Source: an uncultured delta proteobacterium (GTDB lineage: Bacteria; Desulfobacterota; Binatia; Binatales; Binataceae). From it: 64,000 nt of DNA. A program made the translations under genes and the position numbers. Each line of letters begins with the position of its first letter. Positions within the stretch are counted from its first letter, which is position 1. Where the stretch lies: contig CAWKCZ010000007.1 in the NCBI GenBank assembly GCA_963848285.1, forward strand, positions 361,597 to 425,596, given 5' to 3'. The notes under the pieces are model-generated. The model was not told where the DNA came from. It saw nothing but the letters and a program-made list of their open reading frames with translations, and did not search any database. Positions 1 to 64,000 of this stretch are shown here, in pieces.

Positions 1-203
1 ACATGAAAATGATCGATGGCGGCGGCGAGCTTGTAGCCTCCGCGGCTCGCATACTCGGATGCCGCGCCGACCACCTCGATCGCGGTGTCGGCATCGACTT
101 TGAGATCGGCCTTCGACGCGGGCCGCGAATTGACCCGCACCTTGCCGGCCATGATGAGGCGTTGCGCGCCCTCGCGGCTTTCGGCGAGGCCCGCGCGCGT
201 CAT
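1..203 (-). CDS. tlyA: TlyA-family rRNA 2'-O-methyltransferase / hemolysin A, N-terminal S4-domain part; gene runs off the window start
   Basis: Minus-strand translation from ATG at 203: MTRAGLAESREGAQRLIMAGKVRVNSRPASKADLKVDADTAIEVVGAASEYASRGGYKLAAAIDHF. This is the typical TlyA N-terminus and sits in the usual position downstream of xseB. Confidence 0.6.
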   Translation of the reverse strand, partial: MTRAGLAESREGAQRLIMAGKVRVNSRPASKADLKVDADTAIEVVGAASEYASRGGYKLAAAIDHFH

Positions 204-261
204 TTCGAGGTCAAGCCGCGTGCGCATCTACGTCGCTGAAGTAGGAACGATCACCGCAGAC

Positions 262-635
262 TCAGAATGGAATGTCGTCTTCGTCGTCGTTGCCGTTACT
301 TGGCGCGCGCCGTTTTCGCGCGAGCCGGCTCGACGGGCGCGATGTGTGGCACGCGCGGAGTCTCGGCGACGCGCGGGCGGCGCCGGCGCTTCCTTCGTCG
401 AGGCCTTCGTAGGGCGCGGTGCGCAGATCGCCACGGGAGTTGCGGCTGAGGACTTCGACCTTCTTTTCGATCTCGTCGAGCTTCTGATTGAGCGAGCGCA
501 CCAGCGCCGACGCCGCGCTCGAATGCGCCGATGGAATCTTCGAGACGTGAGTTCGCCGGAATCGATCTTGCCGACGATCTCCTCGAGGTCTTTCAATTCT
601 TCTTCAAACTTTTTTGGTTTCGCTGCTGTGGCCAT
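262..635 (-). CDS. xseB: Exodeoxyribonuclease VII small subunit; frame switch mid-gene
   Basis: MATAAKPKKFEEELKDLEEIVGKIDSGELT in one frame continues in the next frame as SLNQKLDEIEKKVEVLSRN. The exact 3' end is uncertain. Confidence 0.6.
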
Positions 636-794
636 CTCACCCCTCTACACTCGCGGCTTTCAGTTCGCGCTCGCAGCTTCCCTCGCCGTAACCGAATCTC
701 CAATTCGTCGCCGACCTCGAACCGTCTTGCGCGTCCATCACGGCGCGGCCGTCGCGAAGATTGGTTACTACCGCATAGCCGCGCTCCAGGCACT

Positions 795-2083
795 TCAAGC
801 GGCGAGGTCGCATCGAGTTGCGTCGCCAGCGAGCCGAGCCGCGCGCGATGCTTCTCGACCACGACCGTGCCGCTCGCGAATCAACGACGCCGAGGCGCGC
901 TCGACCGCCGCGCGCAGATGATGCGCGCGAAGCGTCATCGCCTGCGCCATCATGCGGGAAAGTTCGCGGGTGCGAATGCGCACCTCGCGCGCGATCGCGC
1001 TCGGCGGCCGCAGCCGCGCGACATACTCGCGAATGATGCGGCGCGCATCGAGGACGCGCGCTTCCATCGCGGCGGCGAGCTCCTCCGAAATGTCATCGAC
1101 ATGCGCATGCGCCTCGCGCATCAGCGCGCGCGGATGCTTCACGCGCGCGGCGAGGTAGTCGACGTCCTCGGCAAGGTCGTCGAGCATCTTGCGCATCGAG
1201 GAGGCGAGCGTGCGCTCGAGGTTGGCAACCTGCATCGCGCAGCTCGACCGCGCGAGGGCACCACCACGTGCGCGGCGAAGGTCGGCGTCGGCGCGCGCTT
1301 GTCGGCGACGAAATCCGCGATGGTGAAATCGATCTCGTGGCCGACCGCCGAGACGATCGGAATCCGCGAGCGGAAGATCGCGCGCGCGACGACTTCTTCG
1401 TTGAACGCCCACAAATCCTCGAGCGAGCCGCCGCCGCGTCCGACGATGATGACCTCGGCGCGCGCGTGGCGATTGAGATCCTCGATCGCGTCGGCGATAT
1501 CCTCCGCCGCGCCTTCGCCCTGCACCCGCGCCGGCCGGATGATGACGTTGCAGATTCGGGAAGCGATCGAGCAACACGCGCAGGATATCGCGCAGGCCGG
1601 CGCCGCCGAGCGCGGTCACGATACCGACGGTGCGCGGCAGAAACGGCAGCGCGCGTTTGCGGCCCGACATCGAAGAGGCCCTCGCTCATTGAGGCGCTGC
1701 TTGAGCTGCTCGAATGCGATCTGGAGCGCGCCCGCGCCGCGCGGCTCCATCTCCTCGGCATAGAACTGGAGCGTGCCGCGGGTCTCGTAGATATTCACGC
1801 GCCCGCGCACCACGACCTTCATCCCGTCGGCGGGCTTGAAGCGCAGGCGGCGCTTGGCCGAGGAAAACATCACGACATTGATCGACGCGTCGGCATCTTT
1901 GAGGGTGAAGTAGAAATGATTCGAGTTGGCGAAGCGCGCGTTGGAAATCTCGCCGGTAACCCAGCAGTCGCCGAAGCGCGCATCGAGCGCGTCGCGCACC
2001 AGCCGCACCAGTTGGCTGACCGTCAGCGCCGACGAGGTTTGCGCGCGCGGCGGACCGAGCGCGAGATCGAGCTGCCCCGCCAT
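795..2083 (-). CDS. xseA: Exodeoxyribonuclease VII large subunit; at least 3 frameshifts
   Basis: The N-terminal OB-fold segment (1616..2083), the middle segment [50 protein letters not shown] (1139..1525) and the C-terminal coiled coil (795..1670) lie in different frames. Confidence 0.8.
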
Positions 2084-2130
2084 ATGAGGAGAAGCTACCT
2101 CGAAGCCTCGCGCAGGCGGTAGTAACCACC

Positions 2131-2225
2131 TAACCCCTAACCCCTTCCCCCGAGAAGGATTCCGATAAACGCTGACTTTCTCTTTTCTCCTGATCCCCTT
2201 CCCTTAAGGGAAGGGGTTAGGTCTA
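2131..2225. repeat. REP-like palindrome cluster: half unit at 2131-2160 and perfect palindrome CCCCTTCCCTTAAGGGAAGGGG at 2196-2217 flanked by TAACC/GGTTAGG
   Basis: Read directly from the sequence. The same unit recurs at 7141-7180, 7262-7275, 7795-7830 and 34321-34370. Confidence 0.7.
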
Positions 2226-2900
2226 GCGCGACAGCGCGTCGATGATCTCGCGGGTGACCGGCTGCTTGAAGCGGACGCGCCCGAGGATCGGGACCTCGGT
2301 CATTTTGCGCAGCGATTCCAGATTCGTATCGGCGGCTGGCGAAGAGCGCCGCATCCACATCATTGAGGATCACGCCGACAATGCCGAGGCCGCGGCTGCG
2401 CGCGCGATCGATGCGTCAGCATCGAGGCGCTCAGGCATCCGGCGCGATTGCGCGCGCGACGACGGCGATGTCGAGATTCAGCATGCGCGCGAGGTCGGTG
2501 GCAATCCTTGCCCCACAGCAATCGGCGTCGCGATGCCACCAATGCCCTCGACGATCAGCGAAATCGTTGCGCGCGGCGATCTTCCGGTAGGCTTCGGCGA
2601 TTTCCAGAAGATCAGGGCGGTGCGCGATCCGTTTCCGCCGCGACTGGTGGTGCGATCGCGGCGATCGATAGCGATAGGGACTGATGCAACTCCATCGGCA
2701 GATCGCATGCGGCCGCATACGCGAGGCCGCGCGCATCGGCGGATTCGAGGATGCCATTGACCTCGCGGCATCCGGTCTCGATCGGCTTCATCACGCCGAC
2801 CCGCATCCCGCGTGCATGCGCGGCGAACGCGAGCGCGCATCCGATCAGCGTCTTGCCGACGCGCCACATCGGTCCCGGTGATGAGAATTCCTCGCGCCAT
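2224..2900 (-). CDS. bioD: Dethiobiotin synthetase; frameshifted
   Basis: GILITGTDV...VGKTLIGCALAFAAHARGMRVGVMKPIETG, ...DLARMLNLDIAVVARA and ...GVILNDV...LRKMTEVPILGRVRFKQPVTREIIDALSR* are spread over 3 frames. Confidence 0.7.
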
Positions 2901-3004
2901 CGAGGTCGATTCAATCATCGCGGGCGGGTTCCGCAAAGGGTTCGCGCGCAGCTAGATTGGCGCGCAGAACAGTAGATCGGCGGTTTCCCGTTCGGAGGGA
3001 TCCA

Positions 3005-3537
3005 ATGAGCGCGGCGGGCGTGGCTGAAAAAAATGTCATCGACAGATGGGAGCGGATGCGGGTGCGGCATGCGCACAAGCACCCGCCGGTGCAGAACATT
3101 AACGAGGCGGCGGAACAATCGATGACATTCGGTGAGCGCGCCTCCGATGCGTTCGCGGCGACGATGGGCAGTTGGATAGTTCATCATCATCCAGTCGATC
3201 GATCCTTGCAGATGTGGGTGGCGCTCAACATCACGGCCTACATCGAGCATTGGGATCCGTATCCGTTCATCCTGCTCAATCTCGCGCTCAGCCTCGAAGC
3301 GGCTTATGCTGCGCCGATCATCATGATGTCGCAGAATCGGCAGGCGGAAAAAGATCGCCTCGCGGCGGAAGAGGATTATCACGTCAACACCAAGGCCGAG
3401 GAGGAGCTGAAGGCGTGATGCATCATCTCGAGCAGCAGGACGAAATAATGCTCGACATTCTGCGCCGCCTCGAGGATCAGCATCGTGCGCTGCTGACTCG
3501 CCTCGACACCCGCAATGTCGCGAGCCCGTCGGCATAG
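3005..3537 (+). CDS. DUF1003-family membrane protein; probable frameshift near 3418
   Basis: ...IIMMSQNRQAEKDRLAAEEDYHVNTKAEEELKA followed in the +1 frame by MHHLEQQDEIMLDILRRLEDQHRALLTRLD. Confidence 0.5.
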
Positions 3538-3558
3538 GCTCCTTCAAAAGAAAACGGC

Positions 3559-3583
3559 CGGCGAGATGCCGGCCGTTCGTCAT
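3559..3583. terminator. Bidirectional intrinsic terminator hairpin (AAAACGGCCGGCGAGATGCCGGCCGTTCG) between convergent genes
   Basis: GC stem with an A/T flank on both sides. Confidence 0.5.
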
Positions 3584-3605
3584 TCAACGAATCTGTAGTG
3601 AAGCC

Positions 3606-5034
3606 CTACTGAGCGGCGTCGCCGGCGTTCTTCGCGAGCTGCACCTTGAAGCTGTCCCAGTGATTCAGGATGTCGATGGCCTTCTGTAGCTGGATGTCCT
3701 TTTCTTCCTTGGGCGGCTTGGTCGCGGAGGCTTTGCCGGGCTGCGGATTGCGATCCGCCGCCGGCCGGCACCGGGACCGCTCCTTGTGCTCTGATCGCCG
3801 GTCGGCTTTCGCGTCGGCGCCAGGATGCTGCTTGTTCTGGAAATGTCCGGGCAGATCGCGCTCGTGAATCTCGGGGTTCTCGTCGAGCTGCGCGCCTTCG
3901 CCTTCGAGCGATGCGAGCGTCGGCTTGGGATTGTCGACATCGACATCGGGAGTGATGCCGACCGCCTGGATCGAGCGGCCATTGGGCGTGAAGTAGCGCG
4001 CCGTGGTCAGCCGCAAGGCAGAATGATCATCGAGCGGCAGGATGGTTTGCACCGATCCTTTGCCGAAGGTCTGGGTGCCGACGATGACCGCGCGCTTCTG
4101 ATCCTGCAGCGCGCCCGCGACGATCTCGCTCGCGCTGGCGCTGCCGCCATTGACCAGCACCACCATCGGATAGTCTTCGAAGCCGGTCTTCTTATGCGAG
4201 AAGTATTTCTGCTGCTGATTCTCGTTGCGGCCCTGGGTGTAAACGATCAGGCCGCCGTCGAGGAACTCGTCGGAAACCTTGACCGCCTGATTGAGCAGGC
4301 CACCCGGATTGTCGCGCAGGTCGAGCACCAGGCCCTTCACCTTGCCATGATCCTGCTTCTGGAAATCATCGACGGCCTTTTCGACCGCGTCGTCGGTGCT
4401 CTCCTGGAAGGTGCTGATGCGGACATAGCCGTAGCCGTCCTGGCATGGTCTTGGCCTTGACCGATTGAATCTTGATGACGTCGCGCGCGAGCGTCACGTT
4501 GAACAGCTCGGCCACGCCCGTACGATGCATCGTCAGCTTGATCTTGCTGCCGCGCGGCCCGCGCATCCGCTTGACCGCTTCAGTCAGCGTCATGTCCTTG
4601 GTGAAGTCGTCATTGATCTTGATGATCTGATCGCCGGCCTTCAGCCCCGCCTTGTATGCGGGAGTGTCCTCGATCGGCGAGACGATGGTCAGCACGCCAT
4701 TTTTGATGGTGATTTCGATGCCGAGGCCGCCGAAGCTGCCGCGCGTCTCGACTTCGAGGTCGCGATAGAGCTCGGGCGTCAGGTACGCGCTATGCGGGTC
4801 GAGCGAGGCGAGCATGCCGGTGATCGCGCCGTCGATGAGGCGCTTGGTGGTGACCGGCTCGACGTAGTTCTTCTGCACGATCGCGAGCACATTCGCGAAG
4901 GTTTCGAGCTCCTGGTAGGAGTCGCTGGGGAGCGCCTGCGCGCGCCGCACCGCGACTTCTTCGAGGACCACGAAGCAGGCTATCAGGCAGGCCGCGAGCG
5001 TGATTGCCCATCGATTCTTCTTCATTACTGACAT
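3606..5034 (-). CDS. ctpA: Carboxyl-terminal processing protease (S41, PDZ domain); frameshift near 4340-4440
   Basis: N-terminal part with signal peptide and PDZ (4366..5034) and the S41 catalytic part GLVLDLRDNPGGLL...GSASASEI (3606..4340) are in different frames. Confidence 0.8.
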
Positions 5035-5113
5035 CCGAAACCTATCAACTTATAGAGTTCGAGCATTCAATCTAATCAAAAGCGGGCGTCGTTTGGATAG
5101 ACGCACCGCGCAA

Positions 5114-5722
5114 TCAACTCGCCTTGGCCGACAGCAATTGCTGCAGCGCCTCCTTCACGTCGGCGCGCGACCAGTCGAAGGCGCCCATATGATGCGCGAC
5201 GATGCGCCCGTTGCGATCGATGATAAACGTCTCGGGCACCCCGCTGACGCCGTAGGAATCGCCGACCTTGTTTTCCGGATCGAGCAGGATCCTAAAATGG
5301 TATCCGTTCTTCTCGACGTAGGGCACCACCGCCGATTTGCCCTTGGTGTCCTGGCTGACCGCGAGCATCACGAAGTCCTTGTTGCCCTTGAGCTCGTCGT
5401 ACAGCGTCTCCATCGAGGGCATTTCCTCGCGGCAGGGCCCGCACCAGGTCGCCCATACGTTGAGGAAAACCACCTTGCCCTTGAGCGACGCGAGCGAAAC
5501 GGTCTCGCCGGTGAGCGCATCCTCGAGCTTGAAGTCGCGCTCGCGATGTCGCCGGCCGGCACCGGGCGGCGCCTTCGCTGGTCGCCGTGCTCTCGCCCGA
5601 TGCGTCGGCAGCAGCGCGACCGCATGCGGATGGCTGAGCTCATACTGACGCCGCAAACAGCAGCAGCGCGGCGAGCACGAGGAATGCGCCGATGCGCGCA
5701 AGGGTCTTTCCGCTGATCTCCA
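5114..5722 (-). CDS. TlpA/ResA-like thiol-disulfide oxidoreductase (thioredoxin fold, WCGPC); frameshift after the N-terminal TM segment
   Basis: MEISGKTLARIGAFLVLAALLLFAA (stop), then ...KGKVVFLNVWATWCGPCREEMP...GVSGVPETFIIDRNGRIV in the frame of ORF 5114..6250. Confidence 0.7.
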   Translation of the reverse strand, partial: WRSAERPLRASAHSSCSPRCCCLRRQYELSHPHAVALLPTHRARARRPAKAPPGAGRRHRERDFKLEDALTGETVSLASLKGKVVFLNVWATWCGPCREEMPSMETLYDELKGNKDFVMLAVSQDTKGKSAVVPYVEKNGYHFRILLDPENKVGDSYGVSGVPETFIIDRNGRIVAHHMGAFDWSRADVKEALQQLLSAKAS

Positions 5723-5779
5723 TTTACGCCTGTCACCGCCGGCTTCCGGCTCCTGCTTCCGGCTTGCCGCTAGTGCTCG

Positions 5780-6598
5780 ATGGCGTTCGTCGGCGCCGGC
5801 ACGTGCGGGACGACATACATAATGCGCGCCGATGATCATCATCACGATCGCAATCAACTGCGCCTCGCTGAGACCCATGAAGACCCGCGGATTAACCCGC
5901 AGAAACTCGACCATGAAGCGCGCCGCGCCGGCGAGCATCAGATATAGATAGAACAACTGGCCGGGCACTTTGGTTTCCTTTCGCCGCGACCACAGAAACA
6001 GGAAGATCAGCGTATAGAGGATGGCCTCGTAAATCGGCGTCGGATGGACATGGACGCCCGGATAAAATGCCGACACCAAATGGTTATGGCTGTCGAGCTT
6101 CAGCACCGTGTTGCCGTTCCATCCCACGATCGCGTTGGGATACTGCACGCCCCATGGCAGCGTGGTCGGCATCCCCCAGTCGCCGTCGCCCGACAGATGG
6201 CATCCGATGCGCCCCAGCGCCTGGCCAATCACCAGCGCGGGGCCGGCCATATCGGCAGCGGTCCAGAACGGGACTTGGTAATATCGCGACGACGAAATAC
6301 GGAGACAGCAGGCCGCCGATCAGGCCGCCGTACCATACGAAGCCGGAGCCCGAGAAAATGATCGACCACGGGTCGTGCATGTAGGACGGAAATTGTCGAT
6401 GTACCGAATACAGCCGCGAGCATGCGATGCCGCGCGATCGCCGCCCACACCACCATCGAGGAGGCGAAATCGGTGTTGAGCCCGCGCCGTTTGCATTCCG
6501 AGCTGATGACGAAGTCGGCGGCGAGAAAGCCCAGCGCCATCATCATGCCCGTAGCTGTAGACGGTAATCGGGCCGAGCTTGAAGAGAACCGGAATCAT
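5780..6598 (-). CDS. lgt: Prolipoprotein diacylglyceryl transferase; 2 frameshifts
   Basis: MIPVLFKLGPITVYSYG / LMMALGFLAADFVISSECKRRGLNTDF / ...GCHLSGDGDWGMPTTLPWGV...HPTPIYEAILYTLIFLFL are in three frames. ORF 5114..6250 is an artefactual fusion of lgt and tlpA. Confidence 0.8.
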
Positions 6599-6690
6599 CG
6601 AGATGAAATTATAATAGCGCGTCCGGGGGCGGAGACCAGAAGGGTTCTGTTGCGCGGCAAAGTTAACATTGCAGAGTAGCAGGAGGGATC

Positions 6691-7146
6691 ATGCGGGCGG
6701 TTTTGCAGCGGGTTTCCCAGGCCGAGGTGCGCGGTCGAATGACGACGTCATCGGAAAAATCGGGCGCGGCTTCGTCGTCCTACTCGGGGTAGCGAAGGAT
6801 GACACCGAGAAGGATGCGGCCTACATCGCGGACAAGACCCTCGCGATGCGGGTCTTCGCCGACGCCGAGGGCAAGATGAACCTCGCGCTGCGCCAGGTCG
6901 GCGGCGAGCTGCTGGTGATCTCGCAATTCACGCTGCTGGCGGATACCGAATCGGGGCGGCGTCCCTCGTTCATCCGGGCCGCGCCTCCTGAGGAAGCGAA
7001 GCGGCTGTACGAGCTGTTCCTCTCGCTGGTGAGAAACGACGGTGTTAAGGTTGAGACTGGCGAGTTCGGCGCGATCGATGGCGGTATCGCTGATCAACGA
7101 GGGGCCGGTGACGATCATGCTCGATAGCCGGAAGCAGCAGACCTAA
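6691..7146 (+). CDS. dtd: D-aminoacyl-tRNA deacylase; frameshifts near the 5' and 3' ends
   Basis: MRAVLQRVSQAEV...(shift)...DDVIGKIGRGFVVLLGVAKDDTEKDAAYIADKTLAMRVFADAEGKMNLALRQVGGELLVISQFTLLADT...INEGPVTIMLDS. Confidence 0.8.
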
Positions 7147-7290
7147 CCCCTTCCCCTGAAGTGGAAGGGGGACTAAGCCCAAGCCGTTCTCTGCCTCGAC
7201 CCCGACGCGAATCGTCATACCCTCTCCAGTATGGAGAGGGCCGAAAGGTTGGAGGACAATTTTAAGGGAAGGGGATCAGAGGAAGAAAAT
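7141..7290. repeat. Cluster of short palindromes: CCCCTTCCCCTGAAGTGGAAGGGGG (7147-7171), CCCTCTCCAGTATGGAGAGGG (7220-7240) and half-site TTAAGGGAAGGGGA (7262-7275)
   Basis: Read directly from the sequence; intergenic between dtd and the DUF1285 gene. Confidence 0.65.
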
Positions 7291-7772
7291 GGCGCGCGCG
7301 GGATTCTATGCCGTCGAGTCGGGGAAGATTTCCTTCCGCAGGGACGGCAACTGGTATAGCGACGAGGAGCGCATCGACAATCCGCGCATCGCGCTGCTGT
7401 TCTCCCAGAGCATCAAGCAAAACCCCGACGGGTCAGCTACTTCCTGCAGGTCGCCGAGGAGCGCGCGCCCATCACCGTCGAGGACACGCCTTACGTCATC
7501 AAGGGCATCGAGGACGATGGCAACGGCGGATTCCGCTGATCCTCAATGATGACACGCGCGAGGCGATGGATCCCGCGACCCTCGAAGTCGGCGCCGACAA
7601 CGTCCTGTATGCGCGGGTGAAGGGCGGGCAGCATCGCGCGCGGTTCCTGCGCCCCGCGTACTATCATCTGAGCGAGCAACTTCGAGGCCGATGCCTCGGG
7701 GAGGTTTTTCATACAAATCGGCGGCAAGCGCTACCCGCTGAAATCCGCGAGCAGCAACGATTCCAAAGCTAG
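7289..7772 (+). CDS. DUF1285-family protein; frameshifted
   Basis: MARAGFYAVESGKISFRRDGNWYSDEERIDNPRIALLFSQSI..., then ...ITVEDTPYVIKGIEDDGNGG and ...LILNDDTREAMDPATLEVGADNVLYARVKGGQHRARFLRPAYYHLSEQL in other frames. Confidence 0.55.
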
Positions 7773-7794
7773 TCACAAAATCGCCTCCTGGTCC

Positions 7795-7830
7795 GTCCCC
7801 CTTCCCTCAAGGGAAGGGGTTAGGGGTTAG
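7795..7830. repeat. REP-like palindrome CCCCCTTCCCTCAAGGGAAGGGGTTAGGGGTTAGG
   Basis: Same family as the units at 2196 and 34339. Confidence 0.65.
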
Positions 7831-7852
7831 GTCAGCCGATCCGATCCTCCAC

Positions 7853-8303
7853 GTGGTCCTGGTGCGCCCCGAGATTCCGCAGAATACCGGCTCGATTGCG
7901 CGCATTGACCGCCGCGACACGTATCCGCCTACATCTAGTCGGGCCGCTCGGCTACTCGCTGGAGGATCGTTACCTCAAGCGCGCCGGGCCTCGATTACTG
8001 GCCGCTGGTGGATTTGCAGACCTATGCGGATGGGAGGAGTTCATCGCCGCGCATCCCGATGCGTCGATGAAATTCTTTTCCGCGCGCACCGAGCAATCCT
8101 ACTTGCAGGCGCAATATCAGCCCGGCGATTTCCTGGTGTTCGGCAGCGAGACCAAGGGACTGGGTCGCGAGTTCATCGCGAAGAATATCGAGCGCACCTA
8201 TACCATCCCGATTTTCGAATCAGGCGTGCGAAGCCTCAATCTCTCCAATGCGGTGTCGATCGTGGTTTACGAAGCGCTGCGCCAGACCGGCACCATCCGC
8301 TGA
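7853..8303 (+). CDS. trmL: tRNA (cytidine/uridine-2'-O)-methyltransferase, SpoU class; 2 frameshifts
   Basis: MVLVRPEIPQNTGSIAR / ...RIRLHLVGPLGYSLEDRYLKRAG / ...FLVFGSETKGLGREFIAKNIERTYTIPIFESGVRSLNLSNAVSIVVYEALRQ. Confidence 0.75.
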
Positions 8304-8420
8304 GTTACGCCGTTTCTTCGCGATCCGCGGCGGAAGTGGCATGAGGCGGGATCTTCCGCTCACGCTTTCCGCGCGGCGCTCGAGGAAACCGGAGCATCTG
8401 CCGCATCATTTTGGGTTCGT

Positions 8421-9225
8421 TTATGCGTTTCCGCACCGTGACGATTCGGAGGCCTCTTCCGATGCCTCGCTTGCCGACTCGGCTGCATCGGTGGCTTCGT
8501 TCATGTAATCCAGCTCCTCGGGGGCCTCTTCCGATTTCATCCGCTCCTTGCGCCGCCGCTCCAGGAAATTGAGGCATCGAAACAGCATCGAGTTGATGGC
8601 GCCCTGGTAGCGCAGCATGGTGCTGGCCGACGGTCCGGTCGGAATCGTCAGGATGTCCGAGGCCGGCCTTGTGGAAACAGCGCGCCTGATCCTCCATCAC
8701 CTTGTTCAGATGGCCGTCGAATCCGGCTTTTTCCAGATGCGCCCAATTCCCCGAAGCCGAGATTGTTCGCCACCGAGTGAACGCCACGCCGCCTCGGTTT
8801 CGAAGGTCCAGACCTTGGCGAGCTTCCAGTAACATCCGGCCAGTTGCTGCACCATCATGTGCTCACTCACGGTGCGATGGCTGATACTCCTGCGCGAGGC
8901 CCGCGACGATTTCCTCGAACTCGGCGCGCCGCTCCTTGCCCTCGATGATGGCATTGTAGGCGGCTTTGGCCAGGATGCCGTGGCGGAGCGCATTGAGACT
9001 CGAGCGCGCTTTTCCGTCCGGCGTGCGCGGGCCGGTCGAGCGTTGCGCATTGGCGCGATTGGCGGCGGCCTTGCGCTCGCTGACAGACAGGTTGGGTGAT
9101 GGGGAAGCAGGGTTGGGGTTGAGCATAGCGTCTCCGAGCATAGCGTCTCCAAATGATGAGCCGACACGAATGCCAGGGCGCATCGGTGAGTTGGAAGGGA
9201 GGGAGACGCTACGCGGCGGAGGCAT
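8421..9225 (-). CDS. Conserved hypothetical protein (N-terminal ...ANRANAQRSTGPRTPDGKARSSLNALRHGILAK motif); frameshifted; contains a 15-bp tandem duplication
   Basis: Segments MPPPRSV...AQEYQPSHRE / HMMVQQLAGCYWKLAKVWTFETEAAWRSLGGEQ / ...YQGAINSMLFRCLNFLERRRKERMKSEEAPEELDYMNEATDAAESASE are joined across frames. The duplicated GAGCATAGCGTCTCC at 9122-9151 encodes DAMLGDAML. Confidence 0.35.
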
Positions 9226-9324
9226 CAGGAAAATCGCGCCTCCCGCGGTGAGACTTAAAGTATTTACCTATTCACTGCCGGTGTACAGAGGCCAAGTCCG
9301 TAACGCTGGCTGCGACCTGACCCC

Positions 9325-10187
9325 TCAACCCCTTCGGACTTGCTCCTCGTACACCCGCAGCACCGATTCGGTCTCGGCATCGGCCGGATAGAAAACCTCG
9401 ACGTGAAGGTCCTGCAGCGTTACATCATTCGGGGTCGCGACGGTGGTGACGGTGCTGAACATCCGCGCAATTTTCCCATCCAGCTTCAGCTCCATCGGAA
9501 GAATCAGATCATGCGGCGCTTCGAGGTCGGGTTCACGCCATCGCGTCGGAATGCCGGGGTAGGCGAGGATCTCCGTAATGAGGTCCTCGCAAGTCGTCGT
9601 CGCGCGCCCATGCCAGCCGGCGATAGGCCTCGTTCAGGAGCGACTTCGCGATCGCCTCCCAGTTCAGGATGACTTTGCGCGAACCCGTTGGGATCGAACA
9701 GCAGGCGCAGCACGTTGATACGCGGCGCTTTCGAATATCGTCAGCGGCGTCAGGCCCTCAGGCTCCTTGCCGAGGGTCTGGTGAGAAACCGGATGAAGGC
9801 CTCATTCGCCATCACGATGTTCCAATGACGATCGTGTGCGAGCGCGCTGCGCGGCTCATTCGACTTGAGCATCACCTCGACCGCCGCGCGCACCTGCGTC
9901 ATGCGCGGATCATCGAGGCTGGTTTCGCCATAGACCGGCGCATAGCCGGCGGCGAGCAGCAGGAAATTTCGCTCGCGCAGCGGGATGTCGAGCACGTTCG
10001 AGAGCATCAGCAGCATCTCGCGGCTGGGCTCGGCGCGGCCGGTTTCGAGGAAGCTGATGTGGCGCGCGGAAACTTCCGCGTCGAGCGCGAGGTCGAGCTG
10101 GCTCAGATGCCGCGCCTCGCGCCATCGACGCAGAAGCGGCCCGACGCCGCTGGGTTCCACCGCCGTTCCATTGCGATGAATGTCCAT
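9325..10187 (-). CDS. MmyB-like transcriptional regulator (XRE HTH plus C-terminal MmyB domain); at least 3 frameshifts
   Basis: N-terminal LRRWREARHLSQLDLALDAEVSARHISFLETGRAEPSREMLLMLSNVLDIPLRERNFLLLAAGYAPVY. C-terminal pieces ...LLFDPNGFAQSHPEL / ...DLEAPHDLILPMELKLDGKIARMFSTVTTVATPNDVTLQDLHVEVFYPADAETESVLRVYEEQV are in other frames. Confidence 0.6.
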
Positions 10188-10189
10188 GC

Positions 10190-10878
10190 CTATAGCCTTA
10201 GCAGCGAGCGGGACCTCGCGCGATTACCTCGCGAGGTAATGCTTCGCATCGCCTTGGCGCGCGCGCGCGCCTGCTGCTCCTGGTAGAGCGCCATTTCCTC
10301 GGCCATCGCCTTGGCCACATTGGGTCGCTGCGCCATGCGATCGAAGTAAGCTCGCCACCGCCGGCCATTTCGCCAGATCGAAGCCCACGAATCGCGCCCA
10401 ATTAAGCACCGTGACGAGGTATGCATCGGCGACGGTGAAACGATCGAGCAGAAATTCGCGGCCATCGAGATGGCGGTTGAGGTGCGCGAGGCGGCGCTCC
10501 GCCTTCTCGCGCGCATATGTTTGGCGCCCTCGGTGGCGGTCGGATCGAGCAGCGGGATGAACACCACCTTGTGCAGTTCCGAGGTCATGAAGTTCAGCCA
10601 TTGCTGCAGGCGATAGCGCTCGATGCCGCTTTGCGGAGCGAGGCCTGACTGCGGGCTTTTGATCGGCGACATATTGCAGCACCACCGGATTTTCGGTGAG
10701 CAGCTCGCCCGCATCGGTGCGCAGCACCGGCACCTGACCCATCGCGTTGACCGCAAGAAAATCCGATCCGTCGGCGAGCTTCTTCGCTTGCGTGTCGACA
10801 TCGATGAAGTTGGCCTGTGATGCCGCCCTCGTAAAGTGCGATCCGCGTGGCCATCGAGCATGCGAGAGGAGAGAAATA
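10190..10878 (-). CDS. Glutathione S-transferase; frameshifted
   Basis: MDLYFSPLACSMATRIALYE / ...MGQVPVLRTDAGELLTENPVVLQYVADQKPA...FLLDRFTVADAYLVTVLNWARFVGFDLAKWPA / ...YFDRMAQRPNVAKAMAEEMALYQEQ. Confidence 0.65.
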
Positions 10879-11018
10879 AAGATCCATCGGATATCCTCCT
10901 TGGGAAAAGTTCCCGATGAGACGCGACTTTCTCATCGGCCTCATCGGGAGCGATAAGTAGCCTACTTCTGTGGCTTCTGCGGCAGCGGGCGCCTCGTCGA
11001 CGAAACCGGTGACGGCTT

Positions 11019-11351
11019 TCAGGCGACCGTCGCGCGGACAATCGTGCCGAAATCGGTGCCTACAAAATGTAGCGGCGCGTCCTTGGTGCCGCCCGCCTCC
11101 CATTGGAAGCGCACCCGATCGCCATACGCATCGACGCCGTCCTTGAGCCGGAACTGGTAGGCGTCGTTGAAGCGCTCGTGCACCGTCGCGATCATCGCGC
11201 TGATGCCCTCGTGGCCGTCGCCGCTGCGATGCGGGTCGGTGTAGTTGGCATCCTCGGTCCAGGCCTTGGCGACCATCGCGCGGCGCTTGTCGGGATCGCG
11301 CTCGTTCCACGCGGCGATGTAACGTTCGACGGTTTCTTTGGGGTTGCTCAT
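11019..11351 (-). CDS. SnoaL-like / NTF2-fold protein (ketosteroid-isomerase-like); intact
   Basis: MSNPKETVERYIAAWNERDPDKRRAMVAKAWTEDANYTDP... Confidence 0.6.
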   Translation of the reverse strand: MSNPKETVERYIAAWNERDPDKRRAMVAKAWTEDANYTDPHRSGDGHEGISAMIATVHERFNDAYQFRLKDGVDAYGDRVRFQWEAGGTKDAPLHFVGTDFGTIVRATVA

Positions 11352-11502
11352 GACGCTACTCCTTGGTTATGCGATGTGTATGCGCATCATTTGCGCACGC
11401 GGAGGAGTCGCATCAATTACGTGCGAGGTAAGGGTCAAACGGCAGGGCCAGCAGTTTCGTCGCGCCGCGAACCCATCGTTCAATTGTTCGGACGGGGGAC
11501 GC

Positions 11503-11730
11503 GTTCTTGTCATCCTGATGCAAGCGGAGCGCAGCAGAAGGATCTCGAAACGCGACAATGCGCCTCGTCGTTCGAATGCGCCGACGACTTCCATCCTGCC
11601 CTGCCGATAGGCCGTGGCGGCAGCCGATCAGGAGGATCGCGATGTTCCAAGGATCGAGATCCTTCCGCTACGCTACGCTTGCGTCAGGATGACATGCAAC
11701 GGAACAGGCTCACCTCAGGATGACGCTGGG
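11503..11730. mobile_element. MITE-like element: inverted copies of TGTCATCCTGA(t/c)GCAAGCG...GAAGGATCTCGA (11503-11555 direct; 11650-11730 inverted, with an extra half copy) flanking a roughly 95-bp core
   Basis: Read directly from the sequence. Related element at 34428-34640. Small ORFs here give the recurring peptides EILPLRYACVRMT and EILLLRSACIRMT. Confidence 0.55.
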
Positions 11731-11734
11731 AAGG

Positions 11735-14700
11735 TCAGCCGGTGGCGGCTTCCTTGGCGGGCGTGTCGAGTTCGCGCTCCAGGCGCTCGATGTCGACGGG
11801 TGACAAGCTGAAGTATTTTGCGTCCGGATGATGGATCACCATCGCGCTCACCGAGGCTTCCGGATCCATCATGTAGCCCTCGGTCAGATGCACATCGACA
11901 TTCTGCTTATCCACTTCGAGCAGGCGGAAAATCTGTTCCTGATCTTCCATCCGCGGGCACGCCGGATAGCCCGGCGAGAAGCGATTACCGTGATAATGCG
12001 CCTGGAAGAGATCCTTTTTCGTGGTGCCGGCCGGATCGCCGATGCCCCACATCGCGCGGATTTTTTCGTGCAGCAGTTCCGCGAATGCCTCGGCGCCTTC
12101 GAGCCCGAGCACCTGCAGGATGTGCGAGCGCAGGTAGTCGCCGCTTGTTCTTCCATTCCTCGGCGAGCGCGCGGATGCCGGTGCCGATGGTGGTGATGAA
12201 AAAGTTCACGTAGTCGAGGCGTCCGGAATCGCGCGGCGCGATGTAGTCCGCGAGGCATAGCCCGGGCGCGTCGCTCTGGCGCCCGAAGATGAAGGTCTCG
12301 AGGACGTTCTTGCCGTCGGGCTGAGGATCATCAGCGGTGCGATCGCCGTCGGACTGCGCGGGGAAAAATTTGTAGATCGCGTTCGCGCTGATGTCGGCTG
12401 CGCGCGATCATCAGATGCGCAACTTCCTCGACCGCGTCGTTCAGCTCGCGCGCCTTCGCATCGCCGCTTGCGAGCGCCTCTTCGAAATTCTTGAAGCCGA
12501 GATGTTTCGCATACAGCGACTTGGGATTGATGTAGTCGAAAATCTCGCCGAGGTCGTAGTCGCGCAGCACGTGCAGCTTCAGGTCCGGAGGCCGCGGAAT
12601 CTCGATGTCGCGGCGCACGCTCGCGCGCACCGCCGGCTTGGTCGGCGCATCGATGACCTTCGAGGCGATGCGCCTGCAGCCGCTGCGTCTCCTCTTCGAG
12701 GCGAATCTTGAGCGACTCGCGCGCCTCGCGATCCATGATCTGATTCGCGAGGTCGAGCCCGTTCATCGCGTCGTTGGCGTATGCGACCAGCCCCGCATAC
12801 TCGGGCGCGATCTTGATCCGCGTGAAGCGATTGCTGAGCGCGGCGCCGCCGACCAGGATCGGGCACGCGATTTCCGCGGTCTTCAAATCCTGCGCCGTGA
12901 TGACCATCATCTGCGCCGACTTGACCAGCAGTCCCGAAAGCCCGATCGCGTCGGGGCGATGCTCGCGGAACGCCTTGATGAGATCCTCGGGCGGCACCTT
13001 GATGCCGAGGTTGACGACGTTGTAGCCGTTGTTGCCGAGGATGATCTCGACCAGATTTTTGCCGATGTCGTGAACGTCGCCCTTGACCGTCGCGAGGATG
13101 ATTTTGCCCTTGCTGACGTTCTCGCTCTTGGTCATGTGCGGCTCGAGATGCGCGACCGCGGCCTTCATCGCCTCGGCCGATTGCAGCACCTCGGCGACGA
13201 TCATCTGGTTGGCGTTGAACAGCCGCCCGACCTCATCCATGCCCTTCATCAACGGGCCGTTGATGATTTCGAGCGGGCCGCGCGCCTGCAGCGCCTCGTT
13301 CAAATCCTCGAAGAGGCCGTCCTTGGAACCCTCCAAAATGTAGAGCGCGAGGCGCTCGTCGAGCGGCAGCGAGCGGCGCTGCTCGACGGTCTCCTTGCCC
13401 TTGCGCTCGCGGAAATGCGCCGCGAACGCCGCGATCGGATCCTCGCCGCGCCACCAGATGAGATCCTCGGCGAGCTTGCGCTCTTCTTCCGGAATCGACG
13501 GGTAGCGTTCGAGCTTCTCCGAGTTGACGATCGCGAGGTCGAGCCCGGCCTGCACGCAGTGATACAGCATCACCGAGTTGAGAACTTCGCGCCCCGCCTC
13601 GGGCAGCCCGAACGAAACGTTGGAGACGCCGAGGACGGTTTTGCAATTCGGCAGCGCCTGCTTGATGAGCCGGATGCCTTCGATCGTCTCGACGCCGGAG
13701 CCGATGTAATTTTTGTCGCCGGTGCCGACCGGGAACACCAGCGGATCGAAGATGATGTCCTCGGGCTCGACGCCGTACTTTTCGGTGAGCAGCTGGAACG
13801 AGCGCTGCGCGACTTGCAGTTTGCGCTCGCGCGTGACCGCCTGCGCCTGCTGCTTGTCCTCGTCGATACATCCGACCACCAGCGCCGCGCCGAAGCGCCG
13901 CGCCATCGGCACCACTTTCTTGAAGCGCTCTTCGCCGTCTTCGAGGTTGATCGAATTGATGATCGCCTTGCCCTGCGAGCGCTTGAGCGATTCCTCGATG
14001 ACCGCCGCATCGGTCGAATCGATCATCAGCGGAACTTTGATTTTCTTGACCAGGATGTCGAGGAAGGTGGTGATGTCGGCCATCTCGTTGCGATCGGGGT
14101 CCTGCAGGCATACGTCGAGGACGTGCGCGCCCTTGCGCACCTGCGCGCGCCCGATTTCCGAGGCTTCCTCGAACTTGCCCTGCGCGATGAGGCGCTTGAA
14201 CTTGCGGCTGCCGAGCACGTTGGTGCGCTCGCCGACGATCACCGGACGCGTGTCGTTGTCGATCACCAGCGTCTCGATTCCCGAGACGACCGAGCGCCGC
14301 AGCGTCGAGGGCATGCGCGGCTTCTTGCCCGCGACCGCATCGGCCAGCAGCTTGATGTGCTCGGGCGTGGTCCCGCAGCATCCGCCGACGAGGTTCACCC
14401 ATCCGTTGTCGATGAAGCGCGCGACCTTGGCCGCGAACATCTCGGGCGTCTCGTTGTACTTGCCCTCCTCGTCGGGCAGGCCGGCGTTGGGGACGCATGC
14501 GACATCGAAGCGGCAGATCTCCGAGAGCGTGCGCAGATGATCGGTCATGAAGTCCGGGCCGGTCGCGCAGTTGAGCCCCATCCACAAGAGATCGCGATGC
14601 GCGAGCGAGACGTAAAACGCCTCGATGTCCTGCCCGGCGAGCAGCGTGCCCATCGTCTCGACGGTGCCCTGCACCGAAACCGCGACCGGCGCGCCGGTCT

Positions 14701-15266
14701 TCTTAATCGCGCGCTCGATGCCGGTCAGGATGGCTTTGACGTTGACGGTATCCTGCATGGTTTCGAGCAGGAGCACATCGACGCCGCCCTCGATGAGGCC
14801 GAGCGCCTGCGCTTCATAGGCATCGGCGACCTGATCGAAGGTGATGCCGCCGGTGACGGAAATGGTCTTGGTGCCGGGGCCCATCGAGCCGATGACGAAG
14901 CGCGGTTTGTCGGGAGTGCTGAAGGCGTCGGCTTCGAGCGCGGGCGAGCTCGGCGGCGCGCTGATTGATTCGATGGGTTTGGTCCGCGAGACTGTACTCG
15001 CCGAGGACGTAGGGGATTGCGCCAAAGGTCGCGGTTTCGATAAGGTCGGCGCCCACTTCGAGGAAGCTTTGATGCATCTTGCGGATAGCGTCGGGGCGGG
15101 TGAGGACGACGTTTTCGTTGCAGCCCTCGTATTGCGGGCCGCCGAAGTCCTCGGGTCCGAAATTGAGCCCCTGGATATAGGTGCCGAACGCGCCGTCGAT
15201 CACGAGGATGCGCTGCGCCAGCAACTCCCGAAGGAGCTTTATTCGAGCAGGGTCAGTCAGCATCAA
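11735..15266 (-). CDS. metH: Cobalamin-dependent methionine synthase, all domains present; many frameshifts
   Basis: Hcy-binding N-terminus (14814..15266), pterin/B12 domains in the 939-aa ORF 12206..15025 and activation domain (11735..12112) are separated by frame changes around 12206-12330 and 14814-15025. Confidence 0.9.
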
Positions 15267-15361
15267 AGCCTCGAAATCTGGTTAAGACGAACCTCGAAGT
15301 TTAACCCAGTGACTGCAGCCCTCGCAATTTAGCCATCTTCGCGATCAAAAGCTGCACGCGC

Positions 15362-16260
15362 ATGAGCGCGAACCGAACCGTATTGGTTACCGGAGGCGCC
15401 GGTTTTGTCGGCTCCAACCTGGTCGACGAACTCCTCGCCCGCGACCTGCGAGGTGCGCGTCGATCGATAACTTCGCGACCGGCAGCCGCAAGAACCTCAA
15501 TCCTCGCGCCGAGCTGATCGAGGCCGACATCCGCGACGGCGAGGCGATCCGGGCGGCCTTCGAGGGCGTCGATTGCGTATTTCACGTCGCCGCGCTGCCG
15601 CGAATTCCGCTCTCGATCGCCAAGCCGGTCGAGACGCATATGACGAATGTGGTCGGCACTCTGAATGTGCTCATCGCGGCGCGCGATGCCAAGGTGCGGC
15701 GGGTCATCTATTCGGGGTCATCATCTGTATATGGCGACCAGACCGTCGATGCCGCTGGTCGAGACGATGACGCCCAACCCGCTCAATCCTTACGCGCTGC
15801 AGAAGTACGTCGGCGAGCAATACACGCGGATGTTCCATCGGCTGTTCGCGATGGAGACCCTCACGCTGCGCTACTTTAACGTCTACGGCCCGCGGATGGC
15901 GTCCGAGGGCGCTTACGTCACGGTCATTTCCGCCTTCATGGCGGCGCGGCAAGCGCGGCGAGCCGCTGCAAATCCATGGCGACGGCGAGCAGACCCGCGA
16001 TTTCACCCACGTCAGCGACATCGTCGCGGCGAACATCCTCGCGATGGATGCCCCGACTGCGGATGGCCGCGCGATCAACGTCGGCGCCGGACGCAATGTC
16101 AGCATCAATCGCATCGCGGACCTCATCGGAGGTCAGCGGGTGCGCGATGGAAGGGCGCAAGGGCGACATGCGCAACACGCTGGCCGATACCACCGAGGCC
16201 TCGCGCATCCTGGGATGGCGTCCGCAGGTCTCGGTCGAGGAAGGGGTCCGCAGCTGCTGA
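15362..16260 (+). CDS. NAD-dependent epimerase/dehydratase (GalE/WbpP-like); about 4 frameshifts
   Basis: MSANRTVLVTGGAGFVGSNLVDELLARD / ...VRVIDNFATGSRKNL...VFHVAALPRIPLSIAKP / ...NPYALQKYVGEQYTRMF...YFNVYGPRM / ...HGDGEQTRDFTHVSDIVAANI / ...ASRILGWRPQVSVEEGVRSC*. Confidence 0.75.
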
Positions 16261-16532
16261 CCGCGCAGGGCCCTACGGTCGGTAGGACTCCCATCCGAGG
16301 ATCGGGCGATCTCATAGCGGCGCCTTCGAGTGAAGCGATCCACCATCGGGGATTTGCGACATCTTGTAGCGCGATGCGCTCACAAATTGGCGCATTCGGT
16401 GACGCATGCAATTCCTCGAAAGTCCTTTCCGCAAAACTTCAGGCGATGTGCGATCGTTCTACCCCTGAGACAGTTTAGACTGCATAGCGTGACTAAACGA
16501 TCTTGATTTGGTACTCAACACTTTGTAGCATT

Positions 16533-16563
16533 AACGCACATTGTATACTGATTAAAGCTCTTC
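16533..16563 (+). promoter_or_regulatory. Candidate sigma70-like promoter (TTGTAG - 15/16 nt - TATACT) in the AT-richer region upstream of the tadG-like gene
   Basis: Hexamers read in the sequence; the spacer is slightly short. Weak call. Confidence 0.2.
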
Positions 16564-16627
16564 AACGTCAGTGGCGGCACGTCGTTGCTTAAGAGGCGGG
16601 CACTATTCGCTGCTAGAGGTTTTGAAA

Positions 16628-18431
16628 ATGAAATTCGTTCGCAAGCCGACGGAGGCAGGTCATTGTTATCGTCGCACTTTCGGTGACGGTATCTGCTCGG
16701 GTTTATGGGATTGGCCACCGATGTGGGCGTTCTGTGGGCGATCAAGCGCAAGGCCCAAACCGCGGCCGATGCCGCCGCGGTCGCCGGCGTAAATGCGACC
16801 ATGAACCACCCAGGCCGAATTACTCGACGGCGGCGACCGATGTCGCGAGCCTTAACGGATTCACCAACGGGCCAGAACAACATCGTAGCTGACTACCCAG
16901 CCAGAATACTCCCACCGGCTACCCCGCGGGGACTTATGTTCAGGTCGAGATCACCGGACCGGTTAAGACCTTATTTCCTGGGCGTGATTGGATACAGGAC
17001 GATTAACGTCGGGGTCAGCGCTTTGGCCGGCAATACCAGCGGTCCTAACACCATCATCGCGATGAATGGGTCCGGGACCGGCGTCACCATCGATGGGCCT
17101 TCGGTGAATGTGACCTGCGGCGTCATCAGCAATTCCAGCAGCTCTCAGTCCCTGACGGTCAACAATGGCGGCTCGATAACCGCAGGCAGTATCGCGGTAG
17201 TTGGCGGGACCAGCGGCACGGTGCCTTCCAACGTCAAAACTCACGTGCGCGCCAGTGCAAAATCCCTTCAGCAACTGGACTCCGCCATCGCCGCACAGTT
17301 GCACCCGCCAAAGCACCAACAACAGCGGGACCAACACGATAACGACCACCTGCACCGTCCCCTCCAATACGGTCTATTCGGGCGGCAGCAGCGATTGCGG
17401 CCATTCCATCCAGTCACCATACAATTCGCACACCCACAGCTACACTCCGATTACGGTAACCTTTTCGGGTGGGAACTGCGGCAATCACATCAGTTGCGGC
17501 GGCTCCGGCCAGTCCACCTGCCAGAACGTGACCTGCAACTTCAATCCCGGCCAATATCAATGTGTGAATACTCGCGGCGGCTGGGGCGGATTCGGGGCAG
17601 CGCCGCTCCGGCTTCATGTATGCCGAAGCGCCGGATGATTGGGCGGCGACTGGGGAAATGCGTCGTTAGGCTTCGTTCGCACGGCGGCAGCGGCAGATGC
17701 AATGGGGCGGGCGTTTCGAGAAAGTCTGGGGATCTTCGGGACCGTGACCCCCAGCATCGAAATCGGGCCCAATGCCTCGAGCTGCACCGCGAACTTCAGC
17801 TCCGGCACCTATACCTTCCTCGGCAATGTTTCGATCTGCGGGAACAACACCGTCAACCTGCAGCCCGGCACCTACTGCGGCGGCATCACCATCGCCGATG
17901 ACTCAAATGGCAATAGCCCTACGGTAAACTTCGCTCCGGGAACTTACGTCTGCGGTGGTGGCGGCCTGAACGTCTCAGGCCATTGCACCTTGTCGCGGCA
18001 CCGGATGCACCTTCCACAACACCGCTGATACCTCGAGCGAGGGATACTCCAACGGCCCCATCAACTGCGGCGGCAACTCAGGCGATAGCGTTCATTGCAC
18101 CCTGAGCGCGCCGACCTCGGGTTCCTGCAAGGGAATGCTGTTCACCCAGGATAGGTCCGATCGGTGGCGGCAGCACTGCACGGATGGGGTTGGCACTCCG
18201 GGTTCGGAAATTGCACCATCAAGTGCGACTCCTCCTCGACCTGCGATGGAGCATGTTACACTCCCGAACGCCAAATGCACTTTCTCTGGGAATTCGAGCA
18301 GCCATGGCTATACCATCGTAGTCGCCGATTCGGTGACCTTGACTGGGAATACCACGCAGACTCATCATTGCGACTATTCCTCGCTCTCGAATGGGATCGG
18401 ACCCATCATGACCAGCGCGCTGTTCAAGTAG
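16628..18431 (+). CDS. TadG-like minor pilin / pilus tip protein (Tad_N motif) with a Cys-rich C-terminal region; at least 6 frameshifts
   Basis: ...GLATDVGVLWAIKRKAQTAADAAAVAGVNATMNHPG / YSTAATDVASLNGFTNG / QNNIVADYP...AMNGSGTGVTIDGPSVNVTCGVISNSSSSQSLTVNNGGSITAGSIAVVGGTSGTVPSNVKTHVRASA / ...CTVPSNTVYSGGSSDCG...GGNCGNHISCGGSGQSTCQNVTCNFNPGQYQC / ...PGTYCGGITIADDSNGNSPTVNFAPGTYVCGGGGLNVSGHCTL / ...GPIMTSALFK*. Confidence 0.6.
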
Positions 18432-18454
18432 ACAGAGGGATAAGGGGGGACTCC

Positions 18455-18920
18455 GTGCGAGGGGCGTTCGAAAATTCAAGGCGAGGACAGGCATGCGACC
18501 GAGCTGGCGTTCTCGGTTCCGGTGCTTGGCTTGTTGCTGATCGGGACAGCGGATTTCGGGCGCGCCTTCTTACTTCAACCAGGAAGTGGTCGCGGCCGCG
18601 CGGGCCGGTGCGCAGTATGGCTCCCAGAGCGTTGCCACCGCCGCCGACACCAGCGGATCTAAAGTGCGGCGGCGCTGGCAAATGCCGCCAACGTTCCCGG
18701 GTTCGACCAGCAACACCACCTCCAGCTCCTGCACCTGTCAGTCGCCGGTTCCGACCGGAGAGACCGCTTGCGCACTACCATACTGCAATGGCGCCAATTC
18801 GCAGGCGACCTATGTGACTGTGACGCACACCGCGACCTTCAGAACCCTGATGCAACTATCCCGGCGTTCCGCATTCGAACGCCATGTCGGGCACAGGCCA
18901 TTATGCAGGTTCAGGAATAG
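18455..18920 (+). CDS. TadE-like pseudopilin; frameshifted; GTG start with GGGGGGA ribosome-binding site
   Basis: VRGAFENSRRGQA / TELAFSVPVLGLLLIGTADFGRAFYF / EVVAAARAGAQYGSQSVATAADTSG / ...SSCTCQSPVPTGETACALPYCNGANSQATYVTVTHTATFRTL. Confidence 0.6.
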
Positions 18921-18926
18921 GGAGCC

Positions 18927-19326
18927 ATGACGCGCCGCTGCTGCAGGTGACGTTGGATTGGTCCCCGGGCCAGACGGCGGTGGAGTTTGCGTTCGTCGCG
19001 ACCGCCCTCCTGCTATTGCTTAGCGCCGTGATGATGATGGGCGGAGGCGGTGATGGCATACAACAGCATGTCATCCGCCGCCGAGGAAGCGGTCCGCTAT
19101 GCGGTCGCCTATGGGCCTAACAGTCCGAGTCCCGCCAGTCGCAGGCCACCATCGAGCAAGTCGCGGTCAACATCGCGCCCCAGTTGCATCTGACCGCCAC
19201 CGCAGCCGGCAAGTGCCAGCGGCAACGTCACCTCGAGCTGGGTGACCGATGCCAACATGCGCGACGCGACAGGATGCCAAGGTAGTGATCAACTACAACT
19301 ACACCCTCAAGATTCCCTTCATGTAG
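18927..19326 (+). CDS. Second TadE-like pseudopilin; frameshifted
   Basis: MTRR / LLQVTLDWSPGQTAVEFAFVATALLLLLSAVMMMG / MAYNSMSSAAEEAVRYAVAYGPNSPSPA / QATIEQVAVNIAPQLHLTATAAGK / ...AKVVINYNYTLKIPFM*. Confidence 0.6.
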
Positions 19327-19397
19327 CTCGGTGACGCTGCATCTGAGCGCGACTTCGCAGATGATGGCGTCGCAGTAGGTCCCGTCACCGTCTTAGC

Positions 19398-19425
19398 CGG
19401 CGCTCGCGCCCCTTTTTCGCTCGGC
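19398..19425 (+). terminator. Candidate intrinsic terminator GGCGCTCGCGCCCCTTTTTCGC after the pilin genes
   Basis: GC stem followed by a T-run. Confidence 0.35.
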
Positions 19426-19471
19426 TTTTAATACCCGCGCGCTTGAGATAACGAAGGGCGGGAGCTTTATC

Positions 19472-20290
19472 ATGTCCAACCCCTATTACAAGCAACATTG
19501 GATCGAGATCGAACCCGAACGCCACGCCGCTTACGACCAGATCCTCGGTTATCATCCGGCGCTGGAGCCGATTATTCAGCCCCTGGAGCTGCGACCCGGG
19601 CTTGCGCGTGCTCGATGTTGGCTCCGGCCCCGCGCATACCACCATGGAACTGGCGCGCCGGGTCGCGCCCTCGGGCAAGGTGAGGGCGTCGACATCAATG
19701 CGGAATTCATTGCGCGAGCGACCTCGCGCGCCCGCGAGGCGAAGCTTCCGATCGAATTCACTCATAGCGGATTTCCGCCGTTGCCGTTTCCCGCCGCGAG
19801 CTTCGACCGCGTGTTCTGCAAAAATGTTCTTGAGTATGTCGATTCGGCCGCCGATACGGTCGATGGAAATGGCGCGGGTAACGGCGCCCGGAGGCATCGT
19901 GGTTGCCTCGGACAGCGACTGGGACATGATGGTGCTCGAAACCGGCGCGGCCAACCGTGAACGCAACGAGCGCGTGCTTGCGGCATCGAAATCCATCGCG
20001 ATCAAGGAACCGCGCATCGGACGGATGCTGTTCGGTCTGTTCCGCGACGCGGGCCTGACCGACGTCAAAGTCGAAATCATGGCGGGCGCGGATACCGCGG
20101 GTCGCGCGCTGCCGATGTTGAAAGCGAGTTTCTCGCGCTATGCGCACGATTCGGGCCGCGTCGCCGAGGCGGAAGTCGCCGCATGGCTGCGCCTCGAGTC
20201 GAGCGCGCGATCGAAGAGGGAAGGTTTTTTTTCGTGTTGCCGCAGTTCGTGGTGCGCGGCGTTAAGAAAAGTCGATGGAACTGCGCGACA
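19472..20290 (+). CDS. Class I SAM-dependent methyltransferase; frameshifted
   Basis: ...LELRPGLRVLDVGSGPAHTTMELARRVAPSGKV / EGVDINAEFIARATSRAREAKLPIEFTHSGFPPLPFPAASFDRVFCKNVLEYV / ...MEMARVTAPGGIVVASDSDWDMMVLET... Confidence 0.6.
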
Positions 20291-20317
20291 ATGCCTGCTA
20301 ATCGGACAGGAGTAACT

Positions 20318-21064
20318 ATGGTCGATAGCGTGGCTCGCATTCCTCGATAGTCTGATGGCGGTTGCGATGCTCGGGGCCGGCATCTTCGGCGCGCATTGGC
20401 GATATTTTACCCCGTTCAGCGGCTTCCAGATGTTCCTGCTCGGGATTCCTGTTGGGGGCCATTGCGTTGGTAATCGGACTGATCGGAATCTTCGCCACCC
20501 GCAAGTCCGCTGCGATCCGAGCGCCCGTCAGCGCGCGAGAGTGGGCACCGTGGTCGGCCTGCTGATGGTCATTGCCGGTCGTATGGCTCATCGCTCACCG
20601 GCCCCAAAGTTCCCGCGATCAACGACATCACCACTGATTTCGACAATCCTCCCGGAGTTCACCCACGCTCTAGGAAATGAATCGAACCACGGGCGCGACA
20701 TGAAATACGACAAGCGCGAAATATGCCGATCGCCAGTTGCACGGTTATGGTCCGCTCGCGCCGCTTAAGATGCCGGAATCGCCCGACGACGCATTCAAGA
20801 CGGTGCAGCAAACCGCCGCGCAAATGCCCACCTGGACCGTCACGGTGACCGATCCGGCGACCCGCACTATCGAAGGCTACTCGACCTCGAAGTCTGTTTC
20901 ATTTCAGACGACGATTTCATCATTGAGGTGCGGGCCGGTGCGGGGACTGGCAGCCTGGTGCGAGATGCGCTCCAAATCGCGCGACGGCATCGGCGATCAT
21001 GGCGTCAACTACAAGCGCATCAAGGGTTTCTTCGCGGCGCGTTCGCCCAGCTTCGAGCGGCTAG
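20318..21064 (+). CDS. DUF1499-family protein; frameshifted
   Basis: N-terminal TM segments, then ...PPEFTHALGNESNHGRDMKYDKREI / ...LHGYGPLAPLKMPESPDDAFKTVQQTAAQMPTWTVTVTDPATRTIEGYSTSKSVSFQTT / ...RSKSRDGIGDHGVNYKRIKGFFAARSPSFERL*. Confidence 0.55.
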
Positions 21065-21223
21065 CGCAACTGCACGAGCCTGACTTACAGATGTACGCCG
21101 TCTTGTACCGAGCTCCTTCGCTAAGGCTGGGCGGGTCCCGCTTGACGGCGCAGCGCCGAGGATGAAAGCTTTCAGACTAGGTCCCGATCCTTGACGGAAT
21201 CCACGGAAGACGAAGGAAGAATC

Positions 21224-22166
21224 ATGGCAAAACAAAAATTGCGCTGGCACTCTCGGCGATGCCCGATACTCCACCGCAGACCATCATCGACCTCTCCAAG
21301 AGCGCCGAGGACAACGGCTTCGCCGGCGTCTTCATGACCGAGGCCGGCAACGATTCGCTCGCCTACTGCCTCGGCGTCGGCGCGCATACCCGGACCGTCA
21401 AGCTCGGCACCGCGATCACCAACATCTACTTGCGGCATCCCGCGCTGCTCGCCAACGAGGCCGCGGCGGTGCAGGAGTTTACCGGCGGCCGCTTCATCCT
21501 CGGCCTCGGCACCGGGCATCGCGAGATGAACACCATCCTCGGCATCGAGATGGGCGAGCCGATGGCGAAGATGCGCGAGGTCGTCGCCACTTTGCGCAAA
21601 GCGATCGACGGCGGCCGCACCGGCCCGAAAGTCACCTCGAAGCTGCCCATCTACCTCGCGGGCGTTTCCGCCGATGGTGAAACTCGCCGGCGAAATCGCC
21701 GACGGCGTCATCTTCAATTTCTTCCCGCCCGCGCGCGTCAAGCAGGCGCTGGGCGAATTGGCCGAAGGCGCGCAAGAAGGCAAATCGCAACGTCGCCGAC
21801 ATCGAGCCGACGCTGTTCGCGACCGCGTTCATTTCCGATGACCTCGAAGCGGCGCGGCGTCCCGCGCGCAAGCTGCTTTCGCGTTACGGCGCGTTGCGCT
21901 TTTACGGCAACATGCTCGCCAACGCGGGCTTCAGAAGCGAGATCGAAGGCATCCGCGCGGCCGGCCGCGACGAACCGAAAGCGATGGCGGCGGTGAGCGA
22001 CAACATGATCGATTCCGCGCTGCTGGTCGGACCCGAATCGCGCATCCGCGATCGCCTCGCGGAGCTGGCCGCCCCGGGCCTCGGCACCGTGATCGTGTTC
22101 GTCAATCCGGTAAACGAGGATCGCGTGAGCGGCAACAAGCGCGCCATCCGCGCGTTGAAGTCTTAG
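21224..22166 (+). CDS. LLM-class (luciferase-like) flavin/F420-dependent oxidoreductase; 3 frameshifts
   Basis: ...FAGVFMTEAGNDSLAYCLGVGAHTRTVKLGTAITNIYLRHPALLANEAAAVQEFTGGRFILGLGTGH / VKLAGEIADGVIFNFFPPARVKQALGELAEG / ...YGNMLANAGFRSEIEGIRAAGRDE...TVIVFVNPVNEDRVSGNKRAIRALKS*. Confidence 0.7.
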
Positions 22167-22330
22167 AAGCATGTGTGAGGCAGAGACCACGTGAGGCACA
22201 GAGACACGCGAGGGCAAGAAGCCAGCGAATCGGCAAGGCGTATCCGGCGTATATTTTCTGCTCGCCTCTCTAAGTGGCGCGCAGCGCCGCTGTGGCGGCT
22301 TCTGCGTCAGCGAAGAGGATCAAAACTATT

Positions 22331-23110
22331 ATGCCATATGCAATCGTCACCGGCGGTGCACGCGGATTCGGCCTCGGAATCGTCAAGGCGCTGTTCGAAC
22401 ACAACGTCGTCGATGAGGTCGCGGTAATCGATCTCAGCCTCGCGCCGGCGCCCGACGCGATCGCGAACAAGGTCCACGGCTTCACCGCCGATGTGACCGA
22501 CGAAAAGCAGGTCCATCAGGCGGTCGAGGCGATCGTCGCGAAGCTCGGACCGAATCCGCCGTGCTATGCAACAACGCCGGTGGCGGACGAGCGAGCATGG
22601 TTCGAGCATGGGCGCGAAGGCGAATGGGAAACCGTCGAAATTTTTCGCCGCTATGTCGATCTGAACCTGAACTCGGTGCATATCGTGACGCGCGAGGTCG
22701 CGCCGCGAATGAAAGCGGGTGCGGCGATTTGCAACACCGCCTCGATCGCCGGCCAGCTCGCGAGCCCGTTCCTCGCGGCCTACGCGGCCGCCAAAGCTGG
22801 CGTAATTTCCTACAGCAAGACCTGCGCGCTGCAGCTCGGGCCCAAGGGCATCCGCGTCAATGCGGTCGCGCCCGGCCTCATCTATACGCAAGGTGTGGGA
22901 AGACCTCGGCGCGGCGCTCGGCGGTGGCGATGCGAAGGCACGTGCGACCTTCGAGGAAACAGTGAGAAGCATCGTGCCGCTCGGGCGCGAGCAGACCATG
23001 CAGGACATCGGGCGCACGGTCGCGTGGCTATGCTCCGAACAGGCGCAAAATGTTACTGGCCAGATAATCGCCATCGATGGCGGCATTACCCTGGGCGCCG
23101 CTTCGACCGC
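22331..23110 (+). CDS. SDR-family oxidoreductase; 2 frameshifts
   Basis: MPYAIVTGGARGFGLGIVKAL / VLCNNAGG...ICNTASIAGQLASPFLAAYAAAKAGVISYSKTCALQLGPKGIRVNAVAPGLIYT / ...NVTGQIIAIDGGITLGAA. Confidence 0.65.
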
Positions 23111-23284
23111 CGCGAATAAATCTCCACGAGCACTCCTCTCTCGCATTTTTCCGCGGGATGAGGACGACGGGCGCGGCTCTCGCCATGGCTGCGAAGCGAG
23201 AACCGTGCCCGCCGGGTGAGGGTGCTGCGAATGCCACCTCCAGTGGAAGAATCCACCCTCGCACTCCTGCTAAAATGTCCCACC

Positions 23285-24617
23285 ATGGCCGCCAAGGAGG
23301 AAAAGGCCCTCGCGATCCTGCGCCGCCTGCGCGACAACGGCTTCATCGCGCTCTTCAACGGCGGATGTGTGCGCGATCGCCTGCTCGGAATTCCCATCAA
23401 GGACTACGACATCGCCACCGATGCGCGTCCCGAAGTCGTGCAGCGCCTGTTCGAGAAGACCGTCGCAGTCGGCGCGCAGTTCGGCGTCATCATGGTGATC
23501 GATCGATGGCGATCCGTTCGAGGTTGCAACCTTCCGCGCCGACGCCCCTTATGATCGATGGCCGCCGCCCTTCGTCGGTCCGCTTCGGCGCCATCGAGGA
23601 GGATGCCAAGCGCCGCGACTTCACCATCGGTGGAATGTACTACGATCCCTTCGAGGATCGCCTCATCGATACCGGTCGAGGGGATGCGCGATCTGCGCGC
23701 CGGCATCATCCGCGCGATCGGCAATCCCTACGATCGCTTTGCCGAGGATCATCTCCGCGTGCATGCGCGCCGCGCGTTTCGCCGCGCGCCTAAACTTTAC
23801 CATCGAGCCCGAGACGCATGCGCGCGATGAAGGCGACTGCGCCGATGGTGCCGAAGGTTTCCGCTGAGCGCATCGGCGAGGAAATCGTCCGCCTGATGAC
23901 TGAAGGTGGCGCCGCGCGCGGCATGGACCTCATGGTCGAGACCGGCATCATGAAAGAGGTGCTGCCCGAAGTGCTGCCGATGATCGGATGCCTGCAGCCG
24001 GCAAACTATCATCCCGAGGGCGACGTGTACGTGCACACCAAGATCGCGGTCGCGATGCTGAGTCCCGGATGCACGCGAGACGCTCGCGTTCGGAATTCTT
24101 TTTCACGACGTCGCGAAACCGCAAACCCGCGCCGAGCAAAATGGCAAGGTGACCTACTACGGCCACACCGATATCGGCGCGCGAGATGGCGATCGACATT
24201 CTCGCGCGGCTGCGCCGCTCGCGCGCGGTGCAGGAACGCGTCGCCTACCTGGTGAAGAATCATCTAAAGCTCACGATGGCGCCGCGCATGCGCACCTCGA
24301 CGCTCAAGCGGATGCTCAGCCGAAGACGGCTTCGACGAGCTGCTCGAAGTGAGCAGGATGGACGCGCTCGCGTCGAGCTCCTACCTCGGGCATTACCATT
24401 TCTGCCGCCACGCGATGGCGCGAGATGACGCCCGCGCAGATGCGCCCGCCGCGCTTCGTCAGCGGCACGGATCTCATCGGGATGGGATTCAAGCCGGGCC
24501 CCGCCTTCAAAAACATTTTGCAGGAAGCTCGAGGACCTGCAACTCGACGGCGCACTCGCCGACCGCGAGGCGGCCATCGCCTACATCCGCCAGCACTATT
24601 CCGCGGCTGGAAACTGA
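23285..24617 (+). CDS. cca: CCA tRNA nucleotidyltransferase (poly(A) polymerase family); at least 5 frameshifts
   Basis: MAAKEEKALAILRRLRDNGFIALFNGGCVRDRLLGIPIKDYDIATDARPEVVQRLFEKTVAVGAQFGVIMVI / ...[39 protein letters not shown] / ...DLRAGIIRAIGNPYDRFAEDHLRVHARRAF / ...ERIGEEIVRLM... / ...AFGILFHDVAKPQT...HTDIGA / ...ERVAYLVKNHL. Confidence 0.75.
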
Positions 24618-24622
24618 GCGGC

Positions 24623-26123
24623 TTGCTCGAAGCGAAATCCATCACGCGACGATTTGGGCGCACGCGTCGCGCTCGACGATGTCAACTTCGTCGCGCGTGC
24701 GGGCGAGATCCACGCACTGCTCGGCGAGAACGGCGCGGGCAAAACCACGCTCATGAATGTGTTCACCGGGTCGCGTCCGTCCCGATGCGGGGATCGGTGA
24801 ATCTCGAGGGCACGCCGCTGGCGTTGGGCATCGCCCGAAGCCGCTTTGCGCGCCGGCATCGCCGCGGTGCATCAGAGCCCGATGCTGTTCGAGCGTTTCA
24901 CCTGGGAGGAAAACCTCGCGCTCGGCGGCTTCGAACGCGACGGAATCGTCTTGGGATCGAGCGGAATCGATTTGGAAAGCGTCGTGGCGAAAGCGCGCGA
25001 CCTCGCGCGTCATCTCGGCTTCGAGTTGCCGCCGCCGCGCGCCATCATCGCGGAGCGATCGGTCGCCGAGCGCGTCCGTCTCGAGGTTCTGCGCGCGTTG
25101 AGTTTCGACCCGCGCGTGCTGATTCTCGATGAGCCTACCGGCGTCCTCGCGCCCAACGAGCTGACGCGCATTTCTCGATCTTCTGCGACGGCTGCGCGGT
25201 GAAGGCCGCATGGTCATTCTCATCACGCACAAACTGGCCGAGGCGCGCGCGGTCGCCGATCGCATCACGGTGCTGCGCGGCGGCCGCGTCGTCGCGGAAA
25301 CCACGCCCGCCGAGTCCGATGAAGCCGATCTGGCGCGTCTGATGATCGGTGAGCTTGCCGCGTCGCGCTCCCGAAGCCAACTTCCGCCAGTAGCAAAAGC
25401 CGACACCCTGCTCGAAATCGATAATCTGTCGCTTCGAAACGACGGCATTACGATCCTCGACGGAATTTCTCTGCGGCTCACGGCCGGCGAGATCGTGGGC
25501 ATTGCGGGTGTCGACGGCAACGGACAGGCCGAGCTGACCGAAGTCCTCGCCGGTGCGCGCGGCTCCAGTTCGCGGAACGATCAGGGTTCACGGCGGCGCC
25601 CACAGCGCCGCGATTGCAGTAATTCCGCAAGATCGCGACCTCGACGGGCTCATCCTCGACATGCCGCTGTGGGAAAATCTACTGCTCGCGCCGCCGATTC
25701 GCGCCGCGGTCACCCGCAAGCGATGGCTTGAGGTGAACCGCGCGCAGCGGCTCTGTACCGAAGCGCTACAAACGTTTCGCATTCGCGCGGCCGGTCCTGA
25801 GGCGCTCGCGTCCTCGCTCTCGGGCGGAAATCGCCAGCGCTTTGAGGTCGCCCGCGCGATGACGCAGCGGCCGCGCGTGATCGTCGCGCACAACGTGACG
25901 CGCGGACTGGACCTCGCCGCGACCGCCGAGGTCCATCGCATCCTGCTCGAATTTGCCGCCGAATGGCGGTGCGGTGCTGCTGATTGCGAGCGACCTCGAC
26001 GAGTTGCTTGCGATCGCGAGCAGACTCTATGTCATCAGTCGCGGCAAAATCCGCGCGACCGACCCCATCGATCGTACGCCCGAGAAGCTCGGCCTGCTGA
26101 TGGCCGGACGTTGGAATGACTGA
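24623..26123 (+). CDS. ABC transporter ATP-binding protein with two tandem ATPase domains (sugar/nucleoside CUT2/BMP-type); frameshifted; start uncertain
   Basis: [12 protein letters not shown] / [36 protein letters not shown] (Walker A) / ...[18 protein letters not shown] / ...[28 protein letters not shown] (second Walker A) / ...[15 protein letters not shown]... Confidence 0.7.
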
Positions 26124-27198
26124 GATGCTCGCCAGGATCGGGCTGATCGGAAAGCCCGCGGCCGCGGTCGCCCTCGCCATCGCACTGATATCGCTGGTGC
26201 TGTTGGCTCTGGGAGCCTCTCCGGCGGGAGTGTTCCTGGCGTTGGGGCAGGGAGCATTTGGCAATTGGATCGCGTTTACCGATTCGCTGGTGAAAGCGAC
26301 GCCGCTGGTTTTCACCGGACTCGCCATTTCGGTCGCATTTTCCGCCGCCCTGTATAACATCGGCGCCGACGGCCAACTCGTCATCGGAGCGATTGCAGCC
26401 GGCGCGGTGGGTCCCTTCCTCGGCGCATGGCCGCGCCCGCTGGCAATCACGATCGTTCTCGTCGCCGGTGCGCTGGGCGGTGCGATGTGGAGTGGTATCT
26501 GCGGATGGCTGCGCGCGCGGCGCGACACCAACGAGGTCATCAGCACCATCATGCTGAACTTCGTCGCCGCGCAAATCCTGAGCTGGACCGTGCACGGACC
26601 GCTGATGGAGGCCTCGCACGCGTATCCGCAAAGCATGCCGCTCGCGCCGAGCGCCGAGATGTACATGTTCCTGCCGCCGACGCGGCTCAACCTCGGGATG
26701 CTGCTGGCGCTGGCCCTCGCGCTCGCGACGTATTTGTTTCTGTTCCGCAGCGACATCGGTTTCCAGTTGCGCGCGATGGGAAAAAATCGGCGTGCCGCGA
26801 ATTTCTTTCGCGTCCCGATCGCCTCGCTGACCATCTGGACGATGGCTCTTTCGGGCGCGCTCGCGGGGCTGGGCGGCGCGGTCCAAATCTCCGCCATCAA
26901 TCATCGGCTGTATGAAAAAGTCTCGCCCGGATGGGGTTTCGAGGCGATCGCCGTCGCGCTGGTCGCGCGCCTCAATCCGCTCGCGATCGTCGCGACGGCG
27001 ATTTTCTTCGGTGCGCTCGACAACGGCTCGCAGGCGATGCAACGCACCGAGGGCGTTTCTCCCGTGCTGGTGCAGGTTATCCAGGCGATGGTGATTCTCA
27101 TCCTGCTCGCGTTCGACACCAGCGCATGGGGCAATTTGCGCGATGCCTTGGCGCGCTCACGCACAGTCACCACAAGCGCCGGGACCCGCGATGCTTGA
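26116..27198 (+). CDS. ABC transporter permease (first of two); intact, 360 aa
   Basis: Multi-TM hydrophobic profile; overlaps the ATPase stop (ATGACTGA); typical BMP/CUT2-type permease. Confidence 0.8.
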   Translation: MTEMLARIGLIGKPAAAVALAIALISLVLLALGASPAGVFLALGQGAFGNWIAFTDSLVKATPLVFTGLAISVAFSAALYNIGADGQLVIGAIAAGAVGPFLGAWPRPLAITIVLVAGALGGAMWSGICGWLRARRDTNEVISTIMLNFVAAQILSWTVHGPLMEASHAYPQSMPLAPSAEMYMFLPPTRLNLGMLLALALALATYLFLFRSDIGFQLRAMGKNRRAANFFRVPIASLTIWTMALSGALAGLGGAVQISAINHRLYEKVSPGWGFEAIAVALVARLNPLAIVATAIFFGALDNGSQAMQRTEGVSPVLVQVIQAMVILILLAFDTSAWGNLRDALARSRTVTTSAGTRDA

Positions 27199-28114
27199 AG
27201 GCGAGCTGCAGGCATTCCTCACCTCGACCATCGCGATGGCGACGCCGATCCTGCTCGCCGCGTTGGGTGAATTGCTGGTCGAGGAAAGCGGCATCATCAA
27301 TATAGGCATCGAGGGGGCGATGCTGGCGGGCGCGTTCTTCGCGCTGTCCGGCGTGTACTTCACCGGCAGCATCGCGGTCGGATTGCTATGCGCGATGGCG
27401 GCGGCAATCGCTATCAACGCAATGCTCGGGGCGCTGGTGATCAACCTCGCAGTCAACCAGGTGGTCGCGGGAACTGCGCTGGATATTTTCGCCGCCGGCA
27501 TCACCGGGGTTTTCTATCGCCGCTTTTTCGGCATCACCGGCAAGGCTTTCATCGTCACGCCGCTGCGTACGATTGCACTGGGACCGCTGGCGAAGATTCC
27601 GCTCCTCGGTCCGATGCTGTTTAACCATACGCCGCTGGTCTATTTCGCATTCGTGTCGGTGCCGATGCTCGCATGGCTGTTGCATCGCACGCGCTACGGG
27701 CTGCGGCTGCGCGCGGCCGGCGAGCGTCCCGAAGCGGCCGACGCGCTGGGACTTCGCGTCTATGCGATCCGATGGCAGGCGCTGATGATCTCGGGTGTGC
27801 TGACCGGGCTGGCGGGCGCGTTTCTCAGCGTGGCGTATGCGAATACGTTCGTGGAGAACATTTCGGCAGGACGCGGCTTCGTCGCACTCGCGGTGGTGAT
27901 CCTCGGACGGCGCAATCCGTGGGGCCTCGCCGCCGCCTCGATCCTGTTCGGCGCCGCGATGGCGCTGCAGTTCGGCTTGCAGGCACTCGGCACCGCGATT
28001 CCATATCAGCTTTTCCTCGCGCTGCCGTACGTGCTGACCCTGGTAGTGCTGGCGTTCTTCGGTGGCCAGGCGCGCGACCCCAGCGCACTCGGCGTCCCGT
28101 ACACGCGGAGTTGA
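27191..28114 (+). CDS. ABC transporter permease (second); intact
   Basis: MLEGELQAFLTSTIAMATPILLAALGELLVEESGIINIGIEGAML... multi-TM. Confidence 0.8.
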   Translation: MLEGELQAFLTSTIAMATPILLAALGELLVEESGIINIGIEGAMLAGAFFALSGVYFTGSIAVGLLCAMAAAIAINAMLGALVINLAVNQVVAGTALDIFAAGITGVFYRRFFGITGKAFIVTPLRTIALGPLAKIPLLGPMLFNHTPLVYFAFVSVPMLAWLLHRTRYGLRLRAAGERPEAADALGLRVYAIRWQALMISGVLTGLAGAFLSVAYANTFVENISAGRGFVALAVVILGRRNPWGLAAASILFGAAMALQFGLQALGTAIPYQLFLALPYVLTLVVLAFFGGQARDPSALGVPYTRS

Positions 28115-28141
28115 CAAATAGTCGCCTCGTCCTGATGATCG

Positions 28142-29377
28142 ATGGATGAGGGGGCCTCGAAGTTGTCATCGACCAAACTGACTACACGTCTCATCGTGAT
28201 TGCGGCTGTGTTCGCGCTCGCCGGCTGCGCCGCGACCCAACCGCCATCCGCAGAGAATAATCCGCGACCGGAGTTCAAATTCGCCGGCGGGACTTTCAGT
28301 TCAGTAAGCGACCCTCCGACCGATACGAGTGTGGAAGTAAAATACGACGATGGTGCAATTCTAAAGACAGTGCAGTCAGCGCGATTCGGGTCCGGAGTCC
28401 ACAACGGAAGTGTGAACGCCTTCGAAGCCCTTTGTAAAAACCCACCGAATTGTCCGGAAGTGCAATACCAGGACCGTTTCTACGGAGTTGGACCCATCGA
28501 CGGACGCAATTGGATGGATACGGAACTATGGCTGCTGGGAGACTTCAACGCTTCGAGCGACGGGCTCAAATATCAGGCCTGCCGCAACGGCCACATTTAC
28601 AGCGCCGGCGATTTGAAAACTTTGATGGATGTGATCGACAAAGTTGAAAGCAATCCGGCTGGCGCCAAATCCGATCCCGAAGTAGCGAAGCAGCTTGTTA
28701 CCGACGACGCTTTGGTCCTGCGCCTGCCGGTATGTAACTGGCGGCATCGGATCGGACTCGAAGCTGTCTATCCGCCACCCGCCAACGCCGCGAAGGTGCG
28801 CATCGTGCCCGCGAGCCATACCCGATTCGCCTATGTTGAAGCGAAGGGCGACAACGGCGGGGTCGACATCTATATCGACACGGATCATCGGCGTATCGAT
28901 CGATTCGTCTTCACCTCCTCCAAGGGTTCGTTCTCGTTGCGTCCCGTGTACAGCGAAACCGACTGCCCGCTGCTCGATCGCTGCGAACACATGACGCTCG
29001 AATTAGGGAAGCATCAGGACCTGTTGGATATCCGCTCACTTGATGACGAGCCGCTTTCGCAGTCGCGGCTGTTCGAGGTGCGCAATACGCGCGACGGCAC
29101 CAAACAGTACGACGGATGTGCGGGCGGCAGGCTCTACGCGGGCAAGAATCGTCAGACCGTCGAAAGCGAAATAAAAATCGCGCTAGAAAATCCCGCGCCG
29201 CCTCGTCCGCAAGGTGCTCCAATGCTGGGGGCGCCCGCCATCTCCGAAAGTGGCGATACCGTCATCCCCGATGGATTTTGCGACTGGACCGTGCGCACGC
29301 GTCAGATGCAGGCGGCCATGAAAAACCAGGGTGCCGAACCGTCGAGCAACTATGTTCCCGGCGCGTGGCGACAGTGA
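28142..29377 (+). CDS. Hypothetical lipoprotein (lipobox LAGCAA), 411 aa; intact; lower GC than its neighbours
   Basis: Signal peptide plus lipobox directly downstream of the permeases; no resemblance to BMP-family binding proteins that I can recognise. Confidence 0.55.
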   Translation: MDEGASKLSSTKLTTRLIVIAAVFALAGCAATQPPSAENNPRPEFKFAGGTFSSVSDPPTDTSVEVKYDDGAILKTVQSARFGSGVHNGSVNAFEALCKNPPNCPEVQYQDRFYGVGPIDGRNWMDTELWLLGDFNASSDGLKYQACRNGHIYSAGDLKTLMDVIDKVESNPAGAKSDPEVAKQLVTDDALVLRLPVCNWRHRIGLEAVYPPPANAAKVRIVPASHTRFAYVEAKGDNGGVDIYIDTDHRRIDRFVFTSSKGSFSLRPVYSETDCPLLDRCEHMTLELGKHQDLLDIRSLDDEPLSQSRLFEVRNTRDGTKQYDGCAGGRLYAGKNRQTVESEIKIALENPAPPRPQGAPMLGAPAISESGDTVIPDGFCDWTVRTRQMQAAMKNQGAEPSSNYVPGAWRQ

Positions 29378-29389
29378 TAGCTTAGTCGC

Positions 29390-29662
29390 ATGCGCGAGGA
29401 CGTACCCACCACTTCCGCTTTTCCCACTGCGCGATGCGAGTCATGCGCCAAGTCGGTGCTCACTTACGTCATCCTCGATGCGCGCGGCGACGAGGTCCGC
29501 TGCTGCGTGCATTGCGATGGCCCCATCGCCCAGTCATTGCGCTGGCTGACCGCATGGGAGCTCGAGGCCGAGGGCTACGAGATCGGCTATCGTCCGCGCG
29601 AGGAAAAATCCGGCGGCGGATGCGGCAGCGGCTGCGGAACGTGTTCAACCCGTAAAAATTGA
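29390..29662 (+). CDS. Small zinc-ribbon protein (C-x2-C ... CC-x2-C) with a Gly/Cys-rich tail GGGCGSGCGTCS; FmdB-like
   Basis: MREDVPTTSAFPTARCESCAKSVLTYVILDARGDEVRCCVHCDG...EKSGGGCGSGCGTCSTRKN. Confidence 0.4.
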   Translation: MREDVPTTSAFPTARCESCAKSVLTYVILDARGDEVRCCVHCDGPIAQSLRWLTAWELEAEGYEIGYRPREEKSGGGCGSGCGTCSTRKN

Positions 29663-29676
29663 AATCCCGAAATGAA

Positions 29677-29702
29677 AAAGGCGCCCTGGGAGCGCCTTTT
29701 TT
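29677..29702. terminator. Intrinsic terminator AAAAAGGCGCCCTGGGAGCGCCTTTTTTTTGG, bidirectional between convergent genes
   Basis: GC stem plus T8 run. Confidence 0.65.
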
Positions 29703-29724
29703 TTGGTTGGCTGCTTGCGGCTGA

Positions 29725-29958
29725 TTAGCCCTTTAGTCCGAGAAAGTGCTTCAGCTTCTCGGCATCGAAGCCGAGTATCGCCTGGTTATCGACCTTGATT
29801 ACCGGCGCGGCGCGATAGCCCATCGCGAGGAGTTCCTCGCGCGCCTTCGCATCTTCGGAAACATTGCGCTCGGTAAAGTCCACGCCATTGCGAGTCAGAA
29901 ACTCTTTGGCGTGATTGCAAGCGTTGCAGCCATGCATCGTATAAACCGTGACGTTCAT
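29725..29958 (-). CDS. Glutaredoxin/NrdH-like small redoxin (C-N-A-C active site)
   Basis: MNVTVYTMHGCNACNHAKEFLTRNGVDFTERNVSED... Confidence 0.6.
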   Translation of the reverse strand: MNVTVYTMHGCNACNHAKEFLTRNGVDFTERNVSEDAKAREELLAMGYRAAPVIKVDNQAILGFDAEKLKHFLGLKG

Positions 29959-30161
29959 CTGACGGCATGACCTCCTGAACGACCGTACAATTCCAGCCTA
30001 GCACTCCCTACCACGCGAAGCGCGGTGGTCCAAGAGCCGCAAAGCCTCGAAAAATCGGCCCTTCAATCATTAGACGAAGCCGGCCGGGAATAAATTGCGC
30101 CGCCGATCGGTATACGGGGTGGACGCCAAACGAGCGCGTCCGCGGAGGAAGAAACATCATC

Positions 30162-31139
30162 ATGCCAAAAGAACTCGATCGGCGTGCATTTTTGCGCATC
30201 GCCGGCATCTCGATGGGTGCGGCGGCGCTTTATCAATTCGCACCCAAACTCGTCGCCGGGCAGGCGGTCGCAAAATCGCTGCGCGATGCCAACGGTGAGG
30301 CGCCCGCACCATTTCGCTTCGCCCAACTGAGTGACGCGCACGTCGGTTTCAGCGGGCCACCCGACCCGCTCGGCACCAAGGCCTTTGAGCATGCGGTCGA
30401 TTTGCTCAACGCCTCGGGGCGGCCGCCCGAGCTGGTGCTCTTCACCGGCGACCTGACGCATGACGCGGAGAAGCGCGATGAGCATGCGAGCCGGATGCGC
30501 AAGTTCAAGGAAATCGCAGGCCGCCTCAAAGCGTCGAAACTCTACTTCGTGCCGGGCGAGCACGACGCGGGCCTCGACGGCGGGCAGCTTTATCGCGAGT
30601 TCTTCGGCGCGAGCTGGTATTCGTTCGATCATCGCGGCGTACATTTTGTAGGCCTCGATAATGTCTCGCGCGCCAAACCGGAGGTTGGACCGGAGCAGCG
30701 CGCGTGGCTGGTCAACGACCTCACGCGATTTCCCAAGACTGCACCGATAGTGGTCTTCACGCATCGGCCGCTGTTCGACCTCAAGCCCGAATGGGAATGG
30801 TTCACCAGCGACGGTCCCGAGGTGATGAAGATCCTCGCGCCGTTCGAAAACGTGACGGTGCTGTATGGCCACATCCATCGGCGCGATGTGCACAAGGAAG
30901 CCACCGTGAGTCATTACGCGGCGCGCTCGATGATTTTCGCGTTCCCCGATCCGCAAGTGGCGAAGGCCAAAAAGCCGATGCCCTTCGACCAAGGCGATCC
31001 ATTCAAGAACCTCGGCCTCCGGATGGTCGATGGGAACGCGCAGGGCAACCTCGCAGTCGATGACGTCGAGCTCAACGTGCGCGAATTCGCCGGTCGATCC
31101 GGCATCCAGCAAATTTTGCAAGCGGGAGTGTTAGGATGA
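30162..31139 (+). CDS. Calcineurin-like metallophosphoesterase with a Tat signal (RRAFLRIAG); intact
   Basis: ...FAQLSDAHVG...VLFTGDLTHD...GEHD...VFTHRPLF...GHIHR motifs. Confidence 0.75.
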   Translation: MPKELDRRAFLRIAGISMGAAALYQFAPKLVAGQAVAKSLRDANGEAPAPFRFAQLSDAHVGFSGPPDPLGTKAFEHAVDLLNASGRPPELVLFTGDLTHDAEKRDEHASRMRKFKEIAGRLKASKLYFVPGEHDAGLDGGQLYREFFGASWYSFDHRGVHFVGLDNVSRAKPEVGPEQRAWLVNDLTRFPKTAPIVVFTHRPLFDLKPEWEWFTSDGPEVMKILAPFENVTVLYGHIHRRDVHKEATVSHYAARSMIFAFPDPQVAKAKKPMPFDQGDPFKNLGLRMVDGNAQGNLAVDDVELNVREFAGRSGIQQILQAGVLG

Positions 31140-31496
31140 AGCTGAAATCATTTTTCCTCGCGAGTGCGTGTGCGATGGCGGTAGCGGCGATGCCTTCGCC
31201 CCAGGTCTCGGCAGATACACCACCGCGAGTCATCGAGATCAAAGCGAAGAAGTTCGAGTTCGCGCCCCATCAGCTCACCCTCAAGAAGGGTGAGACCGTG
31301 ACGCTCCACCTGGTGAGCGAGGATCGGGTGCACGGATTTTTCCAGCGCGCGCTCGGCATCGATACCGACATCGATCCTTCGAAGGCGGAGCGACGTCACG
31401 GTGACCCCGACCGCGCCCGGCACCTACCAGGTGATATGCGATCACTACTGCGGGTATGGTCACGGCAACATGAACATGACGATCACGGTGGAGTGA
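31136..31496 (+). CDS. Secreted cupredoxin-domain protein with a CuA-like motif C-x3-C-x3-H-x2-M; one frameshift near 31385
   Basis: MKLKSFFLASACAMAVAAMPSPQVSA...FEFAPHQLTLKKGETVTLHLVSEDRVHGF / ...VTVTPTAPGTYQVICDHYCGYGHGNMNMTITVE*. Overlaps the phosphoesterase stop (ATGA). Confidence 0.6.
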
Positions 31497-31569
31497 ATTA
31501 AGGCGCATGCGGTGAGAGTTGCCGCGTTCTTCTCAACGCAGATCGCAGACATAGGAGGTTAAGGCTCCG

Positions 31570-32300
31570 ATGGGTGAGCAAATCGGTGAGCGCGAGGTTG
31601 CGCACGCGTGGGATGCGAACGCGCTTGATATGGACCGCCGAGGTGCGCGCCGGCCACGACCGCAAGCCACGAGCTTTTCACCAGCCCCCGATTCATGGAG
31701 TTCCTTCCCGACCTGGCGGGGCTGAGCGTGATCGACCTCGGATGCGGCGAGGGACGCTATACGCGCGACGTTCGCGCGGCGCGGCGCGCGCATGACCGGC
31801 GTCGATATTTCGCCGCAGATGCTGGACCTCGCGCGGCAGGAGGAAGCGCGCGCGCCGCTCGGCATCCGCTACGAGCTCGAGTCCTCGGCGGAACTGCGCT
31901 CGTTCGCCGACCACCAGCTTCGATGCGGCGGTCTCGACTATGGCGCTGATGGATACGCCGGATTTTCCGGCCGTCGCGCGCGGGCGGCCTCCGCGTGATC
32001 CGTCCGGGAGGCGGATTTTACTTCAGCGTGCTTCATCCATGCTTCATGACGCGCGAATCGGGCTGGGCGACGGATGGCGAAGGGCGCGTGCATCGGCCGG
32101 CAGGATTAGCAATTATTGGGACGCGAGCCCTACACGCGAGGAGTGGGGCTTCGACGACGCGCCGCCGTTTACGATCTTCTATTTTCCCTATCGCCTCGAG
32201 GACTACATCAATGGACTGTGCGCCGCGCGGATTTCGCATCGAGCGCGTCGCAGGAGCCGCGCCCGAGCAAGGAGCTGATCGAGGCGCATCCGGAGATGCA
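31570..32300 (+). CDS. Class I SAM-dependent methyltransferase; at least 6 frameshifts in about 730 bp
   Basis: ...FMEFLPDLAGLSVIDLGCGEGRYTRDV / ...GARMTGVDISPQMLDLARQEEARAPLGIRYELESSAE / ...FDAAVSTMALMDTPDFPAV / ...LRVIRPGGGFYFSVLHPCFMT... / ...FTIFYFPYRLEDYINGL. Confidence 0.5.
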
Positions 32301-32619
32301 CATTCCTCAACCATGATGCATCATCACAGCGGCGTTCGTGCTGTTTGTCGCGGCGCGGAAAATTTGATCTTTTCGGGAAAGCGGATCCAGGGTTGCAATT
32401 GCGCGGCCGATCGCTAAGTTGAAATCGTACAATCTCGCGCGCGGCGATCGGCGCGATGAAAAATAGCTTGGGCTCGCGCCTGGATCCGAAAGTGGGGACC
32501 GGGACCCTGAGACTTGAGCGCTCTCCCATCGCCATTCCGCTCGCTGATTTGGCAAGAGTGTGCTCCTTTGTTCCGGGGTCGCCAGTGTCCGCATCGGCGG
32601 TCCCGAATTTTTTGAGGGA

Positions 32620-33471
32620 GCACGAACGTGGATCAGCCAAGAAAGTTCGCATTACCGATCTCGCCGCGATGAAATCGGCGCGCTCGCCAATCACGATGCT
32701 GACCGCGTACGACGCGCCGTTCGCGCGCATCTTCGACGAGGCCGGCGTCGACGCGCTGCTGGTCGGCGACAGCGTCGCGATGGTGGTGCAGGGCGCCGAC
32801 AGCACACTGCCAGTCACCGTCGAGGAAATCCTCTACCACACGCGCATCGTCGCGCGGGCGCGCAAGCGCGCTTTGCTCATCGCGGACATGCCGTTTCTCT
32901 CCTACCAGGTGAGCGCCGAGGATGCGCTGCGCAACGCCGGCCGCCTCATCAAGGAGGGCGGCGCCGAGGCGGTGAAGCTCGAAGGCGGCGTCGCGGTGGC
33001 CGAGACCGTCGCGCGCCTCAGCGCGAAGTCGACATTCCGGTGATGGGGCACATCGGGCTCACGCCGCAATCGATCCATCGGATGGGCGGGCATCGGGTGC
33101 AGGGCAATCGCGAGGGCAGCGCGCCCGGATGCCGTCAGCGCCTCATCGAGGATGCGAAGGCGCTGGAGGATGCGGGTGCGTTCGCGATCGTGCTGGAAGG
33201 AATTCCGGCGCCGCTCGCGCGCGAGATCACCGCGATGCTCGCGGTGCCGACCATCGGCATCGGCGCGGGCTCGCGATTGCGACGGGCAGGTGCTGGTGAT
33301 GCACGACATGCTCGGGCTCTCGGCGGGACTTCGTGCCGCGCTTCGCCAAACCCTACGCCAGCTTGTGGAATGACGCCTCGGCGGCGACCGCTCGCCTACC
33401 TGCGCGAAGTCAAAGAGCACGCCTTTCCGGGCCCGGAACATTCATACGGACTCAAGGGGAAACGCTCATGA
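32620..33471 (+). CDS. panB: 3-methyl-2-oxobutanoate hydroxymethyltransferase; about 4 frameshifts
   Basis: ...[48 protein letters not shown]...[12 protein letters not shown] / ...[25 protein letters not shown] / ...[31 protein letters not shown] / ...[10 protein letters not shown] / ...[17 protein letters not shown]. Confidence 0.8.
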
Positions 33472-34330
33472 GCAACATCAAGGTGATTCGGAATCCGCGC
33501 GAGATGATGGATTTCGCCGACGCAGCTCGCGCGCGCGGCGAGCGCATCGGCTTCGTGCCCACCATGGGTTACCTGCACGAGGGCCATCTGAGCCTGATGC
33601 GCGAGGCGCACCGGCGTGACCGAGCACGGTGGTCGCGTCGATCTTCGTGAATCCCGACGCAGTTCGCGCCCAACGAGGACCTCTCGCAGCTATCCACGCG
33701 ACTTCGCGCGCGACTGCGCGATGATGGAAACCGTGCCGGTCGAGGTGGTCTTCGCGCCCGAAGCTCCCGACATGTATCTGCCGGGCGCGCAGACCTGGGT
33801 CGAGGTCACCGAGGTGACTCGCGGTCTATGTGGCAAGGGACGGCCGGGGCATTTTCGCGGCGTCACCACGGTGGTGGCGAAGCTGTTCAACATCGTGAAG
33901 CCGCACCTCGCGTTTTTCGGCGAGAAGGATTTTCAGCAACTGCGCGCGATTCAGCGGATGGTGGCGGATTTGAATTTCGACGTCGAGATCGTGCCGATGC
34001 CGATTGTGCGCGAGCGCCGACCACCTCGCGATGTCGTCGCGCAACGCGTATCTGACGCTGGAGCAGCATTGCGATGCGCTCGCGCTGAGTGGCGCGATCG
34101 CGGCGGTGCGCAAGAATTTCGCGTGCGCGGGCAGCCCGAGGAGCTGGTGCAGACTGGCGACGAAGAGTTCTCAGACCGGCCCGGCATCGCGATCGAGTAC
34201 GTCGAAGTGGTCGATGCGGAGACGCTGTAGCCCGCGACCTCGTTGGAGGTGCCGGTGGTGATGGCGATCGCGGCGCGGGTCGGCAAAACGCGCCTCATCG
34301 ACAACGTGGTGCTGACGCGGGAAACCTAAC
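33468..34330 (+). CDS. panC: Pantoate--beta-alanine ligase; about 4 frameshifts
   Basis: [47 protein letters not shown] / ...[18 protein letters not shown]... / ...[65 protein letters not shown] / ...[12 protein letters not shown] / ...[17 protein letters not shown]. Confidence 0.8.
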
Positions 34331-34370
34331 CCCCAGCCCCTTCCCCTTTAGGGAAGGGGAGAAGAGAAAA
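34321..34370. repeat. REP-like palindrome ACCTAACCCCCAGCCCCTTCCCCTTTAGGGAAGGGGAG
   Basis: Same family as the units at 2196, 7147 and 7797. Confidence 0.65.
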
Positions 34371-34427
34371 GGTAATGGTGGCCGGCGTTCAGCGGACGTC
34401 CCGCACTAAGCTTGAACCTGTCCACCG

Positions 34428-34640
34428 CATGTCATCCTGACGTGAGCGAAGTTCGGTGTTTGTCATCCTGACGTGAGCGGAAGCGCGCTGCGGAAGGATC
34501 TCGAAACGTGGAGAGCCGCGATCGTGGACCTCGGCGCGGACGTTCGAGCGTGGTCGCATTCGATTCGGAGTGCGATGGCATTCCACGAGTTGAAGTTCTT
34601 CAGCTGCGCCGCGCAGCGGCTCACTTCAGAATGACAACGA
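34428..34640. mobile_element. MITE-like element: two tandem GTCATCCTGACGTGAGCG units plus GGAAGGATCTCGAAAC (34428-34505), and an inverted divergent copy (34573-34640)
   Basis: Read directly from the sequence; same family as 11503-11730. Small ORFs here give EILPQRASAHVRMT and EVLQLRRAAAHFRMT. Confidence 0.55.
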
Positions 34641-34648
34641 GGGCGTGG

Positions 34649-35410
34649 TTACTTCGCGCCGAGGAGGTTGGCGAGGCGCGTCAGCTCGGCCGGATCGACA
34701 TCGGAGATCGCCCAGTACGTCATCCCCGAATGCGTCCAGTTCGCGAGGTGATAGCCATGATCGTTGGACCACCGCGGCTGCGGCAATGCGTCATCATCCT
34801 CGCGCGTCGGCCACACAAACACATTGATGATGTGGCGTGACGCTGATACACGAGCGCGGACACCGGCATGCCCGCGGCATAGTCGAGGCGTCCGCCAAGC
34901 AGCTTGAAGCCGTCGCTCGCGAGGTCGTCCACCGGCGGCGCGTAGTCGAGCTTGCCGGTGAACCACGGCTTCACCGTATGCCGATCTTCCGAGGCGACAT
35001 CCGACAGATGATTCGCCATCAGCGAGCGGACGTGGTCGGCGACGATTTCGTTTTCGAGATTGGGCGACGGCCCGCGCCTGCAGCATCCACGCGTTCCATC
35101 CCAGGGTCACGAACAGCGTGAGCGAAGCCGCCATCGCGATACCGCGCCACGGCATCGGACGCGGCAGACGCGCCTGGCGAAAGTCCGGAGGACGGGTGGT
35201 GAGTTGCGCCTCGACCAGTTTTCGCAAGGCTGCCGGCGCGGCGTGGCGCGGCGCCTTGACCAGGACCTCGCTCAGCGCGGAGCGCGCGCCCGAGATGGCG
35301 GAGCATCCCGGGCATTCCTCGAGATGACGCTCCATGGCGGCACTGCGCGGCGCGTCGAGCTCGCCGTCATACCACGCATCGAGGAGGTTTTGAGCTTCGT
35401 CGCAAGTCAC
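34649..35410 (-). CDS. Anti-sigma factor (zinc-finger type) with a C-terminal periplasmic domain; 2 frameshifts
   Basis: [37 protein letters not shown]...; C-terminal pieces ...[47 protein letters not shown] / ...[14 protein letters not shown]...[23 protein letters not shown]. Confidence 0.65.
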
Positions 35411-35961
35411 GTTGATGATCCCATCCGGCGCGTGATGGCGCGGGTCAGATGATCGCGCGCGCGAGCCAGCCGCGACATTACGGTGCCGACCGGCGCGCCG
35501 GTCACCCGCGCAATCTCCTTATAGGATAAATCCTCGAACTCGCGAAGGACAATGACCTCGCGAAATTCGACCGCGAGCTCCTCGAGCGCCTCGGTGACGA
35601 TGCGCGCGTCGGCGCCACGAATCAGCTGCGCTTCGGGACTGGGATGTTCCTGCTCCTGATGCATCTCCTCATCGAATGGAACCGCGCTTTCGGCCGCAAT
35701 ATTCCCCTTGCGCATCGAAAAAAAAGTGTTGCGCACGATCGCGAGCAGCCACGCGCGCGGATTCTGCCCGCTGAAGCTGTCGCCGTACCGCAAGGCGCGC
35801 AGCACGGCTTCCTGCGCGATGTCATCGGCATCGTGATCGTTGCGGCAGAGCCAGCGCGCGAAGTTATGGGCGGCATCGAGATGCGGCAGGACGACCTCGG
35901 CGATGCGCTCGTTGCCGGGGGGCTTGGCAGGCTGCCCGAAAGAATAAATCCGCGCCTTCAT
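35407..35961 (-). CDS. RNA polymerase ECF-type sigma-70 factor; intact
   Basis: ...DIAQEAVLRALRYGDSF...LREFEDLSYKEIARVTGAPVGTVMSRLARARDHL. Its stop overlaps the anti-sigma start (ATGA). Confidence 0.8.
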   Translation of the reverse strand: MKARIYSFGQPAKPPGNERIAEVVLPHLDAAHNFARWLCRNDHDADDIAQEAVLRALRYGDSFSGQNPRAWLLAIVRNTFFSMRKGNIAAESAVPFDEEMHQEQEHPSPEAQLIRGADARIVTEALEELAVEFREVIVLREFEDLSYKEIARVTGAPVGTVMSRLARARDHLTRAITRRMGSST

Positions 35962-36019
35962 TGGGGATCATAGTCCATGCGATGGTGCATCGAGTGTCAA
36001 CGCGTCGCGAGCGGCGAGC

Positions 36020-36195
36020 AAAAAAAGGAGCGAAGCGATCAAGGATTCTAACGGGATGGTAGAACCACCCTCTACAGTTCGGCAGGTCGCACGAAATTTC
36101 GAGCCTTGGTAGCCGGCCGCCAGCGTGACCAGCCGTAGGGGTCGGTTCTACCGACCCGATGGAATCCTGGATCGCGCAGCGGTCATCGTGATTGA
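36020..36195. repeat. Roughly 170-bp imperfect palindromic element, copy 1 (AAAAAAAGGAGCGAAGCGATCAAGGATTCTAACGGGATGGTAGAACCACCCTCTACAGTTCGG ... CCGTAGGGGTCGGTTCTACCGACCCGATGGAATCCTGGATCGCGCAGCGGTCATCGTG)
   Basis: The two arms are inverted repeats (AGGATTC/GAATCCT; GGTAGAACC/GGTTCTACC; CCCTCTACAG/CCGTAGGGG). Copies also at 36602-36750 and 62003-62246. Confidence 0.6.
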
Positions 36196-36236
36196 CTGAG
36201 CGTCGCCGATGTTGATCGCAATCGGATAGCGAACCA

Positions 36237-36626
36237 ATGACCCATCGTGAGAAAGTTGATCTACTGACGTCGGAACTCACGGCGAAGGGCGTTAAACAAG
36301 GACTCATTGCGCCGCCCATCTACCGATGGCTGTGGGCGCTCGGATTCGAAACACCACCGCCACTTTTCGGACAATCAGTTGAAGTCGTCTGTCTGATGGG
36401 CGTGCTTGCCGCGGTTGCAATGGGCTCGATCTATTGGCTCACCGGCCTGCCGGACTTTTTCTGGCGAGCGACGCTATTTGGCGGATCAATCGCGGTAACA
36501 ATGGGGTCATTTTTTTATGTCTACTTTCGCTGGAAAGCGAAGCGGCTCGGCCTTCCGGCCTGGGAAGAATATGGGCGCGCCGCAGATGCTCCCGGCTCCA
36601 TAAAAAAGGAGCGAAGCGATCCATGA
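36237..36626 (+). CDS. Small hypothetical membrane protein (3-4 TM); intact; its 3' end is encoded by repeat copy 2
   Basis: MTHREKVDLLTSELTAKGVKQGLIAPPIYRWLWALGFETPPPLFGQSVEVVCLMGVLAAVAMGSIYWLTGLPDFFWRATLFGGSIAVTMGSFFYVYFRW... Confidence 0.4.
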   Translation: MTHREKVDLLTSELTAKGVKQGLIAPPIYRWLWALGFETPPPLFGQSVEVVCLMGVLAAVAMGSIYWLTGLPDFFWRATLFGGSIAVTMGSFFYVYFRWKAKRLGLPAWEEYGRAADAPGSIKKERSDP

Positions 36627-36750
36627 TTCTAACGGGGTGGTAGAACCACCCCCTACAGTTCGAGGGGCGATAGCGAATTTTCGAGATTGGGGCGCTTTGT
36701 ACCTGACCCGTCGGAATCCTCGATCGCGCAGCGTCACTTGGATCGCCGTT
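36602..36750. repeat. Roughly 170-bp palindromic element, copy 2 (about 75% identical to copy 1)
   Basis: AAAAAAGGAGCGAAGCGATCCATGATTCTAACGGGGTGGTAGAACCACCCCCTACAGTTCGAGG ... GACCCGTCGGAATCCTCGATCGCGCAGCGTCAC. Confidence 0.6.
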
Positions 36751-36760
36751 CGTGTCGACG

Positions 36761-37828
36761 TCACAACAACTTCGCGAGGTCTGCGGTCTCCTTCACCAGC
36801 CGCGCGACCAAATCCGCGGCGGGCATCGCGCGCGCCAGTGGTGCTGCCTGACCGGCCCACAATGACAACCGATCTGCATCGCCCAGCTTCGCCGCCGCGG
36901 TGCGCATCGGGCGGGTCAGGTTGTTCTGCGCGGGATATGACAGAAGGTCGCGCGTATGCTCTTTCATCTCGAGGGCGAAGGCATTCGCGAGGCCACGCGC
37001 CATCCGTCCGCTGAATGCGCGCGTGAGCAGTGTCGCGTCATCGCGCGCCGCCAGCACCGCATTTTTGTAAGCCGGCGATGCGCCGCTTTCCGGGCACGTG
37101 AGGAACGCAGTCCCCATCTGCACACCGCTCGCACCGAGGGCAGCCGCTGCGACGATGCCGCGGCCATCCATGATGCCGCCCGATGCGATGACCGGCAGTG
37201 GAGTCGCATCGGCGACTTGCGGCACCAGCGCCATCGTGCCGATGAGGCTGTCTTCGGACGGCGCCAAGAAAGTTCCGCGATGCGCGCCGGCTTCGCTGCC
37301 CTGCGCGATGATCGCATCGACCCCGGCCGTATGCAGCGCGCGCGCCTCAGCCACCGTGGTCGCGGTGCCCATCAGCCTGGTGCCGCGTGCTTTCAGCTTC
37401 GCAATGAGGTCCGGCGCGGGGATGCCGAAGGTGAAGCTGAAGATGGGTACCTTCGCGTCGAGGACCACCTGCACCTGCTCCTCGAATCGCGGCAGGAAGT
37501 CGTCGGGAGTGGTCGGCGCGGGAAGGCCGAGGCGCGCATGATGGGGCATCATCAGTTCGAGCATGCGACGAGGGTCGCGGGCGCCGGTGCCATCGGAGCC
37601 GCCTGCGAACAGATTGACCGCGAATGGCCGGGCCGTCAGCGCGCGAATCTGCGCGATCGATTCCGCGATTTGCGCGGGCCTCATATAGCCGGCGCCCATC
37701 GATCCGAGCCCTCCCGCATTGGACACGGCAGCAACGAGCGCGGGCGTGCTGGTTCCTCCCGCCATCGGCGCGAGGATGAGGGCGTGTTCGATTCCGAGCG
37801 TGGAAGCGAAATTTTGATATCGATGCAT
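36761..37828 (-). CDS. Nitronate monooxygenase (2-nitropropane dioxygenase, FMN TIM barrel); intact
   Basis: MHRYQNFASTLGIEHALILAPMAGGTSTPALVAAVSNAGGLGSMGAGY... Confidence 0.8.
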   Translation of the reverse strand: MHRYQNFASTLGIEHALILAPMAGGTSTPALVAAVSNAGGLGSMGAGYMRPAQIAESIAQIRALTARPFAVNLFAGGSDGTGARDPRRMLELMMPHHARLGLPAPTTPDDFLPRFEEQVQVVLDAKVPIFSFTFGIPAPDLIAKLKARGTRLMGTATTVAEARALHTAGVDAIIAQGSEAGAHRGTFLAPSEDSLIGTMALVPQVADATPLPVIASGGIMDGRGIVAAAALGASGVQMGTAFLTCPESGASPAYKNAVLAARDDATLLTRAFSGRMARGLANAFALEMKEHTRDLLSYPAQNNLTRPMRTAAAKLGDADRLSLWAGQAAPLARAMPAADLVARLVKETADLAKLL

Positions 37829-38092
37829 ATCGAAATTCCTCGATTCATTTTAGACCTACCGCCGAGCCTCTTCGATTGAAGAAGCGCAGCAGACGGCGAT
37901 TTTTCCCTTCACCTTTTCTCGGTGTCGTTGGGCGGGGAAGGGCAGCCGGCGCAAGCTGCGCTCGTGATTATCTCAGCCATCCCACGGTTCAACAGACAGA
38001 AAACATTCGGAACGCCTGCTGTTAATTCCAATCAGATGCCGGCCTCCAGATTTTGAGTCGCGCGCGATGCGGGCAACGGATATACAGATCAG

Positions 38093-39055
38093 ATGAGCGA
38101 TAAAAATACCTCATCGAAATTCGGGGCAAGGTCGACGGCGCGCGAGGTCGTCTCGGGCCACGATTTGCGCGGGCGTGAGGCGATTGTGACCGGTGGCGCC
38201 TCGGGCATCGGCATCGAGACGGTGCGAGCCCTTGCCGAAGCAGACGCGCGCGTCGTCATCGCCACCCGCGATCGGTCCAAGGGCGAGGGCGTCGCTGCGA
38301 CGTTGCGCAAGGAGACCGGCAAGGACGCGATCGAATTCGCGATGCTCGATCTAGGCTCTCTCAAATCGGTGCGCGCGTTCGTCGCACAAATCCTCGCGAC
38401 CGGACGCCCGCTGCATCTGCTCATCAACAATGCCGGCATCATGGCCACCCCGCAGGCCTACACCGAAGAAGGATTCGAATCGCAGTTCGGCACCAATCAC
38501 ATCGGGCATTTTGCGCTCACTGTCGGTCTGCATCCGGCGCTGAAGAAAGCCGGCAAGGCGCGGGTGGTCGAGCTGACTTCGATCGGCCACCGGCGTTCGG
38601 ATGTGGTTTTCGACGACCTCAACTTCCGAAACCGCGCCTACGAGCGATGGTCCGCCTATGGGCAGTCGAAGACTGCCAATGCGCTGTTCGCGGTCGAAGC
38701 GAATCGGCGCTGGGCGGGCGATGGCATCGTTGCAAACTCTGTGCATCCGGGCGGCATCATGAGCGGGCTGCAGAAATTCGTTCCGCGCGAGGAGCAACTC
38801 GCGATGGGATGGATTGACGAAGCCGGCAACGTGAATCCGCGTTTCAAGTCACCGGAGCAGGGCGCGGCAACCTCGATGTATGCTGCGGTCGCACCCGAGC
38901 TCGAAGGCAACGGCGGCCACTATCTCGAAGATTGTGGCATCGCGAAACCGTGGACGGCAGAAAATCCTTTTGCGGGAGTGATGCCGTATGCGCTCGACGT
39001 CGAGCATGCGAAGAGGTTGTGGGACGTCTCGCTGGAAGCGATCGCGAAAGTCTAG
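38093..39055 (+). CDS. SDR-family oxidoreductase (WWOX/retinol-dehydrogenase-like); intact
   Basis: ...AIVTGGASGIGIETVRALAEADARVVIATRD...YGQSKTANALF... Confidence 0.75.
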   Translation: MSDKNTSSKFGARSTAREVVSGHDLRGREAIVTGGASGIGIETVRALAEADARVVIATRDRSKGEGVAATLRKETGKDAIEFAMLDLGSLKSVRAFVAQILATGRPLHLLINNAGIMATPQAYTEEGFESQFGTNHIGHFALTVGLHPALKKAGKARVVELTSIGHRRSDVVFDDLNFRNRAYERWSAYGQSKTANALFAVEANRRWAGDGIVANSVHPGGIMSGLQKFVPREEQLAMGWIDEAGNVNPRFKSPEQGAATSMYAAVAPELEGNGGHYLEDCGIAKPWTAENPFAGVMPYALDVEHAKRLWDVSLEAIAKV

Positions 39056-39081
39056 TAACTGTCTGTCGCAGGAGGAGCAAT

Positions 39082-39675
39082 ATGAGTGCGGATTCAACCG
39101 GCAATGGCAACAAGGGAAAAATCAATCCTCCGAGGCTTTCGCATGTAGTTCTGCGGACCACGCGGCTCCAGCCGATGATCGAATGGTACACGACGGTGTT
39201 GAAGGCGCAGGCCCTGTTCCAAAATGAGTTCGCGGCTTTTTTGACCCACGATGACGAGCATCATCGGATCGCGCTGTTTGCGATTCCCGGCACCGTCGAG
39301 AAGACGCAACACAGTGCCGGGCTCGACCACATCGCATTTTTCTATCCGACCATCGGCGACTGGATCGCGAGTTACGAGCGGCTCAAGGCAGCTGGAATCA
39401 CGCCGCACGGCGCGATGCATCATGGAGTCACGATGTCAATTTACTATCGCGACCCTGATAATAACGGCGTCGAGTTAGCGATCGACAGCATGCCCAAATC
39501 GCAATGGCATGAGTGGATGCGCAACGAGCTCGGCAAAAATCTGATGGGCGCGGCCCTGGATCCTGACGAGATCGCGCAAAGGTTTCATGCCGGCGCACCG
39601 GAAGCCGAGCTGCTTCGATTCGCGCCGGCAGCCAAAGGCGATTACGAGCAAACCCTCCGCCGCCTGATGGAATAA
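39082..39675 (+). CDS. VOC-family protein (glyoxalase / extradiol-dioxygenase fold); intact
   Basis: ...LSHVVLRTTRLQPMIEWYTTVLKA...HHRIALFAIPG...GLDHIAFFYPTIGDWIASYERLKAAGITP... Confidence 0.65.
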   Translation: MSADSTGNGNKGKINPPRLSHVVLRTTRLQPMIEWYTTVLKAQALFQNEFAAFLTHDDEHHRIALFAIPGTVEKTQHSAGLDHIAFFYPTIGDWIASYERLKAAGITPHGAMHHGVTMSIYYRDPDNNGVELAIDSMPKSQWHEWMRNELGKNLMGAALDPDEIAQRFHAGAPEAELLRFAPAAKGDYEQTLRRLME

Positions 39676-39685
39676 CTGAGGCGAA

Positions 39686-40459
39686 ATGATCATGCCGAGC
39701 GGGTCCGAAATCGTTGCCGAGCTCATCGATGGAAATGGCTACGCGCTGTTGCCGAATCTGATCGGCCGCGCCGAGACCGCTGAAGCTCGACGCATCATTC
39801 TCGAATGCAGCGAGACCGCACTGGTCAAGGGCCTGCCCGGGCGAAATGCGGCGACAGGGCAACGCACCGTGGCGAAGCTGCTCCATCGCGGTGAGATTTT
39901 CGAACGACTCGTGCAGCATCCGAGGCTCATCGAGGTCGCGGAAACTCTGCTCGGCGATGACATGACTCTGAGTTCCTACGCCGCGCGCATCCTGGAGCCG
40001 GGTGCGCGCGAGATGGGCGCGCACATCGACTATCCATACTGGGCGATGCGCGGTCCCTTCAATATGCGCCCACCGCTGATGCTGCAGGTCATTTGGATGA
40101 TGCAGGACTTCACCGAAGAGAACGGCGCAACGCTGGTCGTTCCTGGAAGCCAGCGCCGCGGAGTTGCGCCCGATGCGGCAGGCTTTGCACGCGAGGCGAT
40201 CCCGATCACGGGAGTCGCAGGGAGCGCGATCGTCTCGCACGGCCTGCTATGGCATAACACCTCGCCCAACCGGACCGGGGAGCCGCGCGTCTCGATGCTG
40301 ATCAACTACGGGGCAAAGATCATTCGGCCGATGGAGCCGAAGATCGCAGAGGCTCCGCCGCAGGTGCTGGGGCGCGCGAGCGAAAAAATGCGGCAATTAC
40401 TCGGGCTGACTTTCGAGGACTCATTGAAGCGCGACATCACTCGTCGCTACCAAAGCTGA
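39686..40459 (+). CDS. Phytanoyl-CoA dioxygenase (PhyH)-family Fe(II)/2-oxoglutarate oxygenase; intact
   Basis: ...GAHIDYPYWAM...TEENGATLVVPGSQRRG...HGLLWHNTSPNRTGEPRVSMLINY... Confidence 0.75.
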   Translation: MIMPSGSEIVAELIDGNGYALLPNLIGRAETAEARRIILECSETALVKGLPGRNAATGQRTVAKLLHRGEIFERLVQHPRLIEVAETLLGDDMTLSSYAARILEPGAREMGAHIDYPYWAMRGPFNMRPPLMLQVIWMMQDFTEENGATLVVPGSQRRGVAPDAAGFAREAIPITGVAGSAIVSHGLLWHNTSPNRTGEPRVSMLINYGAKIIRPMEPKIAEAPPQVLGRASEKMRQLLGLTFEDSLKRDITRRYQS

Positions 40460-40482
40460 TCATTCCACCGCCGGTGGACAAC

Positions 40483-41082
40483 TCATTTACCGCCGCCGGC
40501 GAACCCCGCCGCAGGTGAGCCCGCGCTACGCTTGTTCGCGCGGTTGGACTTGGCGCCCACGGAGGCCGTCGTTTCAGGTTGGTAAGACTGGCATCGCACC
40601 GCGACCTCGCGGGTGCGAGGACCATCTAGTTCGACCATGAACACGCGCTGCCAGGTTCCCAGCGCGAGGCGCGAATCGATGACCGGAATCGTTTCGCTGG
40701 TGGACAGCAGCAGATGCATCAGGTGCGAATGCCCGTTGGCGCGTTCGTCGACTGCAATCGGGGGCTTGCGGCGGCTCATGTCGTTGTGGTTGTACGCGTG
40801 CTCGACCGGGCACAAGCGATGTAGAAAATGTTTGAAATCCTCGAGCAGGAGTTCCTCGGCCTCGTTGATTTTGATCGCTGCGGTGGTATGCCGCGAAAAC
40901 ACTGTGACCGCACCGTCGCGGATGTTCTCGCGACGCAAATGTTCGTTGATTTGATCGGTCAGATCGATGAATTCGATCGGCTCGGTAGTAGCAATAGTGA
41001 ACAAAATGTTGGAGACCGCGATTGACTGAACCGAAGCTGATCCCGCTTCAGAACTAATCCGGGTTCTCATCAGATGACTCAT
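40483..41082 (-). CDS. yjbQ: YjbQ/UPF0047-family protein (secondary thiamine-phosphate synthase-like); possible C-terminal frameshift or extension
   Basis: ...TVFSRHTTAAIKINEAEELLLEDFKHFLHRLCPVEHAYNHND...ANGHSHLMHLLLSTSETIPVIDSRLALGTWQRVFMVELDGPRTREVAV. Confidence 0.65.
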   Translation of the reverse strand: MSHLMRTRISSEAGSASVQSIAVSNILFTIATTEPIEFIDLTDQINEHLRRENIRDGAVTVFSRHTTAAIKINEAEELLLEDFKHFLHRLCPVEHAYNHNDMSRRKPPIAVDERANGHSHLMHLLLSTSETIPVIDSRLALGTWQRVFMVELDGPRTREVAVRCQSYQPETTASVGAKSNRANKRSAGSPAAGFAGGGK

Positions 41083-41308
41083 ACATCCCCCGCAACGACC
41101 GCCACGAAGCGTTGATTGACCGAAAGGTCAGAGCATCCAGTATGGCGAGGCGGCAAAGAGCGGCAATAGTGCGGAGGGCTTTCTGACCGACTAACCGGCT
41201 GCATGGTCAGTCGGTCAAACCAATGCTGACTGGAAAGCGTTAGCGGTGTTCTCGCTCACTACGAGAGGTGCGCGATGGCGGATTTGGATCGTCGAAGGAG
41301 AGTGATCG

Positions 41309-42347
<1,039 letters not shown>

Positions 42348-42348
42348 C

Positions 42349-42714
42349 CTAGTCGCCTTTCATGAGGCGATGCGAATCGCTGTTGAAATGCTGGGTGGAA
42401 AACTCGTACAGCTCGGCGTCCTCGAGCGCTTCCATCTGATGCACCAGGCCCGGCGGAATATCCATGCATTCGCCGGGATTGAGGACGAACTGCTCGATTT
42501 CCTCGGCGTCCGCCGACTCCTTGATGGTCACCCGCAAGCGTCCGGCGCGCAGGAAGAATGATTCGGTCTTGAGCTTATGAAAGTGCAGCGAGCATCGCTT
42601 GCCCTTGTTGATTTCGAGGATTTTCCCGCAATAGAGCTCGTTGTTGGCGAGCCACACCTCGCGGCCCCATCCTTTGGGTTCGATATGAACCGGCTGTCGT
42701 ACGCGATTCTTCAT
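42349..42714 (-). CDS. Cupin-domain protein (sugar isomerase/epimerase-like) adjacent to gmd; intact
   Basis: ...[49 protein letters not shown]... Confidence 0.45.
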
Positions 42715-42766
42715 CAGTTTGCCCCGGAAATAGTATCTGCACCGAGGCCCGATGAGTCCATACTTC

Positions 42767-43858
42767 CTATTTAGTCTGCGCCTCGATAGTCAGTGGAAGC
42801 TGAAAGCGCAGGGTCTGCGGCGGTTCGCATACGGTGTCGCTGCAGGCCTGGAAGCGCAGGGTACCTTCGATTTTGTATGACCCCGGCTCAATGCGCTTGC
42901 CCAGCGCCTCCATAAATTTTATCGGCGCGGGCGGGCTCCACTTGATGCCGAGCTTGCCGAGGGCGCTAATTTTTCCTTCATACACCGGCAGGGTTTCGCC
43001 CAGCGCCTTGAGGAGCACCGGCTTGGCTGCCGGCATCTCCAGCGATTGCTCGTCCACCAGCGGGCCCTCGAATTTCAGCTCAATAGACTGATAGTTATCA
43101 GGAAGCGGGGTGCCGTAGACATGCCATCCGGGCTGGAGGTTAACCTCCAGCGCGACGCCCAACTCCTGTCCGGGGAAGCATCGATCGGTCGAGAGGCCAA
43201 TGATCGCGGTGAGCACATCGGTTTTGATTTCGAGGGAATTTGGCGCCGCCGCCATCCCGCCCCGGCGCAACGTAAACTGCGTCACCGACGGACGATGCTC
43301 GTAGTTCTCGAGGAATACCTTATCCAGCACAGTGCCATCGGGCGCGAGGAGGAAATCGCCCGGCCACGGCATCCCATACATCATTTTGTGGTCTTCGGGG
43401 ACGTTGGTGTTGAGGATGCCGAATGCGCGGATTACCTTGCTGCCGACATCGGACAGCAGCGGATACTCGATGTGGTTGGCGTCACTGAAACGCTTGAGGA
43501 TTTCCCGCGAATCATAAGTGATCGACGCGACATTGATGCCCTGCGCTTTGAGATTCTTGAGCGAGTATTGCAGCTCGACGAGCTGGTTGCGGCAGTAGGG
43601 TCACCAATCGGCGCTGCGGCTGAAGATGAGCGCGAGCCCGTTTGACCCCATCAAATCCTTGAGCGCAAGCATCCGGCCATTCTGGTCGGGCAGCGCAAAG
43701 TCCGGAACCTTGGCGCCAATCGCGGGACCGGTTTGATAGCCGTGATTCTGCGCCGCGACGAATTCAAGCCAATCATCGGTGGTGATATCGGCGCCGCCCG
43801 CGCCCATGCGAGGAATCATATCGCGAAGTATCGAGGCTCTGGTTTTAGTTTCCATCAC
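42767..43858 (-). CDS. Candidate selenoprotein: Prx/Bcp-like redoxin domain fused to a DsbD-N(alpha)-like domain; in-frame TGA at 43601-43603 inside the redox motif W-U-P-Y-C
   Basis: ORFs 43601..43858 and 42767..43384 are in the same frame, separated only by TGA: ...GAKVPDFALPDQNGRMLALKDLMGSNGLALIFSRSADW-[TGA]-PYCRNQLVELQYSLKNLKAQGINVASITYDSREILKRFSDANHIEYPLLSDVGSKVIRAFGIL...; the C-terminal domain carries QACSDTVCEPP. Hairpin CAGCUCGUCGAGCUG lies 15 nt downstream of the UGA. Confidence 0.55.
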
Positions 43859-43897
43859 CGGTCTCCTTGAAATTCCGGATTTGTTTGAAGCTGCCGG

Positions 43898-44581
43898 TTA
43901 GCGCGTGACGATGGCCTGCGCGACCTTCACCATTTCCGCAGTCGGCTCCTTCAGCACCAATGGCTCCGGCACCGCAACCCCGCGCTGACAGGCCGGCCGC
44001 GCCTCCATGCGAGCCAGCCATGCTTGCAGATTGGGGAGCCCTTCAACGCTGACGCCGCTCCACGGATGGATTCGCACCCAGCACCAGTTGGCGATGTCGG
44101 CAATGCTGTACTCATCGCACAGGTACTGGCGACCTGTAAGTTGGCTCTCGAGCACTTCGAACAGGCGTCGGCATTCGTTGTGGTAGCGCTGGATCGCAGC
44201 GGGAATCTTTTCGGGAAAGTAGCGATAGAAGACGTTGGCCTGGCCCATCATCGGACCGATGCCGGCCATCTGGAACATCAGCCATTGGGTGACGCGCGAC
44301 TCGCCCTTGTCGTCCTGGGGCAGGAGCTTGCCGGTCTTCTTCGCGAGGTAGAGCAAAATCGCGCCGGTCTCGAAAACTGCGAAGTCACCATTAGCGCGAT
44401 CGACGATGGCCGGGATTCTGCCATTGGGGCGGAGCTTCAGAAACTCGGCCTGCTTCTGCTCGCCCTTGCTCAGATCGATTTTATGAACGTTGTAGGGCAG
44501 CCCGACTTCTTCCAGATAGACGGAAACCTTCCAGCCGTTGGGAGTTGAGGCGGTGTACAGGTCGATTGTGGGCGAGCTCAT
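43898..44581 (-). CDS. Nu-class glutathione S-transferase (YfcG/YghU-like GSH-dependent disulfide oxidoreductase); intact
   Basis: [61 protein letters not shown]...[15 protein letters not shown]... Confidence 0.75.
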
Positions 44582-44723
44582 CGCAAGACCTCCTCGAAGG
44601 CGGGTAGTTTAATCGACCCTAGCGATTCTGGAACGAGCGGTCAAGAATTCCCGCCGCTTGCCAAACGGCCGCGACGGATGACGTCAAAATCGGAAGCTGC
44701 TACTCTTTGAGCCTGGTCGAACC

Positions 44724-45344
44724 ATGGCGCGTCCCAAAGAATTTGATCATCGCGAAGTGCTTGACCGCGCGACCAATCTGTTCTGGACCCGTGGTTACGA
44801 TGCGACCTCGATCGAGGACGTGGTCGAAGCCACCGGCATCAACCGCGGCAGTATCTATGGCACTTTCGGCGACAAACAGGGGCTCTTTAACGCAGTACTC
44901 GAATACTACACTCAAATCGTCGCTAACTCGATGTTAGCGGAGTTGGCGGACCCGGATCCGCGCCGCGCCATCGAACGAATGTTCGCTTTTATTATCGATC
45001 GCACCAGCAACCCGAAACTGCCGCGCGGATGCCTCATCACCAACACTTCGCTGGGATGTCGAAGTCGCGGCGATGAAATTTCCCTCCACATCGAAAAATG
45101 CTTCGGCAAGGTCGAAGATGCCATCCATGCAGTGATGCGCCGGGCACAAGCCGCGGGCCTGGTAGCTTCGCCGCGCGAGGCGAAGGCACTCGGACGGTTT
45201 TTCTTCTGCATCGTGCAGGGCCTCAACGTCCTGAACAAGGCCGCGGTGGAACCGGAGGCGCTGAATGATATGGCGCGAGTCGCCATGAGCGTCTGGCAGA
45301 ACTCCCGCGCATTGCCACATCGAAGAGCTGTGGCCGCTCGCTAA
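44724..45344 (+). CDS. TetR/AcrR-family transcriptional regulator; intact; divergent from the GST/redoxin operon
   Basis: ...REVLDRATNLFWTRGYDATSIEDVVEATGINRGSIYGTFGDKQGLFNAVLEYY... Confidence 0.75.
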   Translation: MARPKEFDHREVLDRATNLFWTRGYDATSIEDVVEATGINRGSIYGTFGDKQGLFNAVLEYYTQIVANSMLAELADPDPRRAIERMFAFIIDRTSNPKLPRGCLITNTSLGCRSRGDEISLHIEKCFGKVEDAIHAVMRRAQAAGLVASPREAKALGRFFFCIVQGLNVLNKAAVEPEALNDMARVAMSVWQNSRALPHRRAVAAR

Positions 45345-45649
45345 GGCCTTTGTCGCTTCCATTTTCTGCGGAACCGGCTGCCGATTGAAGTTACTTCACA
45401 CTTACTTTGGTTAGTAAGAACCTCCAAGCTTCCGAATGGGGTGTTCGAATACTTCAATCGCACGAAGGTTTAAAAGCTTGTACTTGCGGGGGTCGACACT
45501 TGGCTAGCATCCCCGCCGACACTTACAAACGCACGACAGGGAAGTCGGGAAGTCGGCAACATGCGCGTACTGGTAGTCGCGGACGATAAGAATCGCTACC
45601 GAAAGAATCGCTACCGATGATCGTAGTAAGGCGATGAGGGCTGCGCCTG

Positions 45650-45903
45650 CTGCGGGCCGAGCTTTACCGGCGCAGGGATTCCCATCGAGGAGCGCTCGCG
45701 AATTTGGGATCGTCTCTATCGAGGCGACAAGAGCCGCTCCCAACGAGGGCTAGGACTGGGCCTCAGCCCGGTGAAAGCAATCGCCCAGGCACGTCGGGGA
45801 CGCATCGAAGTGATCAGCGCAATTGGACGAGGTTCCCGGTTCGCGCTCCATTTCCCGGCCTATAACACTCAACCAAGTTTGGAGCATTGTTGTGGCCTGG
45901 CGA
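45650..45903 (+). pseudogene. Remnant of a sensor histidine kinase: only the C-terminal HATPase_c tail remains
   Basis: ...GAGIPIEERSRIWDRLYRGDKSRSQRGLGLGLSPVKAIAQARRGRIEVISAIGRGSRFALHFPA... with no upstream HisKA/sensor part. Tandem duplications sit just upstream (45539-45557, 45588-45616). Confidence 0.5.
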
Positions 45904-46062
45904 TTGAATTCTGCGCCTCCTAACATGCCATATCGGCAGGAACGTCGTACAGAAATCAATTCGTATATCCCTGCCCGGCCTAAATTAAACTATTCAGTTG
46001 ATCCGCGCCGATGAGAGACATATAAGCGCGCTTAGTTTTGATCGGCACCTATGTCATGAAGA

Positions 46063-46857
46063 GTGGAGACCATTATGTCTAAGGATGAGACTTTGATAAG
46101 TCGCTGGACCGGGTTCGCCTGGACCGGGTTCGCAATGACATTAGCTATCGGCGCGTCAGTCGTATCGATGGCAGTGCCGGCAGGCGCGGCTACCCTGCGC
46201 AAGGCCACTTCGGCCTCGGCTGCCAATGCAGCGGCGGCGAGTGGCGATCCCGGAAGTGTCTTGTATGGCTACTTCGACACCAACGAACCTCCGAGCGAAA
46301 ATGGCACCGGGAATGGCGGCAGCGCGGTGCGCCTGATCAATACGACCGCGCAGGACATGTGCGCCCTCATTTACATTTTCGACAAGGACGAGGAACTCAA
46401 CGCATGTTGTGGTTGTCCTCTGACCGCCAACGAGCTGGTCACGTTGGGCAACGACACCAGGTTTCTCCCTCGCGAGGCCGGCGCTGACCTCGACAGCGGC
46501 GTGATCGCGATCGTCGGAGCGACTGCTTTGGCTCCATGCACCACCAATGGTTCTGCTTCGAACGGCTCGACGTTCAACCCGTCGTGCAATGCCGGATGCG
46601 ATCCGACCATCCCGTTCACGCCCGGCGTGCTGGTTCAGAGCACCCCCTCGGGGCAGGGACTGCAAGGGAATATCATCCACAGTTTTCGGATCGGTAATGT
46701 CGCCAGCCTGACCGAGGATTCACTGTTCGATGATTCGCCGGGCGACTCGACCAACATCGCGCAGGACCTCCAGGCGCAGTGTAAGAACATCGTTCAGCAT
46801 GGTTCGGGCTTCGGTGTCTGCAGTTGCCCGACGGGGTCCGACGAAATGATCGAGTAA
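46063..46857 (+). CDS. Secreted Cys-rich hypothetical protein (signal peptide; 10 Cys incl. CCGC); intact; lower GC
   Basis: ...TLAIGASVVSMAVPAGAATL...MCALIYIFDKDEELNACCGCPLTANEL...CNAGCDPTIP...CKNIVQHGSGFGVCSCP; a 15-bp tandem duplication at 46104-46133 encodes WTGFAWTGFA. Confidence 0.5.
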   Translation: METIMSKDETLISRWTGFAWTGFAMTLAIGASVVSMAVPAGAATLRKATSASAANAAAASGDPGSVLYGYFDTNEPPSENGTGNGGSAVRLINTTAQDMCALIYIFDKDEELNACCGCPLTANELVTLGNDTRFLPREAGADLDSGVIAIVGATALAPCTTNGSASNGSTFNPSCNAGCDPTIPFTPGVLVQSTPSGQGLQGNIIHSFRIGNVASLTEDSLFDDSPGDSTNIAQDLQAQCKNIVQHGSGFGVCSCPTGSDEMIE

Positions 46858-46902
46858 TGACAGAATCTGACCTGAGTAAAAGCTCAGCGATCGTATAGCT
46901 TC

Positions 46903-46950
46903 AGGCGCCGCGGACTTGTTCTTGGTTCGCGGCGCCTTTGCTTTTCTGAC
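46903..46950 (+). terminator. Intrinsic terminator GGCGCCGCGGACTTGTTCTTGGTTCGCGGCGCCTTTGCTTTTCT
   Basis: Long GC stem plus T-rich tail. Confidence 0.45.
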
Positions 46951-47049
46951 AGATACATTCAGGTACGCCGGTATCATTCCGCGAAACCGAGATCAATATC
47001 TCGCGCCTATTTATCGCATTCGAGGCTTAACGCAACTGAATGCTAATAT

Positions 47050-47538
47050 ATGCAGCATTCATTCGCGGAGGTTCATATGAGAAGGGGACTATTGCTTGGA
47101 TTTGTGACCGTCGGACTGCTGTGCACCTTGGGGGTGGCGAGAGCGGATTATTGCCTGACTTTTCCCACTGATACACCCGACGACAACCTGGTTTTTGTCG
47201 GTCGGGGATTCGTTGTGCCGGCGAAAAATGCCTGTAAATCATGGGTTGGATTCAGTAATTTTAACGCCGAGATCTCACCTACCAGCGGCACCGCCTGCCG
47301 GTCCGCAGATGGGACCCAAATGAGCATCATGCTGCAGACCGGCTTTGCTGCAGAGGGCACGTTCTTCGAGGAAGACCAGATGTCGGTGGATCTCTCGACC
47401 GGCGAAGTGACTGACTTCTTCACCAATTTCGATGACGGCGCGTCGGATTTTGGGGGACCCGTCGATGGTACTGCCGCAAAGTGTAAGAAGATCGCCGTAC
47501 CCAACCCGGTAGCTGCCGCCGCAAATGCCAACCACTGA
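47050..47538 (+). CDS. Secreted hypothetical protein (signal peptide MRRGLLLGFVTVGLLCTLGVARA); intact
   Basis: Full-length ORF with an N-terminal signal; no homology I can recognise. Confidence 0.45.
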   Translation: MQHSFAEVHMRRGLLLGFVTVGLLCTLGVARADYCLTFPTDTPDDNLVFVGRGFVVPAKNACKSWVGFSNFNAEISPTSGTACRSADGTQMSIMLQTGFAAEGTFFEEDQMSVDLSTGEVTDFFTNFDDGASDFGGPVDGTAAKCKKIAVPNPVAAAANANH

Positions 47539-47638
47539 GGTTCGTTCACAATTGCTGCTAAACCGCGTCTTTTCACAAGGACGCGGTTGGCAGCCTCTCA
47601 AAGTGTTCGATGGTCGCGCCTAAGGGTTAATTGTCCCC

Positions 47639-48226
47639 TCATCCCCTCGCGGCCACCGGAGCATCCAAATCGCGCAAGCGAATGTCGACCTCGAGCGACG
47701 CTCCTTCCTTGCCGATTAGCACCACGCGATGAAACGGTCCGCTATATTGCACCCGTCCGCCGTTAGGCAGCTTCCACGAGGCTTCCAGGCTCGCGACGCC
47801 CTCATGGATCGTGCCCGTGGATGACGGCGCGCCCAATGCGCTCTCGAGCTGCTGATACACCTCGCTGCCTTCTGAGGGTGGGAAGTGCGCGATAACCATC
47901 TGCATGCCGGATTGGTCGGTGAACTCGTACACCACGTCCTGGTAATCGAAGCTGCCGGCACTGACGTCCTCGACCTTAAAGGCCGGCGCGCCGTAGGGAC
48001 TGGTTTGATTGAAGCCGATCGGAAACAGATGCTCGACCTCGTCACGGGAGTCGCCGAATTTAACTCCCATAAAGGAATTCAGGCCTTTCGGCGGCGATTG
48101 GCCGCTGAGCGGATTCGACGGCACCAGGCTGCAGGCAACCGCCCCCGATGCGCCGAGCGACAAGATCAATGCGACGATTTTTTTGTAAAGGTTGTTTCTG
48201 ATCAAAAGCGTGTCTCGGATAAACAT
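47639..48226 (-). CDS. Hypothetical secreted protein / lipoprotein directly downstream of the NusG paralog
   Basis: MFIRDTLLIRNNLYKKIVALILSLGASGAVACSLVPSNPLSG... signal peptide; intact. Confidence 0.45.
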   Translation of the reverse strand: MFIRDTLLIRNNLYKKIVALILSLGASGAVACSLVPSNPLSGQSPPKGLNSFMGVKFGDSRDEVEHLFPIGFNQTSPYGAPAFKVEDVSAGSFDYQDVVYEFTDQSGMQMVIAHFPPSEGSEVYQQLESALGAPSSTGTIHEGVASLEASWKLPNGGRVQYSGPFHRVVLIGKEGASLEVDIRLRDLDAPVAARG

Positions 48227-48252
48227 CGCGGCGTACCGCAGGTCCGATTACC

Positions 48253-48768
48253 TCAAGAATATTTCGCCAACGCAGTCGCGGGCAAAACGATCCGGGGGCC
48301 TGCACTCTCGATGGTGTTGAGCAGAATTGCGACGCGTTCGGCACCGGAAAGATAGCGCTCGAAGATCGCTTCGAACCCGCGAAAAGGACCCTCCACCACG
48401 CGCACCGGTTGCCCGCTGTCGAAAGGAACCTCGGCTATCTCTACAACGTCATCGACACCGCGTGCCCGAATCTCCCCGACGATAGCTTCGGGCACCACAA
48501 TCGGATCGGAACCGGCGGAAACCAAACCGGTAACCCCGGCGAGGTACTTGACTTCGAAGTAGCTGGTTTGCAGATCGAGGCGCGCAAACACGTAGCACGG
48601 AAACAGCGGCGCGATAGACATCGCGAGCCGGCCCCAGCGCGGCATCCGCGCCTTCAGCATCGGCAGGAAAACTTCCGACAAGCGGCACGCGAGCTGATCG
48701 CGAACCCATCGCTCCTTGCCGGGTTTGGTGCGGACCAAATACCACGGATCCGAAGACTTCAATGACAT
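48253..48768 (-). CDS. Specialised NusG-paralog transcription antiterminator (NGN plus KOW; UpxY/LoaP/TaA-like); intact
   Basis: ...DPWYLVRTKPGKERWVRDQLACRLSEVFLPMLKARMPRWGR...LFPCYVFARLDL...; C-terminal KOW ...GQPVRVVEGPFRGFEAIFERYLSGAERVAILLNTIE. Confidence 0.65.
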   Translation of the reverse strand: MSLKSSDPWYLVRTKPGKERWVRDQLACRLSEVFLPMLKARMPRWGRLAMSIAPLFPCYVFARLDLQTSYFEVKYLAGVTGLVSAGSDPIVVPEAIVGEIRARGVDDVVEIAEVPFDSGQPVRVVEGPFRGFEAIFERYLSGAERVAILLNTIESAGPRIVLPATALAKYS

Positions 48769-48837
48769 CGGGATTCCTTCTGAGGCACAGAACTAGTTGA
48801 GATTCGGTGTTGAAGCAAAACCAATCGTACAAAACAA

Positions 48838-48866
48838 AGGGCGGCTGCGCAAAAGTCGCAGCCGCC
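48838..48866 (-). terminator. Intrinsic terminator GGGCGGCTGCGCAAAAGTCGCAGCCGCCC followed by a T-run on the minus strand
   Basis: Perfect 11-bp stem; TTTGTTTTG follows on the minus strand. Confidence 0.6.
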
Positions 48867-48891
48867 CGGGTTTGCCGATTATACCAGAAGT

Positions 48892-50842
48892 TTAGATCTC
48901 GTAACTGAGGGTCGCCTCCAGCTCGCTGATGCGCTGGTCGCGGCTGAACAGGAACGGATCCGTGTTGCGTCCGCTGCGGCCCAGGTACCAGATCCCATTC
49001 AGCCCCAACAGGATGTTACGCGAATAGCGGAACACGTTGGTGCTGCCCAGGTTGCCGGTGTTGTCGTCGATGTCCCATGCAAACGCGTTGGTCGACGTCA
49101 ACTGTCCATTGACCAGCCAGTTGGTGCTCGCAAGGAAGAAGAAGTTGCTGAAGCGACGCACCTTGCCGTATGCATTCGCGATGTTCGGAATCGCATGCCC
49201 CGGCAGATCGGGGTACCAGGTCTCGACGAACTGGCCGACCAGGAAGGTGTGCTGCTTGGAAATCCATGGAATGTAGGTCGGACGGTCGCCGGCCAGGATG
49301 AAGCGGCCGAACTCGGTCCACCGTGCTGCCGACTCACCGAGCCGCACGTTACGCGTCACGACCGGAGACGCACTCGGCGTAGGACCACCAGTGGGAGGGC
49401 CTGAAACGTCGATACCGACCTTCGGGGCGTACAGCGTGTCGTAGCGGAACACCATGTCGGTCAGGTCTTTGTCGTAGTAGGTTCCCGTCAAACCGAAGAA
49501 GTGGTTGCGACGGAAATTCTCGCTGGTGTACGGACGAATCGTTCCGAACGGCACCGGGCCTCCCGGAGGCGGTGCACCGAAATCGAACTGCCCGGGCAGC
49601 AGGAATACGCCCGGAAAGGCCTTAATGGTTCCGCCACCGCTTCGGTTGATCGGAGTCGGGCACGACGAGCATAGACCCGCTTTCGAATAGCGCGCCTCGT
49701 AAAGGTAGATGAAGCTTGCCTGCAACCCATTTCCGATCGGCAGCAAACTCGAATAACGGAAACCAAACTCGCTCTTGTCCAGCGTATTACGCGGGGTGTT
49801 CGAGTAGCCGGGTCCGCCTGTCAGACCGGCATTCGGATCAAACTGCGTATAGACATTGGTGGGCGCCGCAGCAGTTCCGAGGTTGGTGATACTCGATGGG
49901 AACTGTCCCAGATCCGCGAAGGTCTGGTGCCGATAGGGCTGCCCAAGGCGGTTGTATTGAATGAGCGGTCCGACCGGCGCTCGCACCATCCACGGGTTGC
50001 GCGCGTCGTTTAGCTGAACGACCGCAGTGTCACCCTGATAGTCGCCCGGAATGACGAAAGCCTCGGCCTCGTTGTTCGCAGTCTTCAGGAAGTCCGGCAG
50101 GATGTAGTTGAACTTCAACATCCTGACGTTCTTGCGCAGATTTTCTGCGGTCTCGAAATGGGTCCAGTGAAAGGTCAGGTCGTTTGGGTTGGTAATTTCA
50201 GTTCCCGACAACGCATCAGCTTCCGACCAGATGACCTGCTGCTTGCCGACACGGGCGGAAAAGTTGTCGCTGAAATTTAGCTGCCCGTAGTACTCGCGCA
50301 GGTCGTTGCGGAAGTACTCCTCCTGGATCTCCTGCTGCGTATACACCTTCCAGTCGCGTCGCGGTCTGGGCGACGCCCTCGCGCTTGATGGTCCCCAATG
50401 CGTTGTACCAGGGACGATAGAATGCAAAGAAATCCGCATCCTTAAGAATCAGTGTGTCGAGGCGGCCGAGGAACTTGTAGTTCTTGACCATATGGTAATC
50501 GGGTCGGACGTCGGCCAGTTGCCGCATCTGCACCAGGTCCCAATGGTTGAAATCGAAGCTCCCGCCGGTTTCCGTCGGTGCGCGTCCGGGATTGGTCTGA
50601 ATTGATCCCACCCCTGCTACCGGCGGTGTGAAGGTCGCAGGACTTCCGGTCCCGGACTTGGCACTGCCCTCGCCCCATCGACCGGACTCCCGGGTTTCGA
50701 AGAATCCGAACACCGAAAAGTCGCCTTGCGTAATCGTTGCGTTCGCCGCGGAGGTCCACAGCGTCGCGACCCCGGCGCATGCGGCGATCAACAGATTTCG
50801 CCAGCGCGCACCGCGACCAACACCCAACTTGTTCTTCACCAT
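48892..50842 (-). CDS. Large secreted / outer-membrane beta-barrel protein (about 640 aa, DUF1302-like), copy 1; one frameshift near 50330-50440
   Basis: Signal peptide MVKNKLGVGRGARWRNLLIAACAGVATLWTSAANA; Gly/Asn/aromatic-rich amphipathic strands ...RYSRNILLGLNGIWYLGRSG...ATLSYEI*. Confidence 0.55.
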
Positions 50843-51211
50843 ATGCTCCCCAAAGCTGACTGCTTCTTCCGGAGGTCAGCTATTTGCCGAATCGGCCCAG
50901 CCTGCGTTTCCACCCGAGTTAACCAAAATTAAGGGCCTCAGTAACATACCTAATTGTTAAGTGTCAATGCTGTCATAAGATAAACTATTGGAAAGACGCT
51001 GAAATCGTTGTACTCGACCGCACCTCAAGGACCCTGAGTCAGAACACCTTTGGCATCTCACAGGCAAGAACGATGCTAAAATGCTCTATATAACACCGCA
51101 AATGATGAAGTTCGCTGCCAAGCAATGCCTAAACCTGCTTGGCAGTGCATATCCAGCCGCATCGCGCCCATGGCGAACGAACCTAAATTAGATCCGGACT
51201 TAATATAAGCT

Positions 51212-52174
51212 TTGCAACTGAGTTGCTTCAGTATTGCTTATTTTATAGAAATGCTCATGTCGGGTGGGGAATTCGACATGGAATCTGCGCAGCAAAAATA
51301 TCGGCCAAGTTCCAGGGAATATAAAGTTAGGGATTTGGTCCTGCTGGAACTGAGGCGAAGTGGTTATCCGCTAAGCGAGATCGCCAGCTTGCTAGGTTTC
51401 TCACGACAGCGCGCCGCTCAAATCTACCGTCGCCTGGTCCACGAGGCCTCCGTTAACGAGGAGCCTTCAATCGCTCAAGGACGCGCTACCGGAGGCTCAT
51501 CGGAGCGTGCGTCCATCCATACGGTATCGACGGATGATTTTTCCGAACGCCTTGATCGTCTTAACCAGCATTTCGAATCGCGCGTCCAGCGCGTCTTGAA
51601 GCATCTTTACAAGCGTCAACTTCTCAACGTTCGGCGCAATTACATTTCTACTACGATGTTCTCGAGAGTATGGCCGTATATTGAACGCTATCAGGGAAAG
51701 CCGTTTACCTTCTCGCAGCTCGTGGCCGATCACGCGGAATTGATCGAGGAAAAGCATCTGCCGCAGTTTTTGTCTCGGCTTCGCCGCAACGGCGTGCTTG
51801 CGAATGCCGGATGCTTGCGCTTTCCCGGTCACAACCTTCCCGAGGTCGTCATGGTGGAGCGTCCTCGCGAAGAAACCTGCTCCCGATTTCTTGAGCCGCT
51901 TTTTGTGCGCTGGAGTCACGAGCTCCGCCGCTTGGAGACGAGATACAGAATCAGAGACGGCCAATCGCTAAGGCGAGAGCTATTGGCGGTCATCAGGGAC
52001 TTTGGGCTTTCCGAAGTTGATTTGGATGCGGTTCTGCGGGGCCGGCAAACGCTCGATATCAGGCCTCCGATCGAGATTGCGCAAAAGGATGATGCACGCA
52101 AAGTGCGCACCCCATCGGCTTTTTCTACCGCTCTTGAAGCCGACCAGTCTTTGCCCTTCCCCTCAACAACTTAA
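51212..52174 (+). CDS. Hypothetical regulator: N-terminal sigma-70 region-4-like HTH (LVLLELRRSGYPLSEIASLLGFSRQRAAQIYRRL) plus an unknown roughly 250-aa domain; intact; markedly AT-richer
   Basis: Intact 320-aa ORF (alternative start MESAQQ at 51278) in the spacer between the two OMP repeats; AT-rich upstream region 50900-51210. Confidence 0.45.
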   Translation: MQLSCFSIAYFIEMLMSGGEFDMESAQQKYRPSSREYKVRDLVLLELRRSGYPLSEIASLLGFSRQRAAQIYRRLVHEASVNEEPSIAQGRATGGSSERASIHTVSTDDFSERLDRLNQHFESRVQRVLKHLYKRQLLNVRRNYISTTMFSRVWPYIERYQGKPFTFSQLVADHAELIEEKHLPQFLSRLRRNGVLANAGCLRFPGHNLPEVVMVERPREETCSRFLEPLFVRWSHELRRLETRYRIRDGQSLRRELLAVIRDFGLSEVDLDAVLRGRQTLDIRPPIEIAQKDDARKVRTPSAFSTALEADQSLPFPSTT

Positions 52175-52199
52175 GCGGCGCTTTCGACATAAAAGAAAA

Positions 52200-52228
52200 G
52201 GGCGGCTGCGCAAAAGTCGCAGCCGCCC
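52200..52228 (-). terminator. Intrinsic terminator GGGCGGCTGCGCAAAAGTCGCAGCCGCCC (duplicate)
   Basis: Same hairpin; CTTTTCTTTT follows on the minus strand. Confidence 0.6.
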
Positions 52229-52252
52229 GGTTTTGCTGATTATACCGGAAGT

Positions 52253-54170
52253 TTAGATCTCGTAACTGAGGGTCGCCTCCAGCTCGCTGATGCGCTGGTC
52301 GCGGCTGAACAGGAACGGATCCGTGTTGCGTCCGCTGCGGCCCAGGTACCAGATCCCATTCAGCCCCAACAGGATGTTACGCGAATAGCGGAACACGTTG
52401 GTGCTGCCCAGGTTGCCGGTGTTGTCGTCGATGTCCCATGCAAACGCGTTGGTCGACGTCAACTGTCCATTGACCAGCCAGTTGGTGCTCGCAAGGAAGA
52501 AGAAGTTGCTGAAGCGACGCACCTTGCCGTATGCATTCGCGATGTTCGGAATCGCATGCCCCGGCAGATCGGGGTACCAGGTCTCGACGAACTGGCCGAC
52601 CAGGAAGGTGTGCTGCTTGGAAATCCATGGAATGTAGGTCGGACGGTCGCCGGCCAGGATGAAGCGGCCGAACTCGGTCCACCGTGCTGCCGACTCACCG
52701 AGCCGCACGTTACGCGTCACGACCGGAGACGCACTCGGCGTAGGACCGCCAGTGGGCGGACCTGAAACGTTGATACCGACCTTCGGGGCGTACAGCGTGT
52801 CGTAGCGGAACACCATGTCGGTCAGGTCTTTGTCGTAGTAGGTTCCCGTCAAACCGAAGAAGTGGTTGCGACGGAAATTCTCGCTGGTGTACGGACGAAT
52901 CGTTCCGAACGGCACCGGGCCTCCCGGAGGCGGTGCACCGAAATCGAACTGCCCGGGCAGCAGGAATACGCCCGGAAAGGCCTTAATGGTTCCGCCACCG
53001 CTTCGGTTGATCGGAGTCGGGCACGACGAGCATAGACCCGCTTTCGAATAGCGCGCCTCGTAAAGGTAGATGAAGCTTGCCTGCAACCCATTTCCGATCG
53101 GCAGCAAACTCGAATAACGGAAACCAAACTCACTCTTGTCCAGCGTGTTGCGCGGAGTGTTCGAATATCCCGCTCCACCGGTTAAACCACCACTGGGATC
53201 AAACTGCGTATAGACATTGGTGGGCGCCGCAGCAGTTCCGAGGTTGGTGATACTCGATGGGAACTGTCCCAGATCCGCGAAGGTCTGATGCCGATAGGGC
53301 TGCCCAAGGCGGTTGTATTGAATGAGCGGTCCGACCGGCGCTCGCACCATCCACGGGTTGCGAGCGTCGTTTAGCTGAACGACCGCAGTGTCACCCTGGT
53401 AATCGCCCGGAATGACGAAAGCCTCGGCCTCGTTGTTCGCGGTCTTCAGGAAGTCCGGCAGGATGTAGTTGAACTTCAACATCCTGACGTTCTTGCGCAG
53501 ATTTTCCGCGGTCTCGAAATGAGTCCAATGAAAGCTCAGATCGTTCGGGTTGGTAATTTCAGTTCCCGACAACGCATCAGCTTCCGACCAGATGACCTGC
53601 TGCTTGCCGACACGGGCGGAAAAGTTGTCGCTGAAATTTAGCTGCCCGTAGTACTCGCGCAGGTCGTTGCGGAAATACTCCTCCTGGATCTCCTGCTGCG
53701 TATACACCTTCCAGTCGCGTGCGGTCTGCGCGACGCCCTCGCGCTTGAGGGTCCCCAACGCGTTGTACCAGGGACGATAGAACGCAAAGAAATCCGCGTC
53801 CTTAAGAATCAGTGTGTCGAGGCGGCCGAGGAACTTGTAGTTCTTGACCATGTGGTAGTCGGGCCGGACGTCGGCCAGTTGCCGCATCTGCACCAGGTCC
53901 CAATGGTTGAAATCGAAGCTCCCGCCGGTTTCCGTCGGTGCGCGTCCGGGATTGGTCTGGATTGATCCCGACCCCCGGTACCGGCGGTGTGAAGGTCGCA
54001 GGACTTCCGGTCCCGGACTTGGCACTGCCCTCGCCCCATCGACCGGACTCCCGGGTTTCAAAGAATCCGAACACCGAAAAGTCGCCCTGTGTGATCGTTG
54101 CGTTCGCTGCGGAGGTCCACAGCGTCGCGACCCCGGCGCATGCGGCGATCAACAGATTTCGCCAGCGCAC
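52253..54170 (-). CDS. Large outer-membrane beta-barrel protein, copy 2; one frameshift near 53940-54060, at a different place from copy 1
   Basis: ORF 52253..54061 (602 aa, intact through the region broken in copy 1) plus the N-terminal signal-peptide segment 53802..54170. Confidence 0.55.
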
Positions 54171-54574
54171 ACCGCGACCAACATTCCAATTTGTTCTTCA
54201 CCATATGCTCCCCAAAGCTGACTGCTTCTTCCGGAGGTCAGCTATTTTGCCCCGACCCGAACAATACTGTTTGTCGCACCTATTCCATTACGGGCACGTT
54301 AACGCGGCCTAGGTAGCATCTTGCCGAAGAGGTTGTCAAGCAGGCGTCCCGAAACGAGACATCGCGCGATGCCCTTGTAAAATCGGGCAGTTAGGCGCAT
54401 GCGCGGCGCCAAATCAGGTCACCATGCGGGTTTCGAGCTTGAGAGAAGACGAATTCAAACACCACGCGCGGGCGGCTGGCAGCAAATTTTCTCGATCGTG
54501 CCGGACCACGGGTGCGCGCCCATGAGTCTGAGTAACTCTCAAATACGCGCGGGCTTATGGATGCCGAACAGGAT

Positions 54575-55165
54575 CTAGGCGCTCTCCGGAGTCAGGTCCT
54601 CGGCGAGCGACTTCGCGAGGTCTCCTCCGATGCGACCCTCGGCGCCGAGGTTGGGATGGTCGGCCTGAATGGCGATTTTCCCGTCCCTCGCAAGGGTCAG
54701 AAATGCATCAGGGTCCATTGCGACTTCGAAGCGCACGAACTGCACCGAACTGACGCGCTCCGGCGACATCTGCCGCTCGTCGAATTTGAGTGGAACTTTG
54801 CGATCGCCAAGCTTCAGCGACAGATGCTTCTCGACGCCGACCAGCCGCCGCAACGCCGCATCGCGCTCCTTGGCTTCGGCGAACTCAATCAGCAGCGTCG
54901 CCGAGATCTCGCCTCGCGCGGGGATCAACTCATTGTAGGTATCGATCTCATGCTGGATGGCGGCATCATCCTTGAGTTGCTCGGAGCGAATCATCTCTTC
55001 GACCTGGTACCAAAGCGTCGCGGTGTTTTCGAAGAGAAACGTCAGATGCGATCCAACCGCGAGCCGACGGCGTTCCTTCTCATGGATGAAGAGCGGGCGC
55101 AGCACCGGCCGCACCTTTTGCCATTGCTCGAGGCTGAGGATTTCGTTCTTGGTGATCTTCTTCAT
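54575..55165 (-). CDS. DUF3501-family protein; intact
   Basis: MKKITKNEILSLEQWQKVRPVLRPLFIHEKERRRLAVGSHLTFLFEN...; co-occurs with HdrD-like FeS proteins. Confidence 0.55.
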   Translation of the reverse strand: MKKITKNEILSLEQWQKVRPVLRPLFIHEKERRRLAVGSHLTFLFENTATLWYQVEEMIRSEQLKDDAAIQHEIDTYNELIPARGEISATLLIEFAEAKERDAALRRLVGVEKHLSLKLGDRKVPLKFDERQMSPERVSSVQFVRFEVAMDPDAFLTLARDGKIAIQADHPNLGAEGRIGGDLAKSLAEDLTPESA

Positions 55166-56507
55166 TTGGATTCCTCCGCAGCCTCAGGAGGCGGAACTTT
55201 GTCGGGAAAGCCGCCCTCGTCGTACGCAGCCGCAAGCACTTCGAGCGGATGCACCGGATGCACTCCCGTCGCCTGCTCGATCTGAATCGCCGAGAGCGGG
55301 CAATCGGTCGTCATCAAATTCGCGTCGGCGTCGCGCATGCCGTTGAATGCCTTCGCGCCCCATTTCATCGAGAGCTCGAAGTACTCCTTCTTCATCGCCC
55401 AGATGCCGTCGTGCGCGGTGCACGCATCGACGCTGACGACCTCGGCGCCGGGAATCGTGCGCATCATGTCGCGCGAGCGAAAGCCAATCTGCTGCGCCTT
55501 CAGATGACATGGGATGTGGTAGGCGACCTTGCCCGGCGTGGTGCGAAAATCGCGATTAAACTTGCCGTCGCGCTTGAGCTGGAACAGCAGCTCGTTCGGA
55601 TCGACCACGGCCGCGGCGAATTCCTTCACCTCATCGCCGGGAAGCAGCAGCGGATACTCGCGCCGCATCGTCAGCGAGCAGGTCGGATTGATCGCCGCGA
55701 TTTTGAATCCGCGGCGCACGTACGGCAGCATCGAATCGATGTTGGCGCGCGCCTGCTTCTGCGCGAAATCGACATCGCCGCCGTCGAGCGCCGGCATCCC
55801 GCAGCAGTTCTGCTTCGGGCATGCGATCTCGCATCCATTCTTTTCGAGCACCTTGACCGCGGCCTTGCCCGGCGCGGTGTCGTAATAATTGATGAAGCAG
55901 GTCGGGAATAGCACGACCTTCGCGGTCGGATTCGTGGGCGGCTTCGGCAGGTTGTCGCGCAGCCATTTGTCGAGCGTCTGATCGGCAAACTCGGGAAGCT
56001 TCTTGTCGCGATGAATCCCGAGCAGCTTCTCCATCAGCGCGCGATTGAGCGTGTTGCGGCATCCGAAGTTCGCGAGCCCCGGCAGCAGGCTGCCGAGCTT
56101 CCCGAGGCGATCGGGATTCGAGAGCATCTTGTCGCGGAACTCGACGCCCTTCTCTTTCGCCGTGACCGCCTTGTCGCGCTGCATCAGACGCGGGAAATCG
56201 AGCTGGAACTCGTGACCATCACCGGGAGTGTACGGACATCGCACCTCGCACATCTTGCACAGGTAGCAGAGGTCGACGACGTTGCGTTTCTCATCAGCAG
56301 TGAGCTTGACGAACGTCGCCGTCGTTGCGGTCGACCGCATCGAACAGCGCCGGGAACGAAGGGCACAAATTGAAGCACAGCCGGCATCCGTGGCAGATGT
56401 CGAACACGCGGGTGACTTCCTTGTCGAGGCCCTCGCGGCTCCAGTACTTCGGTTCAGTCGATGTTGTAGGTAAGCCCGTCGGTCGGCTGCGACGAAATGC
56501 GGCTCAT
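55162..56507 (-). CDS. Heterodisulfide-reductase-related (Fe-S)-binding protein (2x C-x2-C-x2-C-x3-CP plus CCG domains; GlpC/HdrD-like); N-terminal frameshifts
   Basis: MSRISSQPTDGLTYNID / ...VFDICHGCRLCFNLCPSFPALFDAVD / ...DLCYLCKMCEVRCPYTPGDGHEF...FPTCFINYY...CCGMP... Confidence 0.7.
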
Positions 56508-56628
56508 GCGGAATTCAGCCTTTTCGATAGCGATGCGAAAAGCATCGCCGGGTGAGATGCTGCTCTGCACCCGGCGACCAGATTCGGGAAATGCCGGCCG
56601 CGGCCGCACACGACGATTCGGTAGCAGA

Positions 56629-57048
56629 TTACCTCAAGGTGTCGGCAGCCTTGCCGAAGCGTCCCGCATGCGACTTTTCGGCCTTGGCAAGCGTCTCGAA
56701 CCAGTCCGCGATTTCCGCGAAGCCTTCCTCGCGCGCGGTCTTCGCCATGCCGGGATACATATCGGTGTACTCGTAGGTCTCGCCGTGCACGGCGGCCTTC
56801 AGGTTGAGCAGCGAATCGCCGATCGGCAGATCGGTCGCGGGATCGCCCACCTGCTTCAGGTAATCGAGATGGCCATGGGCATGGCCGGTTTCACCCTCCG
56901 CGGTGTCGCGGAACAGGCCCGCGATTTCGGGCTGACCTTCGACGTCGGCGACCTTTGCGAAGTACAGGTAGCGGCGGTTGGCCTGGCTCTCGCCGGCAAA
57001 CGCTTCCTTCAAATTTTGATGGGTTTTGGTTCCTTTTAGACTTGCCAT
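56629..57048 (-). CDS. Rubrerythrin-family diiron protein (ferritin-like; no rubredoxin domain); intact
   Basis: ...[56 protein letters not shown]... Confidence 0.75.
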
Positions 57049-57089
57049 TTCTTCCTCCTGCCGTTCGGACTCGTTATAAAATGTAGTTG

Positions 57090-57602
57090 CTAAGCCGACT
57101 TATGGCCCGCGGCGGCCTTGGCTCTGCGCGGACGATTTTTCTCAACGCATTCGGCACAGAGCGCCTGGATTTCCAGCGAGCTGCCGAGCAGCTTGAAATC
57201 GCCGATCGCCGCGCGCCCGCGCAGCACCTGCTCCAGCTCGGGGATCTCGATATCGCGCACCCGCCGGCACTTGACGCATACCACGTGATGATGCGGCGTC
57301 AGGTTGCCGTCGTAGCGCGCGCTGTCATGCAGCGTCGTGACCTTGCGCGCCTCGCCAATCTCGCACAGCGTCTCCAGCGTGCGATGCACCGTCGCGAGCG
57401 AAATATGCGGATGCTCGCGGCGTACGATTTCGCATACCGTATCGGCGCGCGGATGCTCGGCCGACGTCAGCAGAGCCTTGATGATCGCGAGCCGCTGCGG
57501 CGTCACCGCGAGGCCGCCCTTGCGGCATCGCTCGGCAAACTCCGCGAGCCGCCCGGCGGCATACCCAGCCCGCCGCCCCTCATTGATCAACTTTAGTTCC
57601 AT
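57090..57602 (-). CDS. Fur-family regulator, PerR-like; intact
   Basis: ...LAVTPQRLAIIKALLTSAEHPRADTVCEIVRREHPHISLATVHRTLETLCEIGEARKV...HHHVVCVKC...CAEC. Confidence 0.75.
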   Translation of the reverse strand: MELKLINEGRRAGYAAGRLAEFAERCRKGGLAVTPQRLAIIKALLTSAEHPRADTVCEIVRREHPHISLATVHRTLETLCEIGEARKVTTLHDSARYDGNLTPHHHVVCVKCRRVRDIEIPELEQVLRGRAAIGDFKLLGSSLEIQALCAECVEKNRPRRAKAAAGHKSA

Positions 57603-57610
57603 CGATTACC

Positions 57611-57625
57611 TGATAATAATTATCA
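57611..57625. promoter_or_regulatory. Fur/PerR box: perfect palindrome TGATAATAATTATCA, 8 nt upstream of the fur/perR start codon
   Basis: Read in the sequence; matches the GATAATGATAATCATTATC Fur consensus; sits in the divergent intergenic region shared with the sugar kinase gene. Confidence 0.55.
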
Positions 57626-57786
57626 TCTAGTTCCAGGTATCGTCAAGCGCGAGACTCAGGTTCAGCGAGCCGCTACGGCGCAAGCTGTTGCTCCTACAGG
57701 TTGCTGCTGCCATAAATCGGTTCGCATATGCCAAGTGCTTTGACCATCTCAACGATGCCCTGCTTCGTGCGACACCTTAGTTCTGA

Positions 57787-59253
57787 TTGCTGAGCCATTG
57801 CATGGCGCGCGACCTTGTCATCGGAATCGACTCCTCGACCTCAGCGACCAAGGCGATTGCCTGGGACCGGACCGGCGCGGCCGTCGCGGAGGGCCGTGCC
57901 GCGATCCCACTCGCGCAACCTCGGCCGCGCTATTTCGAACAGGAACCCGAAGACTGGTGGCGCTCGACGTCTCTGGCGTTGCGCGAGGTGATGGCAAAGG
58001 TCGATGCGACGCGCATCGCGGGCGTGGCAATCTCGAACCAACGTGAAACCTTCGGCATTTTTGGGGAACACGGCGAGACGATTCGTCCCGCCATCGTATG
58101 GCTCGACGAGCGCGCGATAGATCAAATGCGCCGTTTCGGGGCGAGTTTTGGCGCCGAGAAGATCCACGCGATCTCCGGCAAGCCCGTCGACATCACGCCG
58201 TGCCTCTACCGGATGATATGGCTGCGTGAAAATGAACCGCATCTCCTCGATCGCGCCGCCTATGTCGCCGAGGTCCATGGCTATCTTTGCTTCCGACTTA
58301 CCGGGAGCTGGACAACCTCGACCGCATCTGCCGACCCTTTGGGCGTCCTCGACATGGAGCGCCTTACCTGGTCGCAGGACATCCTCGCCGCGGCGGGAGT
58401 CCCGATTGAGAAGATGCTGACGCTGGTGCGACCCGGCGCCTTCATCGGAAGCGTCAGTGAAGGCGCCGCGCAGGCGACCGGCCTGCCGACCGGCACTCCG
58501 GTGTTCGCAGCCGGCGGCGACGGACAGTGTGCGGGCACAGGCGTCGAGGTGATGCGACCTGGCCGAGCATATATCAACCTCGGAACTGCGGTCGTCTCGG
58601 GAAGCTATTCCGAGCGCTATGCCTTCGATGCCTCATTCCGAACCGAGACGGCGGTCGCCGACCAAGGCTATATCGTCGAGACCTGCTTGCGCTCCGGCAC
58701 CTTCCTGGTTGACTGGATGTCGCACGAGCTCTTTGGAATCGATCCCCAGCGGCGTCTCGAGGCGCTGACAGCCCTCGAGGCCGAAGCCGCCGCTTCACCA
58801 ATCGGCGCCAATGGCGTGATGCTCGTCCCTTATTGGGAAGGGTGCATGACTCCCTATTGGGATGCGGCGGCCCGCGGCGTGATCGCCGGACTCTCGGGAT
58901 CGACCCGACGGGGAGATCTCTATCGCGCGCTGCTGGAGGGCGTAGTGCTCGAACAGGCGCTGGCGTCGCGGCGCCTGCAAGCCGGATGCGGACATACCAT
59001 CGAACACTATGTCGCAGTGGGCGGCGGTACCGCATCGAATCTGTGGATGCAGATTCTAGCCGATGCTACAGGCGTTCAAGTTCATCGCTCGACCAGCAAG
59101 GAGGCGTCCTCTCTAGGTGCCGCAATAGCGGCTGCCAAGGGATGCGGTTGGTATCGGAGTTTCGCCGAAGCATCGGCCGCCATGGCCGGCCATATCGATT
59201 CGGACCTTCGAACCAAGGCCGAAGGAAAAGGCCACCTACGCAGAGCTAGGTGA
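57787..59253 (+). CDS. FGGY-family carbohydrate kinase (xylulokinase-like); intact
   Basis: ...LVIGIDSSTSATKAIAWD...ISNQRETFGIF...GGGTASNLWMQILADATG... Confidence 0.75.
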   Translation: MLSHCMARDLVIGIDSSTSATKAIAWDRTGAAVAEGRAAIPLAQPRPRYFEQEPEDWWRSTSLALREVMAKVDATRIAGVAISNQRETFGIFGEHGETIRPAIVWLDERAIDQMRRFGASFGAEKIHAISGKPVDITPCLYRMIWLRENEPHLLDRAAYVAEVHGYLCFRLTGSWTTSTASADPLGVLDMERLTWSQDILAAAGVPIEKMLTLVRPGAFIGSVSEGAAQATGLPTGTPVFAAGGDGQCAGTGVEVMRPGRAYINLGTAVVSGSYSERYAFDASFRTETAVADQGYIVETCLRSGTFLVDWMSHELFGIDPQRRLEALTALEAEAAASPIGANGVMLVPYWEGCMTPYWDAAARGVIAGLSGSTRRGDLYRALLEGVVLEQALASRRLQAGCGHTIEHYVAVGGGTASNLWMQILADATGVQVHRSTSKEASSLGAAIAAAKGCGWYRSFAEASAAMAGHIDSDLRTKAEGKGHLRRAR

Positions 59254-59371
59254 AATATATGCCGAACTCTGGCCCGCGGTTTCGAGCTGGAACCAAAAGC
59301 TGGCTCGTTTTGTCGAAGAACGGGCCGCAAAGGTGCAATCCTAGACTCGGCTCCCCACTGGGAGTGAGCAG

Positions 59372-60621
59372 CTAATTCCTCCGCACGTTGCGGAAGGGGC
59401 CGGTGTCGAAGCGCGGCTCCTTCGGCAACTCCATCACCCGCTCCGCGATGATGTTGCGCTGAATCTCGTCGGTGCCGCCCGCGATCGATACCGCCGGCAC
59501 CGATACGAGGATCTCCGCGATGATGCCCTCGCGCGGGCTCTCCGGTCCGGTCAGCATCGCCTCGGTGCCGGTCATCATCGTATGCACTCGGGCGCAGGCC
59601 CGCGCGACGTGGCTGGCTGCCAGCTTTCCGAGCGAGCCTTCGGGACCTTGCGGACGGCCCTGCTGCTGGGCGGCGCGCGCGCGACGCGCGGTCCATTCGG
59701 CCGACTTCGCCATGATCATCAGCTTGGCGATTTCCTGCCGGATGTGCGGGATCCTCGTTCGCGCCGGTTTCCTTCGCGCGCTCGAGGATGAGGTCCACTC
59801 GCCGGCGCGCTGCGGATACCATCTGTAGGGCTCGTTGGCCTTTTCGTTTTCGGCGCGCTCCTCGGCGTGAATGTGTCCCTGGCGCGATGCCGCGCTTTGA
59901 TGGAGTCGCGAGGCCGTCGGCGCCGCGGCGCTCATGCGCGAGCGTCGTCATCGCGACCTTCCATCCGTCGCCGACCTTGCCGACGAGATTTTCCGCCGGC
60001 ACTTTCGCATCGGTGAAGAAGACCTGGTTGAACGATGCGTGGCCGTTCATCTGCTTGAGCGGCTGCACATCGACGCCGGGCTGCTTCACGTCGATCACAA
60101 AGTACGACATCCCCTCATGCTTGGGCGCGTCCCAATCGGTGCGCGCGAGCAGACAGGCCGTGGTCGGCATGATGCGCGCTGGTGGTCCAGACTTTCTGTC
60201 CGTTGACGATCCAGAAATCGCCGTTCAAATCCGCGCTGGTGGTCGCGCCCGCGAGGTCGGAGCCGCTGCCGGGCTCGCTGAAGAACTGGCACCAGGTGTC
60301 TTCGCCGGTCAGGATGCGGCGCAGGAACTTTTTCTTCTGCGCATCGCTGCCATGTTCGAGCAGCGTCGCGGCCGCCAGATGGCGCACGCCCGACCGCGCG
60401 GCGCTCACTGCGCCGACGTTGGCAAATTCCTCCTCGACCACGCGCGCGAGCGATGACGGCAACCCACGCCCGTACCATTCCTTGGGCCACTGCGGCGCGC
60501 CCCATCCCGGAATCGGCAAGCTTGCTGCGCCATTCCAGCAGCGACATGTCGGGATCCCAGTTGGCCGCGAGCCATGTCGCGAACTTCGGCGCGCACTTCG
60601 GCTTCGGCTGACGTTACTCAT
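59372..60621 (-). CDS. Acyl-CoA dehydrogenase (1 of a tandem pair); frameshifted
   Basis: ...QFFSEPGSGSDLAGATTSADLNGDFWIVNGQKVWTTSAHHAD / ...LLARTDWDAPKHEGMSYFVIDVKQPGVDVQPLKQMNGHASFNQVFFTDAKVPAENLVG / ...GGTDEIQRNIIAERVMELPKE... Confidence 0.7.
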
Positions 60622-60624
60622 CGC

Positions 60625-61803
60625 TCAAACTCCCCATCGCTGCATCAACAGCTCGCGATGATAACTCGGTTGGCCGAGGAAAACCTCGGAACTCTTGGCG
60701 CGCTTGAACCACAGATGCGTATCGTTGTCCCAGGTGAAGCCGATGCCGCCATGAAGCTGAATGGTTTCGATCGCGGTCTGCAGATAGGTCTCCGACGCCG
60801 ATGGCCTTGGCGAGGCTGGCCAGCGCCGGCCACTCCGGGTCATCGACCGCGGCTGCCTGCGCGGCGTAGTAGGCGGCGGACTTCGCGAGCTCCACATCGA
60901 GCAGCATATCGGCGAGCTTATGCTTGATGGCCTGGAAGGAGCCGATCGTGCGTCCGAACTGGACCCGCAGCTTCGAGTAATCACCGCCGAATCGAGCAGC
61001 GCTGCGCACCGCCCACCATCTCATTGGCGAGCGCGATGGCGGCCTGATCCATCGTGCGGACTGGATCGCGTTCCGCCCGTCATCGCAGATTGCCGAGCAG
61101 ATGCGCGTGGGCGCCACGAAATCGATGCGCGCGATCTTGCGCGTCGGATCCATCGACGGCGAGCGGGCTTCGCTCGACGCCCGCGGCGTTCGCCTCGAGG
61201 GTGAACAGACCCGAAGCCCTCGCGACCGCTCGCCGGGGCACGCGCGCGGCGACGACCAGCAAATCGGCGATGTGACCATCGACGACGTAGCTCTTGGCTC
61301 CGTCGAGGCGGAAGCCATGACCGTCAGTGGTGGCGACGGTCTCGATGCTGCGCCGGATCCCAATTGCCGTTCGGTTCGGTGATCGCGAGCGTCGCGAGTC
61401 GCGCGCCGCTGGCGATGTCCGGCAGCAGGCTCGCTTTCTGCGCCTCGGTGCCCGCGTTCAGGATCGCGTTCGCGGCGAGCACCGAGGTGGAAAAATACGG
61501 TGCGCACAAACCAGCGCGCGGCCGAACTCCTCCATCACGATGCCGAGCTCGACCATGCCGAATCCCGCGCCGCCGTATTGCTCCGGAATATGGATGCCGG
61601 GGAGCGCGAGTTCCTCGCTCATCTGGCGCCACACTGCGGGATCGTAGCCCTCGGCGGTGGCCATCAGGCGTCGGACCTCGGTGGTGGGCGATTTGTCAGT
61701 GAGAAATCGCCGAATGCGCCGAGCGGAACTGCTCCTGCTCATCGGTAAATGCGAACTGGATGCGATGGGCGGGATCGGTTTTCGATTTTTGGGTTGCGCT
61801 CAT
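60625..61803 (-). CDS. Acyl-CoA dehydrogenase (2 of the pair); frameshifted
   Basis: MSATQKSK.../...EELALPGIHIPEQYGGAGFGMVELGIVMEEFGRAL / ...YFSTSVLAANAILNAGTEAQKASLLPDIASGARLATLAITEP / ...QFGRTIGSFQAIKHKLADMLLDVELAKSAAYYAA / ...IQLHGGIGFTWDNDTHLWFKRAKSSEVFLG... Confidence 0.7.
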
Positions 61804-62002
61804 CGGGATAAAACTGCCTTTGTAGCGGGCCTTCGATGCCCGCGTTAGCGATCATCATCTGAATAGCAACGATCGATTGACGACGTAAACCGCAGCAGGT
61901 TTGACTCGTCGATGGCGTCGCCGGAACGGTTCTTGGAAACCGCGCGCATTGATCCATGGCCATCGCCGGTGGAACGCCTCAATTTCGCGTGTGGAATTGA
62001 GG

Positions 62003-62246
62003 ACCAAAGCCATCGAGGATTCAACGGGACGTTCGCGAACGCCCCCTACGGTTCGATGCGAGGTGCCGATATCCAAGGTTTGAGACAGTCGACGGCGTCG
62101 CAGGAAGAGCCCCCGTTTTTTGGTTCGGTACACCGTTTCGATTCGTAGGGGCCGTTCGCGAACGGACCGATGAATCCTGATCCGCGCAGCGTTCATCTAT
62201 TCCTGGAAAGCGCAGACCAACCCGCCGCCGTAGTGGTTGGCACGCG
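62003..62246. repeat. Roughly 170-bp palindromic element, copy 3, bounded by near-identical 24-bp direct repeats TCAATTTCGC(G/C)T(G/T)TGGAATTGAGG at 61979-62002 and 62247-62270
   Basis: ATCGAGGATTCAACGGGACGTTCGCGAACGCCCCCTACGGTTCGAT ... CGATTCGTAGGGGCCGTTCGCGAACGGACCGATGAATCCTGATCCGCGCAGCGTTCATC; aligns with copies 1 and 2, with a swapped internal palindrome. Confidence 0.6.
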
Positions 62247-62301
62247 CGTCAATTTCGCCTTTGGAATTGAGGTGCTGATGTTCCAATGCCGCCGGGTGTG
62301 T

Positions 62302-63183
62302 CTAGGGCAATGGCACCACGTCGTCGAAATGGGTGTAGTCAATCGAGAGCCCGCCGTCGTCTTCGCGCTGCAGAATATCGACGAAGCGATGCCCCCACAG
62401 GATGTCCCGCGGCTGGTAGATGTGGCGGGCGTGGACCGTCTGCGCAAAGGTCTCGTCAAGGCCGATCATCGAAACGATGACCTCGGCGCGCGAGGCCTCC
62501 ATCGTTTCCACCGTGAGTCCGCTGATCGGCGAGTCCTCGGTTATCGGATGAATTGCGGTCCACGAGTAGATGAACATCGCGTTGCGCTCGCGCTGGAGCT
62601 TCAAATCGTAAAAGCGGCGCATCTCCTCGCCTTCGAGGGTTCGTTCCTGGCGTCCGAAGATCACGCGCGCGCTCGCATCGACGATGCGGTTGGCGCGCAT
62701 GTTGGCCATGCGAAATTGCAGGCTCGGAATGCCATCGCGGTTGGCGACGATCGCGACCTTGCTGAAACGCACGCGCGCGCTCGGACGCGAGAACTTCGCG
62801 AACACCAACCCGGTCACCATCGCGAGGCCGATCAACCCGGTGAGCGCCTCGATGCTCATCATCACTTCGGCGAGGAACGTGTCGGGCTCCATTTTGCCGT
62901 AGCCGATGGTGGCCATGGTCTGCACGCTGAAGAAAAACGCGTCGGCAAATGAACCGGGGCGCGCGTTCTCGATGCCTCGATCGAGCAGATAGACGACCGC
63001 GAAGATGGAGTTGATCGCGATGAAGATCAGAACGATTCCGGCGAGCAGCGTCGGCCACGACTCCGTGAGCAGGTAGTGGTAGAGGTCGCTGAGATGGCTT
63101 CCGTCGAGCCCCATGATAGTCGCGGATTGCGACGACTCGGGGCTCGCGACAATCTTGCGGCGAGTGCGCGATCGTATCGGCAT
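62302..63183 (-). CDS. Inward-rectifier-type potassium channel (KirBac-like; TIGYG selectivity filter); intact
   Basis: ...TLLAGIVLIFIAINSIFAVVYLL...FFFSVQTMATIGYGKMEP...; C-terminal cytoplasmic Ig-like domain. Confidence 0.7.
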   Translation of the reverse strand: MPIRSRTRRKIVASPESSQSATIMGLDGSHLSDLYHYLLTESWPTLLAGIVLIFIAINSIFAVVYLLDRGIENARPGSFADAFFFSVQTMATIGYGKMEPDTFLAEVMMSIEALTGLIGLAMVTGLVFAKFSRPSARVRFSKVAIVANRDGIPSLQFRMANMRANRIVDASARVIFGRQERTLEGEEMRRFYDLKLQRERNAMFIYSWTAIHPITEDSPISGLTVETMEASRAEVIVSMIGLDETFAQTVHARHIYQPRDILWGHRFVDILQREDDGGLSIDYTHFDDVVPLP

Positions 63184-63342
63184 CAGTTAGCGGTTTCTCC
63201 CCGCTCGGTTCCTCCCCCGTTGATCGGGGGAGGTGCTCCGGCGCAGTTCATGCGATGGCTGCGAGCACGAACTGTGACGGGGCGGAGAGGGACCTCAGCT
63301 CCGGATTCTGCCTCCGGCGCTTCCTTGAATCTATTTCAGCGA

Positions 63343-64000
63343 CGCCTTCAGCTCTGCGGCCAAATCCGCGGGTCGCCGTCTTGCCCTGATCGATAGCGGC
63401 CTGCAGGCTGAAGAAGCCATGCACCACGCCGTCGTAGCGTTTCACGTCGACTTTGTTGCCGGCCTGCTTGAGCGCCTCGGCGTATGCCTCGCCCTCATCG
63501 CGCAAGCGGATCATGCGAGGCGGTGATGATATGCGCGGGAGGCAGATTTTTCAGGTCCTTGGCGCGGATCGGCGACGCGTACGGATTCTCGCCGTCCTTC
63601 GATCCTTCGAGAGTAGTGGCCCCAGAACCACACCATGTCGGCCTTCGAGAGCACGAAGCCGTCGGCGGTGAATTCCTGGTGCGACGGCGTATCCATCGCG
63701 GCGTCGGTCACCGGGTAGATCAGCATCTGATGGCGAATGCGTGGGCCGCCGCGGTCGCGCGCCATCAGCGCGATTGCCGCCGCGAGGTTGCCTCCGGCGC
63801 TGTCGCCGCCGACCGCGATATGGTCCGCGTCGCTGCCGAGCGAGGCCGCGTTCTTCGCCACCCATTGCGTCGCCGCATAGCAGTCCTCGGGCGCGGCAGG
63901 AAATTTTGCTTCCGGCGCGAGGCGATAATCGACCGCCACCACTGTACATCCGGTCTCGTTGGTCAACGCGCGGCACACGTAGTCATGGCTTTCGAGGTCG
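63343..64000 (-). CDS. Alpha/beta-hydrolase-fold esterase/lipase (HSL family); frameshifted; runs off the window end
   Basis: ...VVAVDYRLAPEAKFP...HIAVGGDSAGGNLAAAIALMARDRG / ...[36 protein letters not shown]... Confidence 0.65.

Follow-up and report, generated by a model that had tools for sequence, protein, structure and literature searches.

Conserved genes in this stretch of DNA from an uncultured Binataceae bacterium (64,000 nucleotides, hereafter the window) are repeatedly split between reading frames, which raises the question of whether the genes are broken in the organism or only in its deposited sequence. Our analysis points strongly to the latter: the frame breaks are very probably consensus errors of the deposited assembly and not mutations in the organism.

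Extent and distribution of the frame breaks

The breaks are present in the deposited sequence, far beyond chance. Frameshift-aware protein-to-DNA dynamic programming (DP) alignment to intact orthologues, with up to three references per gene, placed 101 frame-breaking events in 37,860 nt of comparable coding sequence. All were 1–2 nt long (82 single-base insertions, 13 single-base deletions, and six two-base insertions), and 28 of the 42 reference-covered genes carried at least one. Six more genes were split: a cupredoxin by tblastn, panB, panC, bioD, and a second acyl-CoA dehydrogenase (ACAD) by three-frame Pfam scans, and a methyltransferase. The total of ~34 bears out an earlier note on this DNA, which had claimed at least 30 broken conserved genes; its names for xseA, ctpA, tlpA, lgt, dtd, trmL, metH, cca, gmd, panB, panC, bioD, and both ACADs were upheld by Pfam or orthology. 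Likewise, tblastn with intact orthologues of the relative L001 spread single genes over several frames. DNA-level alignment to two to four relatives identified 32 window-specific 1-nt insertions versus five deletions, and there are at least six insertions for every deletion.

Events are strongly clumped in 1-kb bins (chi2 = 141, df = 44, p = 4e-12), consistent with the non-uniform distribution described earlier. On the minus strand near the start of the window, xseA (exonuclease VII large subunit; 954–2092) has four breaks (~1684, 1668, 1547, and 1225), a bioD-like gene (AAA_26, dethiobiotin synthase family; 2900–3600) has profile positions 11–78 and 119–170 in different frames, and ctpA (S41 peptidase; 3609–5046) has one insertion at ~4443. 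Three insertions in lgt (6550, 6432, and 6290) and one to three in tlpA (5645, 5602, and 5538), both on the same strand, create a 378-aa ORF (5114–6250, minus strand) that joins the C-terminal half of lgt, ~100 aa of out-of-frame junk, and the TlpA thioredoxin domain; the earlier reading of this ORF as a false lgt-tlpA fusion was correct. The genes dtd, DUF1285, and trmL/SpoU (6515–8297, plus strand) have ~3 breaks each, and an MmyB-like HTH regulator and a SnoaL-like gene (9331–11412, minus strand) have four and two, respectively. In metH (11738–15300, minus strand), both ends are dirty and the central 2.2 kb is clean, with insertions at 12143, 12396, 12669, 14938, and 15280 and a compensated pair at 12334/12321. 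An NAD-dependent epimerase/dehydratase (15362–16254, plus strand) contains five insertions (15451, 15462, 15747, 15948, and 16145).

The densest long patch, with 29 events in 2.5 kb, spans 18463–21048 (plus strand) and holds two TadE-like genes (six and seven breaks), a SAM methyltransferase (five), and a DUF1499 gene (11, all +1); the claim that the Tad pilin genes are broken thus stands for two of them. It is followed on the plus strand by a luciferase-like monooxygenase (two breaks) and an SDR gene (three to four) at 21229–23116, and by cca (23282–24614), which has 10 single-base insertions. An ABC transporter ATPase gene (24623–26120, plus strand) has ~7 insertions and runs through frames 2>3>1>2>3 by tblastn, yet the two permease genes directly downstream of it have none. 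The cupredoxin gene (31136–31493, plus strand) switches from frame 2 to frame 3 at ~31385. Within the 786 bp of a class I SAM methyltransferase gene (31579–32364, plus strand), where about six shifts had been counted previously, five references agree on 12 single-base insertions (1.5%; one reference merges two of them), and local density reaches 1–1.5% in such genes, including DUF1499 and cca. Next to it, panB (at least two breaks) and panC (at least one to three) are split across frames at 32642–34311 (plus strand).

Farther along, on the minus strand, a zf-HC2 anti-sigma factor gene (34652–35410) lacks three bases relative to the contig L165 (~35079, 35071, and 34837), gmd (41312–42326) has one insertion at 41834, and a CCG/4Fe-4S protein gene (55180–56584) has two (56306 and 56461), confined to its N-terminal part. 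One of two ACAD genes (59420–62200, minus strand) is broken at 60508, 60153, and 59792 and the other switches frame at least four times, and an alpha/beta hydrolase gene (63334–63999, minus strand) has three insertions (63612, 63506, and 63367). Patches cross gene and operon borders, and indels also occur in intergenic DNA (insertions at 15280, 15313, and 57075). Between the patches, full-length single-frame matches occupy four runs (26.1–31.38, 35.4–41.3, 42.7–48.8, and 56.6–59.2 kb), as the earlier note had recognized. One (26116–31380, plus strand) keeps to a single frame in each of its genes, namely the two permeases, a 411-aa lipoprotein-like ORF, and a metallophosphoesterase, and another comprises an ECF sigma factor, DUF6404, nitronate monooxygenase, an SDR, and three more genes (35407–41103).

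Selection on the broken genes and the state of their relatives

With frames corrected, the broken genes look fully functional and under normal purifying selection, judging from their substitution patterns. Their dN/dS values (0.07–0.25) compare with 0.05–0.29 in intact neighbors, and differences from relatives fall mostly at codon position 3 (35/15/129 in cca). Removing the 10 inserted bases from cca restores a single 440-aa ORF that is 92–93% identical to intact homologues over 100% of its length. No corrected alignment contains an in-frame stop, in keeping with the earlier statement that disruption is almost exclusively by indels; the sole stop candidate, a TAA at 18660, lies inside a poorly aligned TadE-like gene. 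Nor did alignments to relatives reveal any larger window-specific deletion within a gene.

These patterns bear directly on whether genuine, ongoing pseudogenization, through reductive decay or in a hypermutator lineage, could have hit ~34 genes in this strain. Genuine pseudogenes accumulate in Mycobacterium leprae, Rickettsia, and recent host-restricted lineages, and the window resembles these cases in having many housekeeping genes frameshifted within one region; the breaks are truly in the deposited sequence, and they are clumped while some neighboring genes are intact. However, the window shows none of the stops, larger deletions, deletion bias, raised dN/dS, or sharing among strains that mark real decay. 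Substitutions exceed indels several-fold in bacterial pseudogenes, and dozens of stops would be expected, whereas the ~113 indels here came without one. The insertion bias is opposite to the deletional bias of bacterial pseudogenes that Mira, Ochman and Moran reportedly described in 2001. Decay would further require up to 12 independent events in one small gene, the loss of normally indispensable genes (lgt, cca, metH, and panBC), and patches that cut through genes and take in intergenic DNA.

Relatives tell against decay as well. In 70 of 74, metH is without breaks, and all four broken copies come from Nanopore metagenome-assembled genomes (MAGs) of the Microflora Danica (MFD) project (4 of 27 such MAGs versus 0 of 47 other genomes; Fisher p ~0.015). 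None of the window's indel sites recurs in L083–L085, L012, L003/L005, or L165. A pair of paralogues within the window (48895–50854 and 52256–54216, minus strand) provides an internal control: the copies are 97.2% identical, and each of three indels (~50360, 53970, and 54184) is private to one of them. Two independent Logan contigs from run ERR11594399 allow a closer comparison. L163 is 99.95% identical to the window, gap-free, across a clean stretch, and L165 (99.6% identical) has an uninterrupted 254-aa ORF for the anti-sigma gene, the one broken gene for which a near-identical strain offered a comparison. L165 represents a slightly different strain (0.2% SNPs; ~99.8% identical) and hence does not come from strictly the same genome; its anti-sigma gene differs from that of the window by six substitutions, all at codon position 3 and five of them synonymous, and the gene has therefore been under selection until very recently. 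L165 itself has one indel, which would break DUF6404.

The earlier note had offered assembly error and pseudogenization as alternatives. We strongly favor the former because selection is unrelaxed, stops are absent, and 1–2 nt, insertion-biased indels reach as many as 12 in a gene, and because the patches ignore gene and operon borders while the orthologues of nearly all relatives, and the anti-sigma gene of the near-identical strain, are intact; pseudogenization is accordingly very unlikely. The extra bases might alternatively be real, if kilobase patches in this strain had very recently undergone a burst of single-base mutations biased toward insertions. Such a burst, arising for example from patch-wise error-prone repair or recombination, would be too recent to have marked substitution patterns; we consider it highly improbable.

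Sequence context of the inserted bases

The earlier proposal that the indels might sit in homopolymer runs was not supported. Only 12 of 47 insertions adjoin an identical base (22.3 expected, p = 0.002), and only one lies inside a run of at least four identical bases. Because indels are depleted beside identical bases, the artefact is not the classic homopolymer-length error that is the signature of Nanopore, 454, or Ion Torrent data. This placement speaks against homopolymer-type error while leaving the broader reading as a consensus artefact unaffected. Contexts were heterogeneous, with no enriched k-mer or methylation-like motif at indel sites.

The same contexts speak to recoding, under which the DNA would be correct and the genes rescued by programmed +1 frameshifting, transcriptional slippage, or RNA editing by nucleotide deletion. 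All that favors it is that the shifts are nearly always +1. However, shift sites share no common motif, and no slippery heptamer or homopolymer conserved in orthologues was found at them; the orthologues are single-frame. Indels also occur in intergenic DNA and can be private to one paralogue copy, and the near-identical strain is free of them. We know of no bacterial recoding system operating at such density, and recoding is effectively refuted because the sites are not conserved.

A more plausible refinement concerns how the consensus errors arose. Collapse of reads from at least two co-occurring strains, rather than mere low depth, is possible as their main cause, though we hold this only tentatively; it would be a sub-mechanism of consensus error and not a true rival to it. 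During such collapse, the consensus may emit both SNP alleles in tandem or mis-align around nearby variants, a reading with which the avoidance of identical neighbors agrees. The inserted base matches the relatives' alternative allele at an adjacent column in 13 of 47 cases (5.0 expected, p = 9e-4). Furthermore, public runs hold at least two strains of the window's population (L163, described above, and L164, at 99.6% identity), and the differences from L165 all fall at third positions. Against this, the tandem-allele signal comes nearly all from one block (metH, 9 of 12, versus 4 of 17 in cca and 0 of 13 in lgt), an underpowered test for synonymous alternative alleles gave 11 of 18 versus 44% expected (p = 0.12), and relatives at 82–93% identity are a poor proxy for polymorphism within the sample. 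There is nevertheless a precedent: in the long-read consensus of Trypanosoma brucei Lister 427, collapsed allelic variants shift read alignments and produce indel errors and apparent frameshifts, much as they might in the window; the indels are uneven and track local heterozygosity, and phasing and correction restore full-length ORFs (PMC8445201). That case involves PacBio data from a diploid eukaryote, whereas the window would reflect co-occurring soil bacterial strains, and the evidence tying its indels to polymorphic sites is partial.

Probable origin of the errors and consequences for annotation

The window lies on a 579.5-kb contig of a Candidatus Binataceae MAG, and this assembly most probably derives from soil DNA sequenced with long reads only, in the manner of Microflora Danica (Nanopore reads, metaFlye, and one Medaka round). 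MFD Nanopore MAGs are the closest genomes to it; their authors used Flye with --meta --nano-hq and one round of Medaka and reported that coding density was low where MAG coverage was low (PMC12313526). We infer the Nanopore platform of this contig from its length and from these neighbors in sequence space, and likewise infer low depth and/or strain mixture as the cause of the errors. In some stretches, reads of the strain may have been few and/or piled up with those of related, co-occurring strains, so that the consensus step there would retain extra bases and yield single-base insertions at 0.5–1.5% locally, while better-supported stretches of 2–8 kb would emerge clean.

In assemblies and MAGs built from Nanopore or PacBio CLR long reads only, as in the window, single-base indels divide conserved genes among neighboring ORFs that differ in frame, gene callers yield fragments and false fusions, and short-read-assembled relatives are intact. 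Error density in such assemblies follows local read support, as would that of the window if its read support varies as we suppose. Unlike their usual homopolymer deletions, however, the errors here are insertions that avoid homopolymers, and they reach 1–1.5% in kilobase patches while adjoining kilobases are error-free. Both the insertion excess and the homopolymer avoidance are atypical of textbook Nanopore error. The contig is also an outlier of its presumed class: metH breaks are ~35-fold fewer in typical MFD MAGs. These observations, like the lack of an enriched methylation-like motif, weigh against the explanation proposed here.

The affected genes have ordinary housekeeping roles in a Binataceae bacterium from soil, and the breaks carry no biological import. 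They do matter for annotation, as the earlier note had warned in stating that the breaks dominate interpretation and defeat gene calling. In the first 35 kb, gene calls are wrong for about half of the genes, and frame correction is needed before the region is interpreted; once that is done, any other finding in the window that depends on ORF structure, unusual small ORFs, fusions, or "missing" genes should be looked at again. Since the errors are non-homopolymer and insertion-only, in kilobase patches, they would escape homopolymer-based filters. Coding density serves as a check in the MFD-LR catalogue (PMC12313526), and Kastor is one of the frameshift-aware tools that deal with genes fragmented by indels (PMC12007338). 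Public protein collections already contain, as singleton clusters, gene fragments and one or more chimeric "proteins": the product of the lgt-tlpA fusion ORF (P0122) is found there verbatim, and the ORF occurs verbatim together with intact proteins of the window on one 579,524-bp NCBI/ENA contig.

Frame breaks in the conserved genes

The frame breaks of the window are not a biological feature: our data support assembly error and reject pseudogenisation with high confidence, settling an alternative that the earlier note had posed for at least 30 conserved genes split by indels. Using a purpose-written protein-to-DNA dynamic-programming (DP) aligner with explicit frameshift moves and up to three references per gene, we found frame breaks in 28 of 42 reference-covered genes. 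The best reference for each gene gave 101 events over 37,860 nt, comprising 82 one-base insertions, 13 one-base deletions and 6 two-base insertions. Break sites placed by different references coincided within a few bases, and the 10 insertions in cca fell at identical positions with all six references tried. Searches with tblastn and intact orthologues from the relative L001 followed the ABC ATPase through frames 2>3>1>2>3 and likewise split the SDR, cupredoxin, SpoU, DUF1285 and dtd genes, while three-frame Pfam scans showed that panB, panC, bioD and the second acyl-CoA dehydrogenase are also split. A dedicated homologue search placed 12 insertions in the methyltransferase (31579-32364), so that the high density of shifts described there stands but the figure of about six does not. 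Adding the cupredoxin, panB, panC, bioD, second acyl-CoA dehydrogenase and methyltransferase genes to the DP set brings the count to about 34 broken genes, in agreement with the earlier estimate. A codon-usage HMM frame tracker produced noisy segmentation and strand errors; it served as a rough guide only, and homology-based DP was used instead.

The events are strongly clumped (chi2 = 141, df = 44, p = 4e-12), as the earlier note had described, and its runs of intact genes held up in single-frame checks of those stretches. Patch borders cut through genes: both ends of metH are dirty and its middle 2.2 kb clean, the CCG protein gene is broken near its N-terminus only, and the ABC ATPase carries about 7 breaks next to two untouched permease genes. 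Intergenic DNA also carries insertions. All events in the densest genes are +1, and their spacing appears irregular. tRNA and Rfam scans of the whole window returned zero matches.

Coding constraint and comparison with relatives

Once frames were corrected, the broken genes showed no sign of decay. No in-frame stop occurred in any corrected alignment of the reference-covered genes, and the single in-frame TGA reported previously could not be located in any of them. Pairwise dN/dS between corrected broken genes and close references was 0.07-0.25, indistinguishable from intact neighbours (0.05-0.29), and differences concentrated at third codon positions. Removal of the ten inserted bases from cca restored one 440-aa ORF with a terminal stop, 92-93% identical over its whole length to intact CCA-adding enzymes of 440-444 aa; the stitched methyltransferase was 82-83% identical to intact 260-aa homologues. 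Bacterial pseudogenes accumulate more substitutions than indels, and more deletions than insertions. Real pseudogenes with more than 100 indels would therefore be expected to contain dozens of nonsense codons and to have visibly raised dN/dS, neither of which was seen.

The intact part of MetH, searched against species-representative genomes, retrieved Candidatus Binataceae MAGs. The three best were L083 (97% amino acid identity; MFD05512.bin.1.184, a Nanopore MAG from Microflora Danica, MFD), L084 (96%; a MEGAHIT short-read MAG) and L085 (95%; MFD04944.bin.1.36), which share 82-93% DNA identity and synteny with the window at 8.8-25 kb. Other relatives cover 3.5-8.3 kb (L012), 22-35 kb (L001 and L002) and 54.6-64 kb (L003, L005, L006 and L171). 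The orthologue comparison proposed in the earlier note found a MetH frame break in only 4 of 74 alignable relatives: 4 of 27 MFD Nanopore MAGs (L086, L093, L111 and L120), each single and sporadic, versus none of the 47 others, nearly all of them short-read assemblies. The window MetH alone has five to seven. These metH breaks suggest that artefacts of this class also occur, at a low background level, in the MFD catalogue.

Signature and possible origin of the insertions

What is surprising is the error signature, which is insertion-biased, non-homopolymer and patchy. Indels were polarised as window-specific through multiple DNA alignments with relatives, which yielded 32 one-base insertions versus 5 one-base deletions in three multi-reference blocks and 47 insertions summed over six blocks. 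Inserted bases mirrored base composition (G 13, C 10, A 6, T 3 in the first set; the window has 61% G+C). The suggestion that indels might sit in homopolymer runs failed: only 12 of the 47 insertions adjoin an identical base, fewer than the 22.3 that simulations of random insertion predict (p = 0.002), which rules out homopolymer extension. A methylation or other sequence motif, suspected by eye as CGATG/GATG, was not significant, and k-mer enrichment around the insertions was unconvincing (best 5-mer CATCG, 11 versus 4.4 expected; uncorrected p = 0.003 among 512 k-mers).

The genomes closest to the window come from the MFD long-read catalogue. The metallophosphoesterase (30162-31136) matches, at 100% identity, a protein from a single 579,524-bp NCBI/ENA contig; five more window ORFs lie on that contig, whose length fits a presumed MFD long-read origin. 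Data for that catalogue came from Nanopore flow cells (FLO-PRO114M) and were basecalled with Guppy SUP, assembled with Flye (--meta --nano-hq) and polished by one round of Medaka; the catalogue's authors noted that low-coverage MAGs had a low coding density (PMC12313526). A local pure-insertion rate of about 1% could arise if, with very few reads available, the consensus keeps any base that one of them contains; a deletion in one read would be rescued by another.

Collapse of co-occurring strains may make a second contribution; indel errors caused by collapsed variants have been documented in long-read consensus sequences (PMC8445201). Some inserted bases may represent both alleles of a SNP written in tandem. 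The inserted base matched the alternative allele at the adjacent column in 13 of 47 cases overall versus 5 expected (p = 9e-4), and the avoidance of identical neighbours points the same way, but the signal is driven by the metH block (9 of 12 inserted bases) and was not seen in the other blocks. An underpowered test of the inserted base as a synonymous alternative allele gave p = 0.12.

Paralogues, close strains and stored proteins

Two paralogues within the window (48895-50854 and 52256-54216, both minus strand; product about 641 aa, without a Pfam match) share 97.2% identity, and the three one-base gaps between them are the three DP frame breaks, each private to one copy. The spacer between them, about 1.4 kb long, has a lower GC content (54%) and holds an AT-rich leader and an ORF (51212-52174, plus strand) that has an HTH-like stretch and no Pfam match. 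Relatives L166-L168 have one copy only, directly followed by a NusG-like gene. Either a genuine duplication flanking an inserted gene or a duplication of strain haplotypes introduced during assembly could account for the pair.

Exact-protein look-ups led to independent Logan contigs of near-identical strains (L163 and L165, ENA run ERR11594399). Look-ups for same-strain contigs beside insertion-dense genes gave no match for most proteins. A search with corrected cca returned homologues of at most 93% identity, and so did not yield the same strain's version of an insertion-dense gene. The comparison with L163-L165 took in 34.5-37.2 and 44.3-46.3 kb of the window. L163 differs from 44460-46321, a clean stretch, by one substitution and zero gaps. 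L165 matches 34552-37247 at 99.6% identity; every one of the six substitutions lies at a third codon position and five are synonymous, which marks them as genuine strain SNPs. Indels between the two are frame-breaking in one or other assembly: the anti-sigma factor is an intact 254-aa ORF in L165 where the window is three bases short, and one L165 indel would break DUF6404. Public runs ERR11594399/ERR11523645 contain at least two strains of this Binataceae population that are very close to the window (99.95% and 99.6% identity).

Gene calls made on this record cannot be relied on, as previously argued, and other findings in the window should be re-read on frame-corrected sequence. The ORF at 5114-6250 (minus strand) is, as the earlier note held, a false fusion, joining the C-terminal half of lgt to the TlpA thioredoxin domain. 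This chimera (P0122, 5117-6250 on the minus strand) already exists unaltered in public protein collections, where it forms a singleton cluster derived from the 579,524-bp contig, so artefactual 'novel' proteins of the record are already propagating.

Two repeat features were also seen. A REP-like short repeat, GTCATCCTGA[C/G]GTGAGC, has 7 copies with up to 3 mismatches versus 0.5 expected by chance, in both orientations (11509-11724, 34431-34635 and also 9657); its clusters are intergenic, downstream of metH and of panC/anti-sigma. Relative to L084 and L085, the window has an extra 68 bp of intergenic DNA at 22173-22240; this window-specific insertion includes an internal direct repeat, GTGAGGCA(C)AGAGAC.

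Follow-up and report, generated by a model that had tools for sequence, protein, structure and literature searches.

REPINs of Pseudomonas fluorescens SBW25 are inverted doublets of REPs (repetitive extragenic palindromes) which form hairpins in single-stranded DNA, commonly contain compensatory changes and occur in tandem clusters that include their flanks (Bertels and Rainey 2011, PMC3116915). They are referred to in the literature as miniature mobile DNA. The REPs of the GTAG superfamily have stems of 5-13 bp and an unpaired GTAG, cluster around RAYT genes and form head-to-head or tail-to-tail dimers spaced 20-100 bp, the spacers of the tail-to-tail dimers being variable (Di Nocera et al. 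2013, PMC3733652). Hybrid dimers in S. maltophilia and dimers nested in long palindromes (GTAG-15 of A. variabilis) are also known, and Binatia-like hosts are absent from the phyla listed for GTAG repeats (PMC3733652). Our literature search found no paper naming both Binatia and repetitive extragenic palindromes.

Here we describe three imperfect palindromes in a 64-kb window, i.e. the whole stretch of 64,000 nucleotides that was analysed. The palindromes are very probably REP doublets, REPIN-like non-autonomous mobile elements of the REP/RAYT system of a Binatia-like soil bacterium. Since they are built as doublets of a GTAG-plus-hairpin REP, they would represent a known kind of miniature mobile DNA, in which such REPs are thought to be copied around bacterial genomes by a RAYT. 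The Binatia-like lineage, which is known mostly from metagenomes, would thus be a new host of a REP/RAYT system, one whose several hairpin types can replace each other in a single conserved frame.

Anatomy of the three palindromes

The three related copies listed in the earlier note on this DNA were borne out. Copies 1 and 2 are 93% identical over 61 nt (repeat family D5), copy 3 has 62% identity in this stretch, and the shared right end GAATCCTnGATCGCGCAGCG occurs three times compared with 0.13 occurrences expected by chance. The extents were revised to 36021-36195 for copy 1, 36602-36733 for copy 2 and 61993-62208 for copy 3, all given on the plus strand; the last of these, drawn from homology with relatives, replaces the bounds 62003-62246 proposed previously.

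Copy 1 (36021-36195) is a complete REP doublet of family D5 with hairpin structure and two half-unit nhmmer matches (E = 2.4e-9 and 2.4e-7). It is composed of a left tail, outer-L, an inverted REP, a 59-nt spacer, a REP, outer-R and a right tail. Both REPs are of type A and were found by the REP scan and in the REP alignment (A2). The left one (36053-36075) reads GTAG-A-GGGTGGTTCTACCATCC on the minus strand and forms a local DNA hairpin of -4.4 kcal/mol, and the right one (36135-36157, plus strand) reads GTAG followed by GGGTCGG TTCTA CCGACCC, with a local DNA hairpin of -9.2 kcal/mol (z = -3.6). Copy 2 (36602-36733) is a REP doublet with a 29-nt spacer and a decayed right REP, its left half being matched by nhmmer with E = 5.2e-9 and its right half with E = 0.85. 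The left REP of copy 2 (36634-36656, type A, GTAG followed by GGGGTGG TTCTA CCACCCC on the minus strand) was found by the REP scan and in the alignment and has a local hairpin of -9.0 kcal/mol. The degenerate right REP (36686-36709, plus strand), in which ATTG replaces GTAG and the stem is broken, was not picked up by the REP scan and was recognised by eye in comparison with copy 1 and with positions 868-935 of the related locus L070. Copy 3 (61993-62208) is again complete, with type B REPs in both arms, a 95-nt spacer and an inverted repeat (I1) whose 54-nt arms are 80% complementary; it is 80% identical to the related locus L052 over 219 nt. The REP scan, the alignment and the local hairpin all mark its left REP (62026-62049, GTAG followed by GGGGCGTTCGCGAACGTCCC on the minus strand, nhmmer E = 1.7e-12) and its right REP (62145-62168, GTAG followed by GGGCCGTTCGCGAACGGACC on the plus strand, E = 4.8e-10). 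The half-unit nhmmer profile detected five strong half-units and one weak half-unit in the 64-kb window, all within the three copies and none outside them.

The half-unit of about 45-70 nt consists of a short 5' flank (cGAAcc), the unpaired GTAG, a GC-rich stem-loop with an 8-bp stem (the REP), the 3' frame GnTnGAATCCTsGATC and a tail. Two units face each other with the GTAG innermost (tail-to-tail) across a variable spacer of about 30-110 nt, and because of this arrangement the doublet is an imperfect palindrome. The frame is conserved for about 40 nt outside the REP on each side, and the inverted ends (GGATTCTAACGGG / CCCGATGGAATCC) are conserved, while the centre is variable. This one frame accommodates at least three REP stem types that are interchangeable: A (GGGGTGG-TTCTA-CCRCCCC), B (GGGSCGTTCGCGAACGSCCC) and C (GGGGCGTCCTTGGACGCCCC); there is also a further, GCAACGATGGCGCA-frame type. 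The stems and loops of the window units lie within the ranges used to define GTAG-type REPs (stem 5-13 bp, loop 2-20 nt).

The same inverted tail-to-tail layout was observed in copies 1 and 3 and in the related loci L052, L070a, L093, L095, L110, L140 and L179, and more than 40 REP units were found in related loci altogether. The copy density is modest, with three elements in 64 kb. All three REP sites of the window are doublets, a number too small for doublet-versus-singlet statistics. The five intact units and the decayed one are intergenic except for an overlap of 24 nt with the 3' end of the DUF6404 gene described below. When the exact right-end pattern was scanned against the representative genomes of 185,579 species, 65 of the 67 loci found were chance matches, and a single MAG was the source of the true ones. 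Five Bradyrhizobium loci with promising names were rejected as relatives since the sequence in common was only a ~20-mer. An alphaproteobacterial source, considered at first, was set aside because homologs of the NMO protein bear the name Candidatus Binataceae.

Conserved helices in the doublets

Each copy had been thought to be one long hairpin with compensatory changes between its arms. This applies to copies 1 and 3, whose predicted folds of -83 kcal/mol (z = -6.6) and -96.7 kcal/mol (z = -7.0) were each unmatched in stability by 200 shuffles, but not to copy 2, the fold of which is not significant (z = -1.4). The inner modules indeed differ as claimed, GGTAGAACC/GGTTCTACC standing against CGTTCGCGAACG on both arms, although the right module of copy 2 is the degenerate ATTGGGGCGCTTTGTACCTGACCC (36686-36709) and not GGTCGGTTCTACCGAC. 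The structure is also preserved between copies, but the helix to which this preservation had been assigned was the wrong one: the covariation resides within the REP hairpin of each arm. The "compensatory" differences between copies are swaps among the REP stem types A, B and C.

The alignment A2 brings together 28 different half-units, taken from the window and from 13 related loci. T and A of the GTAG motif never vary in it, and each G is conserved to at least 90%, with ATAG (L070L) and GTAC (L140R and L148b) as the departures. The local stem of 8 bp with a loop of 3-4 nt is paired in 98.2% of cells across the 28 half-units, compared with 42-57% in stems slid out of register as controls. Changes on both sides of a pair were found in four of the eight pairs (24 cells), and none of 500 shuffles reached the observed covariation score. 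The REP units of the window are predicted to fold locally as DNA with -4.4 to -9.2 kcal/mol.

The hybrid doublets, e.g. those with type A on the left and type B on the right, provide a natural test of which helix selection acts on. In the hybrids L093, L140 and L179, only 11-13 of 20-21 module positions pair from arm to arm, in contrast to 16-20 of 19-21 in same-type doublets, whereas the local hairpins of these hybrids retain 8/8 pairs in both arms. For the hybrid L093, a four-way junction that retains the outer stem is predicted. In same-type doublets, too, the two REPs are not identical: one has the pair G14:C29 where the other has C14:G29, and at such mutually compensated positions the arm-to-arm helix has a mismatch. 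The local GTAG hairpins are thus kept and the long arm-to-arm helix is not, which argues for recognition of single-stranded DNA by a transposase over a long RNA or cruciform.

RAYT genes and alternative readings

No RAYT gene was found in the 64-kb window by tblastn. RAYT-like genes flanked by the same REP units as the window elements are present in the related loci L095/L156, L148, L184/L185 and L186, the related loci being of metagenome and MAG origin. Positions 1405-1905 of L095 (identical in L156) encode a protein whose sole NCBIfam match is NF047646, the REP-associated tyrosine transposase (E = 7.6e-20); it also matches Pfam Y1_Tnp (E = 0.0019), and its homologs bear the database name "REP element-mobilizing transposase RayT". 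For the RAYT-like set, NF047646 was the only family match at the E-value limits used (E = 1e-14 to 1e-22). The scores (71.3 bits for the L095 protein and 54-78 for ten relatives) lie below the curated equivalog cut-off of 80 bits, so the L095-type protein is regarded as a divergent branch and called RAYT-like. In a PDB sequence search, the match of this protein to E. coli TnpA-REP was weak (E = 0.11), with the motifs correctly aligned. In the alignment to the TnpA-REP structure (PDB 4ER8), HLH of MPNHLHGIV falls on H59-M60-H61, and Y and N of SYILDNP fall on Y115 and N119; the roles of these residues (HUH motif, catalytic tyrosine) are known from 4ER8 (PMC3479197).

The final codons of the RAYT genes can be aligned to the left tail (GAGGACCAAAGCCATC) of the window elements, and the two are homologous. 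The RAYT gene is adjoined by tandem arrays whose period is 189 bp (the same element in L095, L156 and L177), and a related RAYT adjoins polA in at least five assemblies. The latter position fits the single-copy, vertically inherited habit attributed to RAYTs (PMC5581495). Going by its family, the RAYT would be a Y1/HUH transposase related to TnpA of IS200/IS605, and it would bind the REP hairpin and GTAG in single-stranded DNA, cleave nearby and copy or move doublets. Selection for recognition by RAYT may keep each local hairpin while its sequence drifts or is exchanged, and we propose that this gives rise to the apparent "compensatory" differences between copies. Short one-hairpin forms may result from internal deletion between two REPs, and tandem arrays from duplication of a unit with its flank. 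The loci L055 and L093, whose upstream flanks are homologous and which appear orthologous on visual inspection, carry a short form and the full hybrid form, respectively.

Copies 1 and 2 were confirmed as direct repeats around a real small gene. This DUF6404 membrane-protein gene (36237-36626, plus strand, 129 aa, from the ORF list; Pfam E = 4.5e-22, all homologs with PF19942) is framed by the copy 1 right tail on one side and the copy 2 left tail on the other. Seven sense codons at its end, together with the stop, come from copy 2 (36603-36626), and not nine codons as noted earlier. The window and L070 carry the copy 1-DUF6404-copy 2 block, whereas the syntenic NMO-sigma spacer of L068/L069 is empty and only 74 bp long. 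From this one presence/absence difference we infer mobility of the elements, gain versus loss of the DUF6404 block being unpolarised since the outgroup NMO loci L187-L189 show no synteny.

The block of about 720 bp might be a passenger cassette bracketed by REPs, although we consider this unlikely. The DUF6404 gene has a right tail (with its GTAG-REP directed inwards) on one side and a left tail (REP-CTAC) on the other, and in the L148, L184 and L095 units this slot belongs to the RAYT gene. If this reading were true, ordinary genes with REPs on either side could be moved in trans by a RAYT, and REP/RAYT systems would be gene-shuffling vehicles, beyond selfish or domesticated repeats. In L072, an inverted repeat of 22 nt encloses a distant homolog of DUF6404, and conjugative Klebsiella plasmids carry distant homologs as well; both observations are faint pointers towards a passenger. 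DUF6404 was not found in viral contigs.

Very unlikely in our view is a structured non-coding RNA, in which the long hairpin or four-way junction would be selected as RNA, either as a cis-acting hairpin that ends or stabilises transcripts or as a small RNA. The very stable predicted RNA folds of copies 1 and 3, the covariation of the local stems and the positions of copy 2 just downstream of two convergent genes and of copy 3 downstream of a K+ channel gene would suit such a role, and many REPs are regarded in the literature as transcribed and active in the form of RNA hairpins (PMC3733652). The orientation is inconsistent, however: copy 2 points the same way as its gene, copy 3 is opposed to the genes on both sides, and copy 1 lies between divergent genes. 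The long helix is dispensable according to the hybrids, and an unpaired GTAG that hardly varies, together with physical linkage to RAYT genes, is characteristic of a DNA substrate. The Rfam scan suggested in the earlier note gave nothing meaningful: no Rfam 15 covariance model matched at the gathering score in the whole window, and the matches with E <= 10 around copies 1-2 were at chance level only. Consensus scans revealed no promoters or terminators in or around the elements and no terminator-like T-runs. Structured RNA as the primary identity is therefore unsupported, there being no Rfam match and no consistent orientation to the flanking genes, and the features being those of a Y1/HUH single-stranded DNA substrate. 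Secondary effects at the RNA level, such as transcript-end hairpins, are possible.

The other identity proposed earlier, a MITE, came close in that REP doublets are miniature mobile DNA whose units flank RAYT genes in related loci. A classical MITE, i.e. an internally deleted derivative of a DDE-type IS that is recognised by its terminal inverted repeats and inserts with target-site duplication, is highly improbable. The conserved inverted ends around a variable centre, the empty syntenic site of L068 and the direct repeat that brackets copy 3 would speak for it. This repeat exists and is in fact 28 nt long and not 24 bp, its left (61975-62002) and right (62245-62272) copies, both on the plus strand, being identical at 25/28 positions. 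The last 10 nt of the left copy (GGAATTGAGG) are, however, the start of the conserved left tail of the element (left-tail alignment A3), and the right copy sits 37 nt past the right end. Copy 1 and L070a are not flanked by a direct repeat, and no strong one was seen by eye at L052. Since the repeat includes element sequence and has no counterpart at copy 1 and L070a, no regular target-site duplication is seen at these elements and this reading of the repeat was rejected. The right copy is probably a stub of a second, tandem unit left by partial tandem duplication, a model based on the 189-bp arrays of the same element in L095/L156/L177. Moreover, the only gene seen bounded by these units is the Y1/HUH RAYT and not a DDE transposase, and conservation is centred on the subterminal GTAG hairpins and not on the termini.

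The attC sites of integrons have the inverse core RYYYAAC at the 5' end and the conserved core G|TTRRRY at the 3' end, with an integron integrase in the vicinity. An attC-like nature of copies 1 and 2, as recombination sites around an integron-type gene cassette, is extremely unlikely: two imperfect palindromes in direct orientation do bracket one small promoterless-looking ORF, the block is missing from a syntenic site and TTCTAAC of outer-L matches the inverse core at 6/7 positions, but the right ends GATGGAA, GTCGGAA and GATGAAT differ from the core, for which attC was rejected, copy 3 and most relatives stand alone with no ORF cassette beside them, the units flank RAYT genes and not integrases, and GTAG with a short local hairpin is foreign to attC architecture.

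Comparison with known systems

REP doublets of a REP/RAYT system thus remain the preferred identity of the window palindromes. In practice, repeats of this kind can interrupt assemblies, give rise to spurious ORFs and be used as lineage markers; the risk of spurious ORFs is illustrated by copy 2, from which a real gene already takes its final codons. If REP units also framed and moved passenger genes, which is the less likely reading, REP/RAYT systems would have a wider role.

Palindromic MITEs of the ERIC and Correia type are likewise intergenic imperfect palindromes of ~130-200 bp, with internal blocks distinguishing the long from the short variants, but these families are not known to have GTAG-REP sub-hairpins or an association with RAYT. 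Correia elements are characterised by TA duplication and DDE-type ancestry. The elements of the window share with IS200/IS605 and PATEs a Y1/HUH transposase acting on subterminal single-stranded DNA hairpins, the expected lack of target duplication and the existence of miniatures without a transposase. They differ in that the linked proteins match the RAYT model and not IS200 TnpA proper, the hairpins are tagged with GTAG, and a single unit, present in inverted copies, forms both ends in place of distinct left and right ends.

With the E. coli REP/BIME and TnpA-REP system ("REPtron"; Messing et al. 2012, PMC3479197), the elements have in common the 5' GTAG tag beside a stem-loop and a transposase gene bracketed by REPs. 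The HUH motif and the positions of the catalytic Tyr and Asn are shared as well, although the protein similarity is very low (E = 0.11). The stems described here are near-perfect and lack the conserved bulge needed by the E. coli enzyme. In addition, a conserved 3' frame of 16 nt follows the hairpin, and the RAYT coding sequence continues at its 3' end into the element's left tail.

The likeness to the GTAG superfamily is taken at the level of general anatomy, comprising the stem-length range, the unpaired GTAG, tail-to-tail dimers with variable spacers, hybrid dimers, dimers nested in long palindromes and REP clusters around RAYT genes. The resemblance to the SBW25 REPINs comprises two inverted REPs with a spacer, a predicted single-stranded DNA hairpin, common compensatory changes, singlets or short forms as decay products, tandem clusters that include flanks, and proximity to RAYT. 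In contrast, the window elements are tail-to-tail with GTAG facing the spacer, whereas those of SBW25 are head-to-head (Di Nocera et al. 2013, PMC3733652), and they have a variable spacer and conserved outer flanks of ~40 nt on each side. Finally, three stem types and their hybrids occur here in one frame, and the host is Binatia-like and not a gammaproteobacterium.

Three related elements and their conserved hairpins

The earlier note had described three related imperfect palindromes in the window, and this observation proved largely real. A repeat finder placed 36021-36081, 36602-36662 and 61995-62055 in one family, the latter two being 93% and 62% identical to copy 1, and the right end common to the copies, GAATCCTnGATCGCGCAGCG, is present three times where chance would predict 0.13 occurrences. 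The long hairpin ascribed to each copy was supported for copy 1 (36020-36195; -83 kcal/mol, z = -6.6) and copy 3 (62003-62200; -96.7 kcal/mol, z = -7.0) but not for copy 2 (36602-36733; z = -1.4), which has a shorter spacer and a decayed right inner module. A half-unit profile search of the 64-kb window found no copies beyond these three, and the Rfam scan proposed in the earlier note matched no family.

Read in one orientation, the half-unit has the form cGAAcc - GTAG - (8-bp stem, 3-4-nt loop) - GnTnGAATCCTsGATC - tail, and by its sequence it is a GTAG-tagged REP (repetitive extragenic palindrome) with an extended conserved 3' frame. Two halves face each other with GTAG inside and a spacer of 30-110 nt between them; this layout is that of tail-to-tail dimers, which have variable spacers (Di Nocera et al., PMC3733652). 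Within one common frame, three stem types were found: type A (GGGGTGG TTCTA CCRCCCC) in copies 1 and 2 and in the database loci L070 and L092, type B (GGGSCGTTCGCGAACGSCCC) in copy 3, L052, L055 and L095, and type C (GGGGCGTCCTTGGACGCCCC) in L110.

The changes between copies had been attributed to compensation between the two arms. They do preserve structure, but the conserved structure is the REP hairpin of each arm and not the arm-to-arm helix; the whole element is palindromic because it consists of two inverted copies of one unit. Among 28 distinct half-units, 98.2% of the cells of the local 8-bp stem are paired and two-sided changes occur in four of the eight pairs (24 cells). The covariation on aligned copies which the note had proposed to seek was thus seen in the local stem, whose score was reached by none of 500 shuffles; in slid controls, 42-57% of the cells are paired. 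In the hybrid doublets L093, L140 and L179 (type A left, type B right), arm-to-arm pairing covers 11-13 of 20-21 module positions, whereas the local hairpins are paired at 8/8 positions in both arms; L093 folds as a four-way junction in which the outer stem meets both REP hairpins and a stem formed by the spacer. Within same-type doublets, too, the left REP differs from the right one at locally compensated positions (G14:C29 versus C14:G29) that are mismatched arm-to-arm. Orthologous covariation was found between copy 1 and L070, where GGTAGAACC/GGTTCTACC (copy 1) is replaced by the paired change GGTACAACC/GGTTGTACC.

Relatives of the element and the linked RAYT-like gene

Relatives of the element outside the window were found in one MAG and in ten metagenome loci. 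The search with the exact right end on one genome per species returned mostly chance matches, the true relatives being two loci of the MAG 'uncultured delta proteobacterium MFD05512.bin.1.184': a full element in L052 (219 nt at 80% identity to copy 3) and a short form in L055. The metagenome contigs with true relatives, obtained with the right-end pattern, were L092, L093, L095, L110, L140, L148, L156, L177, L179 and L183. Homologs of the nitronate monooxygenase (NMO) neighbouring the elements in the window that are ~70-73% identical to it carry the name Candidatus Binataceae, so that the window probably derives from a Binatia-like bacterium.

In L095, an ORF at 1405-1905 (identical in L156) is directly followed by the element. 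Its sole NCBIfam match is NF047646 'REP-associated tyrosine transposase' (RAYT; E = 7.6e-20, with 71.3 bits where the cut-off is 80), and Pfam gives Y1_Tnp (E = 0.0019). Database homologs of the protein bear the source name 'REP element-mobilizing transposase RayT', and for ten homologs NF047646 was the only match (54-78 bits). The best PDB match, E. coli TnpA-REP (4ER8), is weak (E = 0.11); in this alignment HLH falls on H59-M60-H61, and Y and N of SYILDNP fall on Y115 and N119, which are the HUH motif, the catalytic tyrosine and a metal ligand of TnpA-REP, respectively (Messing et al., PMC3479197). Since the RAYT motifs are present but the score lies under the NCBI equivalog cut-off, the gene linked to the elements in relatives is, judged from its sequence, best called a RAYT-like transposase gene.

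Besides this gene, L095 carries a half element (850-925), a REP hairpin (1345-1365), the full element (1886-2076) and a further three units in tandem, each 189 bp long. The RAYT of L148 is 55% identical to that of L095 and has a right-half element ~50 nt upstream, and the RAYT genes of the MFD MAG (L184/L185) and of L186 lie within clusters of these REP units. The final codons of these RAYT genes can be aligned with GAGGACCAAAGCCATC, the left tail of the elements in the window; no RAYT gene is encoded in the 64-kb window. A different 3' frame, GCAACGATGGCGCA, was found in the REPs flanking another RAYT gene, P0141 (L190-L194), in a solitary REP of L068 (9885-9912) and in units of L186. The P0141 gene adjoins polA in at least five assemblies and contains an inverted REP, GGGCGGTTCGCGAACCGCCCCTAC, in its coding sequence (L191 3266-3294).

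The DUF6404 gene and its neighbourhood

Copies 1 and 2 were correctly said to flank a small gene: the ORF at 36237-36626 (+) matches Pfam DUF6404 (E = 4.5e-22), PF19942 was found in all six of its database homologs, and on this sequence basis it is a real gene. Copy 2 does code for its C-terminal end, contributing the last seven codons and the stop rather than nine codons. The closer relative L070 has the window's arrangement of ECF sigma gene, element, DUF6404, element and NMO. The block from copy 1 to copy 2 (~720 bp) is a presence/absence difference, because the 74-bp gap between NMO (82% identical) and the sigma gene is empty in L068/L069. Synteny with the window is lacking at two NMO loci that are more distant, and the block may have been either gained or lost.

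It is conceivable, though improbable, that the DUF6404 gene is a REP-bracketed passenger moved in trans. This reading is prompted by the block missing at the syntenic site and by the gene's occupying the slot of the RAYT gene in RAYT-bearing units, with a right tail on one side and a left tail on the other; the evidence for it is thin, consisting of one unpolarised locus, a different inverted repeat in L072 and distant homologs carried by Klebsiella IncF plasmids. In L072, a 22-nt inverted repeat, GGTAGCGTCTCAGTTTTGAAAA (9930-9951) and TTTTTCAAACTGAGACACCACC (10371-10392), surrounds a distant homolog (39% identical), and a CTACC-CTTG-GGTAG-type small hairpin adjoins each arm; the arm sequence CTCAGTTTTGAAAAA had no second copy among the fetched loci. 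Distant homologs with 27.5% identity (E ~ 2e-4) are carried by 74 plasmids, which are mostly conjugative and in 71 cases from Klebsiella; many of the listed records have no annotated gene at the match position, and the one plasmid inspected (CP052193.1, 4001-4354) has the homolog immediately downstream of finO. L095 provides a further case of a small membrane-type gene lying amid REP units: a glycine-rich, lipoprotein-like ORF (~1007-1320) between the half element and the REP just upstream of RAYT.

The window contains further repeats. A palindromic doublet family unrelated to copies 1-3 (TGTCATCCTGAyGyrAGCGGAGCGCAGCAGAAGGATCTCGAAACG) is present at 11508-11552/11654-11694, where 41-nt arms of 90% complementarity are separated by 105 nt, and as a head-to-tail pair at 34431-34505; this family may represent a further REPIN- or MITE-like repeat of the genome. 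At least three intergenic sites (2128-2221, 7798-7832 and 34325-34364) contain a third hairpin repeat, CCTAACCCC...CCCCTTCCC-TTAA-GGGAAGGGG. Both families are present at the right edge of 32360-34647, which matches an L072 segment with Pantoate_transf and Pantoate_ligase (Pfam) genes and is absent between the methyltransferase and anti-sigma genes of the syntenic L068 locus; apparently this is a second presence/absence difference with repeats at its border in the same neighbourhood. Segments 48831-50885 and 52192-54247, 96-98% identical at 3.36-kb spacing, suggest that a block of genes was recently duplicated in tandem. Downstream of copy 3, an acyl-CoA dehydrogenase-like region (60614-61742, -) has several overlapping ORFs in different frames and no single long one, which may reflect a frameshift in the gene or an error in the sequence.

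Dynamics, putative mechanism and comparison with known REPs

In the short forms of L055 and L070 (868-935), the outer frame is retained and one hairpin is present, which fits deletion between the two REPs. L055 and L093 have a homologous upstream flank in common and, on inspection of the sequences, look like orthologous sites, one with the short form and the other with the full hybrid. L095, L156 and L177 contain tandem arrays in which the unit is repeated together with its flank, and arrays including flanks were described for REPINs (PMC3116915). The direct repeat bounding copy 3 is real, at 28 nt (25/28 identical; 61975-62002 and 62245-62272) rather than the 24 nt reported earlier. It is probably not a target-site duplication: its left copy takes in 10 nt from the beginning of the conserved left tail, its right copy starts 37 nt beyond the right end of the element, and no such repeat flanks copy 1 or the L070 element L070a. 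In view of these features and of the tandem arrays, its right copy is more likely what is left of a second, tandemly duplicated unit.

Anatomy, local-hairpin covariation, linkage to RAYT-like genes and tail homology to the RAYT 3' end were observed directly, as were arrays, short forms and one presence/absence case. By analogy with the family (PMC3479197, PMC3116915, PMC3733652), RAYT would bind GTAG and the hairpin in single-stranded DNA, cleave nearby and spread the doublets, and each stem type would be maintained through recognition by its enzyme.

A literature search combining Binatia with 'repetitive extragenic palindromic' found no paper. The elements show every tested defining feature of GTAG-type REPs and the structural features of REPINs. 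In contrast to the classic cases, they have GTAG inside, conserved outer frames instead of a conserved spacer, several stem types per frame and hybrid doublets, all of which have already been described piecemeal (Di Nocera et al., PMC3733652).

Follow-up and report, generated by a model that had tools for sequence, protein, structure and literature searches.

The minus-strand interval 42767..43858 is best explained as a single, unbroken gene that encodes a selenoprotein acting as a thiol-disulfide oxidoreductase, a reading to which we assign a probability of roughly 0.85. It lies within a 64,000-nucleotide stretch of DNA from an uncultured delta proteobacterium of the Binataceae (contig CAWKCZ010000007.1), here called the window. 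An in-frame TGA is predicted to specify selenocysteine (Sec) in a UxxC motif of an AhpC/TSA domain, and the same polypeptide ends in a domain resembling the alpha domain of DsbD. It is very probable that the gene truly encodes Sec and belongs to the Prx-like UxxC family. The features discussed below are the following.

42767..43858, minus strand: predicted selenoprotein gene, complete (ORFs, translation, Pfam domains across the TGA, dN/dS)
43863..43868, minus strand: Shine-Dalgarno sequence AAGGAG, 7 nt 5' of the ATG at 43855 (read from the sequence)
43328..43720, minus strand: AhpC/TSA domain (PF00578), thioredoxin fold, aa 47-177 (Pfam E=1.5e-27, 96.4 bits, cut-off 26)
43601..43603, minus strand: in-frame TGA, predicted Sec codon, U86 as numbered from the GTG (sequence and homolog alignment)
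43592..43603, minus strand: redox motif U-P-Y-C (U86...C89), preceded by Trp (translation; alignment to ResA and BCP)
43571..43585, minus strand: SECIS-type hairpin CAGCUC-GUC-GAGCUG, 6 bp, loop GUC (fold, covariation, RNAalifold)
42800..43183, minus strand: DsbD_N domain (PF11412), a DsbD-alpha-like, Ig-like beta-sandwich, aa 226-353 (Pfam E=1e-7, 32.4 bits, cut-off 25)
42827..42844, minus strand: C-x4-C pair of the DsbD_N domain, C339-S-D-T-V-C344 (C339 and C344 invariant)
43898..44581, minus strand: glutathione S-transferase (GST) gene, upstream and co-oriented (Pfam GST_N and GST_C)
44724..45344, plus strand: TetR-family regulator, divergent (Pfam TetR_N and TetR_C_13)

Two minus-strand ORFs, one of 85 aa (43601..43858) and one of 205 aa (42767..43384), share one frame, and the sole stop between them is the TGA at plus-strand positions 43601-43603. 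Read through, they yield a product of 363 aa from the GTG at 43858, or 362 aa from the ATG at 43855, with a single Sec residue; the ATG is the more likely start, and the gene ends at the TAG at 42767-42769. The initial annotation had proposed this pair of ORFs and a read-through protein of 363 aa, and sequence, ORFs and translation all agree with it. Comparison with five orthologs gave dN/dS values of 0.15-0.20 on the 5' side of the TGA and 0.06-0.13 on the 3' side, indicating that purifying selection operates on either side and that both flanks are coding. Among ordinary stops in the window TGA is the most frequent, terminating 15 of the 26 long ORFs, and it is the terminal stop in 37 of 82 gene copies of the family (the window copy included). 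Thus, the codon has not been reassigned.

The comparison set consisted of 81 homologous sites from 79 species-representative genomes of Binataceae, Acidobacteriota, Chloroflexi and Acidimicrobiia, to which the window adds one further site (82 in all). At the variable position of W-?-P-[YF]-C, the codon is TGA at 77 of the 81 sites and TGC or TGT at the remaining 4 (79 other genomes, at least four phyla). Several genomes carry two to four TGA copies (L003, L040 and CBDCLS01 loci). Carriers with the Cys form alone are L052, L054 and L079. The closest locus (L001) specifies a protein 74% identical to that of the window; the closest database protein (P0010) is 90% identical, over the C-terminal part only. 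Six homologs with Cys at the site (P0001, P0002 and P0004-P0007; ...SRSADW-C-PYC...) are full-length, single fused proteins. The initial annotation had recommended checking whether the N-terminal half occurs elsewhere as a separate, naturally terminated protein. The continuity of the Cys homologs indicates that this half is not a stand-alone protein. The majority of database entries are models cut short just beyond the TGA site, and both this record and nearly all of the 79 related genomes have the gene annotated as a truncated ORF of 205-279 aa. Some loci stop early and were considered as possible carriers of a second Sec codon: L036 and L040 proved to be frameshifted, and L029, which has an extra TGA plus a TAG, probably represents a pseudogene or else a poorly assembled locus.

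The AhpC/TSA domain covers residues 47-177 and so spans the TGA at residue 86; the Pfam Redoxin model also matches the read-through protein (2.9e-12). Together with the C-terminal DsbD_N match, these Pfam assignments sustain the domain architecture originally proposed, a Bcp-like redoxin followed by a DsbD-alpha-like domain. The TGA is found in the context SRSADW-U-PYC-RNQLVEL. In alignments, U86 falls on the N-terminal, nucleophilic Cys of the CxxC motif of ResA (W-C-P-H-C), and the Cys homologs read W-C-P-Y-C, so that the TGA does occupy the first-Cys position of W-C-x-x-C, as had been claimed. When the protein is aligned with BCP (S-P-V-C), U86 coincides with the Ser/Thr of the peroxiredoxin motif PxxxT/SxxC and C89 with the peroxidatic Cys. 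This second alignment would suit a product that is a selenoprotein but works as a Sec-dependent peroxidase of the Prx/BCP type, the DsbD_N domain merely recycling the redoxin domain. The best sequence and fold matches, which include BCP/PrxQ and AhpE, point the same way: among solved structures, BCP 2cx3 is the best sequence match overall (E=2.6e-13), with ResA 3c71 at E=1.6e-10, and Foldseek returns BcpB and ResA with TM-scores on target of about 0.75, BcpB 5epf being the best fold match. In addition, thiol peroxidase is the top NCBIfam match, although below its cut-off (51.3 vs 140 bits), and the gene adjoins GST and TetR genes. The peroxiredoxin signature itself, however, is not kept, its Pro position being Ser82 and its Thr/Ser position U86. 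The W-x-P-x-C arrangement, with its leading Trp, is instead the CxxC motif of the ResA/TlpA/CcmG type, and the literature places UxxC proteins of the AhpC/TSA class among thiol:disulfide oxidoreductases rather than peroxidases. A peroxidase is thus an unlikely identity for this protein, and a thiol-disulfide oxidoreductase is preferred. No NCBIfam selenoprotein model reached its cut-off with the window protein (SelL_rel_redox NF040769, 43.9/120; WAxxUGC_long NF041054, 36.2/300; PrxU NF040737, 19.7/270).

A 15-nt palindrome, CAGCUCGUCGAGCUG, occupies positions 43571-43585 and begins 15 nt past the UGA, exactly where the initial annotation had placed a hairpin. It overlaps the codons of the peptide Q-L-V-E-L. 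In the family alignment, 55 sequences have GC at pair 21-31, 16 have AU and one has GU, with none broken; at pair 22-30, 70 have CG and two have UA. These changes are compensatory, and all are brought about by synonymous substitutions. The covariation score is 0.172, against 0.091 for shuffled alignments; none of 500 shuffles scored as high, and controls in which the position was slid did not exceed 0.064. RNAalifold recovered the same helix independently. The GC and AU states of pair 21-31 are interleaved on the tree, requiring about 12 parsimony changes. All six core pairs are intact in the window and five or six of six in the Sec forms; in the four Cys forms, which lack Sec, the hairpin is degraded or lost (two to four pairs of six). 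The suggestion that the structure is a plausible SECIS element is supported by these comparisons, the helix being maintained through compensatory changes and degraded in the Cys forms. When set against the published bacterial SECIS model, which calls for a G within the first two loop positions, the hairpin agrees in four respects out of five: a loop of 3 nt (3-9), a stem of 6 bp (4-16), a loop opening with G-U, and a distance of 21 nt from UGA to loop (16-37); the minimum free energy is -7.4 kcal/mol vs a limit of <=-7.5. Folded alone (-7.4 kcal/mol, z = -0.05), it does not exceed shuffled sequence in stability, so that its significance derives solely from the comparative data. Part of its sequence conservation operates at the protein level, since the bases encode the conserved QLVEL, which one Cys form (L054) retains. 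Rfam searches, run on the whole window at gathering thresholds and on 43480-43680 at E<=10, matched no SECIS family, the one hit being a chance match to an lncRNA.

A small hairpin of this kind might conceivably stimulate decoding of the UGA by a near-cognate tRNA, with Trp or Cys inserted in place of Sec. Some gene callers do render the TGA site as W (P0003, P0008 and P0009). Neither tRNA-Sec (ARAGORN) nor SelA, SelB or SelD (tblastn with queries from E. coli NC_000913) was detected in the window or the 79 loci, a result which is uninformative as it covers just 64 kb of this genome. Against such read-through, the site is that of the catalytic nucleophile and holds Cys in every homolog without TGA; Trp would abolish CxxC chemistry. 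Both the G-U loop and the spacing of the hairpin also conform to the SelB-type model, and Sec decoding is documented in Acidobacteria and in Deltaproteobacteria-type lineages, with the Prx-like UxxC family listed among their selenoproteins. Insertion of Trp or Cys is consequently regarded as very improbable.

The proposal that the TGA is an artefact of sequencing or assembly, or else a nonsense mutation of recent origin, in what would be a pseudogene or a true TGC/TGT gene, draws on the error-rich nature of the assembly: the GDP-mannose dehydratase (41309..42347, frameshifted), MetH and Lgt genes are all broken, and the homolog loci L036 and L040, from similar long-read MAGs, are frameshifted in this same gene. 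Yet every other disruption found in the window is an indel and none is a substitution, as the initial annotation had pointed out, and TGA at 77 of 81 sites, in genomes that come from many groups and assembly methods, bears out its argument against a random error; with purifying selection on both sides and a downstream hairpin paired at six of six positions, the proposal is effectively refuted. Hardly more credible are two separate products, an 85-aa peptide ending at the TGA and a downstream protein: gene callers do yield such models (the 205-aa P0013 and entries of 260-279 aa) and alternative start codons are present downstream, but these putative starts differ between orthologs (MKAHG, LKAHG, VELQ, MSLKD and others), and hence none is conserved, the stop would break the thioredoxin fold within its active-site helix, the Cys homologs are continuous, and no Shine-Dalgarno-like requirement explains the conserved hairpin.

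If Sec is inserted at the UGA (43601-43603), as the comparative evidence suggests, a SelB-type elongation factor would bind the hairpin 15 nt downstream and bring in Sec-tRNA(Sec). The resulting active site, W-U86-P-Y-C89, would be carried by the AhpC/TSA domain, a thioredoxin-fold module of the ResA/BCP type. By analogy with the chemistry of CxxC reductases, U86 would be the attacking nucleophile and would form a selenenylsulfide with C89.

A possible partner for this centre is found in the C-terminal domain. The AF2 model of the window's own domain is all-beta (pLDDT 92.2), and its only significant PDB matches are the N-terminal domains of ScsB (6c29, E=2.9e-5) and DsbD (nDsbD, 3pfu, E=7.8e-5). 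The CxxxxC motif is present at all 82 sites, the window counted, which makes C339 and C344 a conserved, putatively redox-active cysteine pair. For the Cys homolog P0002, which is 68% identical to the window protein, a two-domain model has a pTM of 0.83 and is consistent with a defined packing of the redoxin and DsbD_N domains. The fusion suggests a built-in electron relay: in one polypeptide or in a dimer, the UxxC and C-x4-C centres might exchange disulfide and selenenylsulfide in two steps, joining in one chain the DsbD-alpha and CcmG/ResA/TlpA partners that normally interact as separate proteins. Such an intramolecular relay is put forward tentatively, at somewhat less than even odds.

No hydrophobic segment is present at the N-terminus of the window protein (maximum Kyte-Doolittle value 0.27), only 40 nt separate its gene from the one upstream, and no transmembrane domain is encoded. 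The protein and its Binataceae orthologs are without signal peptide and carry a 45-aa hydrophilic extension, predicted to form two helices, at the N-terminus; Acidobacteriota orthologs possess signal peptides. From these features, the Binataceae forms, including that of the window, should act in the cytoplasm and the Acidobacteriota forms outside it. One can imagine a self-contained relay that was exported in soil Acidobacteriota first and became cytoplasmic in Binataceae through loss of the signal peptide and gain of the helical extension, often under the control of a divergent TetR regulator. This scenario is rather doubtful; if true, it would provide the first cytoplasmic DsbD-alpha module in an undescribed selenoprotein architecture, and a SECIS element that dictates the QLVEL peptide.

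The neighbours named by the initial annotation, a GST and a divergent TetR regulator, were confirmed by Pfam; the redox-stress context read into them is weak. The divergent TetR gene, about 1.1 kb upstream, recurs in 18 of 79 loci, all of Binataceae type, and a GST gene lies near in 14 of 79, at varying offsets and only in Binataceae. It is possible that the TetR protein is a local regulator of the selenoprotein gene. No conserved partner such as CcdA/DsbD-beta or thioredoxin reductase adjoins the gene across the 79 loci. Scanning the window for in-frame TGAs with redox motifs returned, apart from this gene, only off-frame noise attributable to high GC content. Two suspected selenoprotein sites, at 12206 downstream of MetH and at 6320 upstream of Lgt, turned out to be frameshifts.

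The family has a history. A "Prx-like 1" selenoprotein was predicted in the 2008 GOS study from read JCVI_READ_900765 (…HRSADWUPYCKAQLVELQ…; PMC2398784 supplement), and the Prx-like thiol:disulfide oxidoreductase selenoproteins (PF00578, UxxC) of Kryukov, Zhang and Gladyshev are described as "predicted with high confidence" in a 2026 review. In BLASTP, the window protein is 39% identical to the product of the GOS read (E=1e-50) over 228 aa, up to the start of the C-terminal domain. The two share the domain PF00578, the motif W-U-P-Y-C and the flanks RSADWUPYC..QLVELQ; they differ in that the GOS protein has a signal peptide whereas the window protein, like its Binataceae clade, has the 45-aa extension. 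Judged by motif, domain and this match, the window protein appears to be a member of the published Prx-like 1 (Prx-like thiol:disulfide oxidoreductase) UxxC family, in keeping with the original assignment of U-P-Y-C. The literature searched describes no DsbD_N C-terminal domain, SECIS covariation or exported/cytoplasmic split for the Prx-like family, no fusion of redoxin and DsbD_N in a selenoprotein, and no tie between Binatia or Binatota and selenocysteine. What is new is that the fusion partner is recognised as DsbD-alpha-like, that Sec strongly predominates, and that the family divides into forms with a signal peptide (Acidobacteriota) and forms without one (Binataceae).

The family itself was predicted to consist of selenoproteins as early as 2008, so that the find, while correct, is fairly ordinary and amounts mainly to an annotation fix; nothing here overturns the present understanding of selenoproteins. 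It does bring to light a widespread soil-bacterial selenoprotein that is systematically mis-annotated as a truncated ORF. A possible rule for curators would be to look for a TGA in RSADW-U-P-[YF]-C followed by a CARCUS-GUS-GAGYUG hairpin. Sec is far commoner than Cys in this family (77 vs 4 homologous sites), and the upholding of the SECIS element by repeated compensatory synonymous changes, in codons for a conserved peptide, offers a clean natural case of dual coding.

With bacterial SECIS elements (E. coli fdhF type; bSECISearch consensus) the window hairpin shares its nature as a small stem-loop directly after the UGA, with a stem of 6-8 bp and a loop of 3-5 nt opening with G and then U. 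Unlike the fdhF type, it is very short, has no bulged U that could be identified, falls 0.1 kcal/mol short of the energy cut-off and lacks an Rfam match. BCP/PrxQ proteins provide the best solved-structure sequence match (2cx3) and the best fold match (5epf), but the window protein departs from them in lacking PxxxTxxC and in having Sec at the Thr/Ser position, which produces a dithiol-type UxxC motif. It resembles ResA, CcmG and TlpA in being a thioredoxin-fold redoxin with a W-C-P-x-C-type motif (sequence E-values of 1e-10 to 1e-8). Those periplasmic proteins are the natural electron acceptors of DsbD-alpha. The window protein differs from them in that the first Cys is replaced by Sec, in having neither membrane anchor nor signal peptide, and in carrying a fused DsbD-alpha-like domain instead of relying on a separate DsbD or CcdA donor. 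This domain, in turn, is like the N-terminal domains of DsbD and ScsB in its Pfam score above cut-off, its PDB fold matches and its invariant Cys pair near the C-terminal strands. The cysteines of E. coli DsbD-alpha, C103 and C109, are spaced C-x5-C, compared with C-x4-C in the window domain. Finally, DsbD has the order alpha-beta-gamma, whereas the window gene is without the transmembrane beta domain and places the redoxin before the alpha-like domain; and, while DsbD-alpha is periplasmic, the window copy is predicted to be cytoplasmic.

The open reading frames at 43601..43858 and 42767..43384 (minus strand) lie in one frame, and the TGA at 43601-43603 is the only stop codon between them, as the initial annotation had described. 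Reading through to the TAG at 42767-42769 gives a protein of 363 amino acids from the GTG at 43858, or 362 from the ATG at 43855; an AAGGAG 7 nt upstream makes the ATG the likelier start. The AhpC/TSA domain recognized by Pfam covers residues 47-177 and therefore spans the TGA (residue 86 in the GTG count, hereafter U86), which lies in the motif SRSADW-U-PYC-RNQLVEL. The redoxin with a C-terminal DsbD-type domain, the GC hairpin downstream of the UGA and the two redox-stress neighbors noted initially were all recovered:

Features of the gene and its neighbors
residues 47-177, minus strand, AhpC/TSA domain (Pfam, E=1.5e-27)
residues 226-353, minus strand, DsbD_N domain (Pfam, 32.4 bits against a cut-off of 25)
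43571-43585, minus strand, palindrome CAGCUCGUCGAGCUG, 15 nt past the UGA
43898..44581, minus strand (the strand of the selenoprotein gene), neighboring GST gene
44724..45344, divergent, neighboring TetR gene

Among solved structures, BCP (2cx3, E=2.6e-13) and ResA (3c71 and others, 1e-10 to 1e-8) are closest in sequence. Aligned to ResA, U86 falls on the nucleophilic first Cys of W-C-P-H-C. Aligned to BCP, C89 coincides with the peroxidatic Cys and U86 with the Ser/Thr of PxxxT/SxxC, and the Pro position is occupied by Ser82. Both alignments agree with the position first assigned to the TGA, and the site thus reads as a dithiol-type (seleno)CxxC on a Prx-like scaffold rather than a peroxiredoxin signature. 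That the redoxin domain works as a peroxidase is a less likely but serious alternative. An AF2 model of P0002, a database Cys homolog 68% identical to the window protein (pLDDT 86.7, pTM 0.83), has its best PDB matches, covering the N-terminal domain, in BcpB, ResA and AhpE. The C-terminal domain of the window protein itself was modeled as an all-beta sandwich (pLDDT 92.2); in the PDB it significantly matches only the N-terminal periplasmic domain of ScsB (6c29, E=2.9e-5) and nDsbD (3pfu, E=7.8e-5). Its C339-x4-C344 pair is invariant and occurs at each of the 82 sites surveyed.

A protein search with C in place of U retrieved 750 relatives. Full-length Cys homologs suitable for alignment with the read-through protein do exist: a few relatives (P0001, P0002, P0004-P0007; 364-368 aa) carry W-C-PYC. 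Three others (P0003, P0008, P0009) show W-W-PYC, most simply explained by a gene caller reading TGA as Trp. The great majority are models of 260-279 aa starting at varied codons just past the site, the signature of a family routinely truncated by gene callers. A DNA scan limited to one genome per species found 79 loci (L001-L079) in Binataceae/"delta proteobacterium" MAGs, Bryobacterales and other Acidobacteriota, Terriglobia, two Chloroflexi and one Acidimicrobiia. The active-site codon is TGA at 77 homologous sites versus TGC/TGT at 4 (L023_2639, L052, L054, L079), bearing out the early view that the TGA is no random error; two to four copies with TGA are present in each of several genomes. 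Comparison with five orthologs gives a dN/dS of 0.15-0.20 for the 84 codons before the TGA and 0.06-0.13 for the 100 after it, so both flanks are translated in this frame. The conserved TGA, the full-length Cys homologs and the dN/dS values therefore exclude for practical purposes a sequencing error (77 versus 4 sites, selection on both flanks), a private nonsense mutation (the same TGA across genomes, both flanks under selection) and a two-gene arrangement (continuous Cys homologs, truncated calls with varied starts). Nor is TGA reassigned in these organisms, since it serves as the genuine stop of 15 of the window's 26 long ORFs, more than any other codon, and terminates 37 of 82 copies of the selenoprotein gene, the window copy included.

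Taken alone, the window hairpin is unremarkable (6 bp, -7.4 kcal/mol, z = -0.05 versus shuffles), and no Rfam model matched it. The comparative signal, obtained from a gap-free alignment of 72 distinct sequences (TGA plus 51 nt), is strong. At pair 21-31, 55 sequences have GC, 16 AU and 1 GU, and in none is it broken; at pair 22-30, 70 have CG and 2 UA; at pair 24-28, 52 have CG and 4 GC, and the remaining 16 are unpaired, mostly as G·G giving a 5-nt GGUCG loop. An additional outer pair, 18-34, occurs as CG in 26, as GC in 8 and as UA in 2. The helix has a covariation score of 0.172 versus 0.091 for shuffled alignments, with 0/500 shuffles reaching 0.172, slid controls are all <=0.064, and RNAalifold yields the same helix unprompted. 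None of these substitutions alters an amino acid (CAG/CAA Gln, CTG/TTG Leu, GAG/GAA Glu, CTC/CTG/TTG Leu), and their coupling is therefore not accounted for by selection on the protein; on a neighbor-joining tree, sequences with GC and with AU at pair 21-31 are intermingled, which takes about 12 parsimony changes. Sec forms keep 6/6 core pairs at 59 sites, 5/6 at 18 and 4/6 at 1, versus 2-4 of 6 in the four Cys forms; in most Cys proteins the peptide is altered (QLADL, HLADL, HLMQL or HLVQF). The loop G is invariant and the next U at least 90% conserved. The bacterial SECIS model specifies a loop of 3-9 nt, a stem of 4-16 bp, a UGA-to-loop distance of 16-37 nt and an MFE <= -7.5 kcal/mol (PMC13188914); the window hairpin agrees with it on four counts (3-nt loop, 6-bp stem, G then U opening the loop, UGA-to-loop distance of 21 nt) and lies narrowly outside the fifth (-7.4 versus <= -7.5 kcal/mol).

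The 2026 review of the prokaryotic selenoproteome lists a "Prx-like thiol:disulfide oxidoreductase, PF00578, UxxC/UxxU" as predicted with high confidence, and also names a "Redoxin family protein, PF08534, UxxC". The 2008 GOS "Prx-like 1" supplementary sequences include JCVI_READ_900765 (PMC2398784), which has a signal peptide and reads ...MILFHRSADWUPYCKAQLVELQVQLKTLKEQG.... The window protein matches it at 39% identity over 228 residues (E=1e-50), extending into the C-terminal domain; by this match, which upholds the UxxC assignment made at the outset, the window gene belongs to an already predicted selenoprotein family. NCBIfam selenoprotein models gave no match to the window protein at cut-off. 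A tRNA-Sec and homologs of SelA, SelB and SelD were absent from the window and from 1.4 Mb of related loci, as expected for so small a sample; the Sec trait is on record for Acidobacteria and many "Deltaproteobacteria". A search of the available literature found no account of the DsbD-alpha-type nature of the C-terminal half, of covariation evidence for the family's SECIS, of its Sec-to-Cys ratio, of an exported versus cytoplasmic split or of any Sec use in Binatia.

Both a Sec and a Cys version are present in a single genome: the Binataceae contig L023 has a Cys form at 2639 (W-C-P-Y-C) with a degraded hairpin and, 3.3 kb away at 5998 (+), a more distant 379-aa paralog whose TGA lies in W-U-P-P-C and precedes an identical CAGCUCGUCGAGCUG hairpin. 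Tandem or multiple TGA copies occur in L003 (8429 and 10256) and L040 (4140 and 10256), and up to four near-identical copies, which may lie on a repeated element, in the Acidobacteriota MAG CBDCLS01 (L049, L050, L051, L056). A copy in an Acidobacteriota MAG (L029:2982, +) has the usual TGA, a second in-frame TGA 34 codons on (…DDRETU RAFGG…) and an in-frame TAG, and is probably decaying or poorly assembled.

The other gene disruptions in the window are indeed frameshifts. GDP-mannose 4,6-dehydratase (41309-42347, -) is broken at Pfam profile position 156; MetH (11300-15400, -) is frameshifted at least twice, with its N-terminus and C-terminal activation domain running on in other frames; Lgt (5114-6720, -) has its N-terminal part spread over three frames. 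Such indel-rich assemblies are typical of long-read-only MAGs, and the same fault affects the selenoprotein gene in two related Microflora Danica (MFD) MAG loci, L036 and L040. A 378-aa ORF (5114-6250, -) joins the C-terminal part of Lgt to a TlpA/ResA-like redoxin (WATWCGPC), the second redoxin of the window and an ordinary CxxC protein; the junk-like Arg/Ala-rich linker suggests that two adjacent genes were probably merged by a frameshift. ORFs of 515 and 602 aa (48892-50439 and 52253-54061, both -) lack Pfam matches; almost identical peptide strings occur in both in an overlapping frame, near 50030 and 53391, which suggests local duplication of an uncharacterized gene. A 392-aa protein (55162-56340, -) has a CCG cysteine-rich domain (heterodisulfide-reductase/GlpC-like) and no in-frame TGA was seen in it; some bacteria have selenoprotein versions of GlpC-like Fe-S oxidoreductases.

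The neighborhood is of little help as a clue to function. The divergent TetR gene is found in 18/79 loci and GST in 14/79, all within Binataceae, and no other neighbor is conserved across the 79 loci. In several Bryobacterales (L046, L064, L066, L068, L073) a divergent tRNA-Ser(GGA) gene, an ordinary tRNA-Ser and not tRNA-Sec, lies ~150-250 nt upstream on the opposite strand. A typical signal peptide begins most Acidobacteriota orthologs, Sec forms included, and three of the four Cys forms (L052, L054, L079), for which reason the family probably began as an exported enzyme; such an origin fits the DsbD-alpha module. The window protein and its Binataceae orthologs share a conserved hydrophilic N-terminus of ~45 residues with two predicted helices and no hydrophobic segment, only 40 nt separate the window gene start from the upstream GST gene, and this branch looks cytoplasmic.

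The data support a genuine, unannotated Sec-encoding gene of the Prx-like UxxC family with a DsbD-alpha-like fusion domain. The family itself is already known, and the new part, a modest one, is the description of this architecture. Sec would be inserted at U86 in a SelB-dependent manner, and U86 would act as the nucleophile, forming a selenenylsulfide with C89. The UxxC center could exchange disulfides with the C-x4-C center of the DsbD-alpha-like domain. Electron transfer from DsbD-alpha to CcmG, ResA or TlpA normally takes place between separate proteins, whereas the window protein may represent a fused form of the same relay.

Follow-up and report, generated by a model that had tools for sequence, protein, structure and literature searches.

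The locus described here raises the question of whether a run of unusual genes in an uncultured soil bacterium, a Candidatus Binataceae, arrived together as a unit. It lies in a stretch of 64,000 nucleotides (hereafter the window), in which a sequence-only reading had taken positions 45380-54300, from a TetR gene to the DUF3501 gene, for a single acquired island of lower GC content that brought an antiterminator, exported proteins, and duplicated porins as a surface or export module. All the features listed in that reading are present in the window. We arrive at a different composition, to which we give a probability of about 75%: a conserved envelope locus, a doubling of its porin cassette together with an HTH unit, and a flexible slot, lying side by side.

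The conserved part was delimited by a synteny survey, using tblastn of the window proteins against 80 genome loci of relatives. Genes for rubrerythrin, an HdrD-like protein, DUF3501, a porin, an RfaH-like NusG paralog, and a small lipoprotein keep a common order and orientation across at least 45 species; in the window, the DUF3501-like and HdrD/GlpC-like genes (54575-56340, minus strand; NCBIfam GlpC-like, E 1.4e-80) adjoin the porin/NusG block as they do across the relatives. Because this gene order is conserved at one place in nearly all relatives, we regard 47639-50842 and 52253-54400 as vertically inherited backbone. In 34 relatives' loci, the lipoprotein gene is followed by a Wza-like polysaccharide exporter (Poly_export plus SLBB) and then an SLT lytic transglycosylase. 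Backbone also lies beyond the slot, as a minus-strand pair (41309-42714) of a cupin gene (42349-42714; Pfam Cupin_2) and the GDP-mannose 4,6-dehydratase gene gmd (41309-42347; Pfam GDP_Man_Dehyd), whose products share 93-95% amino-acid identity with those of relative L003.

The porin is an outer-membrane beta-barrel with a signal peptide and, judged by its homologues, belongs to a distant branch of the DUF1302 family. Neither the query porin nor its homologue P0003 matches Pfam DUF1302 (PF06980) at E <= 1, while the homologue P0116, 53% identical, passes the DUF1302 cut-off of 23.2 bits with 28.0 bits, and precomputed PF06980 matches exist for six porin homologues. The proposal that nothing here matches a named system thus holds for the HTH protein, which has no named family, and falls for the porin. 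DUF1302 proteins such as PP_0765 of Pseudomonas putida and Sama_1588 of Shewanella amazonensis are likewise large beta-barrels with signal peptides; functions proposed so far for DUF1302 are export of cell-wall components and esterase activity. The proteobacterial DUF1302 cluster is defined by DUF1329, BNR, and RND partners (bioRxiv 10.1101/072470), whereas profile searches of the window region found no DUF1329 (LolA-like), BNR, or RND partner near the porins. In relative L009, a DUF1329 gene is found elsewhere, beside a second NusG paralog. In P. putida, a LuxR-type regulator encoded next to the DUF1302/DUF1329 pair is believed to govern it (bioRxiv 10.1101/2020.07.04.188060), an arrangement echoed here by the HTH gene beside the porin, although the window regulator has an N-terminal HTH joined to an unrelated C-terminal part.

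Expression signals of the porin are also conserved. The native promoter and leader (54248-54400, minus strand) are predicted from a TTGACA box at 54339-54334, an 18-nt spacer, and TACCTA at 54315-54310; the predicted promoter, CTTGACAAGG, recurs between -140 and -155 at about 40 of the 46 related loci, and the leader aligns with those of L003 and L007. The terminator 3' of the porin is kept in 50 of 51 loci. In the conserved arrangement, then, a sigma-70-type promoter with a leader of about 100 nt would drive transcription of the DUF1302-related beta-barrel channel as a single gene, which ends in a strong conserved intrinsic terminator.

In the window, this gene is doubled. As the sequence-only reading had noted, two near-identical outer-membrane protein genes lie in direct orientation, and we find them to be parts of repeats of 2,055 bp with 97.2% identity and a period of 3,361. 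Cassette A (48831-50885, minus strand) holds the gene at 48892-50842, a terminator at 48839-48867, and the final 43 nt of the leader, with its hairpin and ribosome-binding site; cassette B (52192-54247, minus strand) holds the gene at 52253-54204 (54170, a GTG, is the alternative start) together with a bidirectional terminator at 52200-52228. The cassette thus begins 43 nt ahead of the start codon and closes with the terminator, and of the two copies only B retains the native promoter, the conserved TTGACA element being missing from copy A. The flank of copy B runs on into an L003-type leader and that of copy A into the NusG gene.

Differences between the copies are mosaic: an identical tract of 501 bp and a patch of 16 mismatches within 64 bp, neither of which arose once when the mismatches were placed at random 20,000 times. 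A related species also has two copies of the same cassette, 810 kb apart and 98.9% identical, with the same edges and with an HTH homologue at the second locus. Identity of the cassette is about 76% between species as against 97-99% within a genome. This mosaic pattern, together with the higher identity within than between genomes, indicates gene conversion, which keeps both porin copies alike; the doubling itself is specific to the lineage, and the 1.3-kb HTH unit lies between the copies. Duplicated outer-membrane protein genes are known to evolve in concert by gene conversion, as in the bab/sab/hop pairs of Helicobacter pylori and in Neisseria opa; the likeness within a genome, the mosaic differences, and the two-locus or tandem copies are shared with the present case. 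Unlike those systems, the porin pair shows no sign of phase variation such as repeat tracts, its repeat edges match the expression signals of the gene, and a regulator gene sits beside one copy.

As assembled, neither copy is an intact open reading frame. An extra base at 50360 breaks the frame of copy A (repaired product, 649 aa), and one at 53970 breaks that of copy B, which has a further extra base at 54184. Both copies might accordingly be genuine pseudogenes, whether in a decaying locus or as a reservoir from which recombination rebuilds an intact gene: the single-nucleotide indels fall at different places and outside homopolymers, and one crossover between 50360 and 53970 would yield an intact gene. 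We nonetheless judge this unlikely. Copy differences are overwhelmingly synonymous (38 in synonymous codon changes, 10 in amino-acid-changing codons), which indicates purifying selection on both copies until very recently. Moreover, like breaks occur in housekeeping genes of the same window (gmd, in which an additional G at 41834 interrupts the gene, and xseA), and orthologous porins in related long-read genomes are split in the same manner at other positions. Since gmd and xseA are affected too, the porin frameshifts are most likely assembly errors.

Between the cassettes lies the HTH unit (50886-52191, plus strand; GC 0.52, GC3 0.58), with a mechanically called open reading frame at 51212-52174 on the strand opposite to the porins and, as had been read from the sequence, an HTH resembling sigma-70 region 4. 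This HTH is N-terminal and also resembles that of LuxR. The real start is probably ATG 51278, given that M23 is invariant in the family; an AT-rich block at 51204-51248 is also conserved. The family is rare: 1.84 billion proteins include about 20 members. A PDB fold search retrieved only local sigma region 4/LuxR HTH matches. A porin homologue adjoins the HTH homologue in 10 of 11 loci, in three different orientations, and in the window the promoter-less copy A faces the HTH gene across an AT-rich spacer of 370 bp. From this conserved adjacency, the HTH protein would most likely be a transcription regulator dedicated to the porin copy beside it. We also considered the unit as an insertion sequence and rejected this: it has no target-site duplication, it matches no transposase family but only HTH folds, and its ends (GCCGAATCGG... 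and ...GCTTTCGACATA) are not inverted repeats.

A further alternative is that the porin cassette and HTH unit (3.36 kb) form a discrete mobile or amplifiable module, exchangeable between species. Recombination between the two direct repeats of the porin could then release it as a circle or multiply it in tandem, and homologous recombination with porin genes already present could carry it to new sites; the HTH protein would perhaps serve exchange or switching instead of ordinary regulation. The evidence comes chiefly from contig L083 (3,341 bp; sample ERZ25039463), which consists of exactly one cassette and one HTH unit and has both ends at cassette edges. Its HTH unit matches that of the window at 99% identity and adjoins a different porin allele, 99.4% identical to the porin of L002, a species that shares only about 76% backbone identity with the window; the level of identity switches no more than 3 bp from the repeat edge. 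Simple gene conversion within a single genome is not sufficient for this mixed make-up, which hints at exchange of modules between species, and the recurrence of the cassette edges with an HTH homologue in the genome with copies 810 kb apart points the same way. As a discrete mobile element, however, the module seems distinctly improbable: it has no recombinase, transposase, replication gene, terminal inverted repeats, or target-site duplication, it has no match in plasmid or phage collections, a repeat-graph assembler cutting at repeat borders could produce the ends of L083, and in the more distant family HTH genes lie beside single porins in other orientations, as expected of an ordinary regulator. 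That a long-read metagenome assembler joined two strain variants of one porin in series is very improbable, even though the 2.8% divergence of the copies is typical between strains and the assembly has indel errors elsewhere, because a unique 1.3-kb gene separates the copies, their outer flanks differ and are both syntenic with relatives, the inner junctions occur in contigs of other samples (porin-HTH divergent in L083; HTH-porin convergent in L084, L085, and L002), the independent short-read contig L001 stops after entering the repeat by 35 nt, as a contig should at a real branch point, and the related genome has two cassette copies too.

Returning to the conserved envelope locus, the gene directly after the porin (48253-48768, minus strand) encodes a specialized RfaH-like NusG paralog (Pfam NusG, E 4e-16, residues 9-100). 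Its best NCBIfam and PDB matches are both RfaH, with E. coli RfaH aligned over full length (residues 8-154; E 2e-14), and both the NGN domain and the C-terminal KOW region are present, with orthologues at 63-88% identity in 80 loci. While it shares the NGN domain and a C-terminus of KOW length with RfaH, UpxY, and LoaP, it stays below curated cut-offs for these groups (99.1 bits against 144.5 for TIGR01955, RfaH; 64.9 against 100 for NF033644, UpxY). The sequence-only reading had placed this gene directly upstream of a small exported protein gene, and a gap of just 27 nt indeed separates it from a conserved lipoprotein-like gene (47639-48226, minus strand; 195 aa). That protein has no family match in profile searches, yet about 40 related loci have an orthologue (32-60% identity) directly 3' of the NusG paralog.

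The NusG paralog and lipoprotein genes would be transcribed from a promoter of their own, as a terminator and a putative promoter stand between the porin and the NusG gene. The intergenic stretch (48769-48830, minus strand) has a promoter-like motif, TTGCTT-N17-TAGTTC, that is kept in the close clade, also at loci without a porin upstream. We found no ops-like or other recruitment element for the NusG paralog; boxes GCCGCGTTCGTAG and GGCCGCGTTAACGT are conserved in the porin leader and are unlike ops. In Bacteroides, UpxY is the first gene of each capsule operon (PMC11685472), and the NusG paralog is similarly the first gene of a polysaccharide operon in the 34 relatives (NusG paralog, lipoprotein, Wza-like, SLT). 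Across most of the family, the NusG paralog and lipoprotein genes head a Wza-type exporter/lytic-transglycosylase operon, with cupin and GDP-mannose dehydratase genes coming next in the clade of the window. By analogy, the paralog is most likely an operon-specific processivity factor that would act on this polysaccharide operon in the manner of UpxY and RfaH. It differs from UpxY systems in that no UpxZ-like inhibitor is recognized here, the second gene being the lipoprotein, and from RfaH, UpxY, and LoaP in that the operon in the window genome is broken by 4.85 kb of cargo. The envelope/export theme proposed from the sequence is therefore well founded, with a large beta-barrel and a NusG paralog that heads a polysaccharide-export operon in relatives.

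That cargo fills what gene order identifies as the real flexible slot, which separates the lipoprotein gene from cupin-gmd (42790-47638). In L011, the slot is empty, cupin and gmd lying within 98 bp of the lipoprotein gene, and in L003, L005, L006, and L007, it holds unrelated cargo in each; the contents differ from one related genome to the next. In the window, the cargo begins with a redoxin gene (42767-43858, minus strand; Pfam AhpC-TSA, E 5.8e-16, and DsbD_N, E 5e-8), read through an in-frame TGA at 43601-43603 (SRSADW-TGA-PYC) that precedes both Pfam matches. Next come a glutathione S-transferase-like gene (43898-44581, minus strand; NCBIfam GSH-dependent disulfide-bond oxidoreductase, E 1e-52, below cut-off) and a TetR-family regulator (44724-45344, plus strand; Pfam TetR_N, E 2.9e-15, and TetR_C_13). 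In the tblastn survey, none of the 80 related loci had a counterpart of the redoxin or TetR gene, and none had the transferase gene at this site; the TetR gene, formerly taken as housekeeping flank, thus sits inside the variable slot. The stranded histidine-kinase tail was confirmed (45630-45923, plus strand; HATPase_c positions 45-109 of 111, E 9.8e-12) as pseudogene debris with in-frame stop codons immediately upstream, and the insertion or deletion boundary suspected there is a real zone around this remnant.

The slot also holds the two reported reading frames with N-terminal signal-like segments, both on the plus strand. The first (46063-46857; 264 aa, 10 Cys), followed by a strong terminator at 46903-46937, has no Pfam domain and belongs to a lineage-restricted multi-copy family with 41 homologues (31-78% identity), several of them paralogues on one contig and one in an unrelated gene context. 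The second (47050-47538; 162 aa, 5 Cys), with the lowest GC3 of the slot (0.62), has no match in Pfam, NCBIfam, PHROGs, or PADLOC and is missing from related loci by tblastn; it is found with the same neighbors in L001, at 99.9% identity. Flexible-genome hotspots are integration sites between conserved core genes, and the slot resembles them in its constant core-gene borders, in cargo that is unrelated from genome to genome, and in being empty in one; it differs in having no integrase, tRNA, or recognizable attachment repeats and a barely atypical composition.

Base composition had been the starting point for a single island. GC content is indeed lower in the region (0.570, about 5 points under the rest of the window, at 0.6235 +/- 0.021 in 1-kb windows outside 42-55 kb), and the reported AT-rich stretches correspond to minima of 0.54 (45345-46062) and 0.474 (50843-51211); the drop is nonetheless mild and begins near 42 kb, beyond the borders proposed for it. 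Tetranucleotide z-scores do not exceed 2 in the porins or 0.75 in the slot, orthologous porins of relatives are similarly low in GC (0.56-0.59), and only the HTH unit and the 162-aa gene are compositional outliers. The kinase remnant, as a mark of rearrangement, and the several genes without named families would also suit acquisition of 45380-54300 as a whole, which we consider highly improbable all the same. At least 45 species-level genomes of Binataceae have the porin, NusG paralog, and lipoprotein genes next to DUF3501-HdrD-rubrerythrin, and conserved gene order in relatives is what the proposal itself had named as speaking against it. The variable part has other borders and takes in the supposed TetR flank. 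Pfam and NCBIfam profile searches found no integrase or transposase domain for either genome-specific segment, there is no tRNA within the window, and a repeat search of the window found no flanking repeats besides the porin cassettes. Absence from the same site in relatives holds only for 42790-47638 and for the extra cassette with the HTH unit. What is specific to this genome in an otherwise conserved Binataceae envelope locus is, on our reading, only the doubled porin cassette with its HTH unit, and the flexible slot.

The stretch at 45380-54300, between the TetR gene and the DUF3501/HdrD genes, was taken in the sequence-only reading for one horizontally acquired lower-GC island, and all the features which that reading listed exist at the locus according to sequence and profile checks. 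A search with the NusG paralog (48253-48768, minus strand) as query, over one genome per species, yielded 80 related loci at 63-88% identity. In at least 45 of these 80, tblastn with the window proteins recovers a shared order and orientation of the genes for rubrerythrin (56629-57048, minus), an HdrD/GlpC-like protein (55162-56340, minus), a DUF3501-like protein (54575-55165, minus), the porin, the NusG paralog and a lipoprotein-like product (47639-48226, minus); 34 loci continue, after the NusG paralog and lipoprotein, with a ∼1,000-aa Wza-like protein (Poly_export and SLBB domains) and then with an SLT lytic transglycosylase. With gene order across the right-hand two thirds of the proposed island conserved in relatives, an outcome which the sequence-only reading had itself named as its refutation, the locus is, on this comparison, not one acquired element but a conserved envelope locus of Binataceae, combined with a lineage-specific porin cassette duplication that holds a rare HTH gene and with an adjacent flexible slot. 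The attractive island reading thus proved wrong: a lower-GC stretch of hypothetical envelope genes is here mostly conserved core of the uncultured family Binataceae (phylum Binatota), and a family-wide locus can be defined in which the porin is followed by an RfaH-like NusG paralog, a lipoprotein and a Wza-type exporter. Most loci additionally have a divergent gene for a secreted NHL-repeat protein between DUF3501 and the porin, which is missing in the window and its closest relatives (loci L003, L007, and L011). This secreted protein is 530-650 aa long and very Cys-rich in some relatives; examples occupy 5579-7240 in locus L031, 5374-7329 in L043, 5641-7323 in L027, and 5925-7523 in L013.

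The drop in GC claimed for the region is real (0.570 versus 0.6235 +/- 0.021; whole window, 0.614) but modest, and its onset lies near 42 kb, left of the border first proposed. Tetranucleotide deviation peaks over the porin genes, at no more than z = 2, and does not stand out across 42-48 kb; the orthologous porins of relatives have equal GC (0.56-0.59). The window proteins find homologues almost only in Candidatus Binataceae or Binatus MAGs, many of them ‘MFD’ assemblies with Mb-scale contigs. Among PHROGs the sole recognition was of the NusG paralog, as an antiterminator; no Rfam family was found in 41-56 kb and no tRNA in a search of the window, and a defence-system reading was dropped after a PADLOC search without meaningful match. 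The most atypical tetranucleotide composition (z 3.4-3.9) and the highest GC (0.65-0.67) of the window both belong to positions 1-2500, spanning the xseA region.

The flexible slot (42790-47638) lies between the lipoprotein gene and the cupin-gmd genes. At locus L011, orthologues of the window cupin (42349-42714) and GDP-mannose dehydratase (41309-42347) begin at most 98 bp after the lipoprotein gene, while loci L003, L005, L006, and L007 hold 3-6 kb of unrelated cargo there; inspected by eye, the translations from these relatives point to CoA-ligase-like genes, an aldo-keto reductase accompanied by a LysR regulator, and an efflux pump together with a hydrolase. The window slot is occupied by genes for a redoxin (42767-43858, minus), a GST (43898-44581, minus), TetR (44724-45344, plus), a histidine-kinase remnant (45630-45923, plus), a Cys-rich secreted protein (46063-46857, plus) and a small secreted protein (47050-47538, plus), none of which has a counterpart by tblastn in the 80 related loci. 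TetR, previously placed in the backbone as a border, is for this reason cargo rather than flank, and the borders of the slot differ from those proposed for the island. No integrase, tRNA or flanking repeat was found for the slot. The kinase gene is, as first described, a stranded C-terminal tail (HATPase_c positions 45-109 of 111, E 9.8e-12), and stop codons closely precede it. Slightly before it, at 45561-45620, a short ORF start (MRVLVVADD…) resembles a response-regulator N-terminus and is followed by a 14-15-nt direct duplication (AAGAATCGCTACCG twice); these may likewise be leftovers of a two-component operon. The Cys-rich protein is one of a multi-copy, lineage-restricted family with 41 homologues, and the one member checked for context lies in an unrelated neighbourhood that offered no functional lead. 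The redoxin gene (AhpC/TSA-DsbD_N) has an in-frame TGA (43601-43603) at the active-site position (…SADW-TGA-PYC…) and is a candidate for encoding a selenoprotein; a nonsense mutation of the Cys codon is equally possible, because the hairpin after the TGA is weak and not significant as a SECIS element (z 0.83).

The porin genes lie in two cassettes, A (48831-50885; gene at 48892-50842, minus) and B (52192-54247; gene at 52253-54204, minus). The repaired product is 649 aa and has more than 360 homologues; its AlphaFold model, from a 56-sequence alignment (pLDDT 73.9, pTM 0.72), shows a signal helix and then an all-beta fold. The window porin itself gets no Pfam DUF1302 match at E ≤ 1, one homologue with 53% identity to it scores above the DUF1302 threshold, and six homologues have precomputed DUF1302 matches; by these similarities we place it as a probable distant DUF1302 branch. 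A PDB profile search with the porin alignment gave no match. For the function of DUF1302 itself there are hypotheses only, of cell-wall component export or esterase activity (bioRxiv 10.1101/2020.07.04.188060; bioRxiv 10.1101/072470).

In about 40 of 46 related loci CTTGACAAGG occurs at -140 to -155 from the porin start, with a TAGCTA or TACCTA box and then a conserved leader on its 3′ side. Copy B retains the predicted promoter (TTGACA at 54339-54334, an 18-nt spacer, TACCTA at 54315-54310), and its flank is alignable to locus L003 for 150 bp past the repeat. Copy A has only the last 43 nt of the leader in common (hairpin and RBS), and the AT-rich HTH unit lies upstream of it. A structured leader was considered and rejected, the fold being no better than shuffles (z -0.72). 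A strong terminator is the same in both copies (48839-48867 and 52200-52228), and 50 of 51 loci have a terminator of matching sequence type after the porin. Beyond it, 5′ of the NusG paralog, the close clade has a promoter-like TTGCyT-N17-TAryTT, which is kept also in loci that have no upstream porin. Given the terminator and the promoter-like motif after it, the porin is predicted to be monocistronic and the NusG paralog to start its own transcript; read-through from porin into NusG paralog as a feedback loop was set aside on the conservation of this motif, including where no porin lies upstream.

The assignment of the NusG paralog as a NusG-family antiterminator is borne out: the NGN domain is present and the closest likeness is to RfaH, with scores below the curated cut-offs. 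By analogy with UpxY and RfaH (PMC11685472), it most likely serves the polysaccharide operon that it heads, and, beyond the well-studied phyla, it provides a concrete candidate for an operon-specific antiterminator of polysaccharide export. In the relative MFD04944.bin.1.36 there is another NusG paralog, 80% identical (L009; contig CAWKOR010000001.1, 890410-910922), which adjoins a gmd-like fragment. Slightly downstream on the opposite strand lies a gene of DUF1329 proper (Pfam E 1.2e-39), so the usual partner family of DUF1302 does occur elsewhere in Binataceae.

The claim of duplicated porin regions holds: they form a 2,055-bp direct repeat whose units are 97.2% identical, at a period of 3,361 bp. 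The outer flanks differ between A and B and are each syntenic with relatives, each inner junction recurs in independent contigs of other samples (L083, L084, L085, and L002), and a short-read contig (L001) ends 35 nt into the repeat; the duplication is real and homogenised. The 56 mismatches between copies are clustered, leaving a 501-bp identical tract and a patch with 16 mismatches in 64 bp, and none of 20,000 random placements matched either feature, a pattern that fits gene conversion. Coding differences comprise 38 in synonymous codon changes against 10 in amino-acid-changing codons, so both copies were functional until very recently. MFD04944.bin.1.36 has the syntenic cassette (L003) and a second one at a distance of 810 kb (L002); the two share 98.9% identity across 2,045 bp and stop at the same edges, and each is ∼76% identical to the window cassettes. 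Two other species have directly tandem porin pairs upstream of the NusG paralog, with 82.6% identity between copies (L048, 5998-9922; L068, 5978-9902), so the family has duplicated this porin more than once. The cassette, near-identical within genomes and divergent between species, is a neat example of concerted evolution, and there are hints of interspecies exchange.

Neither porin copy is intact as assembled. Set against its counterpart, A carries an additional base at 50360 and B carries additional bases at 53970 and 54184, at sites that are not homopolymers. The gmd gene (41309-42347, minus) is broken as well: against the undivided L003 ORF (93-95% amino-acid identity) it has an additional G at 41834, and its pieces meet at Pfam profile position 156. 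The xseA gene, for the exonuclease VII large subunit (795-2083, minus), is split too, and the porin and rubrerythrin orthologues of other long-read genomes have breaks at different places. The porin indels are therefore most likely due to assembly error. Our count suggests four to five indels of this type in the 64 kb, in two housekeeping genes and the porin copies, and frameshifts in this long-read assembly should support no pseudogene call before read-level checks.

Between the cassettes lies a 1.3-kb unit (50886-52191) with an ORF (51212-52174, plus) whose N-terminal HTH is indeed sigma-r4/LuxR-like. A word-based search gave three homologues and a full HMMER search of 1.84 billion representatives gave 20 at E ≤ 1e-10, a very small unnamed family tied to DUF1302-like porins: such a porin gene adjoins the HTH gene in 10 of 11 loci, the eleventh contig being too short to tell. 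The arrangement is convergent in the window, L002, L084, and L085, divergent for window copy A and L083, and tandem in either order in five further contigs (L087-L091). Neighbourhood that persists through changes of orientation commonly marks a dedicated regulator and its target, and from it we infer that the HTH protein is such a regulator, with the adjoining porin as its target. In Pseudomonas putida, a LuxR-type regulator is adjacent to DUF1302 (bioRxiv 10.1101/2020.07.04.188060). Conservation of Met-23, with its GGGGA ribosome-binding site, and of the AT-rich block 51204-51248 (containing a TTGCTT direct repeat; conserved in L084 and L085) suggests that the real start is probably ATG 51278. 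A perfect 10-nt inverted repeat (CTGCCAAGCA…TGCTTGGCAG) is found at 51115-51145, within the spacer that separates the HTH gene from porin copy A; together with the AT-rich block it offers candidate operator or promoter elements.

The contig L083 (contig_151872 of ERZ25039463; 3,341 bp, from another sample) consists of one cassette and one HTH unit, with both ends at cassette edges. The HTH unit in it has 99% identity to that of the window, its porin is 77% identical to the window porin and 99.4% to that of L002, and identity switches at most 3 bp from the repeat edge, which hints that a segment was exchanged between species at the cassette border. This composition, with its ends at cassette edges and its switch at the border, suggests a mobile module made of porin cassette and HTH unit as an unlikely alternative, and searches for a recombinase, terminal inverted repeats and plasmid or phage relatives were all negative. 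An insertion sequence was rejected since terminal inverted repeats, target duplication and transposase fold are all absent, as was a plasmid or phage origin of the HTH protein, with 0 tblastn matches in 72,556 plasmids or 50,697 phages. A further reading, unlikely at perhaps one chance in ten, is that cassette and HTH unit form an undescribed copy-and-exchange module. In it, a porin gene that lacks a promoter and is sharply bounded, from leader hairpin to terminator, would be copied or converted between loci, modules would be swapped between species, and the rare HTH protein would direct the copying or exchange, or else switch expression between the promoter-bearing and the HTH-facing copy. 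Something new is reachable only through this last reading: if true, it would let Binataceae alter or replace one of their major surface channels, for instance when phages exert pressure.
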